A stretch of 64,000 nucleotides of DNA, from assembly GCA_041663005.1 (NCBI GenBank), contig JBAZRK010000001.1:222734-286733 (forward strand). The letters are read 5' to 3'. Shown piece after piece: positions 1 through 64,000 of this stretch. Position numbers and translations under genes: made by a program. How positions within the stretch are numbered: the first letter of the stretch is position 1; every line of letters starts with the position of its first letter. The notes under the pieces were generated by a model. The model saw only the letters and a program-made list of their open reading frames with translations. It was not told the origin of the DNA and ran no database searches. This stretch comes from Minisyncoccota bacterium. GTDB taxonomy: Bacteria > Patescibacteriota > Minisyncoccia > Phycocordibacterales > UBA9973.

Positions 1-653
1 TTTCCCGTCCGGATAGTGTCTTGAATGGTAAATTAGTTTACGAAGTGAGGAAAAATTTCGGCAAAGAACTCGCTCGAGAATATCTACTTAAGGTTGATGC
101 CGTGGTGCCTGTACCGGACACCGCAATGCCCGTAGCCCTAGGCTACAGTGAAGTATCAGGCATCCCAATTGAATTATCTCTTGTAAAAAACAGGTACGTC
201 CACCGAACCTTCATTGAGCCTGACCAGAAATCTCGCGACCACAGCGTGGCACTTAAGCTTATTCCTCTTGAGAAAATGCTTAAGGGTAAAAGTGTCGCCA
301 TAATAGATGATTCGATAGTCAGGGGTACTACTAGTAAAAAATTAGTGAAGAGACTTTTCGAGGCCGGCGCGCGCGAAGTCCATTTCTTAGTTTCCTCACC
401 ACCAGTTCGTTTTCCGGATTTCTACGGCATTGATACTCCAAAGCAAAAGCACCTTATCGCCAGCAGCAAAACAGTAGAGGAAATCCGCAAATTTTTAGGA
501 GCCACGTCGCTACATTATTTGTCTCTAGGTGGATTGATTAAATCCATCGGTCTCCCAGAAGACACTTTGTGCACTTCATTTTTTACAGGAGAATATCCGA
601 TTGATTTAAAAGAAAGAGCAAAAGAAGTCAATCACAATGTCCCTAAAAAATAA
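1..653 (+). CDS. purF: Amidophosphoribosyltransferase, C-terminal PRTase part. The 5' end is truncated by the window edge.
   Basis: Open frame runs to nt 1. PRTase motif region VAIIDDSIVRGTT. Followed by purN/purD. Confidence 0.8.
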   Translation, partial: SRPDSVLNGKLVYEVRKNFGKELAREYLLKVDAVVPVPDTAMPVALGYSEVSGIPIELSLVKNRYVHRTFIEPDQKSRDHSVALKLIPLEKMLKGKSVAIIDDSIVRGTTSKKLVKRLFEAGAREVHFLVSSPPVRFPDFYGIDTPKQKHLIASSKTVEEIRKFLGATSLHYLSLGGLIKSIGLPEDTLCTSFFTGEYPIDLKERAKEVNHNVPKK

Positions 654-1188
654 AAAAAAACTTTTATTTTTAGTCCACGAAGGTAGCGCTCAGACCAATC
701 TGAAGGCGGTAAGAGATGCGATTGATGCTGGTACAATAAACGCAGAAATTTCTCTAGTAGTTTCAGACAGCGAGACATTGCCTAATCTGGAGAAAATATC
801 CCCGGATTATATCTGCCTCGCCGGATGGAAGAAAATTATACCGGAAGAGCTAATTCAAAATTATAAAATATTGAATATGCACCCCGGCTTGATTCCGGAC
901 TCAATCGATGGCACAGTAAAAAACCCGGATGGCACAGACGCGCTTTGGAATAAGGGCAAATTTACTACCAAGGCCATCCAAAATTTTATAGACCAAAAGG
1001 CCACCTACGCAGGTTCCTCAATTCATTTTTTGACTTCAGAATTCGATTTCGGCCCCGTGCTGGGCAGGTGTTTTGAGAAAATTGAGACAGGCGACACCGT
1101 GGAATCTCTTTATTCTCGCCTTAAGAAGAAAGAGAACGAATTGTACGTAGAGGTTCTAAAAAATTTAAGCAATAATGAGTATCGATAA
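637..1188 (+). CDS. purN: Phosphoribosylglycinamide formyltransferase
   Basis: 183-aa ORF. N-terminal LLFLVHEGS and NMHPGLIP fit the formyl-transferase fold. Sits in the pur operon. Confidence 0.75.
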   Translation: MSLKNKKKLLFLVHEGSAQTNLKAVRDAIDAGTINAEISLVVSDSETLPNLEKISPDYICLAGWKKIIPEELIQNYKILNMHPGLIPDSIDGTVKNPDGTDALWNKGKFTTKAIQNFIDQKATYAGSSIHFLTSEFDFGPVLGRCFEKIETGDTVESLYSRLKKKENELYVEVLKNLSNNEYR

Positions 1189-2488
1189 ACTTAAAATTTT
1201 AATAGTAGGAAGTGGCGGCAGGGAACACGCTGTTGGCTGGAAGGTTAAGCAGTCGCTTCGCGCCGGAGACATCTTCTTCGCTCCAGGGAACGCTGGCACT
1301 GCGAAGCTTGGCACCAATATAGAGATAAAGGCCACCGACATTAGTGGACTTTTGGCATTCGTTCAAAAGAACGAGATAGATTTGACCCTAGCCCTACCTG
1401 ACGACCCCCTCGCACTTGGCATTGTGGATGAATTTCAAAAAACAGGTCTCCGTATTTGGGGACCCACAAAGGCTGCGGCAAGGCTTGAGTGGTCCAAGGC
1501 ATTCTCTAAGAACTTTATGTCCGAACACGAGCTGCCAACGGCTAAGTTCGCTATTTTCAATAATCTTCCACAAGCCAAAGAATATGTGGAGAATGAAATT
1601 TTACCTATTGTTATCAAGGCTAGCGGTTTGGCGCTTGGTAAAGGTGTGGTAATTTGCGAGACAAAAGAAGAAGCTCTCCAAACACTTGAAGACATTTTTA
1701 TAAAAAAAGTTTTTGGCGATGCAGGGCAAGAAATTGTCGTGGAGAAATTTATGGCCGGGCCGGAAATTTCTATTCACGCTTTTTCTGATGGAATAAATTA
1801 TAAAATGTTCCCGCCCTCCCAAGATCACAAAAAGATAGGAGACAACGATACCGGACCAAATACTGGCGGTATGGGGACGATAGCCCCTTTGCCATTCGTG
1901 TCTAACGAATTAATAAACGAAATTGAGAAAAAAATAGTATCTAAAACTATTTCAGCGATGTCTGACTCAAAGACACCTTTCGCGGGAATTTTATACCCAG
2001 GACTCATGCTCACCAAGGATGGACCTAAAATATTGGAATACAACGCCCGCTTCGGCGATCCGGAAACACAAGTATATATGCGCTTGCTCGAAACCGATAT
2101 CTTGGATATTTTTGACGCCTGCATTGATGGCAAACTAAACAACCTAGAGATTAAATGGAAGGACTCTTTTGCCGCCAACGTTGTGCTCGCCTCCGGTGGT
2201 TATCCTGGTAACTACGAGAAGGGTAAAATTATTTCTGGAATCGAGGATGCGGAAGCTCAGAATGATGTAGTGGTTTTTCACGCCGGTACAAAAGTTGCCG
2301 AAGGCCCTGAGTCTAGTCGAAGGAAAGAAATTATGACGAACGGAGGCAGAGTCCTGGGAGTTAGCGCCATAGGACACTCTTTGGAGGAGGCACTGCAGAA
2401 AGCCTACAAAGCGGTAGAAAAAATTTCATTCGAAGGGATGCAGTACCGCAAAGACATCGGGAAGAGCGCACTTTTGCTAAAAAAATAA
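1175..2488 (+). CDS. purD: Phosphoribosylamine-glycine ligase
   Basis: LKILIVGSGGREHA N-terminus and ATP-grasp region. 437 aa. Confidence 0.9.
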   Translation: MSIDKLKILIVGSGGREHAVGWKVKQSLRAGDIFFAPGNAGTAKLGTNIEIKATDISGLLAFVQKNEIDLTLALPDDPLALGIVDEFQKTGLRIWGPTKAAARLEWSKAFSKNFMSEHELPTAKFAIFNNLPQAKEYVENEILPIVIKASGLALGKGVVICETKEEALQTLEDIFIKKVFGDAGQEIVVEKFMAGPEISIHAFSDGINYKMFPPSQDHKKIGDNDTGPNTGGMGTIAPLPFVSNELINEIEKKIVSKTISAMSDSKTPFAGILYPGLMLTKDGPKILEYNARFGDPETQVYMRLLETDILDIFDACIDGKLNNLEIKWKDSFAANVVLASGGYPGNYEKGKIISGIEDAEAQNDVVVFHAGTKVAEGPESSRRKEIMTNGGRVLGVSAIGHSLEEALQKAYKAVEKISFEGMQYRKDIGKSALLLKK

Positions 2489-2507
2489 AAATGTTAATAT
2501 AGTAAGT

Positions 2508-3026
2508 ATGATGAAAAACCCAAAAATTGGCATTATTATGGGCTCAGATTCGGATTTACCGGTCTTTGCGGAAGCAGCAAAAGTTTTAGAAGATTTCGGT
2601 GTTTCGTATGACATTACTGTGGGTTCGGCCCACAGATCACCTGAACGAGCGAAGAAGTATTCCGAAACAGCGCGCGAACGCGGTATGCAAGTCATCATTG
2701 CCGGAGCAGGAGGAGCAGCCCACCTAGCCGGGGTCATCGCAGCTCATACGACCTTACCAGTGGTAGGCCTGCCGGTAAAGTCAAAGAGCTTGGACGGACT
2801 AGATTCACTTCTCTCTACTGTTAATATGCCCCCGGGCATTCCGGTGGCTACCGTAGGCATCGACGCTGGCAAGAATGCCGGACTACTCGCAGTACAGATA
2901 TTGGCTACTTCGGACAAAGAGCTCGCGGATAAATTTGTAGCCTATAAAGAAAAAATGGCCAAGGATCAGGACGAAAAAGGTAACAAGCTTTCTGAAATTG
3001 GATATAAAAAGTATTTGCAAAAATAA
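2508..3026 (+). CDS. purE: N5-CAIR mutase / AIR carboxylase catalytic subunit
   Basis: KIGIIMGSDSDLP ... AGGAAHLAG signature. 172 aa. Confidence 0.85.
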   Translation: MMKNPKIGIIMGSDSDLPVFAEAAKVLEDFGVSYDITVGSAHRSPERAKKYSETARERGMQVIIAGAGGAAHLAGVIAAHTTLPVVGLPVKSKSLDGLDSLLSTVNMPPGIPVATVGIDAGKNAGLLAVQILATSDKELADKFVAYKEKMAKDQDEKGNKLSEIGYKKYLQK

Positions 3027-3029
3027 AAT

Positions 3030-4187
3030 ATGAGCGACCTCTCAGGCAAAAAAGTTTATTCGAAGGATGGGGTAGACGTAGAAGAGGAAGCTTTGTTCAG
3101 TAGTTTTGCGGGTGCGGTATGTAAAGATAGCTACAATAATTCTCAATATGTAGAAGTGCAAGACCTATCTGGTGGGAATTTTCGCGGGCCAAGGCCGTTT
3201 GTTTTTAAAAATTTACCTGAGGGGTATTTCATCGAAGCTACTGCCGATGGTATTGGTACCAAAGGAATTCTGATTGACGCCGCTAAAACTCACCACCTAG
3301 CTGCTTATGACATTATTGCAATGACCGCAAGCGACATTACCCGCTTCGGTGGTTTACCTTTGGTATTTATAAATATTTTAGATACTGTATCTGTGGGCAC
3401 CAAGGGCGGGGAAGTAAGCGAAGCGTACAAAAGTGCGATTGCCGGCTTAGGTGAAGTTGCGAAACTTAGCAAAATTGTGGCACTTAAGGGTGAAACGGCT
3501 CAGATGGGTGACGCTCTAGGCTCTGAGATATCGACTTCTCCCACAAAGTTGAACTGGTCAGGAGTTATGATTGGCGCATACCACAAGAATAAAATGATTA
3601 CTGGTGAGAGCCTGGCACCGGGCCAAGTCATCATCGCCCTCAAGGAAAATGGTTTCCGAAGCAACGGTATTAGTTCTGTGCGCAAAGCTTTTAGAGAAAA
3701 ATTTGGAGAGAAATGGTGGGAAAATCCTGATGCATCTGCCGATATTAAAAGTGCCGCAGCTCAATCCGTACTTTATGATATGTATGTAAACACTTTACAC
3801 GGATGGTTTAGTAAAGATTTTACGCCAGAGATTAAAATTCATTCCGTTGTACATCTCTCCGGCGGAGCTATGAAAGAGAAGCTCGCCAAAGATATTCTTT
3901 TCCCCAAAAAACTCTCGGCCGAACTTTTTGATTTGTGGGAGCCTCCTCTGATAATGAAGAAATGCGCCGAATGGCATAAAATTAGCGATGAAGAATTCTA
4001 CGAAGTCTGGAATGGTGGTCAAGGAATGCTTATAGTGGTAAACGAGGAAGATGCCGAGCAGGCAGTTAACCGAGCGCGAGATTTCGGTGTAGAGGCAAGA
4101 ATTGCCGGTAAAATTGTAAGGGAAGACAGCCCCCAAGTTTCTATTCTATCCAAATTAAATCCTGGAAAAATTATTATTTATAAATAA
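3030..4187 (+). CDS. purM: AIR synthetase-related protein (PurM family)
   Basis: ATADGIGTKG and DIIAMTASDI motifs of the PurM/PurL superfamily. Sits in the pur operon. Confidence 0.7.
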   Translation: MSDLSGKKVYSKDGVDVEEEALFSSFAGAVCKDSYNNSQYVEVQDLSGGNFRGPRPFVFKNLPEGYFIEATADGIGTKGILIDAAKTHHLAAYDIIAMTASDITRFGGLPLVFINILDTVSVGTKGGEVSEAYKSAIAGLGEVAKLSKIVALKGETAQMGDALGSEISTSPTKLNWSGVMIGAYHKNKMITGESLAPGQVIIALKENGFRSNGISSVRKAFREKFGEKWWENPDASADIKSAAAQSVLYDMYVNTLHGWFSKDFTPEIKIHSVVHLSGGAMKEKLAKDILFPKKLSAELFDLWEPPLIMKKCAEWHKISDEEFYEVWNGGQGMLIVVNEEDAEQAVNRARDFGVEARIAGKIVREDSPQVSILSKLNPGKIIIYK

Positions 4188-4195
4188 AGATTCAA

Positions 4196-5152
4196 ATGGA
4201 GATAGAGAAAATCAAAGAACACATCGATGATGTTTTAAAAGAAACTAATTTCCCGGAGCTAGGCAAAAAGAAAGCAGGGAAGGTCCGAGATATCTACGAC
4301 GGTGGCGATCGTCTCACGCTCATAGCCACGGACCGACATTCTTCATTCGACCGTGTGATCGCCCACATACCTTTCAAGGGTGAGGTACTAAACCAAATTA
4401 GCCTTTACTGGTTTGAGCAAACCAAAGATATTGTTCCGAATCATGTAATAAGCACGCCCGACCCGAACATTACCGTTGGGAAAAAGATGAAGCTTGTCCC
4501 CGTAGAAGCGGTTATGCGTGGATACTTGACCGGCGTGACTGACACTTCTATCTGGACCCGCTACCAGAAGGGGCTTCGTCAATTTGGAGATTTAACTTTG
4601 CCGGACGGTCTAAAAAAGAACACAAAATTGCCAAATCCAATCTTTGACCCCACGACCAAGGAAGATACCCACGATCGAGCCATCAGCCCTGACCAGATGA
4701 TAGAGGAAGGTCTCATAACAAAGGAATTGCTGACACAGATTAAGGAAGCAGCAACAAAGCTTTTCCTTCGAGGCCAAGAGCTTGCTTTGAAACGCGGACT
4801 CATACTGGTGGACACCAAGTACGAATTCGGCACGGATGAAAACGGTAAATTGGTTCTCATAGATGAGATTCATACTCCGGATTCTTCACGCTACTGGAAT
4901 GCTGGAAGCTATGAGGAGAGGTTTGAGAAAGGGGAGGAGCCGGAATACTTCGATAAAGAATTTCTGCGCCTTTGGTTCAAGGAAAATTGCGACCCTTATA
5001 AGGATGCCATTTTGCCCGAGGCGCCGAAGGACCTCGTAGCCGAACTTTCTCGTCGATACATTGAGATATTCGAGAGGATTACTGGCCAGCCGTTCGAGCA
5101 CGACTTCTCCCTGCCGGTTATGGAGCGAATTACGAAAAACCTTAAGAAATAA
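4196..5152 (+). CDS. purC: SAICAR synthetase
   Basis: GKVRDIY...TDRHSSFDR motif. 318 aa. Confidence 0.85.
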   Translation: MEIEKIKEHIDDVLKETNFPELGKKKAGKVRDIYDGGDRLTLIATDRHSSFDRVIAHIPFKGEVLNQISLYWFEQTKDIVPNHVISTPDPNITVGKKMKLVPVEAVMRGYLTGVTDTSIWTRYQKGLRQFGDLTLPDGLKKNTKLPNPIFDPTTKEDTHDRAISPDQMIEEGLITKELLTQIKEAATKLFLRGQELALKRGLILVDTKYEFGTDENGKLVLIDEIHTPDSSRYWNAGSYEERFEKGEEPEYFDKEFLRLWFKENCDPYKDAILPEAPKDLVAELSRRYIEIFERITGQPFEHDFSLPVMERITKNLKK

Positions 5153-5166
5153 GGAGATTTTCGTTA

Positions 5167-5195
5167 TTGCAATTTATTATTTAATGTGGTATAAT
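5167..5195 (+). promoter_or_regulatory. Sigma70-like promoter for purB: TTGCAA, 17-nt spacer, TGgTATAAT (extended -10). The predicted transcript is near-leaderless.
   Basis: Read directly: ttgcaa tttattatttaatgtgg tataat. The -10 box ends 8 nt before the purB ATG at 5204, and no Shine-Dalgarno sequence is present. Confidence 0.5.
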
Positions 5196-5203
5196 ATAAT
5201 GAT

Positions 5204-6571
5204 ATGGTAAACAACGCGATTAGCCCCCTAGACGGTAGATATTTTTCGAAAACTCGCACCCTAGCGCCTTATTTCTCCGAGGAGGCGTTAATGAAATACC
5301 GATTGGCAATGGAAGCAGAGTACCTAATCGCCCTGTCACTATCCAGGAAAACTGCATTAAGGAAATTTACTCCAGCAGAAATAAAAATTATAAGGACCCT
5401 CGTAGAAAAATTTAACGACGACTCCTATAATAAAATAAAAGAAATAGAAAAAACTACCAACCACGACGTGAAGGCGGTGGAGTATTTTATCAAGGAGCGC
5501 CTATCGAAAACCTCACTCAAAGACTCAACTGAATGGGTCCATTTTGCGCTAACCTCTGAAGATACCAACAACATTGCTTACGGAATGATACTAAGCGACG
5601 CCACAGAGAACATCCTCCTTCCAAAGCTTCTAAAAATTGTGGCTGAACTTAAAACACTAGCCAAGCACCACAAAGATCTCCCAATGCTCGCTAGAACCCA
5701 CGGCCAGCCAGCCACTCCAACGACTTTCGGCAAAGAAATGAACGTCTTCGCGGAAAGACTCGACCGAGGATTAAAGCACCTACTGGGGCAAAAGATTCAA
5801 GTTAAATTAAATGGCGCCTCCGGCAACTACAATGCCCATATGGCAGCCTATCCTAAGGTTGACTGGCTCAAGTGGAGTGAAACATTCGTGGCCGGCCTAA
5901 ATAAGAAACGAAAATTTGCTCTGGAGCTTAACCCACTCACGACCCAAATTGAACCTCACGATTCATACGTGGAACTTTTCGACCGCATTAAACGCTTCAA
6001 CAATATCCTTGTCGACTTAAACCAAGATATGTGGAGATATATTTCCGACGAATGGGTGGTCCAGAAACCTAAGCCCGGAGAAGTGGGCTCATCCACTATG
6101 CCTCATAAAATTAACCCGATATTCTTCGAGAACAGCGAGGGTAACCTAGGCTTGGGCAACGCTCTCTTTGAATTCTTCGGCAGGAAGTTGCCAATTTCTC
6201 GTCTACAGCGAGACCTCTCGGACTCCACAGTAGAACGCAATATGGGTGTAGCCTTCGCGCACTCACTGGTTGCCTACGAGTACTTACTTGAGGGACTTGC
6301 AAGAATTAGCGTTAACGAACACAACGTCGTTGCCGCACTCACTAAACACCCGGAAGTTATAGGCGAAGCTATTCAGACAATCTTACGCCGAGAAGGTATA
6401 GAGGCTCCGTATGAGAAATTGAAAGAACTTACCAGGGGCAAAGAGAACACACTGGAAGCTATTCACGCTTTTGTAGGAACTCTAAAAGTAAGTGACAAAG
6501 TGAAAAAAGAACTGCTTAAACTCACGCCGGAAAACTACACCGGCCTTGCATCACACCTCGCTTCAAAGTAA
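5204..6571 (+). CDS. purB: Adenylosuccinate lyase
   Basis: N-terminal SPLDGRY. 455 aa of the fumarate-lyase family. Sits in pur context. Confidence 0.9.
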   Translation: MVNNAISPLDGRYFSKTRTLAPYFSEEALMKYRLAMEAEYLIALSLSRKTALRKFTPAEIKIIRTLVEKFNDDSYNKIKEIEKTTNHDVKAVEYFIKERLSKTSLKDSTEWVHFALTSEDTNNIAYGMILSDATENILLPKLLKIVAELKTLAKHHKDLPMLARTHGQPATPTTFGKEMNVFAERLDRGLKHLLGQKIQVKLNGASGNYNAHMAAYPKVDWLKWSETFVAGLNKKRKFALELNPLTTQIEPHDSYVELFDRIKRFNNILVDLNQDMWRYISDEWVVQKPKPGEVGSSTMPHKINPIFFENSEGNLGLGNALFEFFGRKLPISRLQRDLSDSTVERNMGVAFAHSLVAYEYLLEGLARISVNEHNVVAALTKHPEVIGEAIQTILRREGIEAPYEKLKELTRGKENTLEAIHAFVGTLKVSDKVKKELLKLTPENYTGLASHLASK

Positions 6572-6580
6572 GATGACAGT

Positions 6581-6844
6581 ATGGCTTTGCGTATTTTAGC
6601 GTCCGCGGTACTGTTGTTTTCTGTGATTTATTTGCCTTTTTGGGTGACTGTAATTCTAGCACTCGCTGGAATAATTTATTTTTCGGTTTACTGGGAAGCT
6701 GTGGCACTCTTGTTCCTCTCTGACGTACTGTATGGAGTAAGCGAAGATAAGTTTTTTGGTATGGTCTTCGTTTCTTTTTTTGTATCCCTTATAGTTTTAT
6801 TCGCAGTGGAAGCTCTTAAGAAAAAGTTGAAATTTTATCGTTAA
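6581..6844 (+). CDS. Small multi-pass membrane protein (hypothetical)
   Basis: 87 aa, almost entirely hydrophobic. Immediately upstream of the PBP2 gene. Confidence 0.45.
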   Translation: MALRILASAVLLFSVIYLPFWVTVILALAGIIYFSVYWEAVALLFLSDVLYGVSEDKFFGMVFVSFFVSLIVLFAVEALKKKLKFYR

Positions 6845-6850
6845 CCATAA

Positions 6851-8542
6851 ATGGTCTGGAGAATTTTTAGAAAAAACAATAGAAGGGAAAATAATTTCGT
6901 AGAGCCCGATGAAATTTTTCTTGATTCAAAAAACTTAGCAAACTTCGACCGACAGCAATTCGAGGGCCGACTTGAGAAAACGATTCCGAAGAAAACAATT
7001 ATAATGCTCGGGGGTTTGTTCCTGTTTATATGCATGGTTTTCGGTGCGCGGCTTGTGTATCTTCAGGTTGAGAAAGGGGAGTCATATTTCAGCCGAAGCC
7101 AAAACAACGTCCTCGAAAAAGTTATTATTTTCGCCGACCGAGGCATAATCTACGACCGTAACAAAGTTGAGCTCGCTTGGAATAAAAAGGACGAAGAAGA
7201 GGCTGTGCCCACCAGGGCCTATATAAGCCCTGGCTTTTCACACCTTTTAGGCTACGTGAGCTACCCAGCCAAGGACAAATCGGGTAACTACTGGCAAGGA
7301 GAATTTATCGGCAAGGACGGCCTAGAAAAACAGTATGATGATATGCTAACAGGGGAGAACGGCGCGAAAATAATTGAAACCGACGCCCGAGGAAAAACTT
7401 ATTCCGAAAACATAGTCAACGCTCCGGAACAAGGTAAAGACCTTGTGACTTCGATAGATTCCGGAATTCAAAAAGAGCTCTTCACTTTAATAAAAAATAT
7501 GGCTGAGAAAAACTCATTTTCCGGCGGCGCAGGACTCATAATGGATGTCCGCAACGGAGAGCTCATTGTCTCGACCAGTTTTCCTGAATATAATTCTGAA
7601 GTTCTCTCGCTTGGAGAAGACAAGGCTTTAATTAATGGCTACTTAACGGATAAAAGGAAGGCCTTCCTCGAGCGTGACATTTCCGGACTTTATACTCCCG
7701 GCTCAATCGTTAAGCCATTCTTTGCCTTGGCGGCCTTGTCAGAAAAGATTATTGACCCTTACAAGGAAATTCTTTCCACCGGTTCGATCTCAATACCGAA
7801 TCCATATTTCCCAGAACAGAAAACTATCTTCAAGGACTGGCGTGTTAACGGTTGGACCAATATGATGGAGGCAATAGCTGTGTCTTCGGACATATATTTC
7901 TACTCTGTCGGCGGTGGCTTCGAAGGACAAAAAGGACTGGGTATTGCGAAAATCGAAGAGTACTCGAAAACGTTTGGAATGGATGAAAAGACCGGCATCG
8001 ATCGGCCTGATGAAAAATCGGGGTCCATACCAAGCCCTGAATGGAAATTGCTTAAATTTGACGGCGACCCTTGGCGATTAGGGGACACTTATCACACTGC
8101 CATAGGCCAATACGGATTTCAGGTGACACCCCTCGAGATGGTACGTGCCACAGGAGCTCTAGCAAACAACGGCAAGCTCCTCAATCCTCACCTAGTTATG
8201 AATGACGCCTCCAGGGAAGGCGTGGCTCGGGAAATCGATCTCAATGCCAAGGATTATGAATTTGTGCGCCAAGGAATGCGCGAAGCTGTAACCTACGGCA
8301 CAGCCGCAAGTCTCAATGTTCCGTACGTTGACGTAGCTGCTAAGACCGGTACAGCGCAAGTGGGGATTTCTAAAAATAAAGTTAACTCCTGGGTTATTGG
8401 ATTTTTCCCTTACGAAAATCCCAAATACGCTTTTACTATAATGATGGAGGCAGGGCCCTCCACGGGCAACGTCGGCGCTTCTTCCATAATGCGCCAGCTC
8501 CTTGACTGGATGACAATTAATACGCCGGCGTATTTTGAATAG
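6851..8542 (+). CDS. Penicillin-binding protein 2-type peptidoglycan D,D-transpeptidase
   Basis: 563 aa with an N-terminal membrane anchor. Dimerisation and transpeptidase regions (KTGTA) are present. Confidence 0.8.
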   Translation: MVWRIFRKNNRRENNFVEPDEIFLDSKNLANFDRQQFEGRLEKTIPKKTIIMLGGLFLFICMVFGARLVYLQVEKGESYFSRSQNNVLEKVIIFADRGIIYDRNKVELAWNKKDEEEAVPTRAYISPGFSHLLGYVSYPAKDKSGNYWQGEFIGKDGLEKQYDDMLTGENGAKIIETDARGKTYSENIVNAPEQGKDLVTSIDSGIQKELFTLIKNMAEKNSFSGGAGLIMDVRNGELIVSTSFPEYNSEVLSLGEDKALINGYLTDKRKAFLERDISGLYTPGSIVKPFFALAALSEKIIDPYKEILSTGSISIPNPYFPEQKTIFKDWRVNGWTNMMEAIAVSSDIYFYSVGGGFEGQKGLGIAKIEEYSKTFGMDEKTGIDRPDEKSGSIPSPEWKLLKFDGDPWRLGDTYHTAIGQYGFQVTPLEMVRATGALANNGKLLNPHLVMNDASREGVAREIDLNAKDYEFVRQGMREAVTYGTAASLNVPYVDVAAKTGTAQVGISKNKVNSWVIGFFPYENPKYAFTIMMEAGPSTGNVGASSIMRQLLDWMTINTPAYFE

Positions 8543-8585
8543 ACAATTCGTTTGCGTTTTTCGTACCATTTTATATACTATAGCT

Positions 8586-8816
8586 ATGCGAAAAGCACGA
8601 ATACTTCTCACTTTTGGAGTTTGGGTGGCCATATTGCCTTACTTGGGATTTCCGTACTCCTGGAAGTCCACCTTGTTCACTTTGACGGGGTTGGGCCTTA
8701 TTTATTTCAGCTATGTGATGTATCAGGACTACCACAAAGATAGCACTGAAGAAAACACTTTTGACAACTTTCGAGAAAATTCAAATTTTGACGACACGCA
8801 AATAGATGGACAATAA
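8586..8816 (+). CDS. Small membrane protein (hypothetical). The start is probably at the internal Met (MRKARILL...).
   Basis: The ORF track gives 8535..8816. The hydrophobic core is followed by an acidic tail. It overlaps the ctpA start. Confidence 0.35.
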   Translation: MRKARILLTFGVWVAILPYLGFPYSWKSTLFTLTGLGLIYFSYVMYQDYHKDSTEENTFDNFRENSNFDDTQIDGQ

Positions 8817-10023
8817 ATTTTCCAAAATAAGACATTACGGCGCCCCTGTTTTGCTCGTAATAATATTTTTCTCTTTAGGTTTTTATTTTGGGAAGGATAG
8901 GCGTCTCGAGATAGAAAAAGTCGTCGGTATTTCCGGCAAAGAAACCGCCGTGGAAACTACCGCGGATTTTTCGCCGTTTTGGAAAGTTTGGAATAAAATT
9001 AACGAGAAGTACCCGTCAGCATCTAAAATTTCCGATCAGGATAAGGTCTATGGAGCTATTCAAGGCCTCGTAGCCTCTCTCGACGACCCTTACAGCGTCT
9101 ATTTCGACCCAGAAGAGACTAAGTCCTTCAAGGAAGACATCGCTGGTAACTTCGAGGGTGTCGGGATGGAAGTCGGACTTAAAGACAAGTTCTTGACGGT
9201 GATAGCCCCACTTAAAGATACCCCGGCCTATCGCGCAGGCATAAAGCCGGGTGATAAAATTCTTAAAATTGACGAAACCTCAACCTCTGGACTAAGTGTG
9301 GAGGAAGCTATTAAATTAATTCGCGGACAAAAAGGTACCTCGGTAATGCTCACCATAGCACGAGCGGGTGAAAACAAACCAAGGGAAATAAAGATAGTAC
9401 GAGACACTATAAACATACCGACGCTTGATACAGAGTTGCGCGCCGACGGAATTTTCGTAATTCGCCTTTACAGCTTTTCTTCAAATTCCGCTAACCTTTT
9501 CCGAATCGCCCTGAAAGAATTCACCGAAGCGAAAACAGACAAACTGCTCCTCGACCTGCGAGGTAATCCTGGTGGCTACTTGAGCGCTGCGATTGATATG
9601 GCCAGCTGGTTCATAGACAGCGGCAAAATAGTTGTCACCGAGGATTACGGCAACAACCAGGAGGCGGAAGTATTCCGCAGCCGAGGCTACGACGTGTTTA
9701 ATGATAAATTGAAATTCGTTATTTTAATAGACGGTGGTTCAGCCTCCGCTTCAGAGATTCTGGCCGGAGCACTCCAAAGCCACGGACGTGCCAAGCTTGT
9801 CGGTACCCAGAGTTTCGGTAAAGGTTCCGTTCAGGAAATGATAGACATTACCCCGACAACCAGCCTAAAAATTACCGTCGCTAAATGGTTAACTCCCGAT
9901 GGTATTTCAATTTCCGAAAAAGGTTTGACCCCGGATTACGTTGTTGAACTCACAGAGAAAGACGCCGCCGCCAAAAAAGACCCTCAGCTGGACAAAGCGG
10001 TAGAATTGTTATTAAATTGGTAA
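8806..10023 (+). CDS. ctpA: Carboxy-terminal processing protease (S41) with PDZ domain
   Basis: PDZ region GIKPGDKILKID. S41 catalytic region GGSASASEILAGALQ ... KG. Confidence 0.8.
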   Translation: MDNKFSKIRHYGAPVLLVIIFFSLGFYFGKDRRLEIEKVVGISGKETAVETTADFSPFWKVWNKINEKYPSASKISDQDKVYGAIQGLVASLDDPYSVYFDPEETKSFKEDIAGNFEGVGMEVGLKDKFLTVIAPLKDTPAYRAGIKPGDKILKIDETSTSGLSVEEAIKLIRGQKGTSVMLTIARAGENKPREIKIVRDTINIPTLDTELRADGIFVIRLYSFSSNSANLFRIALKEFTEAKTDKLLLDLRGNPGGYLSAAIDMASWFIDSGKIVVTEDYGNNQEAEVFRSRGYDVFNDKLKFVILIDGGSASASEILAGALQSHGRAKLVGTQSFGKGSVQEMIDITPTTSLKITVAKWLTPDGISISEKGLTPDYVVELTEKDAAAKKDPQLDKAVELLLNW

Positions 10024-10033
10024 AATTAAAATT

Positions 10034-10477
10034 ATGAAAGTTATATTTCTTCAAGATGTGCCCAGGGTAGGGAAGCGGCACGATATAAAGGAGGTTAACG
10101 ATGGTTACGCTATGAATTTTCTCTTACCTAGGAAACTCGCAGCGATAGCCACACCTCAAGCCATCTCTGAACTTGAACAACGAAAACAAAGTATCGAAAT
10201 AGAGAAAAAGGTGCAAGAAGACCTTTTGCTTAAAAATTTGGAACAGATTAAAAGCAAAGTGGTGCATATGAAAGGCAAGGCCGATGACAAAGGTCACCTT
10301 TTTTCAGGTATCCACGCCAAAGAAATAGTTGAAGCACTGCATAGCGAACACCACGCCGAGGTTTCTGTTGAATCGATCGCTTTAACAAAACCAATCAAGG
10401 AGGTTGGGGAGTTCGAAGTTCCGGTAAAAGTTGGTAGCAAAAAATCCTCGTTCAAGCTTATAATCGAAAGAATTTAA
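10034..10477 (+). CDS. rplI: 50S ribosomal protein L9
   Basis: MKVIFLQDV...GYAMNFLLP N-terminus. Confidence 0.9.
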   Translation: MKVIFLQDVPRVGKRHDIKEVNDGYAMNFLLPRKLAAIATPQAISELEQRKQSIEIEKKVQEDLLLKNLEQIKSKVVHMKGKADDKGHLFSGIHAKEIVEALHSEHHAEVSVESIALTKPIKEVGEFEVPVKVGSKKSSFKLIIERI

Positions 10478-10506
10478 AAAAAAATCCCCTTCGAGGGGAT
10501 TTTTAG
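10478..10506. terminator. Bidirectional intrinsic terminator shared by rplI (+) and rpmA (-)
   Basis: A-tract, then atcccct tcg aggggat, then T-tract, lying between the two convergent stop codons. Confidence 0.7.
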
Positions 10507-10507
10507 T

Positions 10508-10780
10508 TTATATTACGTTAACGATTTTCTTAACTGCAGTTCTGCCGTGGAAGGATGTTTTTCTTTTAGTTACAAATTTGACAGTACCTTCTTTTAGAGC
10601 GAAAAGAGTATGATCTTTACCGATAGACACGTTTATGCCCGCCAAGACGTCTGTACCACGCTGACGCACTATTATTGAGCCCGCCTGAGCCTTTGAGCCG
10701 TCTGCTAGCTTAACACCTAGGTATTTAGGTTGTGAATCTCTTAAGTTTTTCGCCGTTCCGCCGGCCTTTCTATGTGCCAT
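10508..10780 (-). CDS. rpmA: 50S ribosomal protein L27
   Basis: [17 protein letters not shown]-terminus. Confidence 0.95.
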
Positions 10781-10828
10781 ATCGTTTTTATGTTATTATT
10801 TTAAGGTAAAAAGAGTATAACTAATTTT

Positions 10829-11221
10829 ATGGAAAAAATCAAGGGATTTCTTGAGAGCGAGCAGGGGAAAGATATTCTAATAGTCTTAATAGTCATTCTG
10901 GTGGGTTTGGGCTCTTTTGAGCTAGGCCGACTATCTAAAATAGGGAACTCAGGCGGGATCAAAATAGAGTATCCTCCGGAAATGGTACAAGCGAACGCTA
11001 TCAGCACCACGGCTAGTAATCCGCACACCACTGTAGACAAAATGCAGATATCCGGTACGCAGTCACAAGAAAAAAGCTTTTTCGCTTCGAGTCGTGGGAA
11101 AAAATATTATCCGGCAAATTGCTCCGCCGGAGACTCTATAAAGGAATCCAATCGCGTTTGGTTTGACAGCCGGGAAGAAGCCGAGAGTGCGGGCTACGAA
11201 TTATCTGCTTCGTGTCAATAA
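10829..11221 (+). CDS. Membrane-anchored hypothetical protein with a C-terminal Ada-like zinc-binding motif
   Basis: N-terminal TM helix. The C-terminal Y-x-P-x-C ... NRVWFDS.EEAE.AGY ... C pattern resembles the Ada N-terminal metal-binding domain (recalled from memory). Confidence 0.55.
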   Translation: MEKIKGFLESEQGKDILIVLIVILVGLGSFELGRLSKIGNSGGIKIEYPPEMVQANAISTTASNPHTTVDKMQISGTQSQEKSFFASSRGKKYYPANCSAGDSIKESNRVWFDSREEAESAGYELSASCQ

Positions 11222-11222
11222 T

Positions 11223-11453
11223 TTAATAGAACTTATCAATAACCACGACTTCATCCTCGTGTTCCTCGTGAATAGTAGCTTTAAGCTCATGCCCATACAT
11301 TCGAGCTATATCGATACCGCCAACGAGCATCCCAGGCTTAAAAAGGGTCCCAGGGCTTAAGGTAACATTCTGACCATAAATGCGGATAAAGAATTCCGAG
11401 CTGGCCGAGCCATCCGGGTGAGTGTGAAATATATCTTCATAATCGTATTTCAT
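11223..11453 (-). CDS. Hypothetical protein (76 aa)
   Basis: ORF only, His/Glu-rich. No recognisable family. Confidence 0.35.
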   Translation of the reverse strand: MKYDYEDIFHTHPDGSASSEFFIRIYGQNVTLSPGTLFKPGMLVGGIDIARMYGHELKATIHEEHEDEVVVIDKFY

Positions 11454-11585
11454 ATATCCTAATTATAAAACCGTTTGTATTTGAAGGGAAGAGGGGCAAA
11501 AGCACGATTTCACTATATAGTTTAAATATAGGGTCGTGTCGCACAATATATGTTTAGGGTAGTACGTCTTAGCTAGTTATATGGC

Positions 11586-11912
11586 TTAATAGTCCATTTG
11601 CAGGTTTCCTCCTGCGTTGTAGAAGTCAGTAGGCTCTCCGTTGCGTATATGTTCAAGATTAGAAATAAAAGGTTTCCAAAATATTTTAATGATGATTTCC
11701 TCCCACACATATGTCACTGGTTCCTCTAAATATTCTGTCCAAAGGTTCTTTGTGCCATTTCTCACATAGTCTAGGTTATCCTCTGTGGTAGGACTCTCGA
11801 CAACAGCCTTAATGCTTATATTAAAGTAGCTCAAGGCCAAGATAAGCAAAACACCTAAAAGGAGGACTCCCAGTATGCTGATTCCTTTTTGGTTATTATT
11901 ATTTTGTATCAT
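11586..11912 (-). CDS. Hypothetical protein with an N-terminal TM anchor
   Basis: Asn-run leader followed by a GISILGVLLLGVLLILAL helix. Confidence 0.5.
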   Translation of the reverse strand: MIQNNNNQKGISILGVLLLGVLLILALSYFNISIKAVVESPTTEDNLDYVRNGTKNLWTEYLEEPVTYVWEEIIIKIFWKPFISNLEHIRNGEPTDFYNAGGNLQMDY

Positions 11913-11918
11913 CTTAAT

Positions 11919-12059
11919 TTACCTTAAGACGCTTCCGAAAAATGACTTGAACCAGTACACTACCTCAGAAATAGTTATGTCGAAATACTTCATTAAGAAA
12001 AGCGCGATAAGGATAACGACGATAAGCTCCAGAAACCCTCCTTGTTTATTGTTGTTCAT
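11919..12059 (-). CDS. Small (46 aa) pilin-like / N-terminally anchored protein. It is below the ORF-track size cutoff.
   Basis: MNNNKQGG-FLELIVVILIALFL resembles a prepilin-type leader plus hydrophobic helix. It lies in tandem with the next gene, which shares the N-terminal style. Confidence 0.3.
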   Translation of the reverse strand: MNNNKQGGFLELIVVILIALFLMKYFDITISEVVYWFKSFFGSVLR

Positions 12060-12130
12060 ATTTTTATTTGACTCCCCTACCATACATTTATTTTACCACA
12101 CCAAAGCAACCCCTAGCAATAAAATATGTG

Positions 12131-13414
12131 TTAATTCCCGGAAAGTGGCGGCAAATATTTCATCGGATCAAGATAAGCGTCGGTCGCTGATATCGGCTGG
12201 ATGAGTGTCTTCCCAGGGTAAGATTTACTTGGAAAAGATGCGACCTTGACTCCACTCGACACATACAGAGATACGTGCAGGTGCGGACCTGTAGAAGAGC
12301 CCGTATTGCCACTATAGCCCACTACTTGACCTCTCGTGACCTTCTGGCCCCTAGATACCGATATAAGTGAAAGGTGGCCATAGGTGCTGGATAACCCGTT
12401 GGAATACTCAATAAATATCCATTTACCGAAAGAGGCTCCCGGACAGCAAAGGTCGGTATCTCCGGTACCCCTTACAACTCCGTCGGCCATGGCCTTGACC
12501 TGGGTTCCTACAGTAGCCCTGAAGTCCGTCCCACGGTGGAAGCCACTCCACCTAGGAGCATAGGGTGAGGTGACGAAAATCTTATCAAGTGGCCAACTCA
12601 AAACTCGACCGCTTGGAATTTTCGACGGGTCAAGTATAAATTTAAGCTGGGCCTCATAAGTTTCCAGCTCTTTCTCGAATGCTTCTTTTTGAGCCAGCCT
12701 TTCCCTGAGAAGCTGCTGATAGTTGGCCTCGCTATTTTGAGTCTGCTTCAGGAGCTTATTCTTTTCGTTGGTATTTTGAATGACAATTTTTTGCTGATCT
12801 GAAAGTTGGGACTTGAGACGAGTAAGCTCATTCTTGGCGGCAATTGTTTCTTCACGAATGTCCTCAAGGACAGTTTTGCTCTCACGCAAATCTACAATAT
12901 TCTTTCGCAAATTTTCGCGCACCGCTATCATATTGTCGACGTCGTTCCAAACATCACTGAAATCGTTGTCAGAAAGCATACTGACCACCAAGCTTGTTTC
13001 CTCGAGTTCTTGCATATTTCTTATGCCCGCTTGAATCGAGACTAAGTTCACACCAATTGAAGTTTCTTTATTACCGATATTGCGACTAAGTTCGGAGATT
13101 TTGAGATTGGTTCGTTCGATTTTATTTTCAGTAACAGCTATATCTGCATTAAGCTTCTTCTTCGTCAAATCAAGCTCCTTAATCGAGCCTTGGAGAGAGC
13201 TTTTTTGTTTCGATATACCCACAAGCTCGGATTGATAAGAAGCAATCTCGCGTTCTAATTTTTTAATCGCGGAGTCCTTTTCTTCAATCTTGTTCTGGAT
13301 TTCGGTCGCAGTCTGCGCCAAGGATGTACTAACTAAATAGAGCGACAGCGTCGCCACAATTCCTAAAACCAGAAATCTATTGAGTCGCTTTTTTAAGTCT
13401 TTCGATTGTCTCAT
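12131..13414 (-). CDS. M23 peptidoglycan metalloendopeptidase with a long N-terminal coiled coil (EnvC-like)
   Basis: HRGTDF ... GNTGSSTGPHLH M23 motifs, after a ~250-aa coiled-coil region. Confidence 0.85.
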   Translation of the reverse strand: MRQSKDLKKRLNRFLVLGIVATLSLYLVSTSLAQTATEIQNKIEEKDSAIKKLEREIASYQSELVGISKQKSSLQGSIKELDLTKKKLNADIAVTENKIERTNLKISELSRNIGNKETSIGVNLVSIQAGIRNMQELEETSLVVSMLSDNDFSDVWNDVDNMIAVRENLRKNIVDLRESKTVLEDIREETIAAKNELTRLKSQLSDQQKIVIQNTNEKNKLLKQTQNSEANYQQLLRERLAQKEAFEKELETYEAQLKFILDPSKIPSGRVLSWPLDKIFVTSPYAPRWSGFHRGTDFRATVGTQVKAMADGVVRGTGDTDLCCPGASFGKWIFIEYSNGLSSTYGHLSLISVSRGQKVTRGQVVGYSGNTGSSTGPHLHVSLYVSSGVKVASFPSKSYPGKTLIQPISATDAYLDPMKYLPPLSGN

Positions 13415-14771
13415 TTTTACCGATTATCGAGGCAATAATAAACGGGTCTGGGGATTTATCTGCTCCGGAAAGCGCGTACCGTACGGGATGGAGGAGCTCT
13501 CCCCTCTTTTCTAATTCATCAGCAATTGACATTAATGTATTTTTGATGTTTTCGACGTTAAAATCATCTTCACTCATTTTTCCGAGTTCGGTAATTGCTA
13601 AATTTAAATTTTCGGAAATTTTTTCAGCTGTTGAATTTTTAAATATTAATTTCTCTTTTATAATTTTTGGCGATTTGAAAAAGAAGTCTAACTCCCCTCT
13701 TGTAACCATTTCCCTCGCTTCGCTCCATTTCGAAATACGTTCCAAAATTACCGGAGCCAGTTTTGGGTTTTTTAATTCTTGTGGTAAATACTCTAAAATA
13801 TTTTTCTCGATTACTTCCTCCGGTAGGAGCTTTATGTGCTCTTTGTTCATCCAGTTTAATTTTTCATCATCCCACTGCGCGCCCTTGTGTTGGATTTTTT
13901 CTAGGTCAAAAACCTCAACCAATTCTCCTCGTGTGTAAATTTCCTTCTCTCCGCCAGGGTTAAATCCGAGAAATGCGAGATAGTTTATCATCGCTTCAGG
14001 CAAGTAACCTTCCATTTCGTAATCCATTATGTCTTTGGCTCCATCTCGCTTAGAAAGCTTCTTTTTCCCGTCAGGGCCCATTATGGGCGGCGTTGTGGCG
14101 AAAAGCGGCGATTTAGCCCCTAGCGCTTCGTACAGGGCCAGGAATTTCGGGGTCGAGGAAATGAATTCCTGTCCTCGCATAACGTGCGTTACTCCCATTT
14201 CGATGTCGTCCACCACGTGCGCGAAGTTGTAAGTCGGATAGCCATCGCTTTTAATTAAAATGAAGTCATCTAGGGCCTCTGCCCCTGCCGACAAATCGCC
14301 CCAGACTATGTCTTTCCATTCTGTTCTCTTAAGGTTTTTGACCTTAAATCGGAGCGGCTTGGTCCCGTCCCAGGCTGGTGGATTAGCGGGCCTAAAGTCG
14401 CGATATAGAAACGGTTTTTTTTCTGTCTCCGCTTTTTGTCTAAAATTTTCTAATTCTTCTTCGGTGTATGGGTCGGCATAAGCGTAGCCTTTTTTGATTA
14501 ATTCTTCTCCGTATTTTTTATATAAGTCTAGTCTTTCTGATTGAATATAGGGCCCTTGGTCCCAGTCTAAACCGAGCCATTTTAAAGCTTTTTGGATGTG
14601 GTCAATAGAGCCCGGAACCTCTCTTTCTTTATCAGTGTCCTCAATACGCAAAATAAATTGACCCTTGTTTTTACGAGCCCATAGCCAAGCATACAGCGCC
14701 GTCCGCACTCCTCCCACATGCATAAAACCAGTAGGCGAAGGCGCGAACCTCGTTACAATTTTATCTGACAT
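13377..14771 (-). CDS. gltX: Glutamate--tRNA ligase
   Basis: TRFAPSPTGFMHVGG HIGH region and KLSKR (KMSKS). Confidence 0.9.
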   Translation of the reverse strand: MSDKIVTRFAPSPTGFMHVGGVRTALYAWLWARKNKGQFILRIEDTDKEREVPGSIDHIQKALKWLGLDWDQGPYIQSERLDLYKKYGEELIKKGYAYADPYTEEELENFRQKAETEKKPFLYRDFRPANPPAWDGTKPLRFKVKNLKRTEWKDIVWGDLSAGAEALDDFILIKSDGYPTYNFAHVVDDIEMGVTHVMRGQEFISSTPKFLALYEALGAKSPLFATTPPIMGPDGKKKLSKRDGAKDIMDYEMEGYLPEAMINYLAFLGFNPGGEKEIYTRGELVEVFDLEKIQHKGAQWDDEKLNWMNKEHIKLLPEEVIEKNILEYLPQELKNPKLAPVILERISKWSEAREMVTRGELDFFFKSPKIIKEKLIFKNSTAEKISENLNLAITELGKMSEDDFNVENIKNTLMSIADELEKRGELLHPVRYALSGADKSPDPFIIASIIGKNETIERLKKATQ

Positions 14772-14792
14772 ATTTATATAATAGCACAGATT

Positions 14793-15923
14793 TTATTTCT
14801 CGTGTTTTAGGGCTATGTTGACGAGTTCGCGAGCAATTATTTCTGCGGCATCGGGCTTTCCGAAAGCTTTCGCACTTCGTTTCATACTCTCATACAAAGG
14901 CTTGTCGGTCATAATCCTTTCAACCTCAGAATATAAAATATTCGCGGTCATATTCATTTCTTCCACCACGCTACTGCAGCCCGCACGAGCATAGCTGAAG
15001 GCGTTTTTTCTGGAATGGTTGGCGTTCGATTTGGTAAAAGGTATGAGTATCGACGGCACGCCCCAGGAAGCAATCTCGAAAATTGTCGATCCGGCTCGAG
15101 AAATTATTATATCTGCTGCCCCCGCAGCCATACGTAGCTCCAGTGCGTTGAGGAAAGCTTGTGGTTGATAACGAGATTTATTTTTATTATTGGATAAAAT
15201 GACATTCGCTTCGCCGGCCACAGTTGTGAAATTTCTGATACCTGTTTGATGAATGACTTGGTAATTTTCTACCAAGCGAGGCAATGCATCTAGAACGGTA
15301 TTGTTGATAAGTTCGGCGCCCTGAGATCCACCCAGGATAACAACCACCGGCACGTCTTCTTCTAGTTTGAAATATTCCAAAGCTTGCTTCTTGGGCGATG
15401 CCTGCTCAATCTCTCGCCTAATAGGCTGCCCGGTCCAGGCAATTTTATCTGAAGAGAAACCTTCAGCCGCCTCAGGGAAGGATATGGCAATGCGTTTAGC
15501 GAAGCGTCCTGCCCATTTATTGACTCGCCCAGGAGCAGCGTCGGACTCATGAATCACCACGGGGATATGAAGCAACCGAGCGGCAAACACTGCTGGGAAC
15601 GAAGCGTAACCCCCTTTGCCGAAAACAACATCGGGGTAAATTGAGAACATTTTAAAAACAGCATTAATAGTACCGAAGAAAATTTTAAAAATATCGGAAA
15701 AGTTTTTAAATGAAAAGTAAGTTCGCATTTTCCCTGAGCCCACTTCTTCATAAACGAGCTCGTTTTGCGAAAGTAATTCTTTATCGTACGGACTGTCAGA
15801 AATATAGTAAAGCTTGGCGCCTATGATGTGCTCCTTGTCTATTATCTCATTGACTTTTTGGGCAACAGCAATAATTGGATAAAAATGTCCTCCTGTTCCC
15901 CCGCCTGTAAAGACTATTTTCAT
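14793..15923 (-). CDS. murG: Undecaprenyl-PP-MurNAc-pentapeptide UDP-GlcNAc transferase
   Basis: FTGGGTGGHFYP N-terminus. Sits in dcw-type context. Confidence 0.9.
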   Translation of the reverse strand: MKIVFTGGGTGGHFYPIIAVAQKVNEIIDKEHIIGAKLYYISDSPYDKELLSQNELVYEEVGSGKMRTYFSFKNFSDIFKIFFGTINAVFKMFSIYPDVVFGKGGYASFPAVFAARLLHIPVVIHESDAAPGRVNKWAGRFAKRIAISFPEAAEGFSSDKIAWTGQPIRREIEQASPKKQALEYFKLEEDVPVVVILGGSQGAELINNTVLDALPRLVENYQVIHQTGIRNFTTVAGEANVILSNNKNKSRYQPQAFLNALELRMAAGAADIIISRAGSTIFEIASWGVPSILIPFTKSNANHSRKNAFSYARAGCSSVVEEMNMTANILYSEVERIMTDKPLYESMKRSAKAFGKPDAAEIIARELVNIALKHEK

Positions 15924-17020
15924 ACGTGTTTTTGAAACTTAGAAATTTGAAGCACTATGCCTATGGCCGCCAGGTAAATCATAAGAGATGTCCCGCCGTG
16001 ACTCATAAACACTAGTGGCACTCCGGTGAGCGGAAAGACTCCAGTCACAGAAGCTATGTGCATAAAGGACTGCACAGTAATGAGTATAACAATTCCTGAA
16101 ACTAAAAGTCCACTAAAGTAATCTGGGCTCCGGTTGGCTATTCGAAAGCCTCGCAATAGAAAAAGTAGGTATAAGAAAATAGTGGAAAGGGTCCCGACAA
16201 ACCCGAGTTCTTCGCCCAAAACCGCAAAAATCGAATCTCCTTGAGGTTCAGGCAAGTAGCTAAATTTCTGCACACTTTGTCCTAGCCCCCTACCAAATAT
16301 TCCACCCGAACCCAAGGCAATCATAGACTGTTGAATCTGATATGAATCGCCCTGGGAATCATGCGCCGGATCAATAAATGTTTTTACTCTTGCTTGCAAA
16401 TATGGGGTGAAGTAGACTAGTACGCCAAGCGATACTATCAACATAAAGCCTGCACCGATTAAATATTTAATAGGTACGCCAGAAATGAAAAGCATCGAAA
16501 GCCCGGTCACGGCGATAAGTATGAAACTCTTCGTATCCGGTTGCCTAAAAAGTATTAACGCTATAATTATCAGCATAATACCGAGCGGTAAAATTCCGAA
16601 TTTAAAATTGTGCACCTTATTTTTAGCCCAAGATAACCAAGCGGCGAAATAAATTACAAATCCAAATTTCAAAATTTCCACAGGCTGGAAACGGGTAAAT
16701 CCAAGGTCTATCCATCGTTTCGCCCCTCCGTGACTCCATCCAAGTGACGGCACGAATACTGCCGCAGTAAGCAGAATGGAAAGTATAAAAATAAAGAGTG
16801 AGTACTTGCGCCAAAATTTATAATTAATTTTATAAGTTATATACATGCCCACAAGCCCAAGCCCTAATCCCAATACTAATTGGCTGAAAAGCACGGAGTA
16901 GAATGTTCCTTGGTTTTTGGCAAAGATTCCGAGCGAAGCCGACACAAAGACAGAAACCCCAATAATCAAAAGAAGCATCACCACTATTAAGAAAAATTTG
17001 TCGGGTTTTTTTTCTCGCAT
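15920..17020 (-). CDS. ftsW: SEDS-family peptidoglycan glycosyltransferase (FtsW/RodA)
   Basis: Polytopic membrane protein lying between mraY and murG. Confidence 0.8.
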   Translation of the reverse strand: MREKKPDKFFLIVVMLLLIIGVSVFVSASLGIFAKNQGTFYSVLFSQLVLGLGLGLVGMYITYKINYKFWRKYSLFIFILSILLTAAVFVPSLGWSHGGAKRWIDLGFTRFQPVEILKFGFVIYFAAWLSWAKNKVHNFKFGILPLGIMLIIIALILFRQPDTKSFILIAVTGLSMLFISGVPIKYLIGAGFMLIVSLGVLVYFTPYLQARVKTFIDPAHDSQGDSYQIQQSMIALGSGGIFGRGLGQSVQKFSYLPEPQGDSIFAVLGEELGFVGTLSTIFLYLLFLLRGFRIANRSPDYFSGLLVSGIVILITVQSFMHIASVTGVFPLTGVPLVFMSHGGTSLMIYLAAIGIVLQISKFQKHV

Positions 17021-17025
17021 TAAAT

Positions 17026-18081
17026 TTATCGGCTGACCACTGCTAAAATTATTCCAATAATTGCAAAAATTACCGAAAGAACCCAGAACCGCATAGTGAC
17101 TTTATGCGCGGACCACCCAATGGCTTCGAAGTGGTGATGAATAGGGGCGAGTTTAAAAACTCTCTTCCCTCCCCTCCATTTTTTAGAAAATAATTGCACT
17201 ATAACCGAACCTGAAGTTATAACTAAAGGCAGAGCGACAATAGGAAGAATTAAAACTGTATCCGTGAGGAAGGCCAGTGTCGCCAGGGTGAGCGTCAGCC
17301 CCATTATTCCCGTCTCCCCCATATAAAAACGTGCTGGCGGAATATTGAACCAAAGAAAAGCTAAAATCACTCCTGTTAAAACCCCGGAGAATGCCGCTAA
17401 ATCTATCTGGTTATTAGTAAAGGCGATGATTGAATAAGCTCCGAAAATAGAAGCAAAAACTCCTCCGGACAAGCCGTCGATACCGTCTATGACTCCACCG
17501 GAAAATGTCGCCAACGCCACAATAATAAAAAATGGAATTATCAATACTCCTAAAAATATTTCTCCACCGAAAGGCATATGAATTGAAGTCAGTCCAAGTT
17601 TATAGAAAAACCATAGTCCTATGAGCACTGACCCCGCCGTTACCATTAGCACCTTCCACATTCGCCAGGATTTATCATCGCGGGCAAATTTTCCGTTGCC
17701 ATATATTTGAATTAAGTCGTCCCACAATCCTATAATCGACCCCAGCAACAAAGTAAAGAACGGGATCAGAGTTTGGTTACGACTTAGGAAATTCATCTTC
17801 GCACTTTCATCAGAAGGGAAAATTATCGAAATCAAAAAGAAAATCAGTGTGGTTAATAGCGCCGAAACCCAAATTATCAACCCTCCCACCCTAGGCGTCT
17901 TGAGCTCCTCGGCCTCGTTGTGAATAGTATGGAATTCGAGAGCGTGAGCATCCAAATTTCGGGAATATTTTTTCCACATTTTGTATTTAAAGAAAAAATG
18001 CGTTGCAATCGGAGTCAAAAAAAGCGCTAAGAAAAACGCCAGCGCTGTGGGAATGGATATTTTAATCAAGTTCAAAAGCAT
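17026..18081 (-). CDS. mraY: Phospho-N-acetylmuramoyl-pentapeptide transferase
   Basis: Conserved DD..D and GLDGL-type motifs (DGIDGLSGG). Confidence 0.9.
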   Translation of the reverse strand: MLLNLIKISIPTALAFFLALFLTPIATHFFFKYKMWKKYSRNLDAHALEFHTIHNEAEELKTPRVGGLIIWVSALLTTLIFFLISIIFPSDESAKMNFLSRNQTLIPFFTLLLGSIIGLWDDLIQIYGNGKFARDDKSWRMWKVLMVTAGSVLIGLWFFYKLGLTSIHMPFGGEIFLGVLIIPFFIIVALATFSGGVIDGIDGLSGGVFASIFGAYSIIAFTNNQIDLAAFSGVLTGVILAFLWFNIPPARFYMGETGIMGLTLTLATLAFLTDTVLILPIVALPLVITSGSVIVQLFSKKWRGGKRVFKLAPIHHHFEAIGWSAHKVTMRFWVLSVIFAIIGIILAVVSR

Positions 18082-18111
18082 TCTTAAATTATAGCACTTG
18101 AATAGGATTTT

Positions 18112-18834
18112 TTAAACCTTCTTTTCTTTTGAGGTCTTGTGAACATCAAAAACATAAATTTTATCCGTTTTGTCGTCGTAGAGCATATTATTAGGAAAAA
18201 CATCCTTAAAACCCGACGGGTGTAGAGTACGTTTTATCTCTGCGATCCTTTGAACAAGAATATTTCGTGCCTGTTCCGCTGGTTCACTATTTTCTAAAAT
18301 ATCGTCGTAGATGGTGTCCTCGAGGAAGCTTAAGTGCGCAGCTAAATTAACCGCATTCCGCCATTTGGAAACGAAATAAGTAGTTTTGCCATCCTGGAAT
18401 CCTAATTCGAAATCTATCACCTCCACTTTATCCAATCCTTCTAATGCTTTTTTAGCCGCCTTTATCGACTGAACTTCTTCGTAACCATAAATACTTACTT
18501 CTTTAAATCCTGATACTCTTTTTACGAAAAATTTTTGTCCGCCGATTTCTAACTTTAAATAATCCCCTGGTACAGTAAGTATCGATTTTGAAAGATTCCA
18601 GTCGGCCACTTTACCTGTATTCCCCGACTCATTTAAAAGAGTAATTTTTATCCCGTGACCTTCCAGCACATCGCCAAAATCAGACTTGGGTCCTATCTGC
18701 GCTTCGAGTTCCTTAAACCTTCGGAGTATGCCAGGGTTATCGACCACCATCCTACGAAAATCAGCTGAGTATTCCAGTTTGCCCTTAGGCGCTATACTCT
18801 GTGCAGTTCTCAAGTTGTTAGTTTCCATACTCAT
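18112..18834 (-). CDS. Hypothetical protein (240 aa)
   Basis: Clean ORF with no recognised family. A protein kinase-like fold is possible but unsupported. Confidence 0.5.
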   Translation of the reverse strand: MSMETNNLRTAQSIAPKGKLEYSADFRRMVVDNPGILRRFKELEAQIGPKSDFGDVLEGHGIKITLLNESGNTGKVADWNLSKSILTVPGDYLKLEIGGQKFFVKRVSGFKEVSIYGYEEVQSIKAAKKALEGLDKVEVIDFELGFQDGKTTYFVSKWRNAVNLAAHLSFLEDTIYDDILENSEPAEQARNILVQRIAEIKRTLHPSGFKDVFPNNMLYDDKTDKIYVFDVHKTSKEKKV

Positions 18835-18873
18835 TGCCCTTAAATATATAACTTTTTTGATTAAAATGCACCC

Positions 18874-19716
18874 ATGTGTTATTCTCTTCTGGTGGACAAA
18901 AACAATCTTAAAAAAGCTCTACCACTAATAGTACTAATTCTATTTTTGATACCAATCATCACTTCTTCACTGCTCGATTTAAGGCAAAAACAAAGAGAAG
19001 AGAAAGCTTATCTTAAAATGCTCGCAGAACAGAAGGCCCAAAAGGAAGGCGAAGAGAGAATATATCTTTTGGGTAAATTTGAGCCAAGCGAAAGAGGAGA
19101 CTTCTTGCCCATACCGGCAGAATATAATATGAGTGGATACACGACATATTTGAGAAAAGAGACCCTGGAAGCTTTTATCCGAATGGCCGAAGCCGCTAAA
19201 AAAGAAAACGTTGACTTAGAGATTGTTTCGGCTGTTAGAAATTTCGATTCTCAGAAAAAGATTTGGGATGACAAGTGGACGGGCGTCACCTTGGTAGACG
19301 GAAAGAGATTAAATGAGAGTACCCCTGATGGCTTAGAAAGATTTAAGAAAATATTGGAATACAGCTCGGTACCAGGTACTTCTCGGCATCACTGGGGTAC
19401 GGACATAGATATAAATATGACTGTTCCTTTTTATTTCCAGACAGAAGCCGGGCAGAAAGTGTACGAATGGTTAGTGAAGAATGCTTCCACCTATGGCTTC
19501 TGTCAGCCATACAGTGCCAAGGGTCAAGAGCGCCCTACCGGCTACAATGAAGAAAAGTGGCACTGGTCTTATCTGCCTTTGGCGAAGGATTTTACACAAA
19601 GGTACAAAACTCTAGTTACGGACAAAGATATAACGGATTTTGCCGGTGACGAAAACACAGCAAGCATGAATCTCATAAACGATTACGTACTCGGAATTAG
19701 CCCTGAATGCCTGTAG
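18874..19716 (+). CDS. M15-family (VanY-like) D-Ala-D-Ala carboxypeptidase
   Basis: SRHHWGTDIDI and EEKWHW motifs. N-terminal TM anchor. Confidence 0.75.
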   Translation: MCYSLLVDKNNLKKALPLIVLILFLIPIITSSLLDLRQKQREEKAYLKMLAEQKAQKEGEERIYLLGKFEPSERGDFLPIPAEYNMSGYTTYLRKETLEAFIRMAEAAKKENVDLEIVSAVRNFDSQKKIWDDKWTGVTLVDGKRLNESTPDGLERFKKILEYSSVPGTSRHHWGTDIDINMTVPFYFQTEAGQKVYEWLVKNASTYGFCQPYSAKGQERPTGYNEEKWHWSYLPLAKDFTQRYKTLVTDKDITDFAGDENTASMNLINDYVLGISPECL

Positions 19717-19734
19717 CGTTTACCTTTCTTTTTT

Positions 19735-20721
19735 TCAGGACCACTCTTGCTGGTCGAGAAATTCGATAAACTTTTCAGTATTATTTTCGTTAACGGATTC
19801 CATAGTTAGCTCTCCTATTTTTTTAAATGCGCCCTTACCGAATGTTTTTTCGATCAAGCGTGCCACCTCTAACAATCTCCCGGTAAACATTGCTTTAGAA
19901 AACATTTTAAATACATCTTCGTACGTTCTAAACATCTGGGGATTTTTTAAAAAAATTACTTGAATCAAGGAGACTAAAACCATACGCTCATCATAGTAAG
20001 AATATCTGGCTTCAGTCCATTCTAATTCTGAAGTTAATTCCTGTAAAGGATCCACCCTTGTAATGTCAGGAAAAATATATGCAGATTTTCTATTATTTCT
20101 GTATCGACTAAATTGTTCATTGGTTACCGATATCTCTGATAAAAATCTTTCACAGAATCTCTTTGCAAGTTCTTCGGTTATAGCCTCATTTAAAAATTCA
20201 AAAAAAGCATTTTGATTCTCTTGGGCATTTTTACCATCATATAGAGAAAACCCAAATCTTCGTTTTTGTGCCTCAACCCCAGCGGTTACGGTAAGGCTTT
20301 GGAAAGAATTGGCATGCATCAATTCGTGAACTAAAATCTTCGCAGTCGCCACAATATTTTCTGGATTTGATAGTGCTTCTATTCTACCGTTTAGCTCATT
20401 ATACCCACCTTGAACGCCTTTTTCCAAAAATGCTTGAACTCTTTCTTCGTGTGCAGCAGAAGCGTCTAACATATGAATTTGTTTTGGTAAAGTAACCTTA
20501 GTCGCTTCCGCTCCGTATTCCGAAATAAAATTGGGGATTCTTGTTAAAATATCTTCCACTAGACTGTTTTCTTCGAGTGTCTTTGGGCGTTCGTATTCTT
20601 CTATTTTTTGATTAAAGAGAATCTTGGCGGCAACATACTCCCGTAGATTCGCCTCCGTATTTTTTTTACCTCCGACAACCCTATTCGGTCCCGGCATATT
20701 GATATTTTGTGATTCCTTCAT
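19735..20721 (-). CDS. Hypothetical HExxH (zincin-like) protein
   Basis: Only the HELMH motif is recognisable. Confidence 0.55.
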   Translation of the reverse strand: MKESQNINMPGPNRVVGGKKNTEANLREYVAAKILFNQKIEEYERPKTLEENSLVEDILTRIPNFISEYGAEATKVTLPKQIHMLDASAAHEERVQAFLEKGVQGGYNELNGRIEALSNPENIVATAKILVHELMHANSFQSLTVTAGVEAQKRRFGFSLYDGKNAQENQNAFFEFLNEAITEELAKRFCERFLSEISVTNEQFSRYRNNRKSAYIFPDITRVDPLQELTSELEWTEARYSYYDERMVLVSLIQVIFLKNPQMFRTYEDVFKMFSKAMFTGRLLEVARLIEKTFGKGAFKKIGELTMESVNENNTEKFIEFLDQQEWS

Positions 20722-20750
20722 ACCTTAAATGGTTTAAATTATCAGAAAGT

Positions 20751-21323
20751 TTAATTCGCCTCCTCTCCTGCCACTTTCTTTGTTTCTTCCTCGAGATTCT
20801 TTGTGGCAACTTCTATTTCATTATTTACTCCAAAATAATCCGGTAGTTCTTCTACCGAGCGTACACCCATATAAGAAAGCATTTCGAAACTTGGTTTGTA
20901 AATATATCGCCTGCTGTCCTTAGGATCGAGCGTTTTCTCAACCAAGCCCCGAACTGAAAGCGCCCGCAAGGTAAAGCTTGAATTTACACCTCTAATATAA
21001 TCAATCTCTGCTCGGCTGGCGCCACCTCTATAGAGAATAATTGAAAGCGTTTCGAGCGAAGCCTTGGATAATTCTTTATTGAGTTCTTCTTTCTGTAGGT
21101 CTTCGATGAGTGAGCTTAGTTCGGGGGTTGTGCCGAGAGTAATTTCATCTCCATTCTCTACAAGCGCCACTCCCCTGTTCGACAAGCTACTTTTAAGCGC
21201 AATAATAGCCTCGGCAATTTCTTCCCTGGAAACTTTCAAAAGTACTTCTAATTTCTTTAGATTTATCGGCTCGCCTTTGAAAAAAAGCACCGCTTCAATT
21301 TTTGTTTCTAAATTATTGTTCAT
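20751..21323 (-). CDS. scpB: Segregation and condensation protein B
   Basis: ScpB winged-helix pair LETLSIILYRGGASRAEIDYIRG. Confidence 0.85.
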   Translation of the reverse strand: MNNNLETKIEAVLFFKGEPINLKKLEVLLKVSREEIAEAIIALKSSLSNRGVALVENGDEITLGTTPELSSLIEDLQKEELNKELSKASLETLSIILYRGGASRAEIDYIRGVNSSFTLRALSVRGLVEKTLDPKDSRRYIYKPSFEMLSYMGVRSVEELPDYFGVNNEIEVATKNLEEETKKVAGEEAN

Positions 21324-22095
21324 TGTTTTCGGTCGTTAGCTCTTCGTTTGTTCCTGTCTCTTGGACGGGCCCCCCCGCCATTTTCTCCATAATAATATCG
21401 CCGTTGTGGCTTTCCTGAATGGCGTCAATAAGCCCCTGCCTCACCAGCTCAAGCATAGCAAGAAATCCCACAATTACAACTACCTTCTCTTCTTTGCTGG
21501 TCCCAGCCTGACCGTGTAAATCCCTGAAACTCATTTTAAGTGAAGTCTGTATGCGCCCACTTAAGCTTTCAATCATTTCTTCGATGCTGATGACCTTCCT
21601 TACCTCCACCCCCGGCATAAATGTCTTCTTCGGTATCGAACCTAAAACATCCTTAACGAAAACCATCATAGACTCGCGCGTGATTTGCTCGTCGGGTAAG
21701 AAAACCACAATGCCTTGCCGGCGTTCCTCGGGTGCAAAAATAATTTGCTTGCCAAAGGTAGTTTTAATGTTGCCGCCGAGTCTAGTGAAAAGTTCGTAGA
21801 GCCGGAGCCGTTCCTCCAAGCTCTTGATGTCACCTTCTTCGTCAGAGGTTAGGGGTAAAGACGGCAGCAATGATTTGGATTTAATTAAAAGGAGCGTAGA
21901 CGCCACAACCAAAAAGCTCGATACTTGAGCCGGCTTTAGGCCACCAATCTCTCGCATATATTTCAAATAATCCTCTGTGACGTCAGCCAGAGATACATCA
22001 CTTATGTGCAATTTCCTTTTCTCAATGAGGTCAAGGAGTAGCCCAAACGGACCCTCGAAACCAGAGACCTTTATTTGATATGTATCCGTTTCCAC
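21313..22095 (-). CDS. scpA: Segregation and condensation protein A
   Basis: Kleisin-like ScpA. Overlaps scpB as in the conserved scpAB pair. Confidence 0.8.
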   Translation of the reverse strand: METDTYQIKVSGFEGPFGLLLDLIEKRKLHISDVSLADVTEDYLKYMREIGGLKPAQVSSFLVVASTLLLIKSKSLLPSLPLTSDEEGDIKSLEERLRLYELFTRLGGNIKTTFGKQIIFAPEERRQGIVVFLPDEQITRESMMVFVKDVLGSIPKKTFMPGVEVRKVISIEEMIESLSGRIQTSLKMSFRDLHGQAGTSKEEKVVVIVGFLAMLELVRQGLIDAIQESHNGDIIMEKMAGGPVQETGTNEELTTENNEQ

Positions 22096-22141
22096 CTTTA
22101 TATATTAGCATTTTTTACAGAAAAAGATATACTAAAATATC

Positions 22142-24697
22142 ATGAGAAATAAGTCCGTACGCCTGTCTAAAAAAGTCATTCCGACTAAATATAAACTTGA
22201 ACTCAAGCCCGACTTGGAGAATTTTACCTTCTCCGGCCGAGAAAGCATTTCTGTTAATGTTTTACAAAAAACTAAAACAATAACCCTGCACAGTAAAGAG
22301 ATAGACATCGAAACCGCAGACTTAACTATCAAGAATGAGAAAATATTTGGGAAAATTTCTTACGATAAGAAATCCGATACGGCAACCTTCACATTTCCTC
22401 AGCTTATCCCTCCGGGGAAATACGAGCTAACTTTAGTTTTTCAGGGAATTCTTAACGATAAAATGCGGGGATTTTACAGAAGTAAATATAATGTGAGGGG
22501 AAAGGCTTTTCATATGGCTACCACCCAATTCGAAGCCACCGACGCCCGCCGTGCTTTTCCCTGCTTTGATGAGCCAGCCCAGAAAGCTGTCTTCCACGTG
22601 TCTCTGGTTGTGCCCCGCGGCAAAACCGCTATTTCGAACACCCTGCCGATATCAGTCAAAGAGCACGAGGCTGGCTTTGATACTATTGAGTTTGCGCCCA
22701 CACCGAAAATGTCTACTTATCTTTTGGCCTTCATTGTGGGAGATTTGGAATATGTAGAAAAGAAATCTCGCGGCCGTGCCGTACGTGTCTGGACAACTCA
22801 CGGGAAATCTCATCAAGCACATTTTGCTCTCGACTGCGCGGTGAAAACTTTGGAATTTTATGAAAAATATTTTGATATAAAGTTTCCTCTCCCGACACTC
22901 GATATGATAGCCATCCCAGATTTTTCTTCCGGAGCAATGGAGAACTGGGGCGCGATAACTTATCGCGAAAGCGCGCTATTGGTGGACCCTCATCACTCCA
23001 GCGTCGGGAACAAGCAATGGGTCGCGCTTGTCGTCGCCCATGAGCTGGCGCACCAATGGTTCGGTAACCTTGTAACAATGGAATGGTGGACACACTTGTG
23101 GCTCAACGAAGGCTTCGCTTCCTATATCGAATACTTGGCCGTAGATAAACTCTTCCCGAAGTGGGACATCTGGACCCAATTTATGACTGATGATATGGGC
23201 CGCTCCCTTCGCCTCGATGCTCTCGCCAGCACTCACCCGATAGAAGTCGAAGTCCACCACCCGGACGAAATCGGCGAAATCTTTGACGAAGTATCTTATT
23301 CCAAGGGCGCTTCGCTCATTCGTATGCTTGCAGGCTACCTGGGTGAGCGAAATTTCCGCGACGGCCTGCGTCACTATTTGAAAAAGCACAGCTATAAAAA
23401 CACGTCTACAATTCATCTCTGGGAAGCTTTTGAAAAGGTTTCGGGTAAACCCGTAGCCAAAATGATGAAAAATTGGACCGGCAAGCCGGGATACCCAGTA
23501 GTGCGAGTAAGCGCGCTTGGGCTCTCGCAAGAGCGCTTTTTTGCAAGTCCTATATCTGCTAAAAAGGCAAAAGATAAAACAATCTGGCAAATCTCCGTCC
23601 AAAATATGAAAACAAACTTTTTAAGGGGTTTGGCGAGCGACGGCGAGCCAACTTCAGGAATTTTTAAGCTTAAAAAATTTCGTACCGACAAAAAGTTTAG
23701 TTTTCATAATTATATAAAACTGAATTTTGGCGAAACTGGATTTTACAGAACCGCGTACTCGAAAGAATTACTAGAGAAGCTGTATGAGCCAATACAGAAT
23801 AAAAATTTTAGTTCCAGAGACAGACTAGGAATAATTCGAGATCTTTTTGCTTTAGCTGAGGCAGGTACAATACCTACTACTGACGCATTAGAATTTCTAG
23901 ATGCCTATAAAAATGAGGACAATTACACTGTCTGGCTCGAGGTTGCGAACGGCCTTGCTCGCCTGCGCCAACTCTTGGCGAAAACACCAGTTAGCGAAAA
24001 GGTAACCGTCTTCACTATGCGACTTTTTTCTTCACTGGCAGAAAAGATGGGCTGGGCAAAGAAAAAAGACGAGCATCATACGGGTGCCCTGCTCCGCTCG
24101 CTCGCTATTGATCAAGCGGGACAAGCTGGAGACAAAGAAATAATTAGAGAAGCTCGCAAGAAGTTCAATTCTCCTAACATCCCACCTGATATTCGCGGCG
24201 CAGTTTATTCCGTTGTGGCTACCCACGGAGGAGTAAAAGAATTCAATCAATTTATTGCTAAATATAAAAAGGAAACTCTCCACGAAGAAAAGAATCGCTT
24301 GGGCTCGGCGCTAGGCGATTTTAAAAATGAAAATCTTTTGCTGCAAGCTTGCGAATTTGCTATGTCCTCTAACGTTCGTCCGCAGGACACTGTAGGCATT
24401 CTCTCTTCAGTCGGAGCGAACTCCGTGGGCCGAGATATTTGGTGGAATTTTATGAAAAAGAATTGGAAAACCCTGGTCTCTCGCTATGGCGAAGGCGGCC
24501 TCACGCTCGGCCGCGCAATGAAAGCTATAGGAGGCAGTGCCGAGCCTAAGCATTTAGCTGATATAAGAAAATTTTTCAAGACCCACCCTGCCCCCGGCGC
24601 TAAGCGCTCCATCGAGCAAGTGCTCGAACGCCTCGAAGGCAACATCGCCTGGCTGAAAAGAGATGGAGAAATTATTGCGGAGTTTTTGAATCGATAA
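22142..24697 (+). CDS. pepN: M1-family aminopeptidase N
   Basis: GAMENWG and HELAHQWFGN...LWLNEG. Confidence 0.9.
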   Translation: MRNKSVRLSKKVIPTKYKLELKPDLENFTFSGRESISVNVLQKTKTITLHSKEIDIETADLTIKNEKIFGKISYDKKSDTATFTFPQLIPPGKYELTLVFQGILNDKMRGFYRSKYNVRGKAFHMATTQFEATDARRAFPCFDEPAQKAVFHVSLVVPRGKTAISNTLPISVKEHEAGFDTIEFAPTPKMSTYLLAFIVGDLEYVEKKSRGRAVRVWTTHGKSHQAHFALDCAVKTLEFYEKYFDIKFPLPTLDMIAIPDFSSGAMENWGAITYRESALLVDPHHSSVGNKQWVALVVAHELAHQWFGNLVTMEWWTHLWLNEGFASYIEYLAVDKLFPKWDIWTQFMTDDMGRSLRLDALASTHPIEVEVHHPDEIGEIFDEVSYSKGASLIRMLAGYLGERNFRDGLRHYLKKHSYKNTSTIHLWEAFEKVSGKPVAKMMKNWTGKPGYPVVRVSALGLSQERFFASPISAKKAKDKTIWQISVQNMKTNFLRGLASDGEPTSGIFKLKKFRTDKKFSFHNYIKLNFGETGFYRTAYSKELLEKLYEPIQNKNFSSRDRLGIIRDLFALAEAGTIPTTDALEFLDAYKNEDNYTVWLEVANGLARLRQLLAKTPVSEKVTVFTMRLFSSLAEKMGWAKKKDEHHTGALLRSLAIDQAGQAGDKEIIREARKKFNSPNIPPDIRGAVYSVVATHGGVKEFNQFIAKYKKETLHEEKNRLGSALGDFKNENLLLQACEFAMSSNVRPQDTVGILSSVGANSVGRDIWWNFMKKNWKTLVSRYGEGGLTLGRAMKAIGGSAEPKHLADIRKFFKTHPAPGAKRSIEQVLERLEGNIAWLKRDGEIIAEFLNR

Positions 24698-25100
24698 AAA
24701 TTTGATTGTCTAGAAATGCTTTGATGCGGCGCTTGTGAGAATCGAAAATGTTGTCCGGTAGTTTATCTAAATCTAACCACTCCCAGCCATAACATTTATC
24801 CGGCTCCATTAAGCTCGGCTCCCCTTCTATGTTTTGAGCTAAAAAGCTGACATGAACATAGTGTTTATCACCACTAGAATCGTGCCCCATATTTAAGAAT
24901 GTAAAAGAGTCGCAGGTTAATCCAGTTTCTTCGAGAAGCTCCCTTGCGACGGCTTGTATCATTCCTTCATTGTGCTCCAGATGTCCACCCGGAAGTCCCC
25001 ATTCGCCCTCCCCTGCGCTGTTTTTCCTTTTCCCTAGAAGTATTTTATTATCCTTTATAACGAACGCGTTAACCCCCACGAGGAAGGAATCTCTGTTCAT
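24672..25100 (-). CDS. Nudix hydrolase
   Basis: Nudix box GGHLEHNEGMIQAVARELLEETG. Confidence 0.8.
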   Translation of the reverse strand: MNRDSFLVGVNAFVIKDNKILLGKRKNSAGEGEWGLPGGHLEHNEGMIQAVARELLEETGLTCDSFTFLNMGHDSSGDKHYVHVSFLAQNIEGEPSLMEPDKCYGWEWLDLDKLPDNIFDSHKRRIKAFLDNQIFIDSKTPQ

Positions 25101-25115
25101 AGAATGATTATATCA

Positions 25116-25622
25116 CTATAGCGAATTTATAAAATTACGAATCTCTTTGAAAGACGAGAGAGTTACCGTCTTTTCTTTGTGAGGCGAGATAAATTCGTGA
25201 ATTGTCGGGTACCCTTTACGATAGCCTATGCTATACCTTTTATAGAAAACATGACGCATAAGTTCGAAAAGTCCACCGACGGTTTCGTTGTCTCGATGGA
25301 AATGCCTTTTGATTAAATAGAGCCACTGAGCAAAAATATTTTTGTGGGTAAGGAATATCACCACATCCGCCGCATCGAGGCCCGGCTCGACCATCCACTC
25401 GGTCGTGCCCTCCACGATCCACTTGTCGCTCTCGTAAACTTTCGAAATCTTCGACAGGCTCTCTTCCCGGCTACGCATTTTCGTAAACTTTATTTCGTAA
25501 TAAAAGTCGTCGGTAGAAAAATACGGTATGCCTAGTTTTTTCTCAAGCTTGCCTGCCAACGTGGTTTTACCTCGTCCCGCATCCCCAGTAATAATGATTT
25601 TTCTTATATTTTGCTTGTCCAC
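25116..25622 (-). CDS. P-loop nucleoside/nucleotide kinase-like protein
   Basis: ITGDAGRGKTTLAGKL Walker A. 168 aa. Confidence 0.55.
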   Translation of the reverse strand: MDKQNIRKIIITGDAGRGKTTLAGKLEKKLGIPYFSTDDFYYEIKFTKMRSREESLSKISKVYESDKWIVEGTTEWMVEPGLDAADVVIFLTHKNIFAQWLYLIKRHFHRDNETVGGLFELMRHVFYKRYSIGYRKGYPTIHEFISPHKEKTVTLSSFKEIRNFINSL

Positions 25623-25691
25623 ACTTAAATTATATCATATCGAGCCCGGGGTAATGAGTTATCCACAGCCGAGCTTGGTACTTTACTTGAC

Positions 25692-25705
25692 TAAAGTACT
25701 TTAGT
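25692..25705. promoter_or_regulatory. Perfect 14-bp palindrome CTAAAGTACTTTAG with flanking half-site repeats. Candidate operator of the adjacent TrpR-like gene.
   Basis: Read directly. Lies about 17 nt upstream of the start codon. Flanked by tactttacttgac and tttgctaaagtgg partial copies. Confidence 0.4.
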
Positions 25706-25721
25706 TTGCTAAAGTGGAGAT

Positions 25722-26138
25722 ATGAGTAAAGGTGTGAATAAAAATGCAGAGGTTAAGACAGTTAGAATGGTGACCGAAATTGGCACAGATACTGACTGGA
25801 ATACAAAAACCGGCAAACAGCTCGTGGAGGCACTTTTAGCGCTTGAGACTCCCGACGAAGCCAAGCGTTTTCTTCGTGACCTTCTAACTCCCGCGGAAAT
25901 AAAAGAATTCGCTAGTCGTCTTGAAGCCGCTCGTTTGCTCTCTCGCGATGTGCAGTACAATGCCATAAGTGAATCTACGGGTCTCTCTTCTGCTACCATC
26001 GCCCGCATTGCCAAGTGGCTCAATGGCTCTCTCGGCGGCTATCGCTTAGTAATTTCACGCCTTCCTTCGACATCGCTCAGGACAAGTCACCACAACAACT
26101 CTTCCCCACAACGGAAAGGGTTGCGTTTGAGCTCGTAA
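25722..26138 (+). CDS. TrpR-like YerC/YecD-family DNA-binding protein. The C-terminal ~35 aa may be read-through tail.
   Basis: LLTPAEIKEFASRLEAARLL...YNAISESTGLSSATIARI matches the YerC/YecD TrpR-related pattern. Confidence 0.6.
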   Translation: MSKGVNKNAEVKTVRMVTEIGTDTDWNTKTGKQLVEALLALETPDEAKRFLRDLLTPAEIKEFASRLEAARLLSRDVQYNAISESTGLSSATIARIAKWLNGSLGGYRLVISRLPSTSLRTSHHNNSSPQRKGLRLSS

Positions 26139-26156
26139 TTTATTCTATTTCGAACT

Positions 26157-26186
26157 TAACCCCTTCCGTCGTGGAAGGGGTTTTGC
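26157..26186 (+). terminator. GC-rich hairpin ccccttcc-gtcgt-ggaagggg followed by tttt. It marks the boundary of the GC-rich islet.
   Basis: 8-bp perfect stem and a T-run, read directly. Confidence 0.4.
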
Positions 26187-26233
26187 GTTTACCCTAAAAC
26201 GCAGACGATTTTGTTCTTTGACAAGGAGGTCAG

Positions 26234-26515
26234 ATGTCAAACCCCGCCGAAGTGTACATTCTCTCAGAGTTAGAACGCGAGGAGCTGCTCGCCCCCATTC
26301 AAAATCACAATCATTGCTGGGGGGCACTCGCAGAGCAGATTCTCGGGGACGCAGTCAGGGAACGCACCCAGAATTGGTGTGCGAAATCTCGCGCACATGA
26401 GCATGAGTGGGTTTACCCGCGCATGGAGGACAGCATCGACAGGCAGCGAAACGAGGTGCGAACCTACTGCCGTTTTTGTTTTACCAATAAAGGAGGACCA
26501 TATGTGGGAAAGTAA
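26234..26515 (+). CDS. Small cysteine/histidine-containing hypothetical protein (93 aa) in the GC-rich islet
   Basis: Strong SD aaggagg 6 nt upstream. Local GC is visibly above the window background. Confidence 0.45.
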   Translation: MSNPAEVYILSELEREELLAPIQNHNHCWGALAEQILGDAVRERTQNWCAKSRAHEHEWVYPRMEDSIDRQRNEVRTYCRFCFTNKGGPYVGK

Positions 26516-26702
26516 TGAGTTAGTGTGGAAAAATAAAAATGGAGAGACTGTAATCGTTTGCCCTAAGTGTGGGAACTGGAGATTTATCGCGACCATTACT
26601 TGCCAGTCGAAACAGCAATGCCACAAAGGTTACCCATATGAAGAAAAAAGCTGGTGCGGAAGATGCGACTATGTCTGGACCAGTTCGAGGAAGTACAAAT
26701 AA
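26502..26702 (+). CDS. Small zinc-ribbon protein (66 aa, CPKCG ... CGRC). It overlaps the 3' end of the previous ORF.
   Basis: SD aaaggagg precedes the ATG. Two CxxC pairs are present. Confidence 0.45.
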   Translation: MWESNELVWKNKNGETVIVCPKCGNWRFIATITCQSKQQCHKGYPYEEKSWCGRCDYVWTSSRKYK

Positions 26703-26770
26703 AAACATCGCGCCTGACGAGCGCAAAAGAGGACGTAGCAAGTTTGGAAGACAACTACTACGCCCTTTTT

Positions 26771-27115
26771 TTATTTACTTGCGTCTACTTTGGCGGCGAG
26801 GATGAAGTCGTTTTCGGAGAGACCGCCGATGGCATGCGTAGAAAGGATTAATTTCACTTTATTATATTTTATTTTTATGTCTGGATGATGTCCTTCAGCT
26901 TCCGCAATCTCGGCAACGTGGTTGACGAAGTTTATTGCGCCGATAAAATCCTGGAATTTATATTTCTTTATTATTTCTTTCCCGTCCTCTGACAGTTCCC
27001 AGCCGGAGACCATATGCATATACTTCTCCGCCTCCTCCTTATCGAGTGGTAGGGCTCCGCCTTCGCACGGCACACATTTTTTATTTAGCAAATTTTTTTC
27101 TTTCTCGTTAGACAT
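26771..27115 (-). CDS. Pterin-4a-carbinolamine dehydratase
   Basis: EGHHPDIKIKYNKVKLILSTH...ENDF matches the PCD/DCoH signature. Confidence 0.85.
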   Translation of the reverse strand: MSNEKEKNLLNKKCVPCEGGALPLDKEEAEKYMHMVSGWELSEDGKEIIKKYKFQDFIGAINFVNHVAEIAEAEGHHPDIKIKYNKVKLILSTHAIGGLSENDFILAAKVDASK

Positions 27116-28040
27116 TTAGATTTTCTCTTAACTTAGCAATTTTATATATACTAAATACTAAGACGATAGCCGCGACCCATTGTGACAAAGAAAGTACGGT
27201 GTGATTTATCGCAAAATCCAAAAGGATTGCCACGAAAGGAAAAGTGAGCTCAAGAATAGTAGAAATATGCACGGGAGTTTTCGCCAGACCTTTGTAATAA
27301 ATCAGGAGTGCTACCATTCCGGTCGAAATAGCAATAAGTGCCAGGAATCCAAACTGCGATACATTCGGCACTGAAAATGATTCCCCTGTTCGCCCAAACC
27401 AGACCAACAACGGCAAGGAAATTATCAAGGTGATTAAAAATCGATAAAAAGTACCAACCTTGAAGTCCACTCGCCCCAAAAGCATTTTAGAAAACGTAGT
27501 GGATGAACCCCAGGCAAATGCTGCGCCGAGAGCGTAGAACGCTGCGATAGCTGTCCCCTCGCCTGTCTCCAGATTCACGACGCCGTTCGGGAAAGTGACA
27601 AAATAGGCGGCTAGAAGTGCAAGCACCGCCCATTTGATATATCTTTTATCCAATTTTTCTTTCAAAAAGATGCGAGCAGTAGTGATGGCAAATATCGGCT
27701 GAAGTTTTTGCAGTAAAAATACGACAGATATAGTTATAAAGTGAACCTTGCCAAGCGCGGTCGTAAACCAGAGTGTACCGAAAAGTCCACTCAAAATTGC
27801 AATCAAGATAATGAGCCACCATTCACGCGAAGTTAACTTGGTCTGCCACACATATTTCAACACAAATGGCGATAAGATCAGTAGACCTATTAGGTGTTCG
27901 AAGAAAATTATCGTAATTGGCGGGAGCGTGTAGAGATGCTGACGAATGAGCCCGTCGAAGGCCCACAAGAGCGCGGCGATGATTATAAAAATGGGACCCT
28001 TATAATTTTTCATTTTGTTATTATACTTGATATAGTCCAA
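27108..28040 (-). CDS. EamA/DMT-family transporter
   Basis: Ten predicted TM segments with duplicated EamA-like halves. Confidence 0.75.
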   Translation of the reverse strand: MDYIKYNNKMKNYKGPIFIIIAALLWAFDGLIRQHLYTLPPITIIFFEHLIGLLILSPFVLKYVWQTKLTSREWWLIILIAILSGLFGTLWFTTALGKVHFITISVVFLLQKLQPIFAITTARIFLKEKLDKRYIKWAVLALLAAYFVTFPNGVVNLETGEGTAIAAFYALGAAFAWGSSTTFSKMLLGRVDFKVGTFYRFLITLIISLPLLVWFGRTGESFSVPNVSQFGFLALIAISTGMVALLIYYKGLAKTPVHISTILELTFPFVAILLDFAINHTVLSLSQWVAAIVLVFSIYKIAKLRENLNV

Positions 28041-28071
28041 ACATGAAAACTCCGGATTAGCTCAGGGGGTT

Positions 28072-29085
28072 TTAAAAGGGCTTTTCATTTCGTAGTGTGT
28101 TTTTTAAGGATTGAACCAAACCCCGATTTTTCTGTAAGTAAACTCCTGCTTTTTCTAAAAGATTAAATCTGCTCGCACATGCTTCTAAAATTTGTTTGTA
28201 TTTCTCGTCTCGTGATCCATCCGAAGCAAAGTAAAACCTTGCTGCTTCGGCTATATCTTCAACTTCACCATGATCATTGAGATCCTTATACCTTCTTTCG
28301 CTAGCATACCCAGACATTGTTGTACCATCTTCCTCCATGGCCTTTCTCCACTTCGGACCCGGATGTATGCTGCCAGTGATAGATTTGGCTATATTATGCC
28401 CCAGTTCATGATAAAAGGTTTCCAAGAGTTCTTGCTTGCTTACAATATCCGAATCTACATACAAAATGAGTATTTCTTTTTTAGCAAATAATGATCCTTC
28501 GCTTCTCGCTACCCCCGCCCTATCTTGCGCCTCTCTTTCGATGCGAATTTCACTCACGCAATCCAAAAATTGCGAAGGTAATGCTGATATTAGGTCATCG
28601 ATTAATTCCGAAGTTTCGGGGGATCGATCTTTAAACGCAAGGTCGTAAATTTTTATTTTTTTCTTATAGCCAACACTGTCGTTAACTTGATAAAAATATT
28701 CGTGCGCTTTTACGTTTCTCGGCTCAAGATGAATTTCGCCTGTCAACTCCCCTGGTTCGCCATTTTTTTCTAGCTTTACCACTCGTAATTTATTTCTATC
28801 AACACTCGTAACGACATACATTTCGTTGCCGTGAATATTCATTAGCACTGTCCCCTTCTGGGCATTTTTCACTTGCGTCGGTTGCCAGCCTTCCCGAATG
28901 AGAATATCGGAAGCAGATAATTTCAAAATTGTTTCTTTTCCTGTCTCGAGTCTTACGACAGCGACTCTTTCTATGTTCCGCCCATCTTGACCAATAGCTG
29001 GCAAAGTTGCCATGCTATCCTCGACGGTTTTTCTTTGCACCCTTATTCCTGCTCTTTGTTCAAGAGGTGGTCGATCAAAGTTCAT
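28072..29085 (-). CDS. Hypothetical HExxH protein (putative zincin-like metallopeptidase)
   Basis: FYHELGHNI ... EDIAEAARFYF motifs. No secure family. Confidence 0.55.
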   Translation of the reverse strand: MNFDRPPLEQRAGIRVQRKTVEDSMATLPAIGQDGRNIERVAVVRLETGKETILKLSASDILIREGWQPTQVKNAQKGTVLMNIHGNEMYVVTSVDRNKLRVVKLEKNGEPGELTGEIHLEPRNVKAHEYFYQVNDSVGYKKKIKIYDLAFKDRSPETSELIDDLISALPSQFLDCVSEIRIEREAQDRAGVARSEGSLFAKKEILILYVDSDIVSKQELLETFYHELGHNIAKSITGSIHPGPKWRKAMEEDGTTMSGYASERRYKDLNDHGEVEDIAEAARFYFASDGSRDEKYKQILEACASRFNLLEKAGVYLQKNRGLVQSLKNTLRNEKPF

Positions 29086-29105
29086 GGTTTTACTTAAGAG
29101 GTTAA

Positions 29106-29435
29106 TTAGCAGTATTTTAAATCCTTTTTTATTTGAGCTATCAGCTCTTCTTCGGTGTCAAATTTTTTAAATTCTCGTAAAAATTTATTTATCTGGAGTA
29201 CCACCTCTTTACCATAGGCATCACCGTCATAACCTATCAAATGCGCTTCAATTCTGTCTCCGGGCCCTATTACTATCCCTGCTCGATATGTTTTCCCCTC
29301 TAGAGTTCCTGTTCCTGCATAAACTCCGTTAGGAGGTACATCCTTCGCCTCAGTCTTTAAATTTACTGTAGGAAAACCTATCTTTCTCCCATAGCTATCC
29401 CCTTTCAAAACTTGACCTGAAATTACGTAATTCAT
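29106..29435 (-). CDS. Stand-alone riboflavin kinase domain protein
   Basis: GRKIGFPTVNL ... E.H motif of RFK. 109 aa. Confidence 0.65.
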   Translation of the reverse strand: MNYVISGQVLKGDSYGRKIGFPTVNLKTEAKDVPPNGVYAGTGTLEGKTYRAGIVIGPGDRIEAHLIGYDGDAYGKEVVLQINKFLREFKKFDTEEELIAQIKKDLKYC

Positions 29436-30841
29436 TACTTACCTAGTTTAATACCAAGTTCTTTGAGCTGTTTGTCAGGAACTTCTGACGGAGAGCTCAT
29501 CATCAAATCTTTACCCTCGCCGTTTTTTGGAAAGGCCATTACTTCGCGAATGTTTGGTTCGTTTTCGAGAATCATCATCAAGCGGTCGAAGCCCCAGGCA
29601 ATTCCTCCGTGTGGAGGAGTCCCGGCTCGAAACGCTTCGAGCATATAAAATAAATTCTTTTCAACTTGTTCTTGAGGAACACCCATTATCTCATACACCG
29701 CGAGTAACGCTTCGGGCTTGTGATTCCTGATACTTCCCCCACCTATCTCATACCCGTTTAGCACAATGTCGTATTGGTTGGTTAAAATTTCGGCAATATT
29801 TTTTTTATTCAATAAATCTTCCGCGAATTGTGGCTGAGCAGCTGAAAAAGGATTGTGGGTAAATGTCCATTCACCCTCTGCCGTCGGGTTGTCGGAATTA
29901 TCTGTTCTTTCGAAGAAAGGAAAGTCTATCACCCAGCAAAACGCTAACAAATTTTTATCATCTTTGTCATTGCGTACGTCGGGTCGGTCGGTGCCGTATT
30001 TTTCCATAGCTTCCTTGTACGAAATTCTCGGAAATGGAATTTCTTGAATTTTCTTCTCCGGGTAGAGGTTCTGTACTATCTCGATTAAAAGCTTTTCGTT
30101 GAGCGCCATTACATCTTCCCTGTCCACGAAACTCATTTCCATATCAAGCTGAGTAAATTCCGGCTGTCTGTCCCCACGTAGGTCCTCATCGCGCATACAT
30201 TTCGCCATTTGAAAATATCTTTCCATTCCTGACGCCATAAATAGCTGTTTATATTGCTGTGGCGCTTGGGGTAATGCATAAAACTTACCTTGATCTAGGC
30301 GCGAAGGCACAATGAAATCCCGGGCCCCTTCTGCGGTGGATTTCGACAGTATCGGAGTTTCTATTTCTATAAAGTTTTCTTTGTCGAGGGCGTCCCGAAT
30401 AAACTTCACAACTTTATGTCGGTTGCGAATATTTTTCTGCATCCTGGCTCGGCGCAAATCCAAATATCTGTATTTCAATCTGTGTTCCTCGCCTATTTCG
30501 TAACCATCATTGGTAATATCAATGTTCGGAGTCTCCGCTTTGTTGAATACTTCGATGTTTGTAACTTCAATTTCAACACCTCCACCCTTTTCTGCATTTT
30601 TGTCATTGCGAGCTTTTACAATACCCGAAACTCCAACAACCCATTCTGGACGAATCTCTTTCGCTTGGAGAATTGCATCAGCATGCACAGGGAGGGTCAC
30701 GCATTGTACTTTCCCGCTCATATCTCGCATATCAAAAAATACCATCTTTCCCTGGTCTCGGCGGACATCCACCCAGCCGGCAATATTTATTTCTTGGCCT
30801 ATATTTTCCTTTAAATCCTTTATATAAATTCGATTTTTCAT
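29435..30841 (-). CDS. aspS: Aspartate--tRNA ligase, bacterial type but lacking the GAD insertion domain
   Basis: Class IIb motifs FTQLDMEMSF and GGGSIR. DFPFFE....HNPFS matches bacterial AspRS. The ~120-aa insertion between motifs 2 and 3 is absent. Confidence 0.75.
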   Translation of the reverse strand: MKNRIYIKDLKENIGQEINIAGWVDVRRDQGKMVFFDMRDMSGKVQCVTLPVHADAILQAKEIRPEWVVGVSGIVKARNDKNAEKGGGVEIEVTNIEVFNKAETPNIDITNDGYEIGEEHRLKYRYLDLRRARMQKNIRNRHKVVKFIRDALDKENFIEIETPILSKSTAEGARDFIVPSRLDQGKFYALPQAPQQYKQLFMASGMERYFQMAKCMRDEDLRGDRQPEFTQLDMEMSFVDREDVMALNEKLLIEIVQNLYPEKKIQEIPFPRISYKEAMEKYGTDRPDVRNDKDDKNLLAFCWVIDFPFFERTDNSDNPTAEGEWTFTHNPFSAAQPQFAEDLLNKKNIAEILTNQYDIVLNGYEIGGGSIRNHKPEALLAVYEIMGVPQEQVEKNLFYMLEAFRAGTPPHGGIAWGFDRLMMILENEPNIREVMAFPKNGEGKDLMMSSPSEVPDKQLKELGIKLGK

Positions 30842-30889
30842 ATCAAAAGAAGTTTAACATAAAACCGAAATAAAAACAGTGCGTTTGTT

Positions 30890-32392
30890 TTAAAATAATT
30901 TGTGGCCAGTCATACTTTCTGGCACAGGAATATCCATAAGCGTAAGCACCGTCGGGGCGACATCAGCCAGACTACCGCTATGCAATTCTAGCCCCTTCAG
31001 AGTGATAAGGGCCGGAACTTTAGAAAGCGTATGGGCTGTATGCATACTCCCCGTTGATTGCTCGACATTTATTTCCGCGTTGCCGTGGTCTGCGGTAATA
31101 ACCGCAACGCCACCTTGCTTCTCGAGTGTCCCTACTATTCTTTTTAGTTCGCGGTCAATAGTCTCTACTGCTTTTTTTGTGGCTGCGAAATCCGCCGTAT
31201 GCCCCACCATATCAGCGTTCGCAAAGTTAATGACGAGCAGGTCCGCACCGGCGTCAATACTTTTGATTGCGGCGTCGGCTATTTCTTTAGCCATCATTTC
31301 GGGAGCCTGGTTATGGGTTTTCACGTCTTTGCGGCTCTCAATTAATATATGTTCCTCTTTTGGATGCAATTCTTTACGCTCGCCGTTGAAAAAATATGTT
31401 ACGTGGGCATACTTTTCAGTTTCGGCGATGTGCACCTGGCTCCTTCCAGCACGCGCTACAGCTTCAGCCAAGGTATCTTCAATTTTTAATCTTGGAAACG
31501 CAACCAAACTCTCGAGGTCCGGAGCGTATTCGGTCATCGTCGTGAGCAGAACGTTCTGTTCTTTAGCTTTTTCATTTATTTTATAGCAAAGCTGGCGGGT
31601 ACGGTCGTTTCGAAAATTAAAAAAGAATATGCCATCATTTTTTTCAACTTTGTAAACTTTGCCGGAAGAATCCGGGAAAATAAGCGGCTCCAAATGCTCG
31701 TCCTGAATTCCGCTTTCATACTTTTCGAGCAAAGCTTCGGAAGGTTTCTTGCCTTTTTGATTTTCCCCCTGACTTACGAAAACTGCGGCAAGCACAACTT
31801 CAGTCCTGTCCCAATTTTTGTCGCGGTCCATAGCGTAGTAACGCCCAGATATTGAGGCAATGTGTCCAGTACCCAATTCTTCTAATAAATTTTCAAGATT
31901 TGCCAGAAATTCTCCTCCTGATTGTGGCGGGCTGTCACGGCCATCAGTGAAAGCGTGAATAATAATTTTCTGCACCCCTTCTCTTTTTGCCAATTTTAAA
32001 AATTCGTGGAGATGTTCTTGATGACTATGAACTCCTATGGGGCTCAAAAGTCCCATAACGTGGAGTACCGATTTGTGGTCTTTAACGTGCTTGAAAAGTT
32101 TATGAAAAGCGTCCACTTTAGCATAGTCAGTACTCGAAATCGCCTTGCCTATACGAACAAGGTCGGTAGCGATGATACGGCCCGCCCCTATGGTCATATG
32201 TCCCACCTCGCTGTTCCCTATTACCCCAGGCAGGAGACCGACGTGTTCCCCGCTCGCCTCAAGAAGTGTATGCGGGAAATTTTTCCACAAGTAATCAAAA
32301 AATGGCGTACTAGCTGACGCAATGGCGTTATGCTCTTTTGCCTCTCGATAGCCCCAACCATCCAAAATTATCAAGGCAATGCGCTTTTTCAT
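30890..32392 (-). CDS. gpmI: 2,3-bisphosphoglycerate-independent phosphoglycerate mutase
   Basis: ILDGWGYRE ... GNSEVGHMTIGAGR N-terminus. Confidence 0.9.
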   Translation of the reverse strand: MKKRIALIILDGWGYREAKEHNAIASASTPFFDYLWKNFPHTLLEASGEHVGLLPGVIGNSEVGHMTIGAGRIIATDLVRIGKAISSTDYAKVDAFHKLFKHVKDHKSVLHVMGLLSPIGVHSHQEHLHEFLKLAKREGVQKIIIHAFTDGRDSPPQSGGEFLANLENLLEELGTGHIASISGRYYAMDRDKNWDRTEVVLAAVFVSQGENQKGKKPSEALLEKYESGIQDEHLEPLIFPDSSGKVYKVEKNDGIFFFNFRNDRTRQLCYKINEKAKEQNVLLTTMTEYAPDLESLVAFPRLKIEDTLAEAVARAGRSQVHIAETEKYAHVTYFFNGERKELHPKEEHILIESRKDVKTHNQAPEMMAKEIADAAIKSIDAGADLLVINFANADMVGHTADFAATKKAVETIDRELKRIVGTLEKQGGVAVITADHGNAEINVEQSTGSMHTAHTLSKVPALITLKGLELHSGSLADVAPTVLTLMDIPVPESMTGHKLF

Positions 32393-32416
32393 TTGATATT
32401 TAAATATTCGGGAAAT

Positions 32417-33436
32417 TTAAGCTCCCGTATGCCAGAGCTCTGTGACCGACGCACCGTTATGTAAATTGTCTATTATCATTGCCAGAAGTTTACCTGTATG
32501 TATAACTTCTAAATTCTTAATAGCTTTTCGGTCAGTTTCACGCAAGCATGTGTCACCAAACCAAATGCCTTTAAAGGGCGCTTCATTTAAATTTTTCACC
32601 GCGTCGCCCGAGAGAACCGCGTGGGTCGCCGTGAAATATACGTCTTTTGCACCGTTAGCCTTAAGCGCATGCAAGGCTTTGATTGCCGTGCCGCACGTGT
32701 CGGCCATATCGTCAGGAATAATACAATTGAAACCCTTGGCGTCTCCGATAACTTCCATCACTTCGGCGTAGTTGGTCTTCTTCGGATCACGAAATTTGTT
32801 TACAATAATGATATTTTCCGGAATACCCAGCTGTTGTGCGAGTTTGCGACAAGAAGGCGCCGCACCTAAATCGGGGGCGACAATTTTGAAAGTTTTTAAA
32901 TCAAATTTCTTTGCCTTAATGTGCTTAATTAACAAATCATTGACGTTCACGTCCACTACCGGAATAGTAAGCGGATGGGCGTTGTAGCTCGAAGGATTGT
33001 GAAGACGCAAAACCACTAATCGGTTCGCGCCGGCCATTTGCATCCTCATTGGAACTTTCTGAACCAGAACAGGCTCGCGGTGATTGGAAGGTTTGTCCTG
33101 ACGAGCGTAGGGCAAGGACGGCATTACTACGGTAATTCTGGAAGGCTCTCCTTGGCGCAAAGCAAAGACCATTGATTCACATTCATCGATGTCGAAGGCT
33201 AGCTCTTCTTTTGAGTCGAACCTGGGTTGCAAAATAATGTAAACATCTCGATCTCGCACCGACTCAGTGTGGTGAACTATGAATTCCCCATTTTGAAATA
33301 CTTTGTAGTTGGAAGGCGCAAGCTTGGTTTTCAAAAGCTTAGCCACCTCTTTAGCGAGGGCTTGGTTAGTACCGCTGGCAGAGCCATATAGCTTAAGCGG
33401 ATAAGGGTTTAAATTGATTTGTGTGGCCGGCGCCAT
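32417..33436 (-). CDS. prs: Ribose-phosphate pyrophosphokinase-family protein
   Basis: PYARQDK and DDMADTCGT PRPP-binding regions. Confidence 0.7.
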   Translation of the reverse strand: MAPATQINLNPYPLKLYGSASGTNQALAKEVAKLLKTKLAPSNYKVFQNGEFIVHHTESVRDRDVYIILQPRFDSKEELAFDIDECESMVFALRQGEPSRITVVMPSLPYARQDKPSNHREPVLVQKVPMRMQMAGANRLVVLRLHNPSSYNAHPLTIPVVDVNVNDLLIKHIKAKKFDLKTFKIVAPDLGAAPSCRKLAQQLGIPENIIIVNKFRDPKKTNYAEVMEVIGDAKGFNCIIPDDMADTCGTAIKALHALKANGAKDVYFTATHAVLSGDAVKNLNEAPFKGIWFGDTCLRETDRKAIKNLEVIHTGKLLAMIIDNLHNGASVTELWHTGA

Positions 33437-33474
33437 GTTGCAAGTATTCTATCACAAAAAGTAAACTAGGCCAA

Positions 33475-35091
33475 CTAAGCTGATTGTGGCTTAGGAGCGG
33501 CTACTAGAATTTCCTCACTTATATTCGACTCATACATCTCGAAATTATTATTGAAGGCTCGCGCCAGCCTATCAAGTTCGGTGTCGTATGCAGCTTTATT
33601 CTCCCAGGTATTTCTGGGATTCATGATTTCTTTCGGAACATCTGGACAAGTTTTAGGAAATTTTAAATTAAAAACCGGTAAGGTGTCGTACTCTACATTG
33701 CTTAATTTATCATCTAGCGCCGCACGAATAATGGCGCGAGTGAAAGACAACTTTATTCTCTGTCCGGTACCATAAGCGCCTCCAGACCAACCTGTGTTAA
33801 CCAGCCAGACATTTATGTCGGTATGCTCTTTTAATTTCTTGCCCAACAATTCCGCGTAGCGAGCGGGATGCAGGGGCAAGAATGCTTTACCGAAACACGC
33901 TGAGAACACTAGCTCCGGCTCAACAACGCCCACTTCTGTACCGGCAACCTTGGCGGTATAGCCTGACAGAAAATGGTACATAGCTTGTCCAATATCAAGC
34001 TTAGAAATAGGTGGTAATACTCCACTCGCATCACAGGTAAGGAAAAAAATATTTTTCGGAATTCCGCCTTCGGAAATCTCGCGGGCACTTTGGATGTAAT
34101 GTATCGGGTAAGCGACGCGAGTATTTTCCGTCTTACTCACATCGGCAAAGTTAATTGTATCCGTGCCATCTAAAAACATTGCATTTTCAACGACTGCGCC
34201 GTCCTTGATTGCATTCCAAATTTGCGGTTCGTGTTCTTGTGAAAGATTGACGCATTTGGCATAGCATCCGCCCTCAAAATTGAAAACTCCTTTGTCTGAC
34301 CAGCCGTGCTCGTCGTCTCCTATTAATTCTCGTGAATGATCAGCAGAAAGTGTTGTTTTCCCAGTGCCCGAAAGACCGAAAAAGAGAGCTGTGTCGCCGT
34401 CTTTACCGACATTGGCGGAAGAGTGGATTGTTAGGACATTATGCTTTTTAGGCAAGACATAATTCAGCACCGAAAACACGCTTTTCTTTATCTCACCGGC
34501 ATATGCAGAACCACCGATTAAAATTATTTTCTTAGCAAAGTTTATAATTGTAAAATTGTGTTGCCTAGTTCCATCGATGAGTGGATCTGCCTTAAAAGTT
34601 GGGGCCGCCACAACCGACCAGTCTCCATCTTCGGTGTTAAGTACTTCTTCCTCAGACGGTCTCAAGAATAAATTATGTACAAACAAATCCTGCCACGGCG
34701 ATTCGGTAATTATTCTGACCTTCGTTCGACATTGCGGGTCTACGCAAACCTGCGCATCGCGCACAAAAATTTCACCTTTTGATAAATGGGCTGTGACGCG
34801 TTCATATAGAGATTCAAAAATATTTTCATCAAATTTATGATTGACATCACCCCACCATACCGAATCCCGGGTCGTCTCGTCATACACCACAAATTTGTCC
34901 TTAGGCGACCGGCCTTTGAATTCTCCGGTGTCCACGACTACCGCGCCGTTGTCGGCCACCCGCCCTTCGCCGCGCTTCACTGTTTTTTCTACTAGTTCCT
35001 CAGGTTTCAAATTCCAATGTGCCACTTCGGCGTTATGGAGTTTTAATTTTTTTAAATTCGCATTCTTTGCCTTCAGCCCGGTTTCTTTCAT
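33475..35091 (-). CDS. pckA: Phosphoenolpyruvate carboxykinase (ATP)
   Basis: GLSGTGKTTLS kinase-1a motif. 538 aa. Confidence 0.9.
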   Translation of the reverse strand: MKETGLKAKNANLKKLKLHNAEVAHWNLKPEELVEKTVKRGEGRVADNGAVVVDTGEFKGRSPKDKFVVYDETTRDSVWWGDVNHKFDENIFESLYERVTAHLSKGEIFVRDAQVCVDPQCRTKVRIITESPWQDLFVHNLFLRPSEEEVLNTEDGDWSVVAAPTFKADPLIDGTRQHNFTIINFAKKIILIGGSAYAGEIKKSVFSVLNYVLPKKHNVLTIHSSANVGKDGDTALFFGLSGTGKTTLSADHSRELIGDDEHGWSDKGVFNFEGGCYAKCVNLSQEHEPQIWNAIKDGAVVENAMFLDGTDTINFADVSKTENTRVAYPIHYIQSAREISEGGIPKNIFFLTCDASGVLPPISKLDIGQAMYHFLSGYTAKVAGTEVGVVEPELVFSACFGKAFLPLHPARYAELLGKKLKEHTDINVWLVNTGWSGGAYGTGQRIKLSFTRAIIRAALDDKLSNVEYDTLPVFNLKFPKTCPDVPKEIMNPRNTWENKAAYDTELDRLARAFNNNFEMYESNISEEILVAAPKPQSA

Positions 35092-36266
35092 ATTTTCTTT
35101 TTATAATTTTTAATAAATTTCGAAAGTACGTGGATGCCTTCGACTAGAACTTGCTCCCGCTCACCGAAGGAAAAACGCACATAACCCTCTTTGCCGAAGG
35201 CACTTCCCGGTACCGTAGCAACCCCACCTTTTTCTATAGCCAAAGTACAAAATTCCGCAGAGTTCTTACCTGCCCAGCCGAGAGATTTAAGTGAAACGAA
35301 GGCATACAGTCCCGCTTGGGGCGCAGAAATATTGGTCTTAAAAGTTTTATTAAATTCTGATACGAATACATCGCGACGCTTCTTCATTGCTTCGTTTACC
35401 TTACGGGTTATATTTGCAGCGTCTTTAAGCACTGGCAAGGCAGCGTACTGGCACATAGTAGTCGCCCCGCTCGTACTCTGGCTGGCAAGGCTCGAGAGCG
35501 TGTCCATAATTTCTTTATTAGTAAAAACGAATCCGAGCCTAAAGCCCGTCATGGCGAAGCTCTTGGAGCAACTTTCCACTATTGCTAAATTTTTAGGAAA
35601 TTTGCCAGGCAGAGCGCAAGATGCAAAAGATTTATTGTCGTAAACAAGTCCGCTGTAAACTTCATCGGAAATTACAAAGAGTCCCAGTTTCTCGGCAGCC
35701 GTCATAATGTCCGCAATTTCCTTCGAGCTATAGAGCGCCCCAGTCGGATTTCCGGCATTGTTTAAAATTAGTATTTTACTTTTTTTACTGAAACTTTTCT
35801 TAAGGTCTTCGGCGGTAATTTTCCAATCCGACTTTTCGCTTGTGTTTATTATTTTCGGCAACCCTTTGAAAAGTCGCACCATACCAGGGTACGACACCCA
35901 GCAAGGCGCCGGGATTAAAACTTCGTCTCCGGGGCGAAGCAGTGCCTGAAGCAAAATAAAGAGCCCGAACTTTCCCCCGCTCACCACCATCGCATTTTCT
36001 TTTTTAACATCCGAACCGTAGCGGCTATTCATCCAGCGCGCTGCCGCTTCGCGAAGTTCGCCAACACCAGCCACCGAAGGGTAATGCGTTTTTTCTTCTT
36101 TGAAAGCATTCACGAAAGCACGGGTTGCAACTTCGGGCGCAGGCACCATCGGCTCCCCGGCACTTAGATTGTAGATTTTTTCACCCGCACGTATTTTCTC
36201 GAGAGCAATTCCGTTAATCGCAATGGTAGCCGAGGGCGGAATTTTTAATAGATGCATTTTTTTCAT
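35088..36266 (-). CDS. Class I/II pyridoxal-phosphate aminotransferase (aspartate aminotransferase-like)
   Basis: SKSFAMTGFRLG lysine motif. Confidence 0.85.
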   Translation of the reverse strand: MKKMHLLKIPPSATIAINGIALEKIRAGEKIYNLSAGEPMVPAPEVATRAFVNAFKEEKTHYPSVAGVGELREAAARWMNSRYGSDVKKENAMVVSGGKFGLFILLQALLRPGDEVLIPAPCWVSYPGMVRLFKGLPKIINTSEKSDWKITAEDLKKSFSKKSKILILNNAGNPTGALYSSKEIADIMTAAEKLGLFVISDEVYSGLVYDNKSFASCALPGKFPKNLAIVESCSKSFAMTGFRLGFVFTNKEIMDTLSSLASQSTSGATTMCQYAALPVLKDAANITRKVNEAMKKRRDVFVSEFNKTFKTNISAPQAGLYAFVSLKSLGWAGKNSAEFCTLAIEKGGVATVPGSAFGKEGYVRFSFGEREQVLVEGIHVLSKFIKNYKKKI

Positions 36267-36332
36267 AAAAATTCTTGATTTGAGTATACCGAGCTCTTAA
36301 AAATTTTGCAATCAGGCAAGATAAAAAGGGGT

Positions 36333-36372
36333 CTTACGTCTCGATGATATGAGACTGCCCCTTAATTCTGTG
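36333..36372 (-). terminator. Putative terminator hairpin downstream of the GC-rich small ORF
   Basis: On the minus strand: ggggcagtctc ... gagac...cccc followed by ttttt. Confidence 0.3.
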
Positions 36373-36413
36373 ATGTGCTTGCCAATTACGCCGGCAGGCT
36401 TGGCGCAAAGAAC

Positions 36414-36656
36414 CTAGATCGGATTGCTTACGCGTCCACAGCGTGCATGCCGCATCGTGCCGTCGCGGTAGCGGCGCATAACACGGTTGCCGCGCCACCC
36501 GGGAACATAACGCTCATTTGCTTCGAACCCCGGGAACCCCCCGACGATTTCCCCGTGGAAACCATCAGGCTCGTCGAAAGCACTGCACCCGCACGAGAGA
36601 TCTGTGCTTGACGAGAGCTCTACAACTTGCCACTTGTTCCATCTGTGTTTAGCCAT
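36414..36656 (-). CDS. GC-rich small hypothetical protein (80 aa). Possibly foreign.
   Basis: SD aaggag 8 nt before the ATG, and a downstream hairpin plus T-run. GC is far above the window background. An antisense + ORF (36375..36611) is the alternative reading. Confidence 0.35.
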   Translation of the reverse strand: MAKHRWNKWQVVELSSSTDLSCGCSAFDEPDGFHGEIVGGFPGFEANERYVPGWRGNRVMRRYRDGTMRHARCGRVSNPI

Positions 36657-36807
36657 GCGCGCGTCTCCTTTTATTGAGATTTACTCCAAATGAACAATTT
36701 CATTTGTTAAAGATCAATGTCCGTGTAAAAGCAGAACCCAACCCTTCGCGAGTTATGGATGTTAAGGTAATTCCCATACCCTTCCTCTTGCACGCGCAAA
36801 AGGAAAA

Positions 36808-36838
36808 ACCGGCTTCGATTGCTCGAGAGCCGGTTTTT
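36808..36838. terminator. Bidirectional terminator hairpin downstream of the transaldolase gene
   Basis: aaaaa ccggct tcgattgctcgag agccgg ttttt. Confidence 0.5.
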
Positions 36839-36992
36839 AGGTTGTAAGTTTCTTTTTAGTGTTTACAGCGCAAAAATCAGCTCTCGAGCTTTGGTAAAGC
36901 TAAAAAAGAAAAAGCTGTTAATTTGTGCACTGTTTTTAATCACTAAAATATTATAGCCCATATTTACAATAACGCAATACCCCTGTGGAAAA

Positions 36993-37649
36993 CTACTTAT
37001 TTCCCTTTTTGTAGTCTGCTAAAAATTTCTCAAGTCCGGCATCGGTTAGTGGATGCTTGACCAAGTCGAGAATAGATTTAAGTGGGCTCGTAATAACGTC
37101 CGCGCCGAGAGCTGCGCATTGCTCTATGTGTGAAGTGCTTCTAATTGATGCTGCAAGAACTTGGGTCTTATAATTATAATTTTTAAAAATTTTCACAATC
37201 TGTTCAATGAGAAGAACACCACTCTCTCCAATGTCATCCAATCGTCCGATAAAAGGCGACACGTAAGTGGCTCCCGCCTTGGCCGCAAGCAATGCCTGTC
37301 CTGCACTAAAAACCAGTGTGCAGTTTGTTTTTATTCCTCTGTCAGAAAGATATTTTATGGCTTTTATACCCTCTTTTATCATAGGAATCTTGACCACGAT
37401 ATTCTTATTAAGTTTCGCAAGCTCTCTGCCCTCGCGAATCATACCCTCGAAATCAGTTGCGATAACTTCTGCGCTAACATCCCCCTCTACAATTTTAGAA
37501 ATTTCCAGATAGTGTTTCTTTATGTTTTCAGTGCCGGCGATACCTTCTCTAGCCATCAGGCTCGGGTTCGTAGTCACGCCGTCTAAAATCCCCAAATCAT
37601 TCGCTTCCTTAATTTCGGCAATGTTGGCTGTATCAATAAAAAATTTCAT
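36993..37649 (-). CDS. tal: Transaldolase (Fsa/TalC short type)
   Basis: [13 protein letters not shown]...TTNPS. Confidence 0.85.
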
Positions 37650-37658
37650 ATATTTGAA

Positions 37659-38609
37659 TTAGTACACATTAACGCCAATTTTCTCCCGCACTTCGTGCAT
37701 CTTGGCGGCAGCAATTTTCTTCGCTTCTTCACCTCCTTTCTTCAAAATTGCCAGAGCTGCGGGTATATCCTTTGCCAATTCTTTCCTTCGTTCACGAAGA
37801 GGCGCGATAAATTTCTCTAAGTCTTCGACTAGAAGCTCCTTCAACTCTTTGTACTTGCCAGCCTTTTCTTCGTAAATTTTTTTAAGTTCGTCCTCGGAAC
37901 GAACGAGCTTGTGGATGGCAAATACGTTCGCAGGAATACCACCTCCGGAATCCGTAACTATAGCCATTACCGCTTTTTTAATTTCTTCGTACTCGGCAAA
38001 AAGTGGAATTGTATTACCGTAGCTCTTGCTCATTTTCCTTCCATCAGTGCCTGGCACCACGGCCACATTCTTTTTAATGAACGGCTCTGGTAACTTAAAC
38101 GTTTCGCCGTAAGTGTTGTTGAACTTCATAGCAATGTCGCGGCAAATTTCCACGTGTTGTTTTTGGTCAGCGCCCACCGGCACCAAGTCAGGACTGTAAA
38201 GCAAAATGTCTGTTGCCATAAGCACAGGATAGTTAAATGTTCCCACATCTATTTCTTTATTCTTTGCTTCTGCGTCCTTGAAGGCGTGCGCCCTCATAAG
38301 GTACGGCATCGTCGTAATCGTGTCGAAAATCCAAGTGAGCTCGGTGTGCTCGCTGACGTCGCTTTGTTTAAAAATTGTAACTTTCTTTGGATCAAGACCA
38401 ATAGCCAAGAAATCTAGAAGAACAGCCACGATGTTTTCTTGCATTTCCTTGGCATTTCGAAGCGAGTGCAGGGCATGGTAGTCAACAATTATAATAAATC
38501 CTCCATATTCGCCTTGCAGCTCAACGAACTGCTTCATAGCCCCGAAATAATTTCCAATATGGGGCTTCCCTGAGGGCTGGACGCCCGATAAAAATACCTT
38601 TTTTGACAT
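37659..38609 (-). CDS. trpS: Tryptophan--tRNA ligase
   Basis: SGVQPSGKPHIGNY and KMSKS. Confidence 0.9.
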   Translation of the reverse strand: MSKKVFLSGVQPSGKPHIGNYFGAMKQFVELQGEYGGFIIIVDYHALHSLRNAKEMQENIVAVLLDFLAIGLDPKKVTIFKQSDVSEHTELTWIFDTITTMPYLMRAHAFKDAEAKNKEIDVGTFNYPVLMATDILLYSPDLVPVGADQKQHVEICRDIAMKFNNTYGETFKLPEPFIKKNVAVVPGTDGRKMSKSYGNTIPLFAEYEEIKKAVMAIVTDSGGGIPANVFAIHKLVRSEDELKKIYEEKAGKYKELKELLVEDLEKFIAPLRERRKELAKDIPAALAILKKGGEEAKKIAAAKMHEVREKIGVNVY

Positions 38610-38701
38610 ATATAAATATTATCATAGTTCTCCCCATTTTAATAACACCCTTACGCACTCATCCCCCTTTCCTAATGCGGCACCCGTGCTAGAATAACCC
38701 G

Positions 38702-40111
38702 GTGACTCAAAACACCCCCAATCGTAATACTCGAAAAACAAATGTCCGCATCCCACCCCAGAGCATACCCTCAGAACAAGCGGTACTAGGTTCGCTTATG
38801 CTCCGCAAGGACGCCGTACACGAAGTCGAGGATATGATAACTCCCGATTCTTTCTATGTAGACAAGCATAAAATGATTTTCCGGGCGATGCTTGATCTTG
38901 CGGCGAAAAATGAGCCAATAGATATGCTTTCTCTTTCAACTAAACTTAGTGAACAAAAGCTTCTGAACGCTGTCGGCGGCAACAAATACCTCGCCGAAAT
39001 TGTAAACATCGTTCCTTCTTCACACAACGTCAAGCACTATGCAGACATTGTCCAAAAGAAATATGTGCTAAGAAGTTTGATTGAAGCTGCCGACTATGTT
39101 TCTGAGCTAGCGTTCGAAGAAGGCGACGATAAAATGGACGATATCCTAGACGCCGCAGAGAAAAGAATTTTCAGTGTTGTTTCATCTCCGAAAAACCAGA
39201 AATTCGTCAACTTGAAAGACGCTCTCCCTGAAGCTTACGAGCGCCTCGAAAAACTTCACGAGAACCGCGGAATGCTTCGAGGGCTTCCAACTGGATTTAA
39301 AGATTTGGATAATATGCTCTCCGGACTTCAAAATTCCGATTTGATTATTCTTGCCGCTCGTCCTTCCATGGGTAAGACTACGCTCGCCCTCGATATGGCA
39401 CGTATGTCCGGCGTACTTCATGGTAAATCCGTTTTAATTTTCTCACTCGAAATGTCCTCACAGCAACTAGTAGACCGTATGCTCTCCGCAGAATCCCGCG
39501 TGAATGCCTGGAATCTCCGTACTGGCAGACTTTCGTCGGACCGAGAATTCTCACAACTCCGCGACTCGCTCGACAAGCTCGCCAAGGCGCAAATTTTCAT
39601 AGATGACCAGCCGGGTAATTCTATCGTCAGAATGAAAGCGCTGGCTCGCCGCCTCAAAGCTGAAAAAGGTCTAGATTTAATTGTCGTCGACTACTTGCAA
39701 CTTATGACCACTTCTAAAAATTACGACTCAATGGTGAACCAGGTGACGGAAATTTCTCGTTCGCTCAAAAGCCTCGCCAAGGAACTCGACGTGCCGGTTT
39801 TGGCGCTCTCCCAGCTCTCACGTGCCGTAGAATCCCGTGGCGGTAAGCCTCGCCTCTCAGACTTGCGCGACTCCGGCTCTATCGAACAGGACGCCGATGT
39901 CGTTATGTTTATCCACCGAGAAGATAAGGGTAAGGACGAATCTGAGAAAACAAACATAGCGGAAATTCTAATTGAAAAACATCGAAATGGCCCTACTGGC
40001 AAAGTCGACCTTTACTTCGACGAGAAGACCACCACTTTCCTCAACTTGGAAAAGAGCAGCCTCTCGGACTTCGCCCCTTCGAAAATTGGCGGTGAACTGG
40101 ACGAGTTTTAA
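38702..40111 (+). CDS. dnaB: Replicative DNA helicase
   Basis: DnaB N-terminal domain plus RecA-like Walker A GKTTLAL. Confidence 0.9.
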   Translation: MTQNTPNRNTRKTNVRIPPQSIPSEQAVLGSLMLRKDAVHEVEDMITPDSFYVDKHKMIFRAMLDLAAKNEPIDMLSLSTKLSEQKLLNAVGGNKYLAEIVNIVPSSHNVKHYADIVQKKYVLRSLIEAADYVSELAFEEGDDKMDDILDAAEKRIFSVVSSPKNQKFVNLKDALPEAYERLEKLHENRGMLRGLPTGFKDLDNMLSGLQNSDLIILAARPSMGKTTLALDMARMSGVLHGKSVLIFSLEMSSQQLVDRMLSAESRVNAWNLRTGRLSSDREFSQLRDSLDKLAKAQIFIDDQPGNSIVRMKALARRLKAEKGLDLIVVDYLQLMTTSKNYDSMVNQVTEISRSLKSLAKELDVPVLALSQLSRAVESRGGKPRLSDLRDSGSIEQDADVVMFIHREDKGKDESEKTNIAEILIEKHRNGPTGKVDLYFDEKTTTFLNLEKSSLSDFAPSKIGGELDEF

Positions 40112-40129
40112 ATATGGTAAAATAACCGA

Positions 40130-40750
40130 ATGGATGTCATAGACAAGCTGGCTGAAGTCTTCAAAGAGTTCCCGGGCATTGGCGAGCGCCAAGCTCGTAG
40201 GTTCGTGTATTTTCTAATGTCTAGGAACGGGACCTACGCGGACAATTTATCGAAGCTTATTTTAGAAGTTAAAAAAGAAGTGGCTCAGTGCCGGGAGTGT
40301 TTCCGTTTTTTTATTAAAATAGAGCACAACTCTTCTTCTGTCTGCGACATCTGCGCAAGTTCACAAACCGACTCCTCTACCTTACTTGTTGTCGAAAAAG
40401 ATTCAGACCTCGAAAGCGTGAAAAAGAGCCGAACATACCAAGGAAAATATTTCATCCTAGGCGGACTCGTCCCCATTGTCGAGAAAACAACCAAGAGTCG
40501 GATTCGCATAGAGGAACTCAAGAAAAAAATCGAGAAAGAAAACAAGAACGGACTCAAGGAAGTCATCCTCGCTTTCTCTGTGAGCCCTCAAGGCGACCAC
40601 ACGGATACTTACGTACGCGAGGAACTAGAATCACTAGTGAAACCGCTCGCGATTAAAATTTCTTCCCTAGGCAAAGGCCTGTCCACCGGCACCGAGCTCG
40701 AATACTCCGACAACGACACACTACGTAACGCCCTGCGAAACAGACAATAA
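40130..40750 (+). CDS. recR: Recombination protein RecR
   Basis: HhH region, C4 zinc finger CRECF...CDIC, Toprim region. Confidence 0.9.
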   Translation: MDVIDKLAEVFKEFPGIGERQARRFVYFLMSRNGTYADNLSKLILEVKKEVAQCRECFRFFIKIEHNSSSVCDICASSQTDSSTLLVVEKDSDLESVKKSRTYQGKYFILGGLVPIVEKTTKSRIRIEELKKKIEKENKNGLKEVILAFSVSPQGDHTDTYVREELESLVKPLAIKISSLGKGLSTGTELEYSDNDTLRNALRNRQ

Positions 40751-40753
40751 TTT

Positions 40754-41545
40754 ATGACTAAAAAAGACAAAGAAAATTTAATAAGAGCAGCACATTCAGG
40801 TGGCCGTGTCCTGCGGAAATATTTCGGCAAAACTTTGAACCCAGTAGAGAAATCCACCCTCTGGGATTTCCAAACCGAAGCCGACCTGGGCTCGGAAAAA
40901 GCCATCTTAAAAGTACTTAAAAAAGAATTTCCGAAATACAACATCCACGCCGAGGAAGAAGGCAAAACCGACAATGGGTCTGCTTACACTATCGTGGTAG
41001 ATCCACTCGACGGTACAAATAATTTTCTTCTTGGAATTCCTAATTTTTCTGTATCTATCGGATTACTTTATAAAGACACTCCAGTAGCGGGAATTATATA
41101 TCAACCTATCCTTAAACAAACCTTCTACGCAGAAAAAGGGAAAGGCGCTTGGCTTAATAATAAAAAAATCAGGGCTAGCGGCATAAGGAATAAAAATAAA
41201 ATTACAATAGCCTACTCTTGTGGGTACAAAACTTCTCGTTCCTATCTTGCAAAAATTCTTACCGCTTTTATTAATCACCCCCACAAACGATTAGCACTGA
41301 ATTGGTCGATGGCCAATGACTATTGCTTGTTAGCTTCTGGAAAAATTGAGTCTATGATTACCGACCCTGGTTGCCCCATCTACGATTACGCTGCAGGTAA
41401 ACTTATCGCACTTGAAGCTGGCGCAGTACTTACAGATTTAAATGGTAAAAAAGAAATAGGCTATTTAAACGATAATTTTCTCTTAAGTAATAACAAAGTC
41501 ATACACAACTACGTTCTTAAAATCTATAAGTCCGTGAACAAGTAA
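40754..41545 (+). CDS. Inositol monophosphatase-family protein
   Basis: VVDPLDGTNNF and WDYAAG motifs. Confidence 0.8.
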   Translation: MTKKDKENLIRAAHSGGRVLRKYFGKTLNPVEKSTLWDFQTEADLGSEKAILKVLKKEFPKYNIHAEEEGKTDNGSAYTIVVDPLDGTNNFLLGIPNFSVSIGLLYKDTPVAGIIYQPILKQTFYAEKGKGAWLNNKKIRASGIRNKNKITIAYSCGYKTSRSYLAKILTAFINHPHKRLALNWSMANDYCLLASGKIESMITDPGCPIYDYAAGKLIALEAGAVLTDLNGKKEIGYLNDNFLLSNNKVIHNYVLKIYKSVNK

Positions 41546-41572
41546 AAAATCCGCATTATGCGGATTTTTTAG
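41546..41572. terminator. Bidirectional intrinsic terminator shared by the IMPase gene (+) and rplU (-)
   Basis: aaaaa atccgca tta tgcggat ttttt. Confidence 0.7.
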
Positions 41573-41577
41573 TGTGT

Positions 41578-41913
41578 TTATTTTATCGAAGTAATCTTCA
41601 CTTTGAAGAATGGCTGGCGGTGGCCGTTGCGGCGTAGATAGCGGGACTTTTGCTTATATTTAACAACCAAGATTTTTCGAGCTCGGCCAATTTCAACGAT
41701 TTCTGCATCTACCTTGGCACCTGTAATATAAGGCGTACCTATGGTGGTGTCCTTGCCGTCATCTACGAGGAGCACCTTGTCGAAGGAGACTTTATCCCCT
41801 TTTTTGTACTCAGTTCCTTTTGTTTTGATTTTTTCAATCGAAAGGACGCCTCCAGTTGAGACCTTGTATTGTTTGCCCCCTGTTTGGATTACTGCAAATT
41901 CGTCTTTAGTCAT
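41578..41913 (-). CDS. rplU: 50S ribosomal protein L21
   Basis: FAVIQTGGKQYKV N-terminus. Confidence 0.9.
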   Translation of the reverse strand: MTKDEFAVIQTGGKQYKVSTGGVLSIEKIKTKGTEYKKGDKVSFDKVLLVDDGKDTTIGTPYITGAKVDAEIVEIGRARKILVVKYKQKSRYLRRNGHRQPFFKVKITSIK

Positions 41914-41970
41914 ACCGGCTTATATTACAAAAAATTGCTTAAAAAGGCAAGGGTTTGCTACAATATACCT

Positions 41971-42993
41971 ATGCAACCCAAAACCATAGAGAAATACTTT
42001 TTCTTCGGGCTCCTTTTAGCAACGCTTGTTTTCACCTTCTTTATCTTCCGGCCTTTCTGGATAACCATCATTTTAGGTATATCTTTTTCAATTGTCCTTC
42101 ATCCTATTTATGAATGGTTTGAGAGAAGGAAGTTGCCGAGCTGGTTTTCCTCCCTCGCGACCGTGCTTATCTTTGTAGTAATCCTCTGTGGCCCGCTTTT
42201 AGGTATCGGCGTCCTGGTATTAAACCAGAGCCAAGACGTATACCACGTCGTAGTGGAAAACGAAGGCTTGAAACCCTTTATGGCTTCAGTAGACAATACT
42301 GTAAATAAAATTCTTCCCCCGGGCGTAAACTTCGACATTAACGAAAAGGCAACAAGCTTCGTGTCCTATCTCGCAAGTAACATTACGAAAATTTTCAGTG
42401 CCACAGTTTCTGCTTTCTTCTCCTTTATCCTGATGCTCTTGATAATATTCTACTTCTTGAAGGACGGAGCTCGCTGGCGAAGGGCCGCAGTTATCCTCTC
42501 CCCGCTCGCCGACAAGGATGATGAGAAGATAATGCGCCGACTTGCTCGCGCCGTAAACGGCGTCATTAAAGGCTCACTTTTTATAGCTTTAATTCAGGGA
42601 ACAATGATGGGTATCGGTCTCTGGATTTTCGGAATTCCTAATCCGGCGCTCTGGGGCGTCGTGGCAGCAGTTTGCGCAATGATTCCCTCCATCGGGACCG
42701 CGCTCGTCTCTGTGCCAGCTATAATTTACCTTTTTAACTCTGGCGACAGTGTTTCTGCTGTTGGACTCTTGGCTTGGGCTACGGTAGCCGTGGGGTTAAT
42801 AGACAACTTCTTGTCACCTTACATTGTAGGTACGAAGATAAACATTCCTCCGCTCTTAATTTTGTTTTCGGTTCTCGGGGGCATTGCCTTCTTGGGTCCG
42901 GTAGGAATTCTCATAGGACCCCTGTCGGTCAGCTTGCTATATACACTCATTTCGATATACCGCAATGAATTTAAGGACAATGCAATTCTATAA
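41971..42993 (+). CDS. AI-2E (PerM/UPF0118) family transporter. The start is taken at the internal Met (MQPKTIEKYF...).
   Basis: The track ORF 41869.. begins antisense inside rplU. Eight TM segments plus the LKDG motif. Confidence 0.75.
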   Translation: MQPKTIEKYFFFGLLLATLVFTFFIFRPFWITIILGISFSIVLHPIYEWFERRKLPSWFSSLATVLIFVVILCGPLLGIGVLVLNQSQDVYHVVVENEGLKPFMASVDNTVNKILPPGVNFDINEKATSFVSYLASNITKIFSATVSAFFSFILMLLIIFYFLKDGARWRRAAVILSPLADKDDEKIMRRLARAVNGVIKGSLFIALIQGTMMGIGLWIFGIPNPALWGVVAAVCAMIPSIGTALVSVPAIIYLFNSGDSVSAVGLLAWATVAVGLIDNFLSPYIVGTKINIPPLLILFSVLGGIAFLGPVGILIGPLSVSLLYTLISIYRNEFKDNAIL

Positions 42994-44329
42994 CACCCTC
43001 ACGCGCACAAAGGAAGAATTCACACCAATAGACGAAAAGGAGGTCCGGGTATATTCCTGTGGGCCTACGGTCTACAACTTCCCTCACATCGGCAACTATC
43101 GCGCCTATATATTCGCGGATACTTTAAAGCGAGCTCTGCTTTATGCTGGATATAATGTTAAGCATATAATGAATTTGACCGACGTAGATGACAAGACGAT
43201 TCGCGACTCACAGAAAGAAGGTAAAACTTTGAAGGAATTTACGGAATTCTACACTGAGGAATTTTACAAAGATAGCAAAACCTTAAACATTTTGCCACCA
43301 GTAAAATTTACCAAGGCCACTGACTACATCGACGAAATGGTAAAAATTACGGAGAAATTATTAAACAAGGGTCTCGCCTATAAAAGCGATGACGGCTCTG
43401 TTTATTTCGATATCAAAAAATTTAAAAATTACGGAAAACTTTCCCATTTAGTTGTGGGCAAACAAAAAGATAACGCCTCCGGTAGAATAAAAACCGACGA
43501 GTATGACAAAGAAAACGCGCAGGACTTCGCCCTCTGGAAATCCTGGGACGAAAAAGATGGGGATGTGTTTTGGGAGACCTCATTAGGTAAAGGCCGCCCC
43601 GGTTGGCACATAGAGTGCTCGGCTATGTCTATGTCGAATCTCGGTGAAGAAATAGACTTGCACACCGGTGGCGTCGACAACATCTTCCCCCACCATGAAA
43701 ATGAGATTGCGCAGTCGGAAGGCGCAACCGGGAAGGACTTCGTCAAATACTGGATGCACAACGAATGGGTTCTGGTAGATCAGAAAAAAATGGCGAAAAG
43801 TTTTAAAAATTTCTACACCTTGCGAGACATTACTGAAAAAGGGATTAACCCGCTCGCTTACAGGTTCTGGCTTCTGATGGCAAACTACCGCACCAGAGTA
43901 AACTTCGTTTGGGAAGCCTTGGAAGGCGCGGAAACAGCCCTAAAACGCCTCTACGGGCTCTATTTAGGCCTAGGGAACGAGATTGGTGTCGTAAGCAATA
44001 AATACCGAGACGGGTTCAAAAAGTTCATAGGCGACGATCTGGACACACCGCGGGCCCTGACGCTCCTTTGGGACGTTTTCAAGGACGCAAACTTGTCCGA
44101 CGCCGACAAGAAAGCCACTGTACTAGATTTCGATAAAGTGCTGGGCCTCGGTTTCGAAAATCTGAAAGAAGAAATTATTCCTGAGAACGTGCAAGCACTA
44201 GCGCGAGAACGTGAACAATCGCGCAAAGATAAAGATTTCAAAAAATCCGACGAATTAAGAAAAGAAATAAATACCCTTGGGTACGAAGTGAAAGATACCA
44301 ACGACGGGCAGAAAATTTCTAAAATATAA
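42965..44329 (+). CDS. cysS: Cysteine--tRNA ligase
   Basis: CGPTVYNFPHIGN and KMAKS. Confidence 0.9.
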   Translation: MNLRTMQFYNTLTRTKEEFTPIDEKEVRVYSCGPTVYNFPHIGNYRAYIFADTLKRALLYAGYNVKHIMNLTDVDDKTIRDSQKEGKTLKEFTEFYTEEFYKDSKTLNILPPVKFTKATDYIDEMVKITEKLLNKGLAYKSDDGSVYFDIKKFKNYGKLSHLVVGKQKDNASGRIKTDEYDKENAQDFALWKSWDEKDGDVFWETSLGKGRPGWHIECSAMSMSNLGEEIDLHTGGVDNIFPHHENEIAQSEGATGKDFVKYWMHNEWVLVDQKKMAKSFKNFYTLRDITEKGINPLAYRFWLLMANYRTRVNFVWEALEGAETALKRLYGLYLGLGNEIGVVSNKYRDGFKKFIGDDLDTPRALTLLWDVFKDANLSDADKKATVLDFDKVLGLGFENLKEEIIPENVQALAREREQSRKDKDFKKSDELRKEINTLGYEVKDTNDGQKISKI

Positions 44330-44420
44330 TCTCAATCACGGCTGAGATGCTTAGTATACAATATATAATAGATTAAGGATTTTGAATCCCTAAGGACTTC
44401 CCTAGTGTAGTCCCTGGGGA

Positions 44421-45272
44421 TTACTTTCGGAATTTATAACCGATTAGTTTGAAGGCGAGCTTGGCTACGAGGAAATCATATGCGTGAAAACGTGGGATAG
44501 GGGCACATTCGGCAAAGTCGGCGCCAACTACATTTTTCTCGCGAGCTACCGCTTCGAAAATTTCCATCACCTGGTACCAAGTAAGCCCTCCGGGTTCTGG
44601 TGTACCTGTAGCGGGCATCACTGAAGAATCGAGCACATCCACATCAAAGGACAAATAAACATTTTTACCAAGCTGGCTTAAAATTTTCGGCAAGTCATAT
44701 TTATTTCCATAATTTACTTGTTCGTGATTTATATATTGCTGTTCCGAGAGAGCTGTGTTCCGAGTCCCAACCCATACAATATTCTTAATCCCCTGTTCCT
44801 GACATCGTCGCGCCGCGCAAGCATGAGACCATTTAGTGCCTCCCCATTCTTCGCGCATATCTGTGTGCGCATCAAAATACAAAATCGAAAGATCAGGGTA
44901 CTTTTCTTGATAAGCCTTCACAATTCCAGGAGTAAGAGAATGTTCGCCTCCTATACTTACGAGGAATTTATCGGTCCAGGGCTTTGCCGACGCATTTATC
45001 ATTTCTTGAATTTTTTCCAAATCTTCTTCGGGCTCCACGGGCACATATGGTAAGGTTGCTATTTTTACTTTTTCTATAAGCTCGTAGCCAAGCTCGTGGT
45101 CATAAATTTCCACTTGCTGAGAAGCTGTGATGATGCCCTTTGGACCGTTGCCAGTCCCCTTTCCGTAGCTCACGGTTTTCTCAAGTGGAATAGGCAAGAT
45201 TAAAGCATCCGCATCTTTGGGTAGTATTTCCGGTATTCCTAAAAAATTATCGGGTATATTTTCTTCGTTCAT
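44421..45272 (-). CDS. speB: Agmatinase/arginase-family ureohydrolase
   Basis: GGEHS, DAHTD and SFDVDVLD manganese-ligand motifs. Confidence 0.8.
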   Translation of the reverse strand: MNEENIPDNFLGIPEILPKDADALILPIPLEKTVSYGKGTGNGPKGIITASQQVEIYDHELGYELIEKVKIATLPYVPVEPEEDLEKIQEMINASAKPWTDKFLVSIGGEHSLTPGIVKAYQEKYPDLSILYFDAHTDMREEWGGTKWSHACAARRCQEQGIKNIVWVGTRNTALSEQQYINHEQVNYGNKYDLPKILSQLGKNVYLSFDVDVLDSSVMPATGTPEPGGLTWYQVMEIFEAVAREKNVVGADFAECAPIPRFHAYDFLVAKLAFKLIGYKFRK

Positions 45273-45280
45273 AATTGTGA

Positions 45281-45862
45281 TTATACCAGATTAAAAATCC
45301 TTTTGCGATATATGCAATAAATTATTATCAGGTTAACTAAAATTAAATAGGCACTGAAAGAATATATAGTAAAAATCCAATATCTAATAACTAATAAACC
45401 TAAAATGTTGCTGGCAATACCTGCCACATAAGGACCGATAGATTCAGTTTCGGGAAACTTCCACGTCTTAAGAATTGTCGGAATAGCTGCCAAACCATCA
45501 CTTAGTATTGCAAACACAATAGCTATTGAAAGGTTATGGGTGAAGATATATAAAAGCAAAGCAAAGAGAGAAAGTAAGCCACAATATATATCAAAAATTC
45601 TTATCTCCCAATACTTATTCTTTCGAAATAATGAGAACACAACTACCAAAAAAGGCCCGAAACCCGCGAGAAAAATAGGTATAATAGAAAGCCCCGCACC
45701 TGCTTTCAGCTGGAAAAATACACCTATAAAAGGAGGGAGCATCCATAGCACCCAAGAAACTAGATTAGGTCTTGTTGTCCCAAGCAAAACTTCCTTAAGG
45801 TAGAAAAAATACCCCACAAGAGTAATTGCAATCGATATATAAGCAAATTGTTCGGCTATCAT
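45281..45862 (-). CDS. Polytopic membrane protein (hypothetical)
   Basis: 193 aa, about 6 TM segments. Confidence 0.5.
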   Translation of the reverse strand: MIAEQFAYISIAITLVGYFFYLKEVLLGTTRPNLVSWVLWMLPPFIGVFFQLKAGAGLSIIPIFLAGFGPFLVVVFSLFRKNKYWEIRIFDIYCGLLSLFALLLYIFTHNLSIAIVFAILSDGLAAIPTILKTWKFPETESIGPYVAGIASNILGLLVIRYWIFTIYSFSAYLILVNLIIIYCIYRKRIFNLV

Positions 45863-45863
45863 T

Positions 45864-46937
45864 TTATATCCCCTCTTTTTTGAGCTCTTCTACTGTTTCG
45901 CGAGCTTTGCGAGAGAGCTTGGAAGGGAGTTTGATGTTTAGTTTGATTAGGAGGTCACCGCGTCTGGTCTTGCCTACAGGCACACCCTTGCCTCGAACTC
46001 GGAGAATTTCATTGATACTTACACCTTCGGGAATAGTGACTTCAATTTCGCCGTCTAAAGTTTTAATAGGGTATTTTGTACCGAGGAGCGCGTCGCTTAA
46101 TTTCAAATCTAGGTCCATCACTAAATCGTTGCCTTCCCTTTTGAAAACCGGGTGCGGAGCAACATTTATCTTAATGTATAAATCTCCTGCCGTACCGCGC
46201 GAAATAGCTTCCCCCATACCGGTCATTCGAATCATTTCTCCATCGCGGATGCCGGATGGAATAACGATTGAAACTTCCTCCTCTCGGCGCAAGACACCTT
46301 TGCCCTTGCACTGTTCGCAGACCTCTTTCGGAACCTCACCCGAGCCATAGCAAGCCTCGCAGATTTTAGTATTGGCGATAGTTCCAAAAATTGTTTTCTT
46401 GGCTTCACGGATATGCCCCTGTCCATTGCACTGTTTGCAGGTTTCCATTTTGGACCCTACCTTCGCGCCTGTCCCCTTGCAGACTAAGCAATTGGAAGTT
46501 TTGGTGATTAAAATTTTTCGATTGGTTCCGAAAACTGCATCCGAAAAAGAAATTTGAATTTCGGTTGAAATATCGCGTCCTCGGCGAGCAGCGTTTCGAT
46601 TCATTCCCCCAGAGAAGAAATCGCTGAAAATGTCGTTGAGGTCGAAGTCCATTCCGCCGTTCTGGAAACCACTGAAGTCGAACCCTCCGAAGCCTTGCGC
46701 CCCGCCGTAACCACCACCCCCCATATTTTCGTACCCGGAGCCAAATTGATCATACTTCGAACGCTTCTCTTCGTCAGAGAGAACCTGGTAGGCTTCATTC
46801 ACTTCTTTGAACTTCTGCTCGTTACCGCCCTTTTTATCAGGGTGATATTTGTGCGCCATTTTATAGAAGGCTTTTTTAACCTCTTCCTTGGTAGCGCCCT
46901 TATTTATACCTAAAATTTCATAGTAATCTTTTGCCAT
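45864..46937 (-). CDS. dnaJ: Chaperone DnaJ
   Basis: J domain [13 protein letters not shown] region, four CxxCxGxG repeats. Confidence 0.9.
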
Positions 46938-46977
46938 AGTTTGTGTATTATACCCGCAGGTGAACTGGGGTCAAGTC

Positions 46978-48492
46978 CTATATCATCGGCTCGGCTTCGT
47001 GCGAGTTCTTGGCTTGGTGATCCGACTCTACCTGGTCGTAGGCTTCGTCTTCGGCCGTGGCATTTTCCGTGCCGTGAGTGTGACTTTTTGCTTTTCTTTC
47101 AATAATTGCCTTCTCCTCGGCGCTACGGATTATAGTTGCTTCTTCTTGGGCTATGAGTCGCGCAGCGGCGTCCTTAGGAATTGAATACTTGCGACGTGAA
47201 GCGGCAATTATCTCTTCTTGATACGACGGATGCGTCGGTGGCAATACACGCAAGGTCTCCGCCGAGAATGGATCGTAGGACTCTCCGTCGATTGTCATTT
47301 TGATATAAAATTCGGTCACCGCCAAGTTAATCATATCTTTAACATCGAAAAGGGGCGCGAACTCCGGCTTCATTTTGACTGCGTCTTCACCACCGATACG
47401 GAAAGTAATGATGCTTCCGCAATTTCCGAGCACCGCTTGGTGCACGCGAGTAATAATTTGACCGACGTACTGGTGCGCTACGGTAAGATTTAATCCATAT
47501 TTGCGAGCCTCAGAGAGAATGTTCTCGAAGGTTTGAGTCACAACGTTCTGGAACTCGTCCACGTATAGGTAAAAGTCTGTGCGGGCGGATTCATCCATCG
47601 AAGCGCGCTCCATCCCCGCTTGTTTAATCTTTGTCAGGAAAATAGAACCCAAGAATGAAGAATTTTCTTCACCTAGGCGCCCCTTCGAAATGTTAATGAG
47701 AACAATTTTTTTCTCATTCATCAACTTCGAAATATCAATCTTATTTTCCTTTTGTCCGAAAATATTGCGGAGCAACGGGTCTGACAGGAATTGCCCCAGC
47801 TTGTTGACCAGAGGAATGATGGCGTCCGTATCGAACTTCTCAGACCAGTCGGCGAATTCAATAGCGAAGAATCTCTTCACCATATCATCCGTAATGTATT
47901 CCACGACTTTCTGCCGGTAATTCCTGTCTGTCAGCATCGAAATCATCCCGCGCATCGTGGCGTGCGGGTAGTCGAGCAAGGCAAGACAGGTAAAGCGGAA
48001 CACGTGCTCGAGCCTAGGCGTCCAGTTGGCGCCGAATTGTTTCTGGAACACCTCGATCAATCCTTGGGTTAAAATAAATTTGAAAGCGGGATCAACGTTC
48101 GCCAGAGGGTTGAAGGATGCCGGATAATCCTTGTCAGTCGGGTCTATGATGCAGACATCGTCGATGCGATTTTTCGGCACGAAGTCAAGAATATTTTTAA
48201 ATTCGTCGCCGTGCGGGTCGATGAAGCATAGCCCGTGTCCATAATTTATATCCTGTCGAACTAGAAGCTCCAAGAGCTTCGACTTCCCCACCCCGGATTT
48301 TCCAATGATGTAGAGGTGTCTGCGGCGGTCGACGCGCTTGATACCGAAAATAAACTTTTTCTCTTCGAGTGAAGCGACATAGTTCGTACGACCGATGAAA
48401 GAAACTTCCGAAGGGTCAACTTTGCCGAAAACAGGCAGCTCCGGAGGCGGAGGTCCGTATTTTATTATTTGAACTCGATTTGGCTTAGGCAT
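46978..48492 (-). CDS. FtsK/HerA/VirD4-superfamily P-loop ATPase (paralog 1, soluble)
   Basis: Walker A GKSGVGKS, Walker B FYLYVDEFQN, ARKYGLNLTVAHQY. Confidence 0.7.
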   Translation of the reverse strand: MPKPNRVQIIKYGPPPPELPVFGKVDPSEVSFIGRTNYVASLEEKKFIFGIKRVDRRRHLYIIGKSGVGKSKLLELLVRQDINYGHGLCFIDPHGDEFKNILDFVPKNRIDDVCIIDPTDKDYPASFNPLANVDPAFKFILTQGLIEVFQKQFGANWTPRLEHVFRFTCLALLDYPHATMRGMISMLTDRNYRQKVVEYITDDMVKRFFAIEFADWSEKFDTDAIIPLVNKLGQFLSDPLLRNIFGQKENKIDISKLMNEKKIVLINISKGRLGEENSSFLGSIFLTKIKQAGMERASMDESARTDFYLYVDEFQNVVTQTFENILSEARKYGLNLTVAHQYVGQIITRVHQAVLGNCGSIITFRIGGEDAVKMKPEFAPLFDVKDMINLAVTEFYIKMTIDGESYDPFSAETLRVLPPTHPSYQEEIIAASRRKYSIPKDAAARLIAQEEATIIRSAEEKAIIERKAKSHTHGTENATAEDEAYDQVESDHQAKNSHEAEPMI

Positions 48493-48607
48493 TGATAGGT
48501 TATTTTATGGCGTAGTGAATTTTGGCGATGTTTATTAAAACGCGCCTGTCGCTTCGCCAAAATCTACTACCCCATTTTACCACAAATCCTAATAAACTTC
48601 CGCCTGA

Positions 48608-48646
48608 CCCGCCTCGACTCGCGTTGCTTCGTCGACGCGAGGCGGG
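48608..48646. other. GC-rich 9-bp-stem hairpin (cccgcctcg ... cgaggcggg) between Cys-rich gene A1 and the ATPase. No clean T-tract follows.
   Basis: Read directly. The inner part contains a SalI-type gtcgac palindrome. Confidence 0.35.
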
Positions 48647-48653
48647 TAACATT

Positions 48654-50378
48654 TTAGTAAACCTCTTGTTGGTAACAACGTTCACAATACACAATTTCCG
48701 GCCGCTCAGGCGCATAAGAAGTCTCAAATTCGACTTCACACTTCCCTTCGTGGTTAGGATGTTTTTTATCGCACATACATTCTCTGCGCCAAAGTCGGGG
48801 CGGATTGACCAACTTAAATCTCTCCTGGTGCCTGCATTCGAAACAGCTTCGGGGTACAGGTAAATTAAATTTTTTCAGGAATAAAAATTCGTTCTGGATA
48901 ATTTTATAGGGCCTTTTGCAAGTTTCACACTCAATGACATAATTGACTATATCATCACTTGTGTCGTGTATGTCCGGCGGTAAATCTTTCGTGGTGTGAG
49001 TTATGCGCTGCTCTGGTTGTTCACGTTCAATATAGTTGTACCCATTGCTTAAAATATCCGCTTTGGTCTGCGGAAAATAATCTTGCGCGATGGTCTCATT
49101 GTAGCCAAAAGGAGAAATATCAATAGGAAAATATTCGCCATATTTATAAATTCTTCCTTTTTTGTCTATATAGGGCATATCCTGCATATGCTTTATTATT
49201 TCTTCCCTGAGTTTTTCAAAATCGTCCTTGGAATATTCTTTGTTAAAAATGCAATAATTTTTATTGCGTAATCCGACACAGCCAAAAATATTATTGCACC
49301 CGTGGCAATTCAGGGAGTATTCCGCGTTCAGACATTCCCATATCGTCAATCCGAAAAGTTGCCGTGAGCCGTTTATGCCAGAATCCATTGCCTCGTATAG
49401 TAATTCTGTGCTGACCCCAACTCCATAGCCGTCGTAACTTGTATAAAGCCCGTGGACCGCATTGGTAGTAAATTTGCAGTCCTTTAGGTCTTCTGAGTCG
49501 AAACAATGATAAGAGTTTTTTGAATGAAGAATATTATCTCCTGAAACATTTGAAGAATTAAGAATGTTGGCAAACTTTCTCAAGCTTTTTAATCGGAGAC
49601 TTTCGAATTTTTTCTTGGCTTCTTTGAAACTCTCAAAATTCCCTATATTTAATTCGCTTAATTTTTTGAAATACTCGTCTTTTGTCAACTGCTCATTCCA
49701 CATGCAGTAAGATTTATTCCTGAGGTTGGTACAACCAAAACAATTTATGCAGTTTTTACAATCATATAAAAAGTAAGAACTGGTGCATGCTTCGGCGTTT
49801 TGTGAAAAGAAAGTTTCGTAACATTTCAAACTAGAAACATCTCCATAGGAAAACTGGCAATCTCTAGTAATAAACATGTCCATGGAGTCTTTGCAATTAT
49901 TGCACCGCGAGCCGTAAGTAACATTTTCGCCGTCCCAAGACGCGGAGACTAGATAAGCGTTCCTGAATTCACCTATATAATTACCGTATGAAGTATTGAC
50001 GCATTTCCCGATAAAAAGATTTGGATGCGGTACTTGCTCCATCAGGTCCCGAAATTGACCAAAAAATGGCTTAGAAAAGTCATACTCCCTTCCATATTCC
50101 GTAGGGTCCCACTGATCGCCCCACCAAATATCTCGTTCGTACACAATAAACGGAGAGTCGGCTGAAAAGCAACTTATGAGATTTTTCCCTGTCTTTCCGC
50201 ATTTATTGCGATGTAGCGTTCTTTCATTTCGCCAAGCCATCCTTCTTTGCATTCTACACTCCGGGCAAAATGTCGGCGGTGGGACCTTTATTTTTTCGTA
50301 AAAATTGAAATCCTCCGACTCGATTGTAAATTTACCGTTACAATTCTGACATATTACATTTTGTGATTTATACTCCAT
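48654..50378 (-). CDS. Cysteine-rich two-ribbon protein, subtype A, copy 1 (574 aa)
   Basis: N- and C-terminal CxxC-x~24-CxxCR zf-trcl-like ribbons (EDFNFYEKIKVPPPTFCPEC). Internal YDCKNCINCFGC..LRNKSYC repeats. Confidence 0.8.
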   Translation of the reverse strand: MEYKSQNVICQNCNGKFTIESEDFNFYEKIKVPPPTFCPECRMQRRMAWRNERTLHRNKCGKTGKNLISCFSADSPFIVYERDIWWGDQWDPTEYGREYDFSKPFFGQFRDLMEQVPHPNLFIGKCVNTSYGNYIGEFRNAYLVSASWDGENVTYGSRCNNCKDSMDMFITRDCQFSYGDVSSLKCYETFFSQNAEACTSSYFLYDCKNCINCFGCTNLRNKSYCMWNEQLTKDEYFKKLSELNIGNFESFKEAKKKFESLRLKSLRKFANILNSSNVSGDNILHSKNSYHCFDSEDLKDCKFTTNAVHGLYTSYDGYGVGVSTELLYEAMDSGINGSRQLFGLTIWECLNAEYSLNCHGCNNIFGCVGLRNKNYCIFNKEYSKDDFEKLREEIIKHMQDMPYIDKKGRIYKYGEYFPIDISPFGYNETIAQDYFPQTKADILSNGYNYIEREQPEQRITHTTKDLPPDIHDTSDDIVNYVIECETCKRPYKIIQNEFLFLKKFNLPVPRSCFECRHQERFKLVNPPRLWRRECMCDKKHPNHEGKCEVEFETSYAPERPEIVYCERCYQQEVY

Positions 50379-50385
50379 ATACTTT

Positions 50386-50658
50386 TTATTCTATAATTCT
50401 AACGAATTGTAGAATACTTTTCCCGCGCTTACTAAGCGTGTGCCGTACTATACTCCCTTCACTTCTCTTTTTTACTAGACCAGCGATGTACATTTTGTTT
50501 ATATGCGCAGAAATATTTTTAAAGTCCGAGTTTACGTCACTAGAAATTTCCTGAACTGATAAATTGGGTTTCTTGCCCAGTAGCTCAAGTATTTTCAACC
50601 TGTTGTGGTTCGCCACTCCCTTTAAAATCCTTTCTAGCTCTCGTTTTGACTTTTTCAT
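50386..50658 (-). CDS. ArsR/SmtB-family winged-helix transcriptional regulator
   Basis: VANHNRLKILELL recognition-helix region. 90 aa. Confidence 0.8.
   Translation of the reverse strand: MKKSKRELERILKGVANHNRLKILELLGKKPNLSVQEISSDVNSDFKNISAHINKMYIAGLVKKRSEGSIVRHTLSKRGKSILQFVRIIE
50389..50414. promoter_or_regulatory. Operator-like imperfect inverted repeat TTCTATAATTC-taac-GAATTGTAGAA, immediately upstream of the Cys-rich A1 start
   Basis: Near-duplicate of the arsR promoter palindrome. Overlaps the last codons of arsR. Confidence 0.4.
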
Positions 50659-50667
50659 AATTTATCT

Positions 50668-50693
50668 ATTCTATAATTCTATAGAATTGTAGA
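50668..50693. promoter_or_regulatory. 26-bp near-perfect palindrome TTCTATAATTCTA|TAGAATTGTAGAA in the arsR promoter region (candidate ArsR operator)
   Basis: 12 of 13 arm positions match. Located about 10-35 nt upstream of the arsR start codon. Confidence 0.5.
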
Positions 50694-50704
50694 ATGCTCG
50701 TAAA

Positions 50705-52393
50705 TTAGTACACCTCTGCCTGATAACATTTCTCACAATATACTATCTCCGGACGTTCTGGAGCATAACCAGTTTTAATGGCTTTACTGCATTTAATGCA
50801 AGTACGGTCATACAAAAGCGGCGGGTTACGTAGGCTTAAACGTTCAGCGTGTCTACAGTTGGGACATAGACGAGGAAATGGTAAGCCCATACGTTTCAGA
50901 AAATCAAGCTCTGTTTTGATGGCCCGAAATGCACCAGTGCATTCGTGCTTACATGAATCTTTGTGTTCGCATCCAAAAACTTCATTTAGAATTTCTTGGT
51001 CAATGTCTTTTATGTCATCAGGTAAATCACCCGTTTTTAGGGTGATATCGTATTTCGGTTTCTCTATTCCATAATAAACAAAACCCTGTTTCTCCATCTC
51101 GTCTTTAGATAACGGGAAAAATTCCTGCGCGGCACTCACTTCGTATGGATGGGGCGCCAGGGCACTAGGGAAAAATTCACCGTATTCCCCTGTCATTTTC
51201 ATATGCTCAATTATTTTTGGTACCAAGGCCTCGTATTCTTCTTTGGTGTACTGTTTATTTAAAATACAATATTTTTTACCACGTAGTGAAATGCAACCAA
51301 AAAGGTATGCGGAACTTATACAAAATACGCAATAACTTGATTCTCGGAGCTCGGGGAAACAATGCGTGGAAAACTTTACATTGTATGCCCCAGTACCAAC
51401 AATGAGCGACTCATATATCAGCTCGGCATTGTTCCCAAAGTTGGAGTAGTCGTAACAATCTCTTACGGGACCATTTGTAACATTTTGGACCCACTTAGAA
51501 TCCTCCACCCCAACAACTCTATAGCAATCATGTGTATTTTTAGACTCATAAATATAGTCACCTGAAACATTTACGTTTTGTCGACTATGTATGAATTTTT
51601 GGGGATAGTTAAGCCAGTGTGCATATGCTTCGTGTTTTATTGTTTCAAAATTTTTATAAGAACCTAAATGTAATTCTTTTATTTTCTTTAAATATTCTTC
51701 GCGTTCATAAGGCTGGTTGAAAATATAATAAGATTTATTGCGCAAACCCACAGATCCAAAGCACGAATTGCAACCTACGCAATCTTTACAAAAAGTAAGC
51801 TCCTGAGAGCTTTCGCAGTCTACTGAGAAAAGAGTCTGGTAGCAAGTTATACAATTAACGTTGCCGTAAGAAAGCTCGCAGGAATTGGTCATATGACTTT
51901 CAAGTGACCCGCGAGAGCCGTGGTCCCAAATAAGATATGCGGAATCTTCTGTATTGGTAGCACCGCGCACGTAATAGCAGTTTTTGATATTGGTAGCGTT
52001 TGTGCAATAAGAGCAATGTACAGCTCTCTCCATAGATGTCGAAGGCCAGGGAACTTCATGCAAGAGTTCTTTAAATTGTTCAAAAAACGGGCGAGAGAAA
52101 TCAAACTCTCTACCGTATATCATTGGATCCCAACCATCCGAAAACCAGAAATCTCTATCGTAAATTTTTATTGGCGATTCTTCAGGAAGAAAAGAGAATA
52201 TTTTTTCTCCTGTACGAGCATCAGTCTTTTTAAAAACGTGCCAATCATTTCTCCATGTCATTCTACGTTGAAATCTGCACCGCGGACAAAATGTCGGCGG
52301 CGGAACTTGCATTTTTTCATAAAAATTAAAATCTTCGTTGGTTATTACGAAGTCTTTTTTGCAATTCTGGCAGGTTCTTGTTTCGGCTTTCAT
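50705..52393 (-). CDS. Cysteine-rich two-ribbon protein, subtype B, copy 1 (562 aa)
   Basis: Same architecture as above. N-terminus M.AETRTCQNCKKDF. CKDCVGCNSCFG repeat. Confidence 0.8.
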   Translation of the reverse strand: MKAETRTCQNCKKDFVITNEDFNFYEKMQVPPPTFCPRCRFQRRMTWRNDWHVFKKTDARTGEKIFSFLPEESPIKIYDRDFWFSDGWDPMIYGREFDFSRPFFEQFKELLHEVPWPSTSMERAVHCSYCTNATNIKNCYYVRGATNTEDSAYLIWDHGSRGSLESHMTNSCELSYGNVNCITCYQTLFSVDCESSQELTFCKDCVGCNSCFGSVGLRNKSYYIFNQPYEREEYLKKIKELHLGSYKNFETIKHEAYAHWLNYPQKFIHSRQNVNVSGDYIYESKNTHDCYRVVGVEDSKWVQNVTNGPVRDCYDYSNFGNNAELIYESLIVGTGAYNVKFSTHCFPELRESSYCVFCISSAYLFGCISLRGKKYCILNKQYTKEEYEALVPKIIEHMKMTGEYGEFFPSALAPHPYEVSAAQEFFPLSKDEMEKQGFVYYGIEKPKYDITLKTGDLPDDIKDIDQEILNEVFGCEHKDSCKHECTGAFRAIKTELDFLKRMGLPFPRLCPNCRHAERLSLRNPPLLYDRTCIKCSKAIKTGYAPERPEIVYCEKCYQAEVY

Positions 52394-52420
52394 TCCAATA
52401 TTCTTGAAAATGTGAGAATG

Positions 52421-54550
52421 TTATTCTAAGATTTTTCGGAGCACGTCTTCAGGAACTTCGGGCGCAGGCTTCGGCACAGGAGGAACTGGCACCTGGGAGC
52501 TCGCGCTAGGGACAGGAGCTTGCGGAGGCGCCACAGGAGGTGCTGGAGGTTTCGGTGGTGCCGGCGGCGGAACAATAGTTTTCTGAGATATAAGATTTTT
52601 AAGTTTATTCATTTCGTCAGGAGTTGCAGCGCGATCTTTGGAAGACCTCGGGTCCTGATTTACATCTCGCATTTTATTTTTCAAAACATCGAGGGAAATA
52701 GGAGCGGGCGTGGGTTTGGGTGCAGGCTGTGGTGTAGGAGAAACAGGCTTGGCCTGAGAGGCATCTTTGGTCATAACCTTAGAGAGCACGTCTTTGAGCG
52801 CTTGGTTGTCTCCGCTTCGCGGCTGTGGCCTTGGAGCCTGCGGTACATTGTTTCTTTCCTGCTTGATAGGCGGTTTTGGCGTAAAAACTTTCTTGACGTC
52901 ACTGACGACTCCGGGTTTGGCAACTGGGGCGTATGGCTTGTCTACACGTTCGGGGTGCCTGTCGTGAGTTTCTATTTTGCTTTCATCTGGCTTAAACTCT
53001 ATGCCTATGTCCGCCAGAGGTTGGAAAAATTCTGACTCATCGTGAATCGGTTCATCCTTTTGACCTTTCTCCACCTTAACCTCCCCAGACTTAATTTTTG
53101 CGATGCATTCCTTACAGTAAGCAGGGCGGCCAGGTTCTGGTTTAAATGGTACAGTGCGTTCTTGTTTACATAGTGAGCAGATTATTGGGAATTTTTCTCC
53201 GGTTGGTGACGGAGCGCTGTTTGGGACACTGTCGCCCAAGGACATCCCGCTCCAGTCGTTGATCTCACGCTCCACGATTTCCCTTGAACGACAGTAAAGT
53301 TCCCTAGAGGATTTGATAACTTCCTCTTCAATGTTTTTGTCCCCTCCCTTTACCATTGGCGGTAAGGTTTTCGCGGAAAAAGGTCGTGAGGTTATGCCGT
53401 CTATCATAAGCTTCATATAGACCTTGTAGTTCGGCAGGTTCACAATGTCCTGGGGAGTAAACTCAGGCTCGAATTCTTTTTCCAAAAATTCTGCATCGTC
53501 GGCACCAACCCTGAAAACAATCATAGTCCCTACGTTGCCGAACACCGCATCGCGGACAGCGGTACTCTTGTCGGAGATAAGCTGCGCGGTGTACTGGTGC
53601 GCCACCGTGAGGTTCAATCGGTATTTGCGGGCTTCGGAGAGAATCCCCGCGAAAGCGTCCGTCACGAAGTTTTGAAATTCGTCGACATATAGATAGAAGT
53701 CTCGTCGGCTTTCTTCCGGTATACGCACACGCTCCATCGCCGCAAGCTGAATCTTGGTAATTATCATACCTCCGAGCAGAGCGGAGTTGTCTTCCCCGAT
53801 TCTTCCTTTGGAAACGTTGACGAGGAAAATTTTCCCCTCGTTCATCATATCGAAAATATTTATTGTACTTTTCGATTGCCCCACGACGTTTCGAATTATC
53901 GAAGTTGAGAGAAACTGCCCGACTTTGTTCTGAATTGGGGCAATGGCTTCATTTCTGAATTTGTCTTGCCAAGCTTCGTATTCGTGAACCCAGAAAGCTT
54001 TAATCACCGGGTCTTTCAAATTTGAAATTATTTTCTGTCGATAGTCCTTGTCGACGAGCATTCTTGGAATTCCCAAAAGTGTCGTCCCCGGGGTGTCGAG
54101 CAAGGCGAGAATTGTATTGTTTAAAATGTATTCCATTCGGGCGCTCCAAGCATTGGCCCAAATTTTCGTAAAGATTCCCATAAGCCCGGACGCCACGAGG
54201 TGCTTGTACTGCGGGTCTACTAATTCCAAAACATTGAACCCTATGTGGTAGTCGGCATCAGCCGGATTGAAATAGATTACATCCTTCAAGCGATGGCGCG
54301 GGATAGCTCCGAGCACTGTCTCCACGTTTTCTCCGTGAGGGTCGACAAGGCAGACGCCTTCTCCGTTCTGGATGTTCTGGATAATCATATTGAACAATAG
54401 TACCGATTTACCGGTACCTGACTTCCCGAGAAGGTAAACGTGCTGACGCCTATCTTTGCGCTTAATACCAAAAAGCTGGTTTCTATCTCGGTAAGTGGTT
54501 AGCCCGATGTAGGTAACGTCTTTGTTTATAGGTATTTCCGCAATCTCCAT
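52421..54550 (-). CDS. FtsK/HerA/VirD4-superfamily P-loop ATPase (paralog 2) with a C-terminal zinc ribbon and Pro-rich tail. The start is re-set to the internal Met.
   Basis: Walker A GKSGTGKS, Walker B FYLYVDEFQN. CSLCK...RPAYCKEC ribbon. PAPPKPPAPP low-complexity tail. The track start at 54667 would read through the dnaK terminator. Confidence 0.7.
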   Translation of the reverse strand: MEIAEIPINKDVTYIGLTTYRDRNQLFGIKRKDRRQHVYLLGKSGTGKSVLLFNMIIQNIQNGEGVCLVDPHGENVETVLGAIPRHRLKDVIYFNPADADYHIGFNVLELVDPQYKHLVASGLMGIFTKIWANAWSARMEYILNNTILALLDTPGTTLLGIPRMLVDKDYRQKIISNLKDPVIKAFWVHEYEAWQDKFRNEAIAPIQNKVGQFLSTSIIRNVVGQSKSTINIFDMMNEGKIFLVNVSKGRIGEDNSALLGGMIITKIQLAAMERVRIPEESRRDFYLYVDEFQNFVTDAFAGILSEARKYRLNLTVAHQYTAQLISDKSTAVRDAVFGNVGTMIVFRVGADDAEFLEKEFEPEFTPQDIVNLPNYKVYMKLMIDGITSRPFSAKTLPPMVKGGDKNIEEEVIKSSRELYCRSREIVEREINDWSGMSLGDSVPNSAPSPTGEKFPIICSLCKQERTVPFKPEPGRPAYCKECIAKIKSGEVKVEKGQKDEPIHDESEFFQPLADIGIEFKPDESKIETHDRHPERVDKPYAPVAKPGVVSDVKKVFTPKPPIKQERNNVPQAPRPQPRSGDNQALKDVLSKVMTKDASQAKPVSPTPQPAPKPTPAPISLDVLKNKMRDVNQDPRSSKDRAATPDEMNKLKNLISQKTIVPPPAPPKPPAPPVAPPQAPVPSASSQVPVPPVPKPAPEVPEDVLRKILE

Positions 54551-54581
54551 TCCATTAATAATACCAGAAATACCACAAACT

Positions 54582-54606
54582 AAAAAGCCCCTTGCGGGGC
54601 TTTTTG
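54582..54606 (-). terminator. Intrinsic terminator immediately downstream of dnaK
   Basis: aaaaa gcccc ttgc ggggc ttttt, 3 nt after the dnaK stop codon. Confidence 0.7.
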
Positions 54607-54608
54607 AA

Positions 54609-56522
54609 TTACTTAGCTTCGTTCTGAGGAGGTTCCTCGCCTTCTTTCTTTTCCTTGAATTCCGCATCTTTGACTTCAGCGGGTTGTTCTTCGGGGGCTC
54701 CGGTTGGCGGAGTTTGAGCGCCAGCCTTGTTCATTGCCTCACCGATTTTGGACATTTCGGCAGACAATTCTTCGGTGGCCTTTTTGATAGCTTCGCCGTC
54801 TGTTCCATCTTTTACCCCACGAAGCGCAGTAATTTTCGCCTCCACTTCAGTTTTCAATTCTGCGGAAATTTTGTCTCCGGCGTCTTTCACCGCTTTTTCT
54901 GCTGTATAGATAATCATCTCGGCGGTGTTTTTCACTTCAGCATTTTCTTTCTTTTTCTTGTCTTCCTCGGCGTGCACTTCAGCGTCCGCTTGCATCTTTT
55001 TGATATCTTCTTCTTTGAGCCCGGAGCTTGCTTCAATTTTTATTGATTGAGTTTTACCTGAAGCCTTATCTTTCGCAGTAACATTCAATATTCCGTTGGC
55101 ATCCACATCGAATGACACCTCAATCTGCGGCATACCTCGAGGAGCTGGCGGAACACCGTCCAGGATAAATCGCCCGAGAGATTTGTTATCGCTTGCCATT
55201 GGGCGCTCTCCCTGCACAATGTGAATTTCTACAGAAGTCTGATTGTCGGCAGCTGTAGAGAAGGTCTGGGATTTACTGGACGGGATGGTGGTGTTTCTTT
55301 CCACTAATTTCGTAGCCACGCCTCCGAGAGTCTCAATTCCCAGAGAAAGCGGAATAACGTCGAGGAGGAGAACATCGCGTACATCTCCTTGCAAAACTCC
55401 GGCTTGCACCGCAGCACCAAGAGCGACGACTTCGTCAGGGTTAATGGTTAGGTTAGGAGCTTTGCCAAATACTTTTTTCACTTCTTCTACAATCTTCGGC
55501 ATCCTGGTCTGACCTCCGACCATCACTATTTCATTCATATCTTCCATCTTGAATCCAGAGGCAGCCATAGCTCGCTTGGTAATTTCGATAGAGCGAGTAA
55601 CGTATTCATCTGCTAGGGATTCTAACTGCGCCCGAGTCATCTTGAGCAATAAGTGCTGAGGACCTTCTGCTGTAGAAGTGATAAATGGAATGTTGATTTC
55701 GGATTCTATTGCAGTAGAGAGCTCAATTTTTGCTTTTTCTGCTGCTTCGTCTAAGCGTTGCAATGCGAGCTTGTCTCCGCGCACGTCCACTCCGGAAGTT
55801 TTCTTAAATTCTTCGGCAATCCAGTTAATTATCTTGTGGTCAATATCTCGTCCGCCCATATGGCTGTCTCCGTCTGTAGACTTAACTTCGATGACATCAT
55901 CTCCGATTTCGAGCACAGACACGTCGAATGTTCCGCCTCCGAAGTCGTAGACCACTATTTTCTCATTTTTCTTTTTATTAAATCCGTAAGCGAGGGCCGC
56001 CGCTGTAGGCTCGTTGATAATTCTTTTTACATCGAGTCCGGCAATTGCACCTGCGTCTTTCGTTGCCTTTCTTTGGGCATCGTTAAAGTATGCGGGAACA
56101 GTGATGACAGCTTCAGTAATTTTCTCGCCGAGTTTTGTTTCGACGTCAGTTTTAATTTTAGAAAGAATCATCGCCGACACTTCTTCCGGTCGCATCCACT
56201 TATCACCGATTTTTACTTCCACTCCGCCGTTGGCAGATTTTTGAATTTTGAAAGATGCATTCTTTAAATCTTTCTGCACTTCAGGATCTTCAAAATTGTG
56301 ACCCATAAAGCGCTTGATGCCGTACACTGTATTTTCCGGATTGGTCACCGCCTGCCTTTTCGCAAGTAAGCCTACAAGCCTGTCTCCATTTTTAGCAACG
56401 GCTACTACCGAAGGAGTCGTGCGGTTCCCTTCTACGTTTTCAATAATTTTCGGCACACCGCCCTCTATGACGGCTACCGCAGAATTTGTCGTACCCAAGT
56501 CTATTCCTATGATTTTTGACAT
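54609..56522 (-). CDS. dnaK: Chaperone DnaK (Hsp70)
   Basis: [32 protein letters not shown]. Confidence 0.95.
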
Positions 56523-56580
56523 AATTTTATTTTGTTAAAACTTATAATTAATTTTTTAATAGTATATACCATCCAAATTA

Positions 56581-56620
56581 AATTAGCAAGCTCTTCGCGG
56601 TCGCGAAATGGTTGCTAATT
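56581..56620. promoter_or_regulatory. Nested inverted repeat AATTAGCAA-gctc-TTCGCG-gt-CGCGAA-atgg-TTGCTAATT. The arms supply the -35 TTGCTA of both divergent promoters (dnaK and the PaaX-like gene).
   Basis: Read directly. 17-nt spacers lead to TATACT (dnaK side, minus strand) and TATAAT (plus side). The outer arms resemble CIRCE half-sites (TTAGCA/TGCTAA) but the spacing is non-canonical. Confidence 0.5.
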
Positions 56621-56646
56621 CTTAATATATATTATATAATACAGGT

Positions 56647-57168
56647 ATGTCAAGGAAAAAGGACTACTCGGGCAAAATAATCAAAATTTTAGGCAAAAAA
56701 CCGGCTACTTCTGTCGAAGAAATTTGGACTGGTTTCCCTGACCAGAATCGATATTCTGTAACTAGATCATTAAAGGGCCTTCGTGAGGCAGGTCTCATTG
56801 AGGCTCTTTCCTCCGCTCATTGTGAATATGCACGCCTCACAAAAGAAGGAAAAAAGAAAATGCATAGTCTAATTCTCGAGAGTAATACTGGCCTGGTGAA
56901 CACTTCCTGGGACGGATTTTGGAGGATAATTTTGCTCGACCTTCCAGAAGAAAGAAAAAGCGAGCGCGAAAGTCTGCGCTACCTACTAAAAAAAGCTGGC
57001 TTCGTCTGCCTAAAGAATTCTGCCTGGATCTCCCCTTTCCCATACGAGCATCTCTTCACAAATATTAAAAAAGATTTAGGCCTGACGACAGAAATGATGA
57101 TTATGGTCACCGACAAAATCGACGAAGAATCTAAAAAGGTTTTATTTCAAACCTTCGGGCAAAGTTAA
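56647..57168 (+). CDS. PaaX-like transcriptional regulator (wHTH plus PaaX_C-like domain)
   Basis: C-terminal WDGFW...LPEER...LRYLL.KAGF..L.NSAWISPFP matches the PaaX C-domain pattern (recalled from memory). Confidence 0.55.
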   Translation: MSRKKDYSGKIIKILGKKPATSVEEIWTGFPDQNRYSVTRSLKGLREAGLIEALSSAHCEYARLTKEGKKKMHSLILESNTGLVNTSWDGFWRIILLDLPEERKSERESLRYLLKKAGFVCLKNSAWISPFPYEHLFTNIKKDLGLTTEMMIMVTDKIDEESKKVLFQTFGQS

Positions 57169-57206
57169 TCTCCTTACATATGTAAGGATAGGTGTAAGGA
57201 GATTAA
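57166..57206. terminator. Convergent-gene hairpin: perfect 14-bp inverted repeat TTAATCTCCTTACA ... TGTAAGGAGATTAA, with an inner CCTTACAtaTGTAAGG palindrome
   Basis: Lies between the PaaX-like stop and the Cys-rich A2 stop. Confidence 0.45.
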
Positions 57207-58888
57207 TACACCTCTTTGTTGTAGCAACTTTCGCAATAAACTTTCTCCGGTCGCTCTGGAGAGTAGGGTGTTTCAAATTCATTCTGGCAACCTGAATTCA
57301 TACATTGTCTGTGCCAAAGCTTAAGTGGGTTCTTTTTACGTACACGTTCGCCGTGACGACAAAATGGACATAATGTGGGTAGTGGTAAATTAAATTTTTT
57401 ATAGAAGTTGTATTCAAATAGTGTAATCTTAAACGCCCTCGGGCAGTTGTCATCACACTTACCTCCATGTCCACACTCTATTACCTGTTCGAGGATTCCT
57501 AGGTCTGGTAAAATGTCGGGAATTGCAGAATTTTTTAATGTAATATCGTAATTTTTCTCCTCCAAAACTGCCCAATTGAAACCTTCTGCTCCAGCCCTTT
57601 CGGAATCAAGCGGAAAGTAGTCTTGGGCTTGAGTCTCGTTATATCCAAAAGGAGAATATTTCGCGGGGAAAAATTCTCCGTATTCTCCCAATTTCAGCAT
57701 CTGGTCGACTATCTCTTTTCGTAGTTTTAAGTAGTCTTCTTTCGAATATTGCTTATTGAAAATGCAGTAAGACTTATTGCGGAGACCTATGCACCCAAAA
57801 ATATTGTTACAGTCAAAACAATTATACGAATATTCAATATCGAAACCTCCCCATATGAGCGAAGAGAAATTTACTCGCTGGGCCTCAACACTGTGGGTGT
57901 CATAACAAAGCTCTGCGCCATCCCAAGCAATGGTCCCATCATAAATATCCTTACAGTTGCCCCACACCCTAAAGGAGTAGCGCACATTTTCTGAATCTCT
58001 CACATAAAAACCCTGATTTACAAAGCGTGCGTTCAGCACATCATCCCCTATCGCTTTTTCAGCCTTAGTAATCACCGCGTATTTCCTGGGAACTTTTAAC
58101 TTTAACTCTTCGAATTTTTCCTGGGTATTACTTAGTCCTGCGCGAGAATTCAATTTGAGTTCTTCTAATTTTTTAAAATATTCTTCCTTGGAGTATTGTT
58201 CGTTAAAAATACAGTAAGACTGACTGCGCAAACCTACACACCCAATACAATTGTTGCAATTACGACAGTCATATAAGTAATAAGAATCGACACACCCTTC
58301 GCAGTTCTGACTAAAAAATAAATTGTAGGATTTAACGCAATCAATTAGTTCGTAACAATACTCGGCAAAATTAGAACCATATAAATCAACAGAAAACTTG
58401 GTGTCCGTAACCGCACCAAACACATAAGACGAGTCCTCCACGCGCACAAAGCCCGCCGACCAATAAACATTCTTGGCATCGGTGCAATAGTTGGTATATT
58501 CACTATTTACGCCATTACGAGTTACGACATTCGGATGCGGTACCGCTTTTAAAAGTTCGTCGAATTGCTCGAAGAATGGACGTGTAAAATCATATTCACG
58601 ACCGAAAGACATAGGGTCCCACGCATCACTACGGAAATAGGCCTGTTCATAAACTTTATACGGAGCATCAGGTCGAAAAATAGAGAGCATTGGCTTGCCC
58701 GTGGCATCACACACCCGCCTGTGCCAGCTGCGCTCATTGCGCCAAGCCATACGTCTCTTCATCCTGCATTCAAAACAAAACGTCGGCGGTGGAACTTTTA
58801 TTTTTTCATAGAAACTAAAATCTTCACTTTCTATGGTGAAATCTTTTTTACAGTTTTGGCAGATTTTGTTTTCGTTTTTATATTCCAT
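57203..58888 (-). CDS. Cysteine-rich two-ribbon protein, subtype A, copy 2 (561 aa)
   Basis: N-terminus MEYKNENKICQNCKKDFTIESEDFSFYEKIKVPPPTFC, near-identical to copy A1. YDCRNCNNCIGC repeat. Confidence 0.8.
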   Translation of the reverse strand: MEYKNENKICQNCKKDFTIESEDFSFYEKIKVPPPTFCFECRMKRRMAWRNERSWHRRVCDATGKPMLSIFRPDAPYKVYEQAYFRSDAWDPMSFGREYDFTRPFFEQFDELLKAVPHPNVVTRNGVNSEYTNYCTDAKNVYWSAGFVRVEDSSYVFGAVTDTKFSVDLYGSNFAEYCYELIDCVKSYNLFFSQNCEGCVDSYYLYDCRNCNNCIGCVGLRSQSYCIFNEQYSKEEYFKKLEELKLNSRAGLSNTQEKFEELKLKVPRKYAVITKAEKAIGDDVLNARFVNQGFYVRDSENVRYSFRVWGNCKDIYDGTIAWDGAELCYDTHSVEAQRVNFSSLIWGGFDIEYSYNCFDCNNIFGCIGLRNKSYCIFNKQYSKEDYLKLRKEIVDQMLKLGEYGEFFPAKYSPFGYNETQAQDYFPLDSERAGAEGFNWAVLEEKNYDITLKNSAIPDILPDLGILEQVIECGHGGKCDDNCPRAFKITLFEYNFYKKFNLPLPTLCPFCRHGERVRKKNPLKLWHRQCMNSGCQNEFETPYSPERPEKVYCESCYNKEVY

Positions 58889-58894
58889 ATTTTA

Positions 58895-58916
58895 GATCTA
58901 CGCTATAGCGTAGATC
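58895..58916. promoter_or_regulatory. Perfect 22-bp palindrome GATCTACGCTATAGCGTAGATC, ending 6 nt upstream of the A2 start codon
   Basis: Read directly and verified to be its own reverse complement. Confidence 0.45.
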
Positions 58917-58921
58917 GATTT

Positions 58922-60619
58922 TTAATACACTTCTTTGTTGTAGCAACTTTCGCAATAAACTTTCTCCGGCCGCTCTGGAGAATATGGAGTTTCAAATTCG
59001 TTAGGGCATTTTGCGGCATGGCCGTGAGCTTCGACTGCACATTTGCAATTACTATGCCAAAGACGGCGCGGCGGACGCAAACCAAATCTCCTTCTGTATC
59101 TGCAGTTCGGGCACTTTCGCGGTATTGGAATTTTCTCTTTTTGATAAAACAAAAACTCGTTTCGGGTAATATTGTAATTTTTTGAACATTCTACGCAAGC
59201 TAAAATTTCGTTCAGAATGGTTTCCGGCACATCTTCTATTTTATCAGGAATTTTTTCGCTCGTGATAGTTTCCTTGCCCAAAGTACCGCCCAAGTTTTCT
59301 TCCCAATGCCAACCTTTGGCTAAAACTTCGTTTTTTGTCATTGGCTCATACATATTGCCCTGCGTTTCGTTGTAGTAAATAGGCGCAATTTGAGGTGGAA
59401 AAAATTCGCCATATTCCCCTGTTCTCTTCATATGCTCAATGATTTTTTCTTTTAGCGCCAGATAGTCTGCTTTAGAATATTTTTTATTAAAAATCATGTA
59501 TTCGCCCTTTTTCACACTCACGCAACCAAAAAGATTCTGGCTATTTTGGCAAGTGTCGGAATAATCAATATTCATGTTGTCGTAAGATAAATGGCAAAAA
59601 TGGCAATTGGAAATACGAGCACTCCCCTGACACTCGTAGCTCAATTCAACATGGTCGCCCACGTGATATAAATCCATAGAATCCTTTACCCCATCCGGAC
59701 TGCAGATAAGAAATTTAGAATTCTCCCCCATTAGTGTCTCAAATGATAATGCCACGTTCCTGCAGTCAAAAATCATGCTACCTATAGAGTTAATATTTCT
59801 TTCACTTACAGTGTAACGGTGTACGGCCTCTTCCCGCATAATCTTTTCAAATTCTTTCTCTAGGCCTTGGCGTACCGTAAACGAAGAGAGATCGTATTCT
59901 TTTATCTTTTTTAAATATTCTTCCCGAGTATACTGTTTATTGCGGAATACATAACTTTTGCCCCGGAGGTTTGTAGACATAAAGCAATTATTACATCCGC
60001 GACAATCGAAACAGTAAAAACAAGAAGAGCAATCTTTTATGAATTTCCCATACTGACATTCATAAGAAATACGAGAGTCCGTAACTTCGTACAATCTTTC
60101 TCCTTTCTCGTAAATGTAGCTGCAATCTATTAAATCTCGCGAGTTCCAAATTAATGTGCTGTATAACGCATTCTCGTTGTAGAAGGCAGAAAAGGTGAGG
60201 TAAACATTTTTATTATCACTCGAATGATTGGTATATTCAGAATTTTCACTATTTTTATTTAGGAGTGCCATGCGGGGTACGTCATGCTGGAGTTCGGCAA
60301 ACTGTTCAAAAAATGGGCGAGAAAAATCAAAATCGCGGCCGTAAGAAGTCGCATCCCAGCCATCGCCCCACCAGCACGAATTGCAATACACTTTATAGGG
60401 CTTATTTTGGGAATAAATCGTCACCGTACTCTTGCCGCACAAGTCGCACGACCTACGGTATAAATTGCGTTCGTTCCTCCACGCATAACGCCGCAACTGC
60501 CGACAGCCTGGACACCAAGTCGGCGGTGGGACTTTAATCTTCTCATAAAAATTAAAGTCTTCACTATCAATCGTGAAATCTTGTTTACAGTTTTGACAAT
60601 TTCTGGTTTCTGGTCTCAT
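58922..60619 (-). CDS. Cysteine-rich two-ribbon protein, subtype B, copy 2 (565 aa)
   Basis: N-terminus MRPETRNCQNCKQDF. CFYCFDCRGCNNC repeat. The C-terminal 28 aa are identical to copy A2. Confidence 0.8.
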   Translation of the reverse strand: MRPETRNCQNCKQDFTIDSEDFNFYEKIKVPPPTWCPGCRQLRRYAWRNERNLYRRSCDLCGKSTVTIYSQNKPYKVYCNSCWWGDGWDATSYGRDFDFSRPFFEQFAELQHDVPRMALLNKNSENSEYTNHSSDNKNVYLTFSAFYNENALYSTLIWNSRDLIDCSYIYEKGERLYEVTDSRISYECQYGKFIKDCSSCFYCFDCRGCNNCFMSTNLRGKSYVFRNKQYTREEYLKKIKEYDLSSFTVRQGLEKEFEKIMREEAVHRYTVSERNINSIGSMIFDCRNVALSFETLMGENSKFLICSPDGVKDSMDLYHVGDHVELSYECQGSARISNCHFCHLSYDNMNIDYSDTCQNSQNLFGCVSVKKGEYMIFNKKYSKADYLALKEKIIEHMKRTGEYGEFFPPQIAPIYYNETQGNMYEPMTKNEVLAKGWHWEENLGGTLGKETITSEKIPDKIEDVPETILNEILACVECSKNYNITRNEFLFYQKEKIPIPRKCPNCRYRRRFGLRPPRRLWHSNCKCAVEAHGHAAKCPNEFETPYSPERPEKVYCESCYNKEVY

Positions 60620-60688
60620 ATCATCATACTAGTACGCTAGTGTCTGTTCTAGGCGATATTTTGTTTATAACACTCAAAAAGATGTCGA

Positions 60689-60973
60689 TTATAAAGAGTT
60701 ATCCACATCGCTGTTTTTATTGTGAAAAAACCGGAATGGCATATTATCCACCAGAATGGGGTTATCAGAAAATAGCCTGCGAAGAGCTGAAACTCCTTTT
60801 CTAAATTTACCAAATACGGAAAAAGCAAAATGCTGCTTAACGCGACATCCAAAGCATTGCTCCGGGATTTTCAATCCTACTTTTTCATACAAAAGTAAAT
60901 CGCCAGAATCTATTATAAATTCTTCTTTACAATCAGCGCAAATTTTACTCTCCGTTTTTGAATTCATAGACAT
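60689..60973 (-). CDS. Stand-alone single zf-trcl-like zinc-ribbon protein (~90 aa). A miniature relative of the Cys-rich family.
   Basis: CADCKEEFIIDSGDLLLYEKVGLKIPEQCFGCR. Its start region overlaps the grpE 3' end. Confidence 0.5.
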   Translation of the reverse strand: MSMNSKTESKICADCKEEFIIDSGDLLLYEKVGLKIPEQCFGCRVKQHFAFSVFGKFRKGVSALRRLFSDNPILVDNMPFRFFHNKNSDVDNSL

Positions 60974-61535
60974 TCACCCGAGCGGCACGCATTACGCGCT
61001 CACCGAGCTTATAGCCTTTCTGCACAACTTCGGCAACTTTATGGTCAAGGTCTTTCTGGTCCGTGGCCACCATATCTATAGACTGGTGAATGTTGGGGTC
61101 GAAAGCTTCACCCTCTTCACCTATCGGCTTCACGCCATATTCCTCGAATATGCCATTCATTTGCGCATAAATATACTCCACGCCCTTGCGCCAAGTAGCG
61201 TCAACTTTCTCCCAGGCCTCCTTGTTGGCGAAAGCCATATTGAAACTGTCTATAACCGTCAGGAAACGAGTAAGTATTCGCTCGCGCATCGCTTCGGAAA
61301 AGACGCCCTTGCGGTCATCTTCCTGCTTTTTATAGTTGGCAAAGTCGGCCCGCTCTTTCTGCCAGCCTGTTAGATACTCTTCTTTCTCTTTTTTGGCTTG
61401 TTTTAGGTCAGCGCGAAGCTTTTTGAGGGTTTTTTTCACGTCTTCTTCGCCGTCGTCATTAAATTCAAACTCGACAACATCATCTTCCGCCTCAGGCTCT
61501 TCTTTTTTCTTATCTTCATCGTTCATATGGCTCAT
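60945..61535 (-). CDS. grpE: Nucleotide exchange factor GrpE. The start is re-set to the ATG downstream of the terminator.
   Basis: GrpE coiled-coil and beta domain (NPQDAV-like HQSIDMV). The track's TTG start at 61562 lies inside the terminator hairpin. Confidence 0.85.
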   Translation of the reverse strand: MSHMNDEDKKKEEPEAEDDVVEFEFNDDGEEDVKKTLKKLRADLKQAKKEKEEYLTGWQKERADFANYKKQEDDRKGVFSEAMRERILTRFLTVIDSFNMAFANKEAWEKVDATWRKGVEYIYAQMNGIFEEYGVKPIGEEGEAFDPNIHQSIDMVATDQKDLDHKVAEVVQKGYKLGERVMRAARVNVYEFKNGE

Positions 61536-61543
61536 ATTAGCAT

Positions 61544-61574
61544 AAAAAAATCCCTCTTCCAAGAGGGATTTTTT
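61544..61574. terminator. Bidirectional intrinsic terminator between rpsI and grpE
   Basis: aaaaaaa tccctctt cc aagaggga tttttt. Confidence 0.7.
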
Positions 61575-61584
61575 CGTAAAATAA

Positions 61585-62007
61585 TTAACGTTTTGACCAC
61601 TGAGGAGCTTTGCGGGCTTTCTTCAAACCGAACTTGCGGCGTTCTTTTGCCCTAGGGTCACGTTTCAAAAACCCGAGAACTTTGAGTCCTCCGCGCAATT
61701 CTCCGTCGGAAACAACTAGAGCTCGAGACAATCCTAGGCGCACAGCTTCAGCTTGAGAGTGCATACCTCCGCCAGAAACCTTAGCTTCTACGCTCCACTT
61801 TGTTTCTGCTTTCTCAGCGCTCATACCCTTAACTATAGGGTCAAGGACAAGGCGTCGTTCCACTTCAGTATGGAAATATTCTCGCGCTTCTTTGCCATTA
61901 ACTACGAAGTGGGTCTTGGTTCCCTTGGTGATGCGGACTCGGGCGGTAGAAGTTTTGCGTCTACCTATGGCCTCGATGTATTTTTCCTTTTTTGTTTCTT
62001 TATCCAT
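61585..62007 (-). CDS. rpsI: 30S ribosomal protein S9
   Basis: GRRKTSTARV ... C-terminal KKARKAPQWSKR. Confidence 0.95.
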   Translation of the reverse strand: MDKETKKEKYIEAIGRRKTSTARVRITKGTKTHFVVNGKEAREYFHTEVERRLVLDPIVKGMSAEKAETKWSVEAKVSGGGMHSQAEAVRLGLSRALVVSDGELRGGLKVLGFLKRDPRAKERRKFGLKKARKAPQWSKR

Positions 62008-62015
62008 ACAGTATG

Positions 62016-62396
62016 TTAATTCTCAATTTCTAAATTTTTCATCATCGTGCGACGAATTTTGTTGTCTGGAAGCATTTGAAAAGTGGACAATCGAATAAGC
62101 TCCTTGATCCCTTTCTTGGTTGCAGTTTCGGCTGCAGTCATCACGCGCAATCCTCCCGGAATTCCTGAATATCTCTTATGGTTTATCGTTGCAAGCTTTT
62201 TAGGAGTGATGCTGAGTTTGGATGCATTGATGATTTTAACCGGGAAACCAGTATACTTGTGGCGCTCGAATGTAGCCGCAGTTTTACCCATAAGGTGCAT
62301 TGCCGCTGCGCTAGCTACTCGGCCCAAAGTCTTACCCTCGGCGTCGATGGTTTTCGTCTTATCTCCTTTTGGTTCTGTATTTTTCTTGTTTGCCAT
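62016..62396 (-). CDS. rplM: 50S ribosomal protein L13
   Basis: IDAEGKTLGRVAS N-terminus. Confidence 0.95.
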   Translation of the reverse strand: MANKKNTEPKGDKTKTIDAEGKTLGRVASAAAMHLMGKTAATFERHKYTGFPVKIINASKLSITPKKLATINHKRYSGIPGGLRVMTAAETATKKGIKELIRLSTFQMLPDNKIRRTMMKNLEIEN

Positions 62397-62423
62397 TTTG
62401 TTATACTAAATTATTTTGCCGAA

Positions 62424-62777
62424 TTACACAAACTCAATCACTGCCATCTTCGAACCGTCCGACTTGCGAGGCGGAAGTTTTAAAATTCTGGTATAGCCGC
62501 CTGATCGTCCTTCATATCGAGGTGCTAAAACTTCGAACAGCTTCTTGGTCTCTGGTTTTCGGCCGGCAAGCTTGGCTATGATGAGTCTCTTGGTGGCAAT
62601 ATCATTTTTCTTAGCTCGAGTGACAAGCTTTTCCATAAAAGGACGCAATTCCTTGGCCTTTGGTTCCGTGGTCTTAATTTTTTCGCGAATTATAAGATTG
62701 AGCGCTAGAGAATTTATAAGCGCTTTCTTCTGTGTCTTTGTTCTGCCGAATTTTCTTTTACTATTGTGGTGCCGCAT
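62424..62777 (-). CDS. rplQ: 50S ribosomal protein L17
   Basis: MRHHNSKRKFGR N-terminus. Confidence 0.95.
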   Translation of the reverse strand: MRHHNSKRKFGRTKTQKKALINSLALNLIIREKIKTTEPKAKELRPFMEKLVTRAKKNDIATKRLIIAKLAGRKPETKKLFEVLAPRYEGRSGGYTRILKLPPRKSDGSKMAVIEFV

Positions 62778-62778
62778 A

Positions 62779-63762
62779 TTATTCTTTCAAATTAAGGCCG
62801 AATTTGGTTAAAACTTTTTTAATTTCGGCAATACCTTTCTCGCCGATACCTTCAACTTCGAGAAGGTCTTCCCTCTTTTTCCTTGCCAGTCCTCCCAGGG
62901 TCCTGATGTTGGCTCCCGAGAGTGCGTTTAAGGTGCGAGTAGATAGGTCAAGGCTGTCAGTGCGGGTCTTTAAGACATCGGCTACATCGCCACCCTTCTT
63001 GTCGTCTTTATCTTCTGTGGATTCTCCTTTGCTGCCAGATTTCTTCTCCACTTTCACCTCTTCTTCTTCAGGCTCTTTGAAATCGATGATGGCCTTAAGC
63101 TGGTTAATCATTATTTCAATGGAGCGAGAAAGTGCGTCGCGAGCAGAAAGAGTTCCGTCGGTTTCAATGGAAATTCGAAGGCGATTATGGTTGGTCTTGT
63201 CGCCAACGCGCATATTTTCCACTTCGTAGGAAACTCGTCGAATCGGGGTAAAGATTGCGTCCACAGCAATTGTGCCTACGTCCACTTTGTCTTTCTGGAA
63301 AACTTCCTTGGCGATAAAGCCCAATCCTTTCTCTATCTTCATCTCAATGTTGAGATTGATTTTACCTGTTACCTCGGCGATGTGGAGCTCAGGGTTTAAA
63401 ATTTCTACCTGACCACCAGCCTTGATGTCTCCAGCGAGAACTTCTTTCGGTCCTTTCACGGAGAGAGTAACTGTCTGAGGCTCATCGGAGAGCATCTTCA
63501 GACGAATTTTCTTCATATTCAAAATCATCACTATGACATCTTCTTTGATGCCATCCATTGTCTGGAATTCGTGAGTTACGCCGTCGATTTTTATAGCCGT
63601 GATGGAAGCGCCTGGCAAAGAAGAGAGGATAATTCGGCGCAAGCTGTTGCCGAGGGTGTGCCCGTAGCCGGGGTAGAGACCGTCAATCTCAAACACTCCT
63701 TTGTTGCCTTCTTCTAAGACTACTCGAGGCTTAGATGGCATAATTATATTATAGTCAGGCAT
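62779..63762 (-). CDS. rpoA: DNA-directed RNA polymerase subunit alpha
   Basis: N-terminal domain GYGHTLGNSLRRILLSS-type motif plus C-terminal domain. Confidence 0.95.
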   Translation of the reverse strand: MPDYNIIMPSKPRVVLEEGNKGVFEIDGLYPGYGHTLGNSLRRIILSSLPGASITAIKIDGVTHEFQTMDGIKEDVIVMILNMKKIRLKMLSDEPQTVTLSVKGPKEVLAGDIKAGGQVEILNPELHIAEVTGKINLNIEMKIEKGLGFIAKEVFQKDKVDVGTIAVDAIFTPIRRVSYEVENMRVGDKTNHNRLRISIETDGTLSARDALSRSIEIMINQLKAIIDFKEPEEEEVKVEKKSGSKGESTEDKDDKKGGDVADVLKTRTDSLDLSTRTLNALSGANIRTLGGLARKKREDLLEVEGIGEKGIAEIKKVLTKFGLNLKE

Positions 63763-63810
63763 ATTTTTTATAATTTAATTTGTAAATTTATAAGCAAACG
63801 AAAAAATAAT

Positions 63811-64000
63811 TTATCGGCTGTAAAACTCGAGCACGGCGTTTAAATCTAGGAATGTCTCCGTGTTCTCCGGTTTGTTAAGCATCTTGCCTTCCATAAGCTC
63901 GGTATTCCATGCTATCCATTTCGGAGCGTTATAATCCTTCAGCCTGTCTGCCAAATTTTCAAAAATTTTCCTCGGCTTGCTACCTTCGCGAACCTTCACC
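63811..64000 (-). CDS. rpsD: 30S ribosomal protein S4, C-terminal fragment. The 5' end lies beyond the window edge.
   Basis: The ...LNAVLEFYSR C-terminus aligns with the S4 C-terminus. Conserved rpsD-rpoA-rplQ order. Confidence 0.8.
   Translation of the reverse strand, partial: VKVREGSKPRKIFENLADRLKDYNAPKWIAWNTELMEGKMLNKPENTETFLDLNAVLEFYSR

Follow-up and report, generated by a model that had tools for sequence, protein, structure and literature searches.

The DNA between hisR, a gene for a TrpR-family repressor, and the PCD gene is probably (at a probability of roughly 0.6) the promoter-distal part of an autoregulated hisR operon, whose two small genes, ORF1 and ORF2, would be made when histidine is scarce, through derepression by HisR combined with ribosome-read attenuation. 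In the initial annotation of the window (the whole 64,000-nucleotide stretch of DNA that was analysed), this segment had been described as an islet. In the proposed operon, transcription would start at a promoter over which two HisR boxes lie in tandem, pass through hisR and then meet a terminator/antiterminator switch. A ribosome reaching the hisR stop codon would melt the pairing of the coding tail and let the terminator form, while a ribosome stalled on upstream His codons, or the lack of any ribosome, would leave the antiterminator intact and allow RNA polymerase to continue into ORF1 and ORF2. The small ORFs would therefore be switched on under histidine scarcity by both layers, the repressor and the switch. 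Their translation may depend on very strong Shine-Dalgarno (SD) sequences, with initiation either de novo or coupled, and ORF2 would be a lineage-specific zinc-ribbon add-on translated via coupling to ORF1. The features of the locus are listed in Table 1.

Table 1. Positions, in window coordinates, of the features of the hisR locus
Feature	Position	Strand	Basis or remark
HisR box 1, ACTTTA-N6-TAAAGT	25680..25697		perfect match to the published HisR consensus cacTTTAnnnnnnTAAAgtg (PMC9413887)
Promoter-like site TTGACT-17-TAAAGT, TG-extended	25687..25715	+	consensus match only; overlapped by HisR boxes
HisR box 2	25698..25715		perfect match; abuts box 1 directly
hisR, yerC-like TrpR-family repressor (predicted), 138 aa	25722..26138	+	PF01371 and TIGR02531 matches
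Two His codons (CAC CAC)	26088..26093	+	just 5' of the inner antiterminator helix; read from sequence
Antiterminator, 5' strand	26091..26131	+	inside hisR coding tail; MFE fold, RNAalifold consensus, covariation
Antiterminator, 3' strand	26149..26187	+	holds both terminator arms and loop
Intrinsic terminator hairpin AACCCCTTCCG-TCG-TGGAAGGGGTT + TTTT	26158..26186	+	11 pairs
Second hairpin TTTGCGTTT-ACCCTA-AAACGCAGA, then CGATTTTGTT	26182..26205	+	sequence; TTTTGCGTT motif common to several relatives
SD sequence AAGGAGG of ORF1	26223..26229	+	4 nt upstream of ORF1 ATG
ORF1, 93 aa	26234..26515	+	family matches, alignment, codon score, AF2
SD sequence AAGGAGG of ORF2	26490..26496	+	5 nt upstream of ORF2 ATG; within the non-conserved ORF1 tail
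ORF2, 66 aa, orphan, zinc-ribbon-like (CPKC...CGRC)	26502..26702	+	Cys pattern, SD
Small GC hairpin and T-run	26708..26726	-	distal to the main PCD terminator
Bidirectional terminator (A-run, hairpin, T-run)	26725..26772	both	closes the hisR operon (+) and the PCD gene (-)

The repressor, its operator and the genes behind it

The upstream gene, annotated initially as TrpR-like, does belong to the TrpR family (PF01371, E = 4e-18, 65.7 bits with a cutoff of 27), and judged by its sequence it is more exactly a YerC/HisR-type histidine repressor, with a score of 66.1 bits for TIGR02531 yecD_yerC, above the cutoff of 42.2. Its product matches the HisR structure of E. eligens (PDB 3G1C, E = 9e-12); this entry, 3FRW and 3KOR cover residues 27-116 only, and the protein carries a His-containing C-terminal extension of about 22 aa ending in ...SHHNNSSPQRKGLRLSS. 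In the excerpted text of a study of HisR regulons, YerC is equated with HisR, with L-histidine as the corepressor and cacTTTAn6TAAAgtg as the box (PMC9413887). The two boxes ahead of hisR are the only zero-mismatch matches in the 64 kb, where none was expected (100 shuffles); the window contains no further box with at most one mismatch and no other HisR-box target in histidine biosynthesis or transport. In the related loci, wherever the DNA ahead of hisR is retained (nine loci), perfect boxes stand there as well, with two boxes each in L004, L005, L014, L087 and L094 and four in the L084 locus, where a HisR box precedes EamA-flavokinase. HisR was not mentioned in the listed papers containing terms for Patescibacteria or the Candidate Phyla Radiation (CPR).

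Behind hisR, the two small, overlapping, Cys-containing ORFs stand as first described, their coordinates, translations and 14-nt overlap being in agreement. The observation that each is preceded by AAGGAGG while most other genes lack an SD sequence was likewise borne out, the core being absent before the longest start in 58 of 60 long ORFs. AAGGAGG occurs 12 times on both strands of the 64 kb, and only the sites of ORF1 and ORF2 are correctly placed before a real ORF start. Two other occurrences were considered as marks of further strong-SD genes and rejected, one at 10088, which lies inside the L9 gene with no credible ORF start, and one at 11859, where no credible ORF starts. In L004, L005 and L098, the 5' UTR and SD of ORF1 are likewise found ahead of whichever gene comes first after the hairpin. 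At the distal end, the bidirectional terminator folds with -20.9 and -27.3 kcal/mol on the two strands (z = -3.5 and -5.2) and is almost identical in L004 and L005.

The sequence of ORF1 identifies it as a member of an undescribed family of small CHCC proteins, putatively of the zinc-knuckle type. It contains four Cys and four His residues, with a helical N-terminal part that includes DH-x-HCWG and a C-terminal CHCC module formed by C49, H57, C79 and C82. An exhaustive search gave a family of 30 proteins at E <= 1e-3, in which these four positions are invariant or nearly so and whose core, C-x-KS-x4-H-EWVYPR-x-EDSID-x2-R-x5-8-YC-x2-CF, corresponds to ORF1 residues 49-83. The in-frame codon score of ORF1 is the best of the six frames, and AF2 with an 11-sequence alignment (pLDDT 75.9) predicted the C-terminal part as a short beta-hairpin knuckle; the single-sequence prediction was uninformative (pLDDT 46). 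No matching family was found in Pfam, NCBIfam or PHROG, the core motif EWVYPR-EDSID was absent from every library searched, and a word-indexed search of 5.8 billion proteins returned self-matches only. Two Logan contigs show 100% identity to the window and therefore carry no evolutionary signal. A pattern scan of metagenomes for the family added one locus, and a scan of viral contigs found none.

Homologs had been sought for both peptides, and the outcome differs between them: ORF1 has its family, and ORF2 yielded only self-matches among the same 5.8 billion proteins and was found in no related locus examined. ORF2 is best described, from its Cys pattern, as a putative orphan zinc-ribbon ORF specific to the lineage of the window; its highest-scoring Pfam match, Zn_Ribbon_TF, reaches 16.1 bits with a cutoff of 29. 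A resemblance seen by eye between HKGYPYEEKS in ORF2 and HEWVYPRMEDS suggested a degenerate CHCC copy, which was rejected on an hhalign probability of 0.3% and an hmmsearch score of -1.5 bits.

It is also conceivable, though on balance unlikely, that ORF2 is not a gene, in which case 26516-26702 would be a 3' UTR and the SD-ATG pair in the ORF1 tail fortuitous. The missing homologs are in keeping with this, and so is a codon usage unlike that of the host, at the 1.7th percentile of windows from real genes and close to the median for spurious ORFs; a selection signal is unreadable because the three available copies are 100% identical. On the other hand, a strong SD site sits immediately before the ATG in a genome from which such sites are almost missing, and the six Cys are arranged as CPKC (residues 20-23) and CGRC (52-55), with a Cys fraction in the top 0.5% of chance ORFs. 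Among 199 ORFs of 50-110 aa, three have at least two CxxC motifs, and one of the three is ORF2's own frame. Frame 0 is the best of the six, and the ORF ends 8 nt upstream of the conserved terminator region. Elsewhere, zinc-ribbon modules are repeatedly fused to or adjoin the CHCC module, and the ribbon of L092 shows a weak similarity to ORF2 (E = 0.001, a single comparison).

Both small proteins would be expected to bind zinc. As to their role, it may be speculated that they are small regulatory or adaptor proteins in a histidine-limitation response, possibly acting on HisR. With 4 His among its 93 residues, ORF1 is not poor in this amino acid, an odd feature in a product of histidine starvation.

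A terminator and an antiterminator at the 3' end of hisR

The strong hairpin downstream of hisR, initially termed a GC-clamp hairpin, was found again as an 11-bp stem (26158-26182) with a T-run and is a terminator. It is conserved in 12 loci and folds on its own with -17.5 kcal/mol. Both of its arms can pair alternatively with the final ~45 nt of the hisR coding sequence, and mutually exclusive terminator and antiterminator structures are present, with covariation. The MFE fold of 26085-26190 has -36.3 kcal/mol (z = -3.9), the RNAalifold consensus chooses the long-range antiterminator structure, and the nascent transcript adopts the same antiterminator in nine of ten loci, with energies of -16 to -33 kcal/mol. 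In the covariation analysis, which used ten related sequences cut into register via anchored motifs with an artificial AAAA linker and was run on the same sequences from which the structure had been derived, 94% of the cells were paired and 9 of 21 pairs showed compensatory changes. None of 500 shuffles reached the observed level, and slid controls gave 30-61%. The covarying pairs are located in codons for non-conserved amino acids, and the synonymous sites of the GGGAAAGGATTGTCTT tail codons of hisR are invariant.

It is suggested that this switch is read by ribosomes translating His codons, with histidine as its signal. The hisR tails of the relatives contain one to four His codons in the same register as the two of the window, 10-18 nt upstream of the inner helix. 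With just two in the window and a single one in each of L004 and L084, the switch has little specificity for His in some members. These low counts are compatible with a switch that is real but not read through His codons, responding either to general coupling with hisR translation, and hence to any starvation or translation stress, or to a bound protein (e.g. HisR) or ligand. The flip needs merely ribosome occupancy of the tail, and a His-rich tail could equally be a metal- or ligand-binding peptide. However, His is enriched about five-fold in hisR tails, and in most of them the His run keeps a fixed register just beyond footprint distance from the inner helix. The tail moreover belongs to a histidine repressor, and a His-reading logic would therefore match its carrier. 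No Rfam leader or riboswitch was detected by cmscan at E <= 1 over 24500-28500, where the sole output was sub-threshold miRNA noise on the hairpin. Taken with these points, a switch that does not read His codons appears rather improbable.

Less probable still is that the hairpin is a plain terminator, followed by a slot that is a recombination hot spot for small genes with their own non-canonical promoters, so that the linkage of hisR to ORF1 would be positional and not regulatory. The slot is clearly variable, a hairpin with a T-run makes a strong terminator, and the full-length MFE retains the terminator in L004, L014, L083, L087 and L094. A sigma-70 consensus scan of the DNA from the hairpin to ORF1 found no promoter-like site, although CPR promoters are poorly known and may escape such a scan. 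In L083, however, the family gene starts within ~10 nt of the hairpin T-run, which leaves no room for a promoter. A plain terminator also fails to account for the covariation in the long-range helix between the hisR tail and the terminator arms, a pairing that in addition constrains the GGGAAAGGATTGTCTT synonymous sites. The constant position of the ORF1 family behind hisR likewise speaks for more than a positional link.

Linkage to hisR, slot content and composition

The ORF1 family is a near-obligate neighbour of hisR. All 10 of the independent loci that could be assessed (the window, L005, L083, L084, L087, L091, L093, L094, L096 and L098) encode a family member on the hisR strand, downstream of that gene, and in L097 only the hisR hairpin remains, at the start of the contig. 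Because the family stands behind this one gene in every assessable locus while the remaining neighbours of the pair vary from locus to locus (in L093, hutH directly follows the family gene), a functional linkage is argued for. The reverse statistic, from hisR to a family member, is biased, since most loci were collected by way of the ORF1 family; a separate route via PCD led to three hisR loci with the tail, of which L005 alone contains a member of the family.

Whether the segment is absent from the yerC-PCD junction of related genomes had been proposed as a check, and the answer is divided. The slot that separates the hisR hairpin from the PCD terminator does change its content from one close relative to another: the DNA specific to the window relative to L004 spans 26190-26705, an unrelated 187-aa gene occupies the slot in L004, and two other small Cys ORFs occupy it in L014. 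ORF1 homologs are nevertheless present at this same junction in L005, next to a VanX-like gene, in L094, where the homolog stands alone, and in L098. Within the pair, only ORF2 is lineage-specific.

The composition is similarly mixed. The interval 26140-26760 has 48.1% GC compared with 43.4% for the window (92nd percentile). The description of the interval as GC-richer than its flanks holds for ORF1 (53.2%, 99th percentile), whose GC3 of 0.60 is higher than in all 42 long genes, and fails for ORF2 (42.3%), which equals the background. The 3' half of hisR already reaches 52%, and hisR through ORF1 together reach 49.7% (99th percentile); because the GC-rich stretch begins inside hisR, hisR and PCD do not delimit a discrete islet. 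ORF1 homologs of the clade are GC-high as well (50-53% with a background of 41-44%).

A horizontally acquired islet with a small toxin-antitoxin-like or phage-derived two-gene module, the original interpretation, is thus very improbable and is largely refuted for ORF1, which does not appear to be foreign cargo: although two small overlapping ORFs with atypically strong SDs, the extreme GC3 of ORF1 and the variable slot with its unique ORF2 would suit it, ORF1 homologs follow hisR in relatives and share the GC excess. No toxin, antitoxin, phage or defence similarity of ORF1 or ORF2 was found in Pfam, NCBIfam, PHROGs, PADLOC, phage genomes (tblastn) or viral contigs. The window locus contains no integrase or other mobility gene, no tRNA or tRNA-like element (ARAGORN) and no flanking direct repeats bounding 26190-26705, and no promoter-like site of the module's own was found.

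Comparison with known systems and significance

The operon proposed here combines elements of several described systems. With the HisR (YerC) regulons of Firmicutes and other phyla, as presented in the excerpted text of Ashniev et al. 2022 (PMC9413887), it shares the TrpR-family repressor of the YerC/YecD model and the 20-bp palindromic box ACTTTA-N6-TAAAGT, which lies here over the gene's own promoter, consistent with autoregulation; Patescibacteria were not found among the phyla listed in that text. It differs in the C-terminal extension of hisR, in a terminator/antiterminator switch that overlaps the repressor ORF, and in the genes behind it, which would be small zinc-knuckle proteins and variable cargo in place of histidine biosynthesis or transport. 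Amino-acid attenuators such as the his, trp and leu leaders likewise have mutually exclusive antiterminator and terminator structures, codons for the sensed amino acid just upstream, and a stop codon placed where a ribosome that terminates would sit on the 5' strand of the antiterminator. In contrast to these, the putative leader peptide in the window is part of a complete 138-aa regulator, namely its C-terminal tail, and not a separate short ORF, two helices replace the four-segment 1:2/2:3/3:4 layout, the His codons are few (one to four in the window and its relatives), the downstream genes are not biosynthetic, and Rfam leaders (e.g. His_leader) give no match.

Among small zinc-ribbon and zinc-knuckle proteins (Pfam Zn_Ribbon_TF, zf-ChsH2), ORF2 resembles the former in its two CxxC pairs and ORF1 the latter in its C..H..C-x2-C pattern with a predicted beta-hairpin knuckle, but all Pfam scores of the two ORFs are below the cutoffs. 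Type II toxin-antitoxin loci similarly comprise two small, overlapping, presumably co-translated genes next to the gene of a DNA-binding repressor. ORF1 and ORF2, however, lack similarity to toxin or antitoxin families (Pfam, NCBIfam, PADLOC) and have no promoter-like site of their own that was found, and whereas ORF1 is conserved alongside hisR, ORF2 shows no conservation.

Patescibacteria depend on their hosts for amino acids, and to our knowledge almost nothing is known about gene regulation in this phylum. The locus offers a concrete regulatory circuit in which the repressor is of a known type and the operator is perfect. It further offers an RNA switch backed by covariation, in which the regulator's own coding tail may double as the leader peptide, a layout of which no description was found. 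More tentatively, and with somewhat less than even confidence, Patescibacteria may possess a two-layer histidine sensor, consisting of HisR on its own operator and a His-codon attenuator in the C-terminal extension of the repressor, that gates phylum-restricted CHCC zinc-knuckle mini-proteins together with a fast-turnover cargo slot; the mini-proteins would then be effectors or modulators of the histidine-limitation response. For the ORF1 family, which is nameless and either missed by standard annotation or labelled hypothetical, the strict linkage to hisR provides a first functional hook. The occurrence of two strong-SD ORFs in an otherwise SD-free genome would be explained if they are internal genes translated from read-through transcripts, and the slot behind the conditional terminator may be a nursery of small genes that evolve fast or, like ORF2, are orphans.

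Repressor gene and operator sites

The hisR product scores 66.1 bits against the YerC/YecD model TIGR02531 (curated cutoff, 42.2) and is similar over residues 27-116 to the solved YerC-type proteins 3FRW, 3G1C and 3KOR. According to a published study (PMC9413887), yerC of B. subtilis encodes HisR, which belongs to the TrpR family, represses histidine genes and requires L-histidine for DNA binding; the HisR box in Firmicutes, Actinobacteria and Synergistetes is reported as cacTTTAnnnnnnTAAAgtg. In the window, two perfect boxes overlie a promoter-like site (TTGACT-17-TAAAGT); no other perfect box was present in the 64 kb, and none was found in 100 shuffles. Perfect boxes also occur 5' of hisR in the related loci L004, L005, L014, L046, L083, L084, L087, L091 and L094.

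Additional perfect or near-perfect boxes were observed in relatives: in L084 (5742-5759 and 2250-2267), one of them ahead of an EamA-flavokinase fusion gene; in L006 (2380-2397), after the PCD gene; and in L046, directly after the stop codon of a tail-less hisR and before the downstream gene. In the window, EamA, PCD (the convergent gene beyond ORF2) and flavokinase genes adjoin the hisR operon. These boxes and neighbours hint that the CPR HisR regulon extends further. For the PCD gene, the nearest relatives (78-81% identity) come from MAGs labelled Paceibacterota, Minisyncoccia or Patescibacteria, and the source of the window is a Patescibacterium. A 337-aa ORF at 28072-29085 (-), conserved in Logan contigs, shows only weak SprT-like/zinc-metallopeptidase matches (HExxH region).

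Features of the hisR locus in the window
Feature	Position	Remarks
HisR boxes	25680-25697 and 25698-25715	two abutting perfect copies of ACTTTA-N6-TAAAGT
hisR	25722-26138 (+)	
His codons of the hisR tail	26088-26093	
Terminator hairpin	26158-26186	
ORF1	26234-26515	93 aa
ORF2	26502-26702	66 aa; +1 frame relative to ORF1
Conserved bidirectional terminator	26725-26772	closes the operon unit

A predicted RNA switch at the end of hisR

Hairpin-bearing CPR HisR proteins carry a C-terminal extension, ...(H)HH-N-x-S-x2-(I/L)-GKGLS.., that is absent from the solved homologs. Its DNA, GGGAAAGG(A/G)TTGTCTT, is near-invariant, synonymous sites included, and is followed downstream by TTCGAA-N-TAACCCCTTCC, the terminator 5' arm. 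Instead of the terminator, RNAalifold predicted a long-range structure (the antiterminator) in which the tail codons pair with the terminator 5' arm and loop, and the N-S-S codons with the 3' arm. When nascent transcripts, before the 3' arm exists, were folded singly, the antiterminator formed in 9 of 10 loci (-16 to -33 kcal/mol), and it was still the full-element MFE structure in the window, L005, L084, L091 and L096. Window positions 26085-26190 fold at -36.3 kcal/mol (z = -3.9). The hisR tail GGAAAGGGTTGCGTTTGA (26113-26130) and the terminator 3' arm GGAAGGGGTTTTGCGTTTAC (26171-26190) are near-repeats, and the alternative folds arise because each can pair with AACCCCTTCC.

In a register-anchored alignment of 10 loci, with the variable middle swapped for AAAA, 94% of cells were paired and compensatory double changes were found in 9 of 21 pairs, the sequences being few and related and the structure derived from the same set. 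None of 500 shuffles reached any of the measures, and slid controls gave 30-61%. The covarying pairs lie between the terminator loop and codons for non-conserved amino acids (Q-R, K-L, H-I, S-V, K-I, P-V, Q-L), a pattern in favour of selection at the RNA level. The element had no Rfam match. The "GC-clamp hairpin" of the initial annotation is one half of a predicted switch overlapping the hisR ORF.

The geometry of this element is compatible with ribosome-read attenuation. The hisR stop codon lies 0-9 nt past the 5' strand of the antiterminator helix, and a ribosome terminating there would therefore unzip the helix. In most tails, 1-3 consecutive His codons keep a constant register of 10-18 nt ahead of the inner helix, a distance just past the footprint of a stalled ribosome. 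Low histidine would then both derepress the promoter and allow read-through, acting with the same sign as HisR control. No promoter-like site was found between the hairpin and ORF1, and in L083 about 10 nt at most separate the hairpin T-run from the start of the ORF1-family gene. The bidirectional terminator that separates ORF2 from PCD consists of GGACGTAGCAAGTTTGGAAGACAACTACTACGCCC and a T-run and is also present in L004 (~6330-6375) and L005 (~6330-6380), with about one base difference among the three genomes and flanking coding DNA only ~75% identical; it is conserved beyond a terminator's usual need.

ORF1 family and its variable slot

Word-indexed searches with ORF1 returned self-hits only; tblastn revealed an ORF of 37% identity in the hisR-PCD gap of L005, and an exhaustive HMMER search recovered 30 proteins (E <= 1e-3). 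This CHCC family shares a core of ~40 aa, C-x-KS-x4-H-EWVYPR-x-EDSID-x2-R-x5-8-YC-x2-CF, in which four residues, numbered C49, H57, C79 and C82 in ORF1, vary little or not at all and probably form a CHCC zinc site. A subset, ORF1 included, also has the N-terminal part L..EE..LLEP-x-DH-x-HCWG. The AF2 model of ORF1 (11 sequences, pLDDT 76) comprises two helices and a small C-terminal knuckle, with no structural neighbour found. Identity among homologs is 34-61%, versus 70-73% for HisR, indicating that ORF1 evolves fast. Tandem copies and decay of the module were seen in L097, where a truncated fragment MDIQSKCSKSPNGEH* (121-168) precedes the full gene (207-494), and in L087, where a divergent 67-aa copy (KCPKSPFGRHSWV...; 3352-3555) lies upstream of a 47-aa member.

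Genomic context gave the decisive result on ORF1. A same-strand hisR lies upstream of the CHCC gene in every independent locus with upstream DNA available (L092 and L095 were too short to judge): directly adjacent in the window, L083, L084, L091, L093, L094, L096 and L098, and separated by 1-2 ORFs in L005 and L087; the L097 contig begins within the characteristic hisR hairpin. ORF1 is therefore a resident of the locus rather than imported cargo. The other neighbours vary, including Asp/Asn-tRNA synthetase-family genes, EamA-flavokinase, hutH, integrase and PCD. The L093 locus (376-2242) comprises, in order, a hisR fragment lacking the tail, several GC hairpins, a CHCC gene of 70 aa and hutH (histidine ammonia-lyase; TIGR01225, 583 bits), and so ties the family directly to histidine metabolism.

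The DNA between the hisR hairpin and the PCD terminator constitutes a variable slot. Homology between the window and L004 ends at 26189 and restarts at 26706, and L005 shares the window 5' UTR as far as the Shine-Dalgarno (SD) site at 26229. The slot holds ORF1 and ORF2 in the window, an unrelated 187-aa gene in L004, both a VanX-like dipeptidase and a homolog of ORF1 in L005, and two small Cys ORFs in L014; the window arrangement is seen at its simplest in L094, with hisR, an 87-aa ORF1 homolog and convergent PCD. L003 was rejected as a slot version, having hisF/hisA/hisH beyond PCD and lacking hisR. Many proteins encoded behind the switch, some of them without recognisable similarity to each other, end in His right before the stop codon (L004 6401-6964(-); L087 3661-4218; L095 80-352 and 368-631; L083 5001-5192; L098 205-468; proteins P0013, P0014, P0016, P0017 and P0031), frequently with shared tails (...HYCGSSGGIH, ...HRCGGSSSEHSHIGRH, ...ENSHIGRH, ...DGHGLRH, ..SGIH, ..NGIH). 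Neither ORF1 nor ORF2 of the window has this terminal His, which could act as a modular tag at the C-terminus or as a stall site at a terminal His codon.

The initial annotation was mostly right in its observations, and its interpretation of a horizontally acquired toxin-antitoxin or phage-derived module is unsupported: none of the Pfam, NCBIfam, PHROG and PADLOC models matched the CHCC family, ORF1 is hisR-linked in relatives, and no tRNA, flanking repeat or mobility gene was found at the window locus. Relatives do carry ORF1 homologs at the yerC-PCD junction (L005, L094); it is ORF2 that they lack.

Translation signals, ORF2 and the operon

As initially described, the two ORFs overlap by 14 nt, and AAGGAGG precedes both ATGs, at spacings of 4 nt (ORF1) and 5 nt (ORF2). 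Such sites are indeed unusual in this almost SD-free genome: an SD core is missing ahead of the longest start in 58 of 60 long ORFs, and AGGAGG is reached in only two even with up to 60 alternative starts allowed. Among 12 AAGGAGG occurrences on both strands, only these two have a credible ORF start behind them; the site at 10088 lies inside the L9 gene, and no credible ORF begins from the site at 11859. The first gene behind the switch in the window's clade has AAGGAGG in L004 and L005 and AAGGAG in L094 and L098, and a strong SD may be a trait of genes whose translation starts on read-through RNA, downstream of a stable structure, where the genome as a whole is poor in SDs. The claimed GC-rich islet (26140-26760; 48.1%, 92nd percentile) holds for ORF1 (53.2%, 99th percentile; GC3 0.60, above all 42 long genes), an excess common to its clade-mates, but not for ORF2 (42.3%, background), and the rise already begins within hisR (3' half 52%; hisR through ORF1 combined, 99th percentile). 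Logan assemblies are the only recorded source of the exact ORF1 protein, and JGI/ENA gene calls on a 336-kb contig include ORF2 without it; standard pipelines may miss or mis-start the gene.

No ORF2 homolog was found in protein databases, related loci or anywhere else searched; it is absent from L094, L005 and L098, the last having a different second gene. Its codon score equals the median of spurious ORFs, and the available copies lack variation from which selection could be read. That ORF2 is not a gene is nevertheless rather unlikely, given its perfect SD, its CPKC...CGRC pattern and 9% Cys content (top 0.5% of chance ORFs), the best score of six frames for frame 0, and an end 8 nt ahead of the conserved terminator region. 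ORF2 is probably a partner gene, either young or orphan, with coupled translation. Zinc-ribbon modules recur alongside the CHCC module, as N-terminal (L092, L097) or C-terminal (P0015, P0023) fusions, or as a separate 66-aa ORF in L014 that matches the P0015 extension (E = 4e-11). ORF2 itself shows weak similarity to the L092 ribbon (E = 0.001, one comparison) and none to the CHCC profile.

We infer the histidine- and ribosome-based reading of the switch and the functions of the ORF1 and ORF2 proteins; evidence for the proposed regulatory architecture comes from sequence, homology, synteny and covariation. Best supported is an operon of hisR, ORF1 and ORF2 that is controlled by HisR and gated by an attenuator, with ORF1 representing a new hisR-linked zinc-knuckle family.

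Follow-up and report, generated by a model that had tools for sequence, protein, structure and literature searches.

Coupling-protein-type ATPases and large cysteine-rich proteins interleaved with the Hsp70 genes of a Paceibacteria clade

The closest described relatives of the ATPases discussed here are the type IV coupling proteins (T4CPs) VirD4, TraD and TrwB. Coupling proteins and their FtsK/HerA relatives translocate DNA, and one of them, F TraD, carries an acidic C-terminal tail whose hydrophobic tip is conserved. A second point of comparison is the ClpB-DnaK bi-chaperone system, in which DnaK, DnaJ and GrpE share their locus or their regulation with a ring ATPase.

The available portion of a bioRxiv preprint (10.1101/2025.01.22.634366) places T4CP genes often beside relaxase genes and counts 5,713 VirD4-type homologs in 2,918 of 3,035 CPR genomes, about two each, with just 148 of the 5,713 near virB4; its authors suggest exaptation. 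The ATPases described below are probably the same proteins as these orphan homologs. That portion of the preprint makes no mention of cysteine-rich neighbors, of bracketing, of a missing membrane anchor, of a zinc-finger paralog or of a position in the Hsp70 locus.

Organization of the chaperone locus

In the window (the whole stretch of 64,000 nucleotides analyzed, from an ultra-small CPR bacterium of the Paceibacteria class), grpE, dnaK and dnaJ are split by two secretion-type motor ATPases, ATP1 and ATP2, and four copies of a large zinc-binding protein (Table 1). The minus strand reads grpE, a gene remnant, CysB2, CysA2, dnaK with its terminator, ATP2, CysB1, an ArsR-like gene, CysA1, ATP1 and dnaJ, with a PaaX-like gene on the plus strand between CysA2 and dnaK. 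All twelve genes reported in the initial annotation are present in that order and at those coordinates, and its estimate of about 12 kb of inserted DNA agrees with the 7.7 kb measured between dnaK and dnaJ and the 4.4 kb between grpE and dnaK. The terminator that it assigned to dnaK is a clean hairpin. The grpE product is 67-82% identical to GrpE of syntenic loci, and dnaJ starts 40 bp downstream of ATP1.

Table 1. Features of the interleaved locus, with positions in the window
Feature	Position	Strand	Basis
Polytopic membrane protein, 193 aa (start overlaps dnaJ stop)	45281..45862	-	
dnaJ, type I, zinc-finger domain	45864..46937	-	TIGR02349 387 bits, above cut-off
ATP1, anchor-less T4CP-type ATPase, 504 aa	46978..48492	-	DUF87, TraG-D_C, TrwB_AAD_bind, T4SS-DNA_transf above Pfam cut-offs
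CysA1, Cys-rich multi-zinc protein, 574 aa, 33 Cys	48654..50378	-	Paralog alignment
Small ArsR/SmtB-fold wHTH protein, 90 aa	50386..50658	-	HTH_5 32 bits; NF033788 48 bits, below cut-off 55
CysB1, Cys-rich multi-zinc protein, 562 aa, 31 Cys	50705..52393	-	Paralog alignment
ATP2, anchor-less T4CP-type ATPase, 709 aa	52421..54550	-	TrwB_AAD_bind 38.3, T4SS-DNA_transf 31.4 bits, above cut-offs
Intrinsic-terminator-like hairpin AAAAAGCCCCGCAAGGGGCTTTTT, directly 3' of dnaK stop	54582..54605	-	10-bp stem, 5 GC pairs, loop 4
dnaK, Hsp70	54609..56522	-	NF001413 933 bits, TIGR02350 899 bits, both above cut-offs
Operator-like nested palindrome TTAGCAAC-CA-TTCGCG-AC-CGCGAA-GAG-CTTGCTAA	56583..56618		Between promoter-like site and dnaK start
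PaaX-like regulator, wHTH + Cas2-like (PaaX_M), divergent from dnaK	56647..57168	+	PF20803, 70.7 bits
CysA2, Cys-rich multi-zinc protein, 561 aa, 30 Cys	57203..58888	-	Paralog alignment and AF2 model
CysB2, Cys-rich multi-zinc protein, 565 aa, 32 Cys	58922..60619	-	Paralog alignment
Fifth Cys-family gene, remnant	60650..60973	-	Similarity to intact grpE-proximal gene L041_6604_8271
grpE, Hsp70 nucleotide-exchange factor	60945..61562	-	GrpE models E about 1e-26 to 2e-26, below equivalog cut-offs

Three small genes that the initial annotation had counted in the cassette call for another reading. The PaaX-like gene is paired with dnaK in insert-bearing and insert-less clades alike and is thus part of the ancestral chaperone locus. 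It adjoins the conserved palindrome in front of dnaK, which follows a promoter-like site at 56653-56624; a related palindrome, about ACAAGTATTTCGTG-GTC-CACGAAATACTTGT, is kept in the same spot in more than 30 loci, and the window contains no canonical CIRCE element. The ArsR-like protein was read as a metal sensor, a role ruled out by its lack of Cys and of an alpha-5 site; alpha-3N ligands are also missing. Its homologs occur in just 5 of the 81 loci seeded on the Cys family, the window's own copy not counted, and the gene is a sporadic, lineage-specific passenger.

The “mini-ribbon” gene, a pseudogene, is what remains of a full-length member of the Cys family. The first 64 residues of its 94-aa open reading frame (60689-60973) share 56% identity with the N-terminus of L041_6604_8271, and residues 510-548 of that protein match the plus strand in an inverted 117-bp fragment (60670-60786; 64% identity, E 5e-14). 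The original last eight codons and stop persist on the minus strand at about 60676-60650 (ECYKQNIA*). At the other end of the locus, the family of the 193-aa membrane protein recurs downstream of dnaJ in 9 loci; family searches with this protein gave no match.

Two motors and a multi-zinc protein family

By homology, ATP1 and ATP2 are VirD4/TraD-type coupling-protein relatives derived from T4CPs, which narrows an earlier assignment to a HerA/FtsK/VirD4-like group; such orphans had already been counted across CPR. They share with T4CPs a P-loop domain containing the motifs GKSGxGKS (Walker A) and YLYVDEF (Walker B), the match covers the nucleotide-binding and all-alpha regions, and they are 25-39% identical to plasmid coupling proteins. 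One match, 30% identical over 83% of the length, is the coupling protein encoded within a genuine T4SS cluster of an Embleya plasmid; a jackhmmer search from it recovers 76 ATPase open reading frames, every BLAST-classified ATPase gene in the 161 loci. Much as T4CP genes often neighbor relaxase genes, these ATPase genes adjoin those of candidate protein partners. Unlike T4CPs, neither ATPase has a transmembrane segment, no VirB4, VirB3 or VirB6 gene or relaxase lies close by, and scores fall far below the TraD/VirD4 equivalog cut-offs (55.7 versus 366 bits). Each genome carries two chromosomal paralogs under housekeeping-level constraint, plus a third that is DUF8128-anchored.

The two paralogs share 46% identity across 427 aa (E 2e-134). 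In ATP1, Walker A and Walker B are invariant, and an acidic C-terminal tail ends in the conserved motif EAEPMI, a resemblance to F TraD; its AF2 model has a pLDDT of 51 and so lends no structural support to a ring or pore. ATP1 identity across the clade is 80-95%, compared with 80-93% for DnaK, 55-80% for DnaJ and 67-82% for GrpE, so that its conservation is on a par with DnaK and the motor is under strong constraint. ATP2 most likely starts at the ATG at 54550; a start at 54667 was rejected because the longer frame runs into the dnaK end and terminator, and Walker A lies near residue 42 in relatives. ATP2 ends in a zinc finger, CxxC-x17-CxxC, and a Pro-rich tail, a further difference from T4CPs. 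The finger is found in all complete ATP2 orthologs and exceeds both curated cut-offs (zf_Tbcl_2, PF23477, 39 bits; TIGR04272, 41.2 bits).

The four Cys-rich proteins find one another by tblastn with E values of 1e-110 to 1e-157 (37-45% identity), and CysA1 is 40-48% identical to the other three in a MAFFT alignment. The paralogy proposed initially for these proteins and for the two ATPases is therefore far beyond chance, and neither family has extra copies elsewhere in the window. Positional orthologs of CysB2 in relatives are 69-75% identical; most paralogs are 31-50% identical. At a 50% identity threshold the family falls into more than 2,200 clusters; it is unnamed, with no Pfam family and no detectable fold relative, including for the AF2 model of CysA2 (pLDDT 78, pTM 0.78).

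Each protein begins with a Cys4 treble-clef-like finger and ends with two Cys4 fingers. Between them lie two internally duplicated, Cys-rich, beta-solenoid-like segments centered on CxxCxxCxxC and GC-GLR-KSYCIFN-QYSKEEY motifs. Eighteen Cys columns, grouped 4+4(+4)+4+4, are at least 90% conserved across 286 sequences; the solenoid stretches vary, unlike the ends and the two core motifs, which are conserved. The terminal fingers resemble the treble-clef models PF23477/TIGR04272 and PF13451 (zf_Tbcl) but score below cut-offs (14.7-19.3 bits, the C-termini against PF23477/TIGR04272 included), and they form less than 20% of the protein, the other ~450 residues having no known relative.

A metal or redox store of the metallothionein/SmtA kind under ArsR/SmtB control, or an Hsp33-like redox-switched holdase feeding DnaK, is an improbable role for these proteins. 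Each has about 30 Cys and at least five possible Cys4 sites, the CxxC-x17-CxxC finger type binds zinc experimentally in small proteins of Methanosarcina mazei (PMC12704099), a CutA1 gene adjoins ATPases or arrays in 5 loci, and Hsp70 genes are near. As in SmtB-SmtA/ArsR pairs, a small ArsR/SmtB-fold gene is embedded between Cys-rich genes. However, this regulator lacks metal-ligand residues, scores below its family cut-off and is missing from most related loci. In addition, Cys makes up just ~5% of a large, conserved, folded scaffold with no similarity to Hsp33 or metallothioneins, and the ATPases would be left unexplained.

Gene neighborhoods in relatives

The initial annotation suggested looking for recurrent linkage of Cys-rich and ATPase genes, and they do occur together in many other genomes: an ATPase is present in 27 of the 81 Cys-seeded loci, a Cys gene lies within 400 bp on the same strand for 25 of 40 ATPase genes, and genes are co-directional in 79 of the 81. 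Gene order points to a core unit, ATP2-(Cys)n-ATP1, in which the two ATPases bracket a tandem array of 0 to about 7 Cys genes. The linkage holds in at least three arrangements: dnaK-ATP2-Cys-Cys-ATP1-dnaJ (the window, L025, L031, L052, L054, L079, L086, L105, L115, L131, L148 and L150), DUF8128-ATP2-Cys x4-5-ATP1 (L068, L081) and ATP1-Cys-Cys-ATP2 (L018, L042, L077).

Interleaving with grpE, dnaK and dnaJ recurs across one whole clade, and the Hsp70 link is specific to it. Could one obligate pathway unite the ATPases and the Cys-rich proteins with DnaK/DnaJ/GrpE, for example as a ClpB-like unfoldase or disaggregase that cooperates with DnaK, or through zinc proteins being loaded and unloaded with the aid of DnaK? 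We consider this rather unlikely, though several observations favor it. ATP1 lies directly upstream of dnaJ in 12 of 14 dnaJ loci, at a distance of 8-150 bp. Among 40 informative dnaK loci, which were PaaX-seeded and so independent of Cys genes, 25 have ATP2 as the first module gene to follow dnaK. The arrangement is retained down to about 80% DnaK identity, and Cys genes occupy three separate gaps of the chaperone locus. In four loci (L113, L116, L141, L047), ATP2 directly adjoins ATP1 in the dnaK-dnaJ interval and no Cys gene separates them, so the fixed part of the insert is the ATPase pair and not the Cys genes. The locus would make sense if a threading motor worked together with Hsp70, by functional analogy only, as the module ATPases lack AAA+ homology and their FtsK/HerA/T4CP fold class is unrelated to Clp/Hsp100.

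Against an obligate pathway, ATP2-(Cys)n-ATP1 blocks lie away from chaperones in Staskawiczbacteria-type genomes (L068, L081, L034, L042, L077), and other Paceibacteria also have the module without chaperone neighbors (L002, L064). A sister clade keeps grpE-PaaX-dnaK-dnaJ without the insert (11 loci); dnaK and dnaJ are contiguous there, and no ATPase gene lies closer than 10 kb. In the window, dnaK has a promoter-like site and a terminator of its own. Relatives have a terminator between dnaK and ATP2 and a gap of 58 bp to 2.9 kb that holds toxin-antitoxin and IS200-type genes; the region is thus not one operon. Most synteny comes from one clade with collinear flanking housekeeping genes (agmatinase, CysS, ribosomal proteins), so shared descent explains much of it. 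The initial view of one module tied to Hsp70 therefore survives for the ATPase-Cys unit and its synteny within the clade, but the unit also exists apart from chaperones. Sharing a locus with Hsp70 is not a requirement for the module, which operates outside it in other lineages; a functional connection to Hsp70 may plausibly exist.

An origin of the insert as the leftover of a conjugative or mobile element that entered the chaperone operon is essentially refuted. T4CP homology that includes plasmid-borne relatives, the lower GC content of the Cys genes (0.38-0.40 versus 0.47 for dnaK and the ATPases) and the toxin-antitoxin and IS genes at the dnaK-ATP2 junction of relatives would fit it. However, the ATPases have no conjugation partners: VirB4, VirB3/PrgI, relaxase and integrase are all missing from the 161 loci. 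Nor do 50,697 phage records contain the Cys family. Purifying constraint on ATP1 is at the level of DnaK, the block keeps its position throughout a clade, and the ATPases lack a membrane anchor.

Possible roles of the module

The analysis shows gene content, paralogy, homology, lack of an anchor, conservation levels and synteny patterns; a physical interaction, the direction of handling and any part played by Hsp70 are inferred. We tentatively favor a reading in which the ATPases are motors that act on the Cys-rich proteins or together with them, in a module lodged in the Hsp70 locus of one clade. It would be an old, Paceibacteria-specific module, in which two paralogous P-loop ATPases derived from T4CPs lost their membrane anchor and came to bracket a copy-number-variable tandem array of ~560-residue multi-zinc proteins. 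In the ancestor of one clade it would have lodged within a grpE-(PaaX-like regulator)-dnaK-dnaJ heat-shock locus, and Cys-family copies may later have spread into the grpE-PaaX gap and downstream of dnaJ.

The ATPases may act as hexameric receptor or translocase motors that recognize the conserved zinc-finger ends of the Cys proteins and thread, unfold or deliver them, much as coupling proteins are encoded beside the protein substrates they act on. The variable solenoid middle would then carry paralog-specific function. The ATP2 finger is of the same type as the C-terminal finger of the Cys proteins, suggesting a shared ligand or homotypic contact. Co-location with Hsp70 probably provides co-expression and help with folding or unfolding, the large metal-dependent Cys proteins being the clients. 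The uniform architecture and many invariant residues of the Cys family fit an enzyme or structural complex too, not just cargo.

Zinc ribbons typically occur in nucleic-acid binders, and DNA is also pumped by T4CP/FtsK-type motors. The ATPases might instead pump DNA or RNA, with the Cys proteins as zinc-finger nucleic-acid-binding or DNA-mimicking partners and the Hsp70 adjacency a frozen accident, which we regard as unlikely. The basic terminal fingers carry a net charge of +4 to +7, and Arg-rich helices follow their second CxxC; the solenoid middle is acidic (pI 4.3-5.4). Matches in BFVD are small phage zinc-ribbon and HNH-type proteins, and matches to CedD and TraD models are weak. On the other hand, there is no nuclease, relaxase, primase or recombinase motif and no such neighbor, 4-10 paralogs with identical architecture are unusual for a DNA-processing factor, and the proteins as wholes are acidic (pI 5.6-6.8).

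The layout conserved in this clade offers, in the Cys-rich proteins, the first candidate partners for the orphan motor ATPases of CPR bacteria.

The chaperone locus and its insert

The minus-strand gene order described in the initial annotation is borne out by ORF listing and family searches (table below). The locus carries a canonical Hsp70 set, with DnaK and a type I DnaJ scoring above their cut-offs and GrpE recognized by family-level matches (E 1e-26) below equivalog cut-offs. As had also been noted, dnaK has its own terminator, a strong hairpin, and because of the position of this hairpin the ATG at 54550 is the most likely start of ATP2. Neither the Cys-rich nor the ATPase family has a further copy elsewhere in the window, and an Rfam search of the window gave no match. 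The G+C content of the Cys-rich genes is 0.38-0.40 (48000-52000, 57000-61000), versus 0.47 for dnaK and the ATPases and a window average of ~0.44.

Features of the locus and of related loci. Positions without a handle are those of the window; L numbers denote loci fetched from other genomes or metagenomes. Identities are to the window protein across the insert-bearing clade.
Feature	Position	Strand	Identity	Remark
grpE	60945-61562	minus	67-82%	
mini, 94-aa ORF	60689-60973	minus		gene remnant
mini region	60650-60973			
inverted segment in mini region	60670-60786	plus		117 bp
Cys-rich B2, 565 aa	58922-60619	minus	69-75%	positional ortholog
Cys-rich A2, 561 aa	57203-58888	minus		
most Cys paralogs			31-50%	
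PaaX_M-domain wHTH gene, 173 aa	56647-57168	plus	55-78%	
palindrome before dnaK	56618-56583			
dnaK	54609-56522	minus	80-93%	933 bits
dnaK hairpin terminator	54605-54582			
ATPase-2 (ATP2)	52421-54550/54667	minus	63-78%	full length
Cys-rich B1, 562 aa	50705-52393	minus		
ArsR-fold gene, 90 aa	50386-50658	minus		
Cys-rich A1, 574 aa	48654-50378	minus		
ATPase-1 (ATP1), 504 aa	46978-48492	minus	80-95%	
ATP1 C-terminus	46978-47060			acidic tail
dnaJ	45864-46937	minus	55-80%	387 bits
193-aa membrane protein	45281-45862			
cysteinyl-tRNA synthetase	42965-44329	plus		
ATP3	L071:5213-7585, L040:13059-15824, L164-L166			
stand-alone DUF8128-like protein	L068:5091-6470, L081:6497-7879, L077:4918-6303			
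CutA1	L002:6658-6963, L047:863-1168, L063:10144-10485, L064:12145-12450, L081:16911-17216			
ABC exporter	L054:8125-9921, L142:1694-3490, L103:3781-5547, L090:6701-8542, L049:1363-3132, L131			
676-aa 37-Cys protein	L001:12107-14137, L043:12089-14119			after Cys-family gene and 89-aa gene

The short ORF next to grpE, previously read as a mini-ribbon gene, is instead a decayed member of the Cys-rich family. Over its first 64 codons it shares 56% identity with an intact but divergent family member next to grpE (L041_6604_8271). Codons 510-548 of that member persist in inverted form on the plus strand, and the last 8 codons and stop of the original gene remain on the minus strand. An intact grpE-proximal homolog occurs in about 16 related loci, and a functional small zinc-ribbon gene is rejected.

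Two further genes lie beyond dnaJ. A gene for a 193-aa polytopic membrane protein, whose start overlaps the dnaJ stop codon, may be co-transcribed with dnaJ; the protein has no match in Pfam or NCBIfam, and its family is found 3' of dnaJ, or of a post-dnaJ Cys gene, in 9 loci. A cysteinyl-tRNA synthetase gene lies ~1.5 kb beyond dnaJ, outside a locus whose four Cys-rich proteins have ~30 Cys each. It recurs as a neighbor in 13 related loci, and its proximity is probably plain synteny.

A large family of Cys-rich multi-zinc proteins

The four Cys-rich proteins are paralogs (tblastn identities of 37-45%, E 1e-110 to 1e-157; the other three are 40-48% identical to CysA1 in a MAFFT alignment). Among 8,000 candidates scored, the family comprises at least 6,612 clusters at 90% identity with E <= 1e-5, all named "hypothetical" and free of precomputed Pfam domains, and 2,273 representatives at 50% identity score E <= 1e-30. 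Nearly all of the best 150 matches are 500-610 aa long with a single near-full-length match stretch, the few exceptions resembling truncated or split copies. Named sources belong to the class Paceibacteria (Nomura-, Staskawicz-, Lipton-, Giovannoni-, Sungii- and Niyogibacteria, Minisyncoccia), and the remainder are generically labeled MAGs or three contigs with a Paceibacteria-type locus that are recorded as Burkholderiales (L051), Bacteroidales (L006) and Gammaproteobacteria (L059) and are probably mis-binned. An entry identical to Cys-A2 places the window in a Candidatus Paceibacterota MAG. A sequence-profile search of the PDB and a search of 50,697 phage records gave no match to the family.

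Each window protein contains 30-33 Cys. Eighteen Cys columns are conserved in at least 90% of 286 sequences, namely (Cys-A2 numbering) C10/13/38/41, C208/211/214/217 in a CxxCxxCxxC motif, C366/375, C472/482/507/510 and C529/534/552/555, with C199 and C357 conserved at ~85%. The motif GC-GLR-KSYCIFN-QYSKEEY is present twice, indicating an internal duplication. Both ends and the two core motifs are conserved; the variable stretches are residues 141-200 and 241-360. Overall the proteins are acidic (pI 5.6-6.8) and soluble, and the ends that bear the fingers are basic. Despite scores below cut-off for zf_Tbcl (14.7-19.3 bits, cut-off 24) and zf_Tbcl_2 (15.3-18.4 bits, cut-off 27) in these proteins and the mini ORF, the Cys4 spacing is more than 94% conserved in the Cys-rich proteins. 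The finger type at their C-terminus has been shown experimentally to bind zinc in small proteins of Methanosarcina (PMC12704099). An AF2 model built from 12 sequences has pLDDT 78 and pTM 0.78. The only matches in BFVD are small zinc ribbons. In two loci, a Cys-family gene and an 89-aa gene are followed by a gene for an unrelated protein of 676 aa that has 37 Cys and an N-terminus resembling a signal peptide.

The ArsR-like gene within the insert had been assigned to a metal-sensor family, but a metal-sensor role is rejected on the basis of known motifs. The protein has the ArsR fold (HTH_5, 32 bits, above cut-off), falls short of NF033788 (48.1 bits, cut-off 55), ends shortly after the wing, and contains no Cys and none of the alpha-3N CxC or alpha-5 D/H/H/E metal ligands; homologs appear in just 5 of the 81 Cys-seeded loci. 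That the multi-zinc proteins themselves serve as a metal or redox store, or as a holdase, is unlikely.

Neighborhoods of the family and synteny with Hsp70 genes

Linkage of Cys-rich genes to ATPases, which the initial annotation had suggested looking for, is found in other genomes. The Cys-seeded sample holds 81 loci (79 from 185,579 species genomes and 2 by exact look-up), of which 79 are co-directional. At least two Cys genes are present in 48 loci and at least four in 20; an ATPase is present in 27 and a chaperone gene in 18. Same-strand Cys genes abut 25 of 40 ATPase genes, and ATP1 lies directly upstream of dnaJ in 12 of 14 loci with dnaJ. The genes recur in three layouts: (grpE-Cys-Cys)-PaaX<>dnaK-ATP2-Cys-Cys-ATP1-dnaJ(-Cys), as in the window; DUF8128-ATP2-Cys x4-5-(CutA1)-ATP1 in Staskawiczbacteria (L068, L081); and ATP1-Cys-Cys-x-ATP2 (L018, L042, L077). 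By clustering, the remaining recurrent neighbors are housekeeping genes (an ABC-ATPase cluster including UvrA and ABC exporters, CysS, RecR, SecDF, GDH, TrmD and ComEC).

Two other genes are occasional neighbors. A gene for CutA1 (divalent-cation tolerance) adjoins an ATPase or Cys array in 5 loci. A ~590-aa ABC exporter with fused TMD and NBD is encoded within or beside Cys arrays in about 6 loci of the insert-bearing clade; the window has no such gene.

Seeding on the PaaX-like gene provides an independent view of the chaperone locus. Of 80 metagenome loci fetched, 40 could be scored for which classified gene follows dnaK, or for the lack of one within 3 kb. ATP2 comes next in 25 (DnaK 80-91% and GrpE 67-82% identical to those of the window), dnaJ directly follows in 11 (DnaK 72-81%, GrpE 43-53%), and neither does in 4. 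The PaaX-like gene, earlier counted as a cassette member, therefore belongs to an ancestral grpE-PaaX<>dnaK-dnaJ locus, and the insert with the ATPases is a derived feature that the members of one clade share. In this clade the ATPases are the constant part of the insert. The number of Cys genes varies from 0 (L113, L116, L141, L047) to 2 between ATP2 and ATP1 and from 0 to 4 between grpE and PaaX. ATP1 and dnaJ lie 8-150 bp apart. Between dnaK and ATP2 there are 58 bp to 2.9 kb, which can contain toxin-antitoxin pairs of the RelE/HigA type, a transposase of the IS200/Y1 type and further small genes; dnaK and ATP2 are thus separate transcription units. In relatives, this gap on the far side of the dnaK terminator is a hot spot for insertions (L085, L095, L109, L118, L160).

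The proposal that the inserted genes form one module tied to Hsp70 is therefore only partly upheld: synteny is conserved and ATP1-dnaJ spacing is tight in one clade, but the chaperone tie is not general. An obligate Hsp70-coupled machine, which the former observations favor and the latter opposes, is rather unlikely, and the tie may reflect only co-regulation or history.

The PaaX-like protein combines a wHTH with a Cas2-like part and scores above the PaaX_M cut-off (70.7 bits). It is not a full PaaX (TIGR02277, 30.9 versus 264.6 bits; 173 aa without the C-terminal domain). Its gene is divergently paired with dnaK, which is preceded by a conserved palindrome with arms of 13-14 bp and the approximate consensus ACAAGTATTTCGTG-GTC-CACGAAATACTTGT. 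In the window (56583-56653) the palindrome lies between a TATCATATATACT box and dnaK, and this order is common to the PaaX-dnaK intergenic regions of insert-bearing and insert-free clades (L025-L163). Given the conserved palindrome and the lack of a canonical CIRCE element in the window, the PaaX-like protein is a candidate heat-shock repressor of the chaperone locus. As a by-product, the analysis thus offers a candidate heat-shock regulator-operator pair for Paceibacteria whose dnaK promoter has no canonical CIRCE.

Coupling-protein-type ATPases and their proposed pairing with the Cys-rich family

ATP1 and ATP2 are 46% identical paralogs (E 2e-134). Their Walker A and Walker B motifs are intact, and the residues of these motifs are invariant. 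Both score above the Pfam thresholds of TrwB_AAD_bind (38.3 and 21.9 bits, cut-off 20.5), T4SS-DNA_transf (31.4 and 21.6 bits, cut-off 20.1), TraG-D_C and DUF87 (31 and 26 bits), and homology covers the nucleotide-binding and all-alpha domains of type IV coupling proteins (T4CPs). Scores stay far from the TraD/VirD4 equivalog or subfamily cut-offs (55.7/366, 40/648 and 45.5/250 bits for TIGR03743, TIGR03754 and NF045973, respectively). Neither protein has a hydrophobic 19-residue window that could form an N-terminal transmembrane anchor, and Walker A is at residue 64 in ATP1 and about 42 in ATP2. Of the earlier label "HerA/FtsK/VirD4-like," the kinship with VirD4, TraD and TrwB stands, and a HerA/FtsK-type helicase-translocase is not supported: HerA models align with no more than the Walker B/sensor stretch, HerA in the PDB is matched at E 0.19, and no NurA-like neighbor was found. 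PADLOC assigns no defense system, with weak mad8/HerA matches for the ATPases (<=56 bits) and none for the Cys-rich proteins. A nucleic-acid-handling role of the module is rather unlikely.

In tblastn searches, ATP1 shares 39% identity with a gene that stands alone on a Sulfitobacter plasmid and, over 83% of its length, 30% identity with an Embleya plasmid coupling protein that sits in a genuine T4SS cluster (PrgI, VirB4-like ATPase, replication-relaxation protein). As a jackhmmer query against 161 loci, the Embleya coupling protein retrieves 76 ATPase ORFs, which include every ATPase gene classified by BLAST; the Embleya VirB4-, PrgI- and relaxase-like queries give 0 matches in these single-seed searches of limited sensitivity. 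T4SS and relaxase families are likewise absent among recurrent neighbors of the fetched loci. The module as a mobile-element remnant was rejected and is essentially excluded.

ATP2 has a Pro-rich tail and a CxxC-x17-CxxC finger that exceeds curated cut-offs (39 bits, cut-off 27; 41.2 bits, cut-off 36); the finger occupies approximately residues 455-480 in every complete ATP2 ortholog and is never found in ATP1 orthologs. The C-terminal tail of ATP1 is acidic and disordered; its final residues, EAEPMI, hardly vary among homologs and constitute a possible docking motif. This tail recalls that of TraD, which binds TraM. An AF2 monomer model of ATP1 from a 16-sequence alignment (pLDDT 51) is too poor for a fold search.

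A third paralog type, ATP3 (~790-920 aa), has an N-terminal transmembrane helix and a DUF8128 domain (PF26449) and is widespread in Paceibacteria. Its usual context is a PMT_2 glycosyltransferase, a small gene, ATP3, PGK and a giant surface protein of 2,400-3,200 aa. ATP3 was rejected as a bridge to T4SS: this context has no T4SS genes, and of the 3 loci seeded independently, only 1 has an adjoining Cys gene. Directly upstream of ATP2, L068 and L081 encode a DUF8128-like membrane protein that stands alone; in L077 it is at the upstream edge of the module, with Cys-gene fragments between it and ATP1.

The superfamily of these ATPases is already known, and the orphan status of T4CP homologs in CPR bacteria has been noted before. 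A preprint reports 5,713 VirD4-type homologs in 2,918 of 3,035 CPR genomes, 148 of them near virB4; it states that nearly all CPR keep about two such ATPases encoded apart from T4SS genes, and its authors propose exaptation (bioRxiv 10.1101/2025.01.22.634366). ATP1, ATP2 and ATP3 are very probably among the proteins counted there. In the literature and libraries searched, there was no description of the Cys-rich family itself (a search specific to Patescibacteria/Parcubacteria also found nothing), its bracketing by two anchor-less coupling-protein paralogs, or an ATP2-(Cys)n-ATP1 unit lodged in an Hsp70 locus.

What can be inferred most strongly is that the anchor-less T4CP-type ATPases and the Cys-rich family form a functional pair, because their adjacency recurs in several arrangements and lineages, because ATP2 and the Cys-rich proteins share a finger type, and because the motor is under high constraint while its partner, present in multiple copies, varies in the middle. 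Since the ATPases are by homology ring translocases or substrate receptors, the Cys-rich proteins would most simply be their clients or adaptors, a tentative reading that falls a little short of probable. In a bolder reading, the near-universal orphan CPR T4CP homologs would be receptors and threading motors of a dedicated pathway, acting jointly with DnaK/DnaJ/GrpE on clients from the Cys-rich multi-zinc family. The motors could feed unfolded proteins to a relaxase-less CPR T4SS for injection into host cells, or they could constitute a new Hsp70-coupled remodeling machine built on a T4CP/FtsK-type ring and not an AAA+ ring. That the locus encodes such a new chaperone-coupled translocation or remodeling pathway, or substrates so far missing for the CPR type IV system, is a long shot; if true, the Cys-rich proteins would be the first candidates for T4SS substrates or effectors from Paceibacteria.

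Much of bacterial diversity belongs to CPR/Patescibacteria, most of which are host-dependent. For one major class, orphan VirD4-type ATPases without an anchor are shown to match DnaK in conservation and to bracket systematically the arrays of a protein family that is very large and unnamed, has no entry in Pfam and has no relative detectable by fold; in one clade, the ATPases lie within the Hsp70 locus. This provides concrete, testable partner candidates for the orphan CPR ATPases and marks out for annotation a family with over 2,000 clusters.

Follow-up and report, generated by a model that had tools for sequence, protein, structure and literature searches.

Two T4CP-like ATPases without membrane anchors, encoded among Cys-rich zinc-ribbon proteins in Patescibacteria, as candidate parts of an exapted motor module

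Type IV coupling proteins (T4CPs) such as VirD4, TraD, DotL/IcmO and TrwB of R388, which normally pass DNA or proteins on to type IV secretion systems (T4SSs), are built on a RecA-like P-loop core into which an all-alpha domain is inserted and carry flexible C-terminal tails that could serve as docks for partners, features that the two ATPases described below have in common with them. Among 3,035 Patescibacteria genomes, a phylum-wide survey found 2,918 with VirD4-type T4CP homologues; of these homologues, 5,713 in all, only 148 are located near virB4, and VirB4 itself was found in only 2,417 genomes (PMC12102498). T4SSs are present in 80% of the Patescibacteria genomes, and T4CP genes can be distant from virB4 (PMC12102498). 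In Ca. S. epibionticum the T4SS is essential and the T4CP homologue is dispensable (PMC12102498). As to the role of these ATPases, the published survey states at most that they "may have been exapted".

Here, we describe a locus that encodes two such ATPases together with Cys-rich proteins. The analysed DNA, in the following called the window, comprises 64,000 nt of the forward strand of a Minisyncoccota bacterium (assembly GCA_041663005.1, contig JBAZRK010000001.1, positions 222,734-286,733). An earlier note, made from the sequence alone, had described the ATPases as bracketing a "left" pair of Cys-rich genes. This pair turned out to be a portion of a bigger block, which is embedded in grpE, dnaK and dnaJ, a setting that the note had missed, and has the order grpE, a probably truncated ribbon ORF, Cys565, Cys561, a PaaX-like gene on the plus strand, dnaK, ATPase-2, Cys562, ArsR, Cys574, ATPase-1 and dnaJ:

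45864..46937, minus strand: dnaJ, downstream of ATPase-1 and separated from it by a 40-bp gap that contains a promoter-like site (11/12)
46978..48492, minus strand: ATPase-1, 504 aa, a T4CP-like (VirD4/TraD/TrwB-type) P-loop ATPase without TM segment
48654..50378, minus strand: Cys574, 574 aa, with an N-terminal treble-clef-like ribbon, two beta-solenoid domains and two C-terminal ribbons
50386..50658, minus strand: ArsR/SmtB-type HTH protein, 90 aa (HTH_5, E 1e-7; NF033788, E 7e-13)
50705..52393, minus strand: Cys562, 562 aa, a paralogue 41% identical to the 574-aa copy, with sub-threshold zf_Tbcl (N-terminal) and zf_Tbcl_2 (C-terminal) matches
52421..54550, minus strand: ATPase-2, 709 aa, a T4CP-like ATPase with a CxxC-x17-CxxC ribbon and a Pro-rich tail
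54582..54605, minus strand: terminator-like hairpin of 10 pairs with a T run, between dnaK and ATPase-2
54609..56522, minus strand: dnaK, directly upstream of ATPase-2 (HSP70 call in a near-identical contig)
57203..58888, minus strand: Cys561, paralogue of 561 aa
58922..60619, minus strand: Cys565, paralogue of 565 aa
60692..60973, minus strand: open frame of about 93 aa with the N-terminal Cys-rich ribbon only (HMM score 35.7; zf_Tbcl, E 0.0011)
60945..61562, minus strand: grpE (GrpE, E 2.7e-35), the upstream end of the block

All four Cys-rich copies and the remnant are located at 48.6-61 kb of the window and none in its first 46 kb. The genes are tightly packed, with intergenic gaps of 27, 46 and 7 bp along ATPase-2, Cys562, ArsR and Cys574. 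The GC content of the block is that of its flanks, and the rest of the window carries genes for purine synthesis, cell wall, tRNA synthetases and central metabolism. A near-identical contig (ena:ERZ27249449:k141_962724; 332,839 bp), which was found via the Cys-rich protein P0122, has independent gene calls, and an exact-sequence look-up of ATPase-1 returned no record. The start of ATPase-2 at 54550 is supported by the strong terminator behind dnaK (54605-54582), which stands upstream of it, and by an independent 709-aa gene call in the near-identical contig.

By profile and fold, both ATPases can firmly be assigned to the VirD4/TraD/TrwB coupling-protein branch of the FtsK-HerA superfamily. 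PF10412 (TrwB_AAD_bind) covers aa 56-365 of ATPase-1 and aa 71-388 of the 748-aa ATPase-2 ORF, and 318 residues align with TrwB and DotL, at moderate model confidence. Between the Walker A and Walker B motifs, both proteins carry the inserted all-alpha domain, as seen from the PF10412 span and from the AF2 model of ATPase-1, which is itself of moderate confidence (pLDDT 66) and places seven helices in the stretch from residue 135 to 245. The residues 315-350 and 454-504 of this model score below 50, which at the C-terminus is consistent with a flexible tail. The best NCBIfam matches are TraD and VirD4-like models with 43-56 bits, far below the equivalog cut-offs of 250-650 (SXT_TraD, 55.7 bits vs 366; CD1115, 45.5 vs 250). 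The Walker A and Walker B motifs and the Arg-Lys ... Gln strand of TrwB align with their counterparts in both ATPases, for which the following elements can be named:

48421..48492, minus strand: conserved N-terminal peptide MPKPNRVQIIKYGPPPPELPVFGK of ATPase-1, with the motif PPxxLPxxG
48280..48303, minus strand: Walker A GKSGVGKS of ATPase-1, aa 64-71, aligned to the TrwB P-loop
47545..47574, minus strand: Walker B FYLYVDEFQN of ATPase-1, aa 307-316, aligned to TrwB LWLFIDEL
47467..47508, minus strand: ARKYGLNLTVAHQY of ATPase-1, aa 329-342, the conserved Arg-Lys ... Gln strand past Walker B, aligned to TrwB GRKAGLRVVAGLQ
46981..47001, minus strand: conserved C-terminal peptide HEAEPMI-COOH of ATPase-1, behind a variable charged linker
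54404..54427, minus strand: Walker A GKSGTGKS of ATPase-2
53669..53698, minus strand: Walker B FYLYVDEFQN of ATPase-2
53105..53179, minus strand: zinc ribbon CSLCKQERTVPFKPEPGRPAYCKEC of ATPase-2, aa 458-482 of 709 (PF23477 zf_Tbcl_2 / TIGR04272)
52424..53104, minus strand: tail of ATPase-2, 227 aa with 44 Pro (19%) and four amphipathic D/E-x-L-x-K-x-L motifs

Most of what the earlier note had read from the ATPases was borne out. They are indeed paralogues encoded on the minus strand (46% identity over 427 residues, E 2e-134), and the three motifs that it quoted, FGIKR[VK]DRR[RQ]H[LV]Y[IL][IL]GKSG[VT]GKS, DFYLYVDEFQN and ARKY[GR]LNLTVAHQY, are present in both. Moreover, the proposed FtsK-HerA-TraG/VirD4 clade agrees with matches above threshold to PF10412, PF02534, PF12696 and PF01935 for both proteins. 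A placement among PilB/PilT or ABC ATPases falls away because T2SSE gave no match and ABC_tran merely reached E 0.0048 (17.9 bits vs a cut-off of 25) in the P-loop region. As the note had it, neither ATPase has a TM segment, the maximum 19-residue Kyte-Doolittle means being 1.03 and 1.13, short of 1.6. It had also suspected an arginine-finger-like region, and such a role may be envisaged for ARKYGLNLTVAHQY.

The locus differs from the described T4CP systems in several respects. Both ATPases lack the N-terminal TM anchor that is among the T4CP criteria, and linkage to a relaxase or virB genes is missing (see also PMC12102498): the window contains no relaxase, integrase, virB4, mating-pair-formation or other T4SS gene, and no recurrent cluster of relaxase, virB4 or mating-pair-formation genes appeared among 83 related loci. 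Unlike T4CPs, the ATPases occur as two conserved chromosomal paralogues per genome with a PF26449 protein as probable partner, and one of them, ATPase-2, possesses a zinc ribbon and a Pro-rich tail. The hallmarks of HerA (an N-terminal HAS barrel and NurA or another effector partner) and of FtsK/SpoIIIE (an alpha/beta motor with gamma domain and N-terminal TM segments) were not found here. Compared with the C-terminal ATPase domain of VirB4, neither Pfam nor NCBIfam yields a match to VirB4 N-domains, and the VirB4-type NCBIfam matches are weak (E 1e-4 to 7e-3). The C-domain of DptH/DndH comes with Dnd/Dpt neighbours, which are absent here. EccC/EssC of type VII secretion, which are of the FtsK/SpoIIIE type, belong to another branch, have several ATPase domains per chain, TM segments of their own and other membrane partners.

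The ribbon of ATPase-2 is a genuine member of zf_Tbcl_2, scoring above the cut-offs of PF23477 (E 6.6e-10, 39.0 bits vs 27) and TIGR04272 (E 1e-10, 41.2 vs 36). It had been given as CSLCK-x15-RPAYCKEC; the spacer counts 12 residues, not 15, so that the CxxC pairs are 17 residues apart. [quoted passage not shown] A CxxC...CxxC ribbon occurs in 47 of 57 ATPase-2-type proteins of related loci (regex spacing 10-22). The tail, announced as proline-rich and about 200 aa long, measures 227 aa and terminates in the conserved EVPEDVLRKILE-COOH.

The Cys-rich proteins are about 570 aa long, without signal sequence, with ribbons at both ends and with no Kyte-Doolittle 19-residue window reaching 1.6. No described family, with Pfam and NCBIfam among the sources, matches their architecture of two beta-solenoids. 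The earlier note had linked them to ATPase-2 by "the same ribbon type", a statement that holds for the ATPase ribbon as such and is of moderate strength for the link, because the Cys-rich proteins match PF23477 and PF13451 at sub-threshold level only (E 0.0017-0.0054; PF23477 18.4 and 16.8 bits vs 27 in two of the four proteins). A comparison of the ATPase-2 ribbon with the Cys-rich C-terminal ribbon by hhalign gave 76.7% probability (E 2e-5, 26 columns).

The suggestion that this ATPase clade co-occurs with ribbon proteins could be confirmed across Patescibacteria. In our neighbourhood survey of 80 species-level genomes and loci, the Cys-rich family is located at most 10 kb from the ATPases in 47 loci and is absent from that range in 33. 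A Cys-rich gene directly adjoins an ATPase in 32 loci, the arrays contain up to 11 copies, 137 of 142 copies have the same orientation as the nearest ATPase, and phylum-wide the arrays are the most frequent neighbours of the ATPases. The coupling is not obligate in gene order, since in one locus (L088) four Cys-rich genes stand behind grpE while an ATPase is missing from the surrounding 10 kb. For ATPase-1, the top 120 homologue clusters, more than 100 of them Nomurabacteria-like, show 81-90% identity and every named organism belongs to the Patescibacteria; 5,287 representatives (50% identity) were recovered at E<=1e-30. Conserved end-peptides distinguish the paralogues. The motif PPxxLPxxG is found in 63 of 69 ATPase-1 orthologues and never in ATPase-2, and most ATPase-1 orthologues end with E[AP]EP[ML][IV]-COOH, similar to the ends ([AEK]P[LV][IV]) of N-terminally fused forms of other classes. 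The best explanation is that the pair represents vertically inherited "orphan" T4CP-like motors of nearly all Patescibacteria.

A membrane partner can be deduced from other Patescibacteria, in which the gene of a TM-anchored PF26449 protein of about 450 aa, here called X, directly precedes that of the ATPase, or X forms the N-terminal part of a fusion with the ATPase. Stand-alone PF26449 genes are present in 24 of the 80 loci, in 16 of them just ahead of ATPase-1, with no more than one intervening gene; an ATPase-2-type gene is adjoined in 5 of the 80. Nine fusion proteins from eight loci match stand-alone X by BLASTP (E 1e-7 to 1e-30), and among the 150 closest representatives, 68 carry the PF26449 fusion. 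Moreover, the PPxxLPxxG motif of the ATPase-1 N-terminus recurs at the C-terminus of stand-alone PF26449 proteins (12/26). Given these upstream and fused arrangements, the ATPase family is probably membrane-associated through PF26449. Thus, the "soluble translocase" of the earlier note, though in line with the missing TM segments in the window, needs revision and is probably an incomplete description, in view of the adjacent or fused TM-bearing partner in relatives. By tblastn, the window has no match to PF26449, to a small TM neighbour of X, to a sigma70_r4/HARE-HTH protein or to SecDF. Where a source is named among the best 120 homologues of X, it is Parcubacteria, Liptonbacteria, Jorgensenbacteria, Ryanbacteria or Minisyncoccia, and none is named Nomurabacteria. 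Searches of X against the Pfam copy used here, NCBIfam and PDB (sequence-profile) gave nothing meaningful, and no mention of PF26449 was found in the literature. The same two-part architecture is present in gp156 of Bacillus phage G (phrog_5156; 825 aa), of which the N-region resembles a PF26449-type domain (hhalign 95%) and the C-region the ATPase (29% identity). The phrog_5156 profile matches ATPase-1 (E 4e-53), ATPase-2 (E 3e-61) and X (E 3e-7). However, gp156 is phage-encoded and adjoins a VirB-like gene, and the likeness is remote.

Taking neighbourhood, fusions and motifs together, our leading and still tentative reading, with a probability of roughly 0.45, is that the two ATPases form an exapted, membrane-tethered pair of T4CP-like motors whose clients are the Cys-rich zinc-ribbon/beta-solenoid proteins. 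ATPase-1 and ATPase-2 would act as ring motors, possibly in mixed rings, which the PF26449 partner, where present, would anchor at the membrane. The end-peptides PPPPELPxFG (N-terminus) and EAEPMI (C-terminus) of ATPase-1 as well as the ribbon, the Pro-rich tether and the C-terminal EVPEDVLRKILE of ATPase-2 could be partner docks. ATP would then be spent on translocating or remodelling the co-encoded Cys-rich proteins, whose own C-terminal ribbon may be of the ATPase-2 type, the likeness being moderate. A large part of bacterial diversity falls within the Patescibacteria, whose genomes are very small, yet nearly all retain about two T4CP-like ATPases. The exaptation remark that the survey left open could thereby become a concrete module of two distinguishable paralogues whose conserved peptides may serve for docking, a membrane partner to which gene fusions point, a very large zinc-ribbon/beta-solenoid family as candidate clients and a lineage-specific insertion into the Hsp70 operon.

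T4CPs elsewhere bind adaptors by their C-terminal tails, as in TraD-TraM and DotL-IcmSW. The ATPases might be true coupling proteins of a T4SS encoded elsewhere (near dnaA/dnaN in Paceibacteria), recruiting substrates to VirB4/VirB6, with the Cys-rich proteins as T4SS effectors or adaptors. The fold and the profiles are those of T4CPs, and the frequency of T4SSs in the phylum, their essentiality in Ca. S. epibionticum and the possible distance between T4CP genes and virB4 (PMC12102498) would fit. We nevertheless consider this unlikely: neither ATPase has the N-terminal TM domain, T4CP homologues occur in more genomes than VirB4 (2,918 vs 2,417) and seldom near virB4 (148/5,713), Ca. S. epibionticum can do without the homologue though not without the T4SS, the partner by adjacency and fusion is PF26449 rather than a VirB protein, and the window is devoid of T4SS genes. 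From one genome to another, each Cys-rich paralogue shares 64-77% identity with its orthologues, and zinc-thiolate ribbons are typical of intracellular proteins, which disfavours a role as exported, fast-evolving effectors. A more speculative proposal, to which we give a rather low probability, is that the ATPase pair, PF26449 and the Cys-rich arrays constitute a T4SS-independent, Patescibacteria-specific protein-export or surface-display system that arose by exaptation of T4CP motors, in which the conserved C-terminal ribbon would be the recognition signal and the exported solenoids would act in host attachment at the cell surface. Export of the clients would mean a new secretion route for organisms living by host contact; without export, the motors would still be a conserved ATP-driven machine in a minimal genome.

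It is also conceivable, if quite improbable, that the motors translocate DNA for DNA uptake, chromosome handling or conjugation-like transfer, with the zinc-ribbon proteins as nucleic-acid-binding accessories. Treble-clef ribbons frequently bind nucleic acids, and the closest solved relatives (TrwB, VirB4, DptH, HerA and FtsK) are mostly DNA-handling motors. NCBIfam weakly matches both to CedD, a DNA-translocating ATPase of archaea (E 6e-6 and 7e-5), and Patescibacteria rely on imported DNA and nucleotides (PMC12857230). However, the neighbourhood has no conserved gene for a relaxase, ComEC, a nuclease or any other DNA-processing protein, and variable arrays of 2-11 beta-solenoid paralogues would be unusual company for a DNA motor. 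A replacement of FtsK by the ATPases is a weak idea, as canonical FtsK is reported in transcriptome studies on Saccharibacteria.

No likelier is a proteostasis or metal/redox-stress module, in which the Cys-rich proteins would buffer zinc or act as holdases that depend on it, while the ATPases would cooperate with GrpE-DnaK-DnaJ as remodellers of the unfoldase kind. The Nomurabacteria-like lineage has these genes interspersed among grpE, dnaK and dnaJ. The gene right behind ATPase-1 is dnaJ in 24 of 80 loci, dnaK is at most two genes upstream of ATPase-2 in 15 of 80, the Cys-rich genes of L088 directly follow grpE even without ATPases close by, and some distant lineages (L025, L069 and L074) have dnaK-dnaJ no farther than 10 kb from the module. 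Moreover, an ArsR/SmtB-type regulator and CutA1 recur in the vicinity. Against this, dnaK and dnaJ each possess a separate promoter-like site, the former also a strong terminator, neither gene is present in 26 of the 47 loci containing Cys-rich genes, and to our knowledge no T4CP-type ATPase acts as an unfoldase. The linkage to dnaK and dnaJ is mostly lineage-specific. Control of the block by CIRCE/HrcA was rejected, since no CIRCE-like site was present at <=3 mismatches and the window has no hrcA, a suspected hrcA ORF being rpoA. The ArsR/SmtB-type gene is wedged between two Cys-rich genes and occurs in few related loci, and metal sensing by its product finds no support in the sequence, in which there is no cysteine and a C-terminal His/Asp metal-site motif was not seen on reading. 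Under our preferred reading of a client-handling motor pair, the Hsp70 system may assist in the Nomurabacteria-like lineage, where the block lies inside grpE-dnaK-dnaJ; this lineage-restricted position may also be mere conserved gene order.

Gene order in Patescibacteria is strongly conserved, so some of the adjacency may be historical. That all of it is without functional meaning, the module being unrelated core genes held together by the strong synteny of reduced genomes, appears very improbable. The order of cysS, a membrane protein of the AI-2E transporter family (PF01594), rplU, recR and dnaB is conserved as well, and the 33 loci without nearby Cys-rich genes would agree with such a view. 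However, the pairing outlives extensive rearrangement across classes that share none of the other neighbours (Abawacabacteria L063, Peribacteria L065, Staskawiczbacteria L045 and L049), the Cys-rich copies are co-oriented and tightly packed, and ATPase-2 and the Cys-rich family carry ribbons of moderate likeness.

A role in anti-phage defence or within a mobile element, after the manner of HerA, DptH or MADS, appears exceedingly improbable despite PADLOC mad8 matches (E 3e-12 and 9e-16), weak HerA matches and the phrog_5156 likeness, because the ATPases belong to the highly conserved core, occur almost universally and keep their synteny, have no nuclease, methylase, Sir2 or integrase neighbour, match PADLOC by ATPase profiles only, with the other system genes absent, and are nearly missing from viral contigs. 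Likewise, a phage or mobile-element origin was rejected in view of the flank-like GC content, the housekeeping surroundings and pattern scans of 2.9 million viral contigs, which returned one locus for the ATPase and one for the Cys-rich family.

The open frame of about 93 aa overlaps the grpE stop, and full-length Cys-rich genes are found at the same position in two related loci (L088 and L090). It is thus a probable truncated fifth Cys-rich copy.

The earlier note had observed two paralogous ATPases bracketing a pair of Cys-rich genes, one of the ATPases carrying the same type of ribbon, and this observation is clearly correct. Both proteins, ATPase-1 and ATPase-2, are firmly identified as T4CP-like, that is, as resembling the type IV coupling proteins VirD4, TraD and TrwB. 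Their genes lie between grpE and dnaJ among those of the Cys-rich family, which comprises zinc-ribbon/beta-solenoid proteins of about 570 aa (named by length, e.g. Cys574).

Genes of the block in the window, with coordinates and strand
60945-61562 (-), grpE, upstream end of the block
60692-60973 (-), ribbon-only ORF of ~93 aa, overlapping the grpE stop and corresponding to the N-terminal ribbon alone of the Cys-rich proteins
58922-60619 (-), Cys-rich protein, 565 aa
57203-58888 (-), Cys-rich protein, 561 aa
56647-57168 (+), PaaX-like regulator, divergent, with a PaaX_M (Cas2-like) winged-helix domain
54609-56522 (-), dnaK
52421-54550 (-), ATPase-2
50705-52393 (-), Cys-rich protein, 562 aa
50386-50658 (-), ArsR-type HTH protein, 90 aa
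48654-50378 (-), Cys-rich protein, 574 aa
46978-48492 (-), ATPase-1
45864-46937 (-), dnaJ

The longest ORF of ATPase-2 starts at 54667 and runs into dnaK. The start at 54550, chosen in the earlier note, is favoured by a 10-pair terminator hairpin between dnaK and ATPase-2 (54605-54582) and by a 709-aa gene call on a near-identical contig. The genes for ATPase-2, Cys562, the ArsR-type protein and Cys574 are separated by gaps of 27, 46 and 7 bp, Cys574 is followed at 161 bp by ATPase-1, and the 40-bp gap preceding dnaJ contains a promoter-like site scoring 11/12. The ~93-aa ORF is probably a truncated remnant of a Cys-rich gene, a full-length copy of which occupies this position in related genomes. 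An HMM of the Cys-rich family detected the four genes and this remnant, all within 48.6-61 kb, and had no match in the other 46 kb of the window.

All sequence motifs attributed to the ATPases were found in both proteins, which share 46% identity over 427 residues (E 2e-134). Membership of the FtsK-HerA superfamily was borne out by profile searches, in which both proteins passed the Pfam thresholds for TrwB_AAD_bind, T4SS-DNA_transf, TraG-D_C and DUF87, and by a direct alignment with TrwB, in which Walker A, Walker B and the RK...Q strand correspond. No assignment to PilT/PilB or ABC families, named beforehand as the contrary outcome, appeared. The top NCBIfam matches of both proteins were TraD and VirD4-like models, far under the curated cut-offs. 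Taken together, these matches and the TrwB alignment indicate that the ATPases derive from the VirB4/VirD4 branch of the superfamily and function like its members, and T4CPs are the best overall match. However, two defining features of T4CPs are missing, because neither protein has a detectable TM segment, as had been claimed, and the pair is not linked to relaxase or mating-pair-formation genes. Thus, we use the label "T4CP-like" rather than T4CP. As a less likely alternative, the two proteins could be DNA translocases.

In a survey published in 2025, 5,713 VirD4-type homologues were distributed over 2,918 of the 3,035 Patescibacteria genomes examined, i.e. about two per genome; just 148 of them are located near virB4, and no more than 2,417 genomes had VirB4 (PMC12102498). 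The survey also noted that the homologue in Ca. S. epibionticum is dispensable, although the T4SS is essential there, and raised exaptation as a possibility (PMC12102498). The pair in the window is an "orphan" pair of these homologues. As an alternative to our reading, it could act as a true T4CP serving an unlinked T4SS.

The ribbon of ATPase-2, CSLCKQERTVPFKPEPGRPAYCKEC, is a CxxC-x17-CxxC domain (PF23477, E 6.6e-10; TIGR04272, E 1e-10). It had been described as CSLCK-x15-RPAYCKEC; the ribbon is real but the spacing is x12. Small archaeal proteins carrying a domain of the PF23477 type bind zinc (PMC12704099). A CxxC...CxxC ribbon occurs at the same position in 47 of 57 ATPase-2-type proteins. 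The four Cys-rich paralogues of the window share 41-48% mutual identity, none has a detectable TM segment, and searches against Pfam and NCBIfam gave no assignment above threshold. More than 7,000 homologues were found, all source names given being "hypothetical protein" and all named organisms Patescibacteria; the 574-aa copy has orthologues with 64-77% identity in other genomes. In a confident model derived from a 65-sequence alignment (pLDDT 84.7, pTM 0.87), the N-terminus is formed by a ribbon and a small alpha/beta region, followed by two long short-strand stretches with a helical hairpin between them, a small domain and, at the C-terminus, a pair of ribbons. Three four-Cys groups (residues 10/13/38/41, 484/487/512/515 and 534/547/565/568) are present in 98-100% of the sequences, further, central Cys clusters lie around 207-216 and 358-367, and conservation is highest in the N-terminal ribbon. 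The C-terminal ribbon (C-x5-FETxYxPxRPExVYCxxCY) aligns with that of ATPase-2 (C-x5-VPFxPxxGRPVYCxxC) with an hhalign probability of 76.7% (E 2e-5), and PF23477 gives matches under threshold in two of the four window proteins. The claimed common ribbon domain therefore has modest sequence support and may well be real.

Related loci were collected from one genome per GTDB species, yielding 80 loci (46% to 90% identity) from Nomurabacteria, Paceibacteria, Staskawicz-, Nealson-, Abawaca-, Peri-, Peregrini-, Levyi- and Berkelbacteria; ORFs were called, clustered and labelled using the window proteins. By far the commonest neighbour is the Cys-rich family, with 142 copies in 47 loci, 137 of them in the orientation of the nearest ATPase. 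A Cys-rich gene lies directly beside an ATPase in 32/80 loci, the largest arrays contain 9-11 copies (L045, L049, L063), and the two ATPase paralogues are at most 10 kb apart in 45/80 loci. Ribbon-protein neighbours are thus present in homologous loci, as the proposed tie between ATPases and Cys-rich genes implies. By comparison, dnaJ immediately follows ATPase-1 in 24/80 loci and dnaK is within two genes of ATPase-2 in 15/80, all in the Nomurabacteria-like clade, and 26 of the 47 loci with Cys-rich genes hold neither. These counts indicate that the ATPase/Cys-rich link spans several classes and that the chaperone link is mainly lineage-specific. The loci with neither dnaK nor dnaJ count against the less likely alternative of a proteostasis or metal module tied to Hsp70. 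A counter-example to the ATPase/Cys-rich link is L088 (4082-11758), where four Cys-rich genes come directly after grpE and neither dnaK nor an ATPase lies within 10 kb, so that the family also tracks grpE alone. In some distant lineages (L025, L069, L074), dnaK-dnaJ is found upstream of the module at a distance of a few kb, perhaps as a trace of old synteny. Plain synteny is an unlikely explanation for the adjacency of ATPase and Cys-rich genes; their association is firmly established as real and ancient.

Several smaller genes accompany these loci. The divergent PaaX_M protein may be a local regulator of dnaK; a PaaX-family gene occurs in 12/80 loci and adjoins dnaK in all but one, and neither hrcA nor a CIRCE element was found in the window. 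CutA1, a divalent-ion tolerance protein, is encoded in 19/80 loci beside ATPase-1 or the PaaX-dnaK pair (e.g. L013 5037-5342). A 193-aa protein without a Pfam match, whose sequence looks polytopic, is encoded 3' of dnaJ (45281-45862, -). Its family follows dnaJ in most Nomurabacteria-like loci, is also found inside Cys-rich/ATPase clusters without dnaJ (L029, L033, L045), and is a candidate membrane component where lineages have no PF26449 nearby.

It is firmly established that relatives of the pair are coupled to a PF26449 membrane protein, X, of about 450 aa with an N-terminal TM segment. Outside the Nomurabacteria-like clade, the recurrent order is secD/secF, a sigma70_r4 + HARE-HTH protein, X, a ~178-aa TM protein, ATPase-1, (CutA1) and ATPase-2. 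X is a separate gene in 24/80 loci; in 16 it lies upstream of ATPase-1 with no more than one intervening gene, and in five it adjoins an ATPase-2-type gene. Moreover, it is fused to the ATPase N-terminus in nine proteins from eight loci (BLASTP against stand-alone X, E 1e-7 to 1e-30), five of which keep a detectable N-terminal TM segment, and 68 of the 150 closest 50%-identity representatives have an N-terminal X domain. The label PF26449 is a precomputed Pfam assignment, for which no literature, PDB relative by sequence or NCBIfam model was found. The stand-alone X C-terminus (RKxGPPAGLPIYG) shares a motif with the ATPase-1 N-terminus (KYGPPPPELPVFG) that never occurs in ATPase-2. X and its companion genes were not found in the window. 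In 20/80 loci (e.g. L041 6704-7744), the gene immediately preceding that of PF26449 encodes the sigma-70 region 4 + HARE-HTH protein, often after secD/secF.

The C-termini are also conserved. In most lineages, ATPase-1 orthologues terminate with E[AP]EP[ML][IV]-COOH behind a variable charged linker, and X-fused ATPases have related ends ([AEK]P[LV][IV]). In Nomurabacteria and neighbouring groups, the last residues of ATPase-2 orthologues are EVPEDVLRKILE-COOH, behind a Pro-rich linker. Residues 454-504 of ATPase-1 are modelled with pLDDT <50. In the window, ATPase-2 extends 227 aa beyond the ribbon with 19% proline, in agreement with the predicted proline-rich tail of ~200 aa. This tail (52424-53104, -) contains four spaced, amphipathic D/E-x-L-x-K-x-L motifs (ALKDVLSKVM, SLDVLKNKM, EMNKLKNLI, PEDVLRKILE) that resemble the terminal peptide of the orthologues and suggest multivalent binding to some partner. 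Conserved terminal peptides on flexible tethers are the pattern expected of docking motifs.

The ATPase pair belongs to the core chromosomal genes and is not mobile. A word-indexed search returned >7,900 ATPase-1 homologues (E<=1e-10); in its best 120 clusters, identity is 81-90% and all named organisms belong to Nomurabacteria, Parcubacteria or Patescibacteria. With HMMER, 1.84 billion representatives were searched exhaustively, yielding 5,287 clusters (E<=1e-30). When 2.9 million viral contigs were scanned with sequence patterns, the ATPase and the Cys-rich family were found at one locus each. A part in a defence system is very unlikely. The GC content of the window is unremarkable and its remaining genes are housekeeping genes (pur genes, PBP2, MurG, FtsW, MraY, ScpAB, tRNA synthetases, PEPCK, dnaB, recR).

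According to our preferred reading, the ATPases would build ring motors tethered at the membrane, with the Cys-rich proteins as their putative clients. Clients rather than machine subunits would fit the variable copy number of the Cys-rich genes, their tight co-directional packing with the ATPases, the conserved ribbon caps as opposed to less conserved solenoids, and the lack of a Sec signal. The high conservation of orthologues and the zinc-thiolate sites argue against classical secreted effectors, so that export, assembly and remodelling are all retained as fates of the putative clients. That unlinked T4CP homologues exist in Patescibacteria is already published. Among the publications found, none describes that these homologues fall into two conserved paralogues, one of them with a ribbon, none connects them with PF26449 or reports its fusions, and none covers the motifs at the termini, the association with Cys-rich solenoid proteins throughout the phylum or the insertion into grpE-dnaK-dnaJ. 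There is a modest chance that the pair marks a new translocation system.

The window also contains a run of purine de novo synthesis genes (637-6571, +) for formyltransferase, GARS, AIR carboxylase, an AIR-synthase-like protein, SAICAR synthetase and adenylosuccinate lyase, which is unusual because Patescibacteria are generally described as being without nucleotide synthesis (PMC12857230). Finally, in the 825-aa protein gp156 of Bacillus phage G (L086 2861-5338), an N-domain resembling PF26449 (hhalign 95%) is joined to a T4CP-like ATPase, as in the X fusions, and the gp156 gene adjoins a VirB-like gene. The same two-part architecture is found in phrog_5156, and remote ATPase homologues occur in SPO1-like Bacillus phages.
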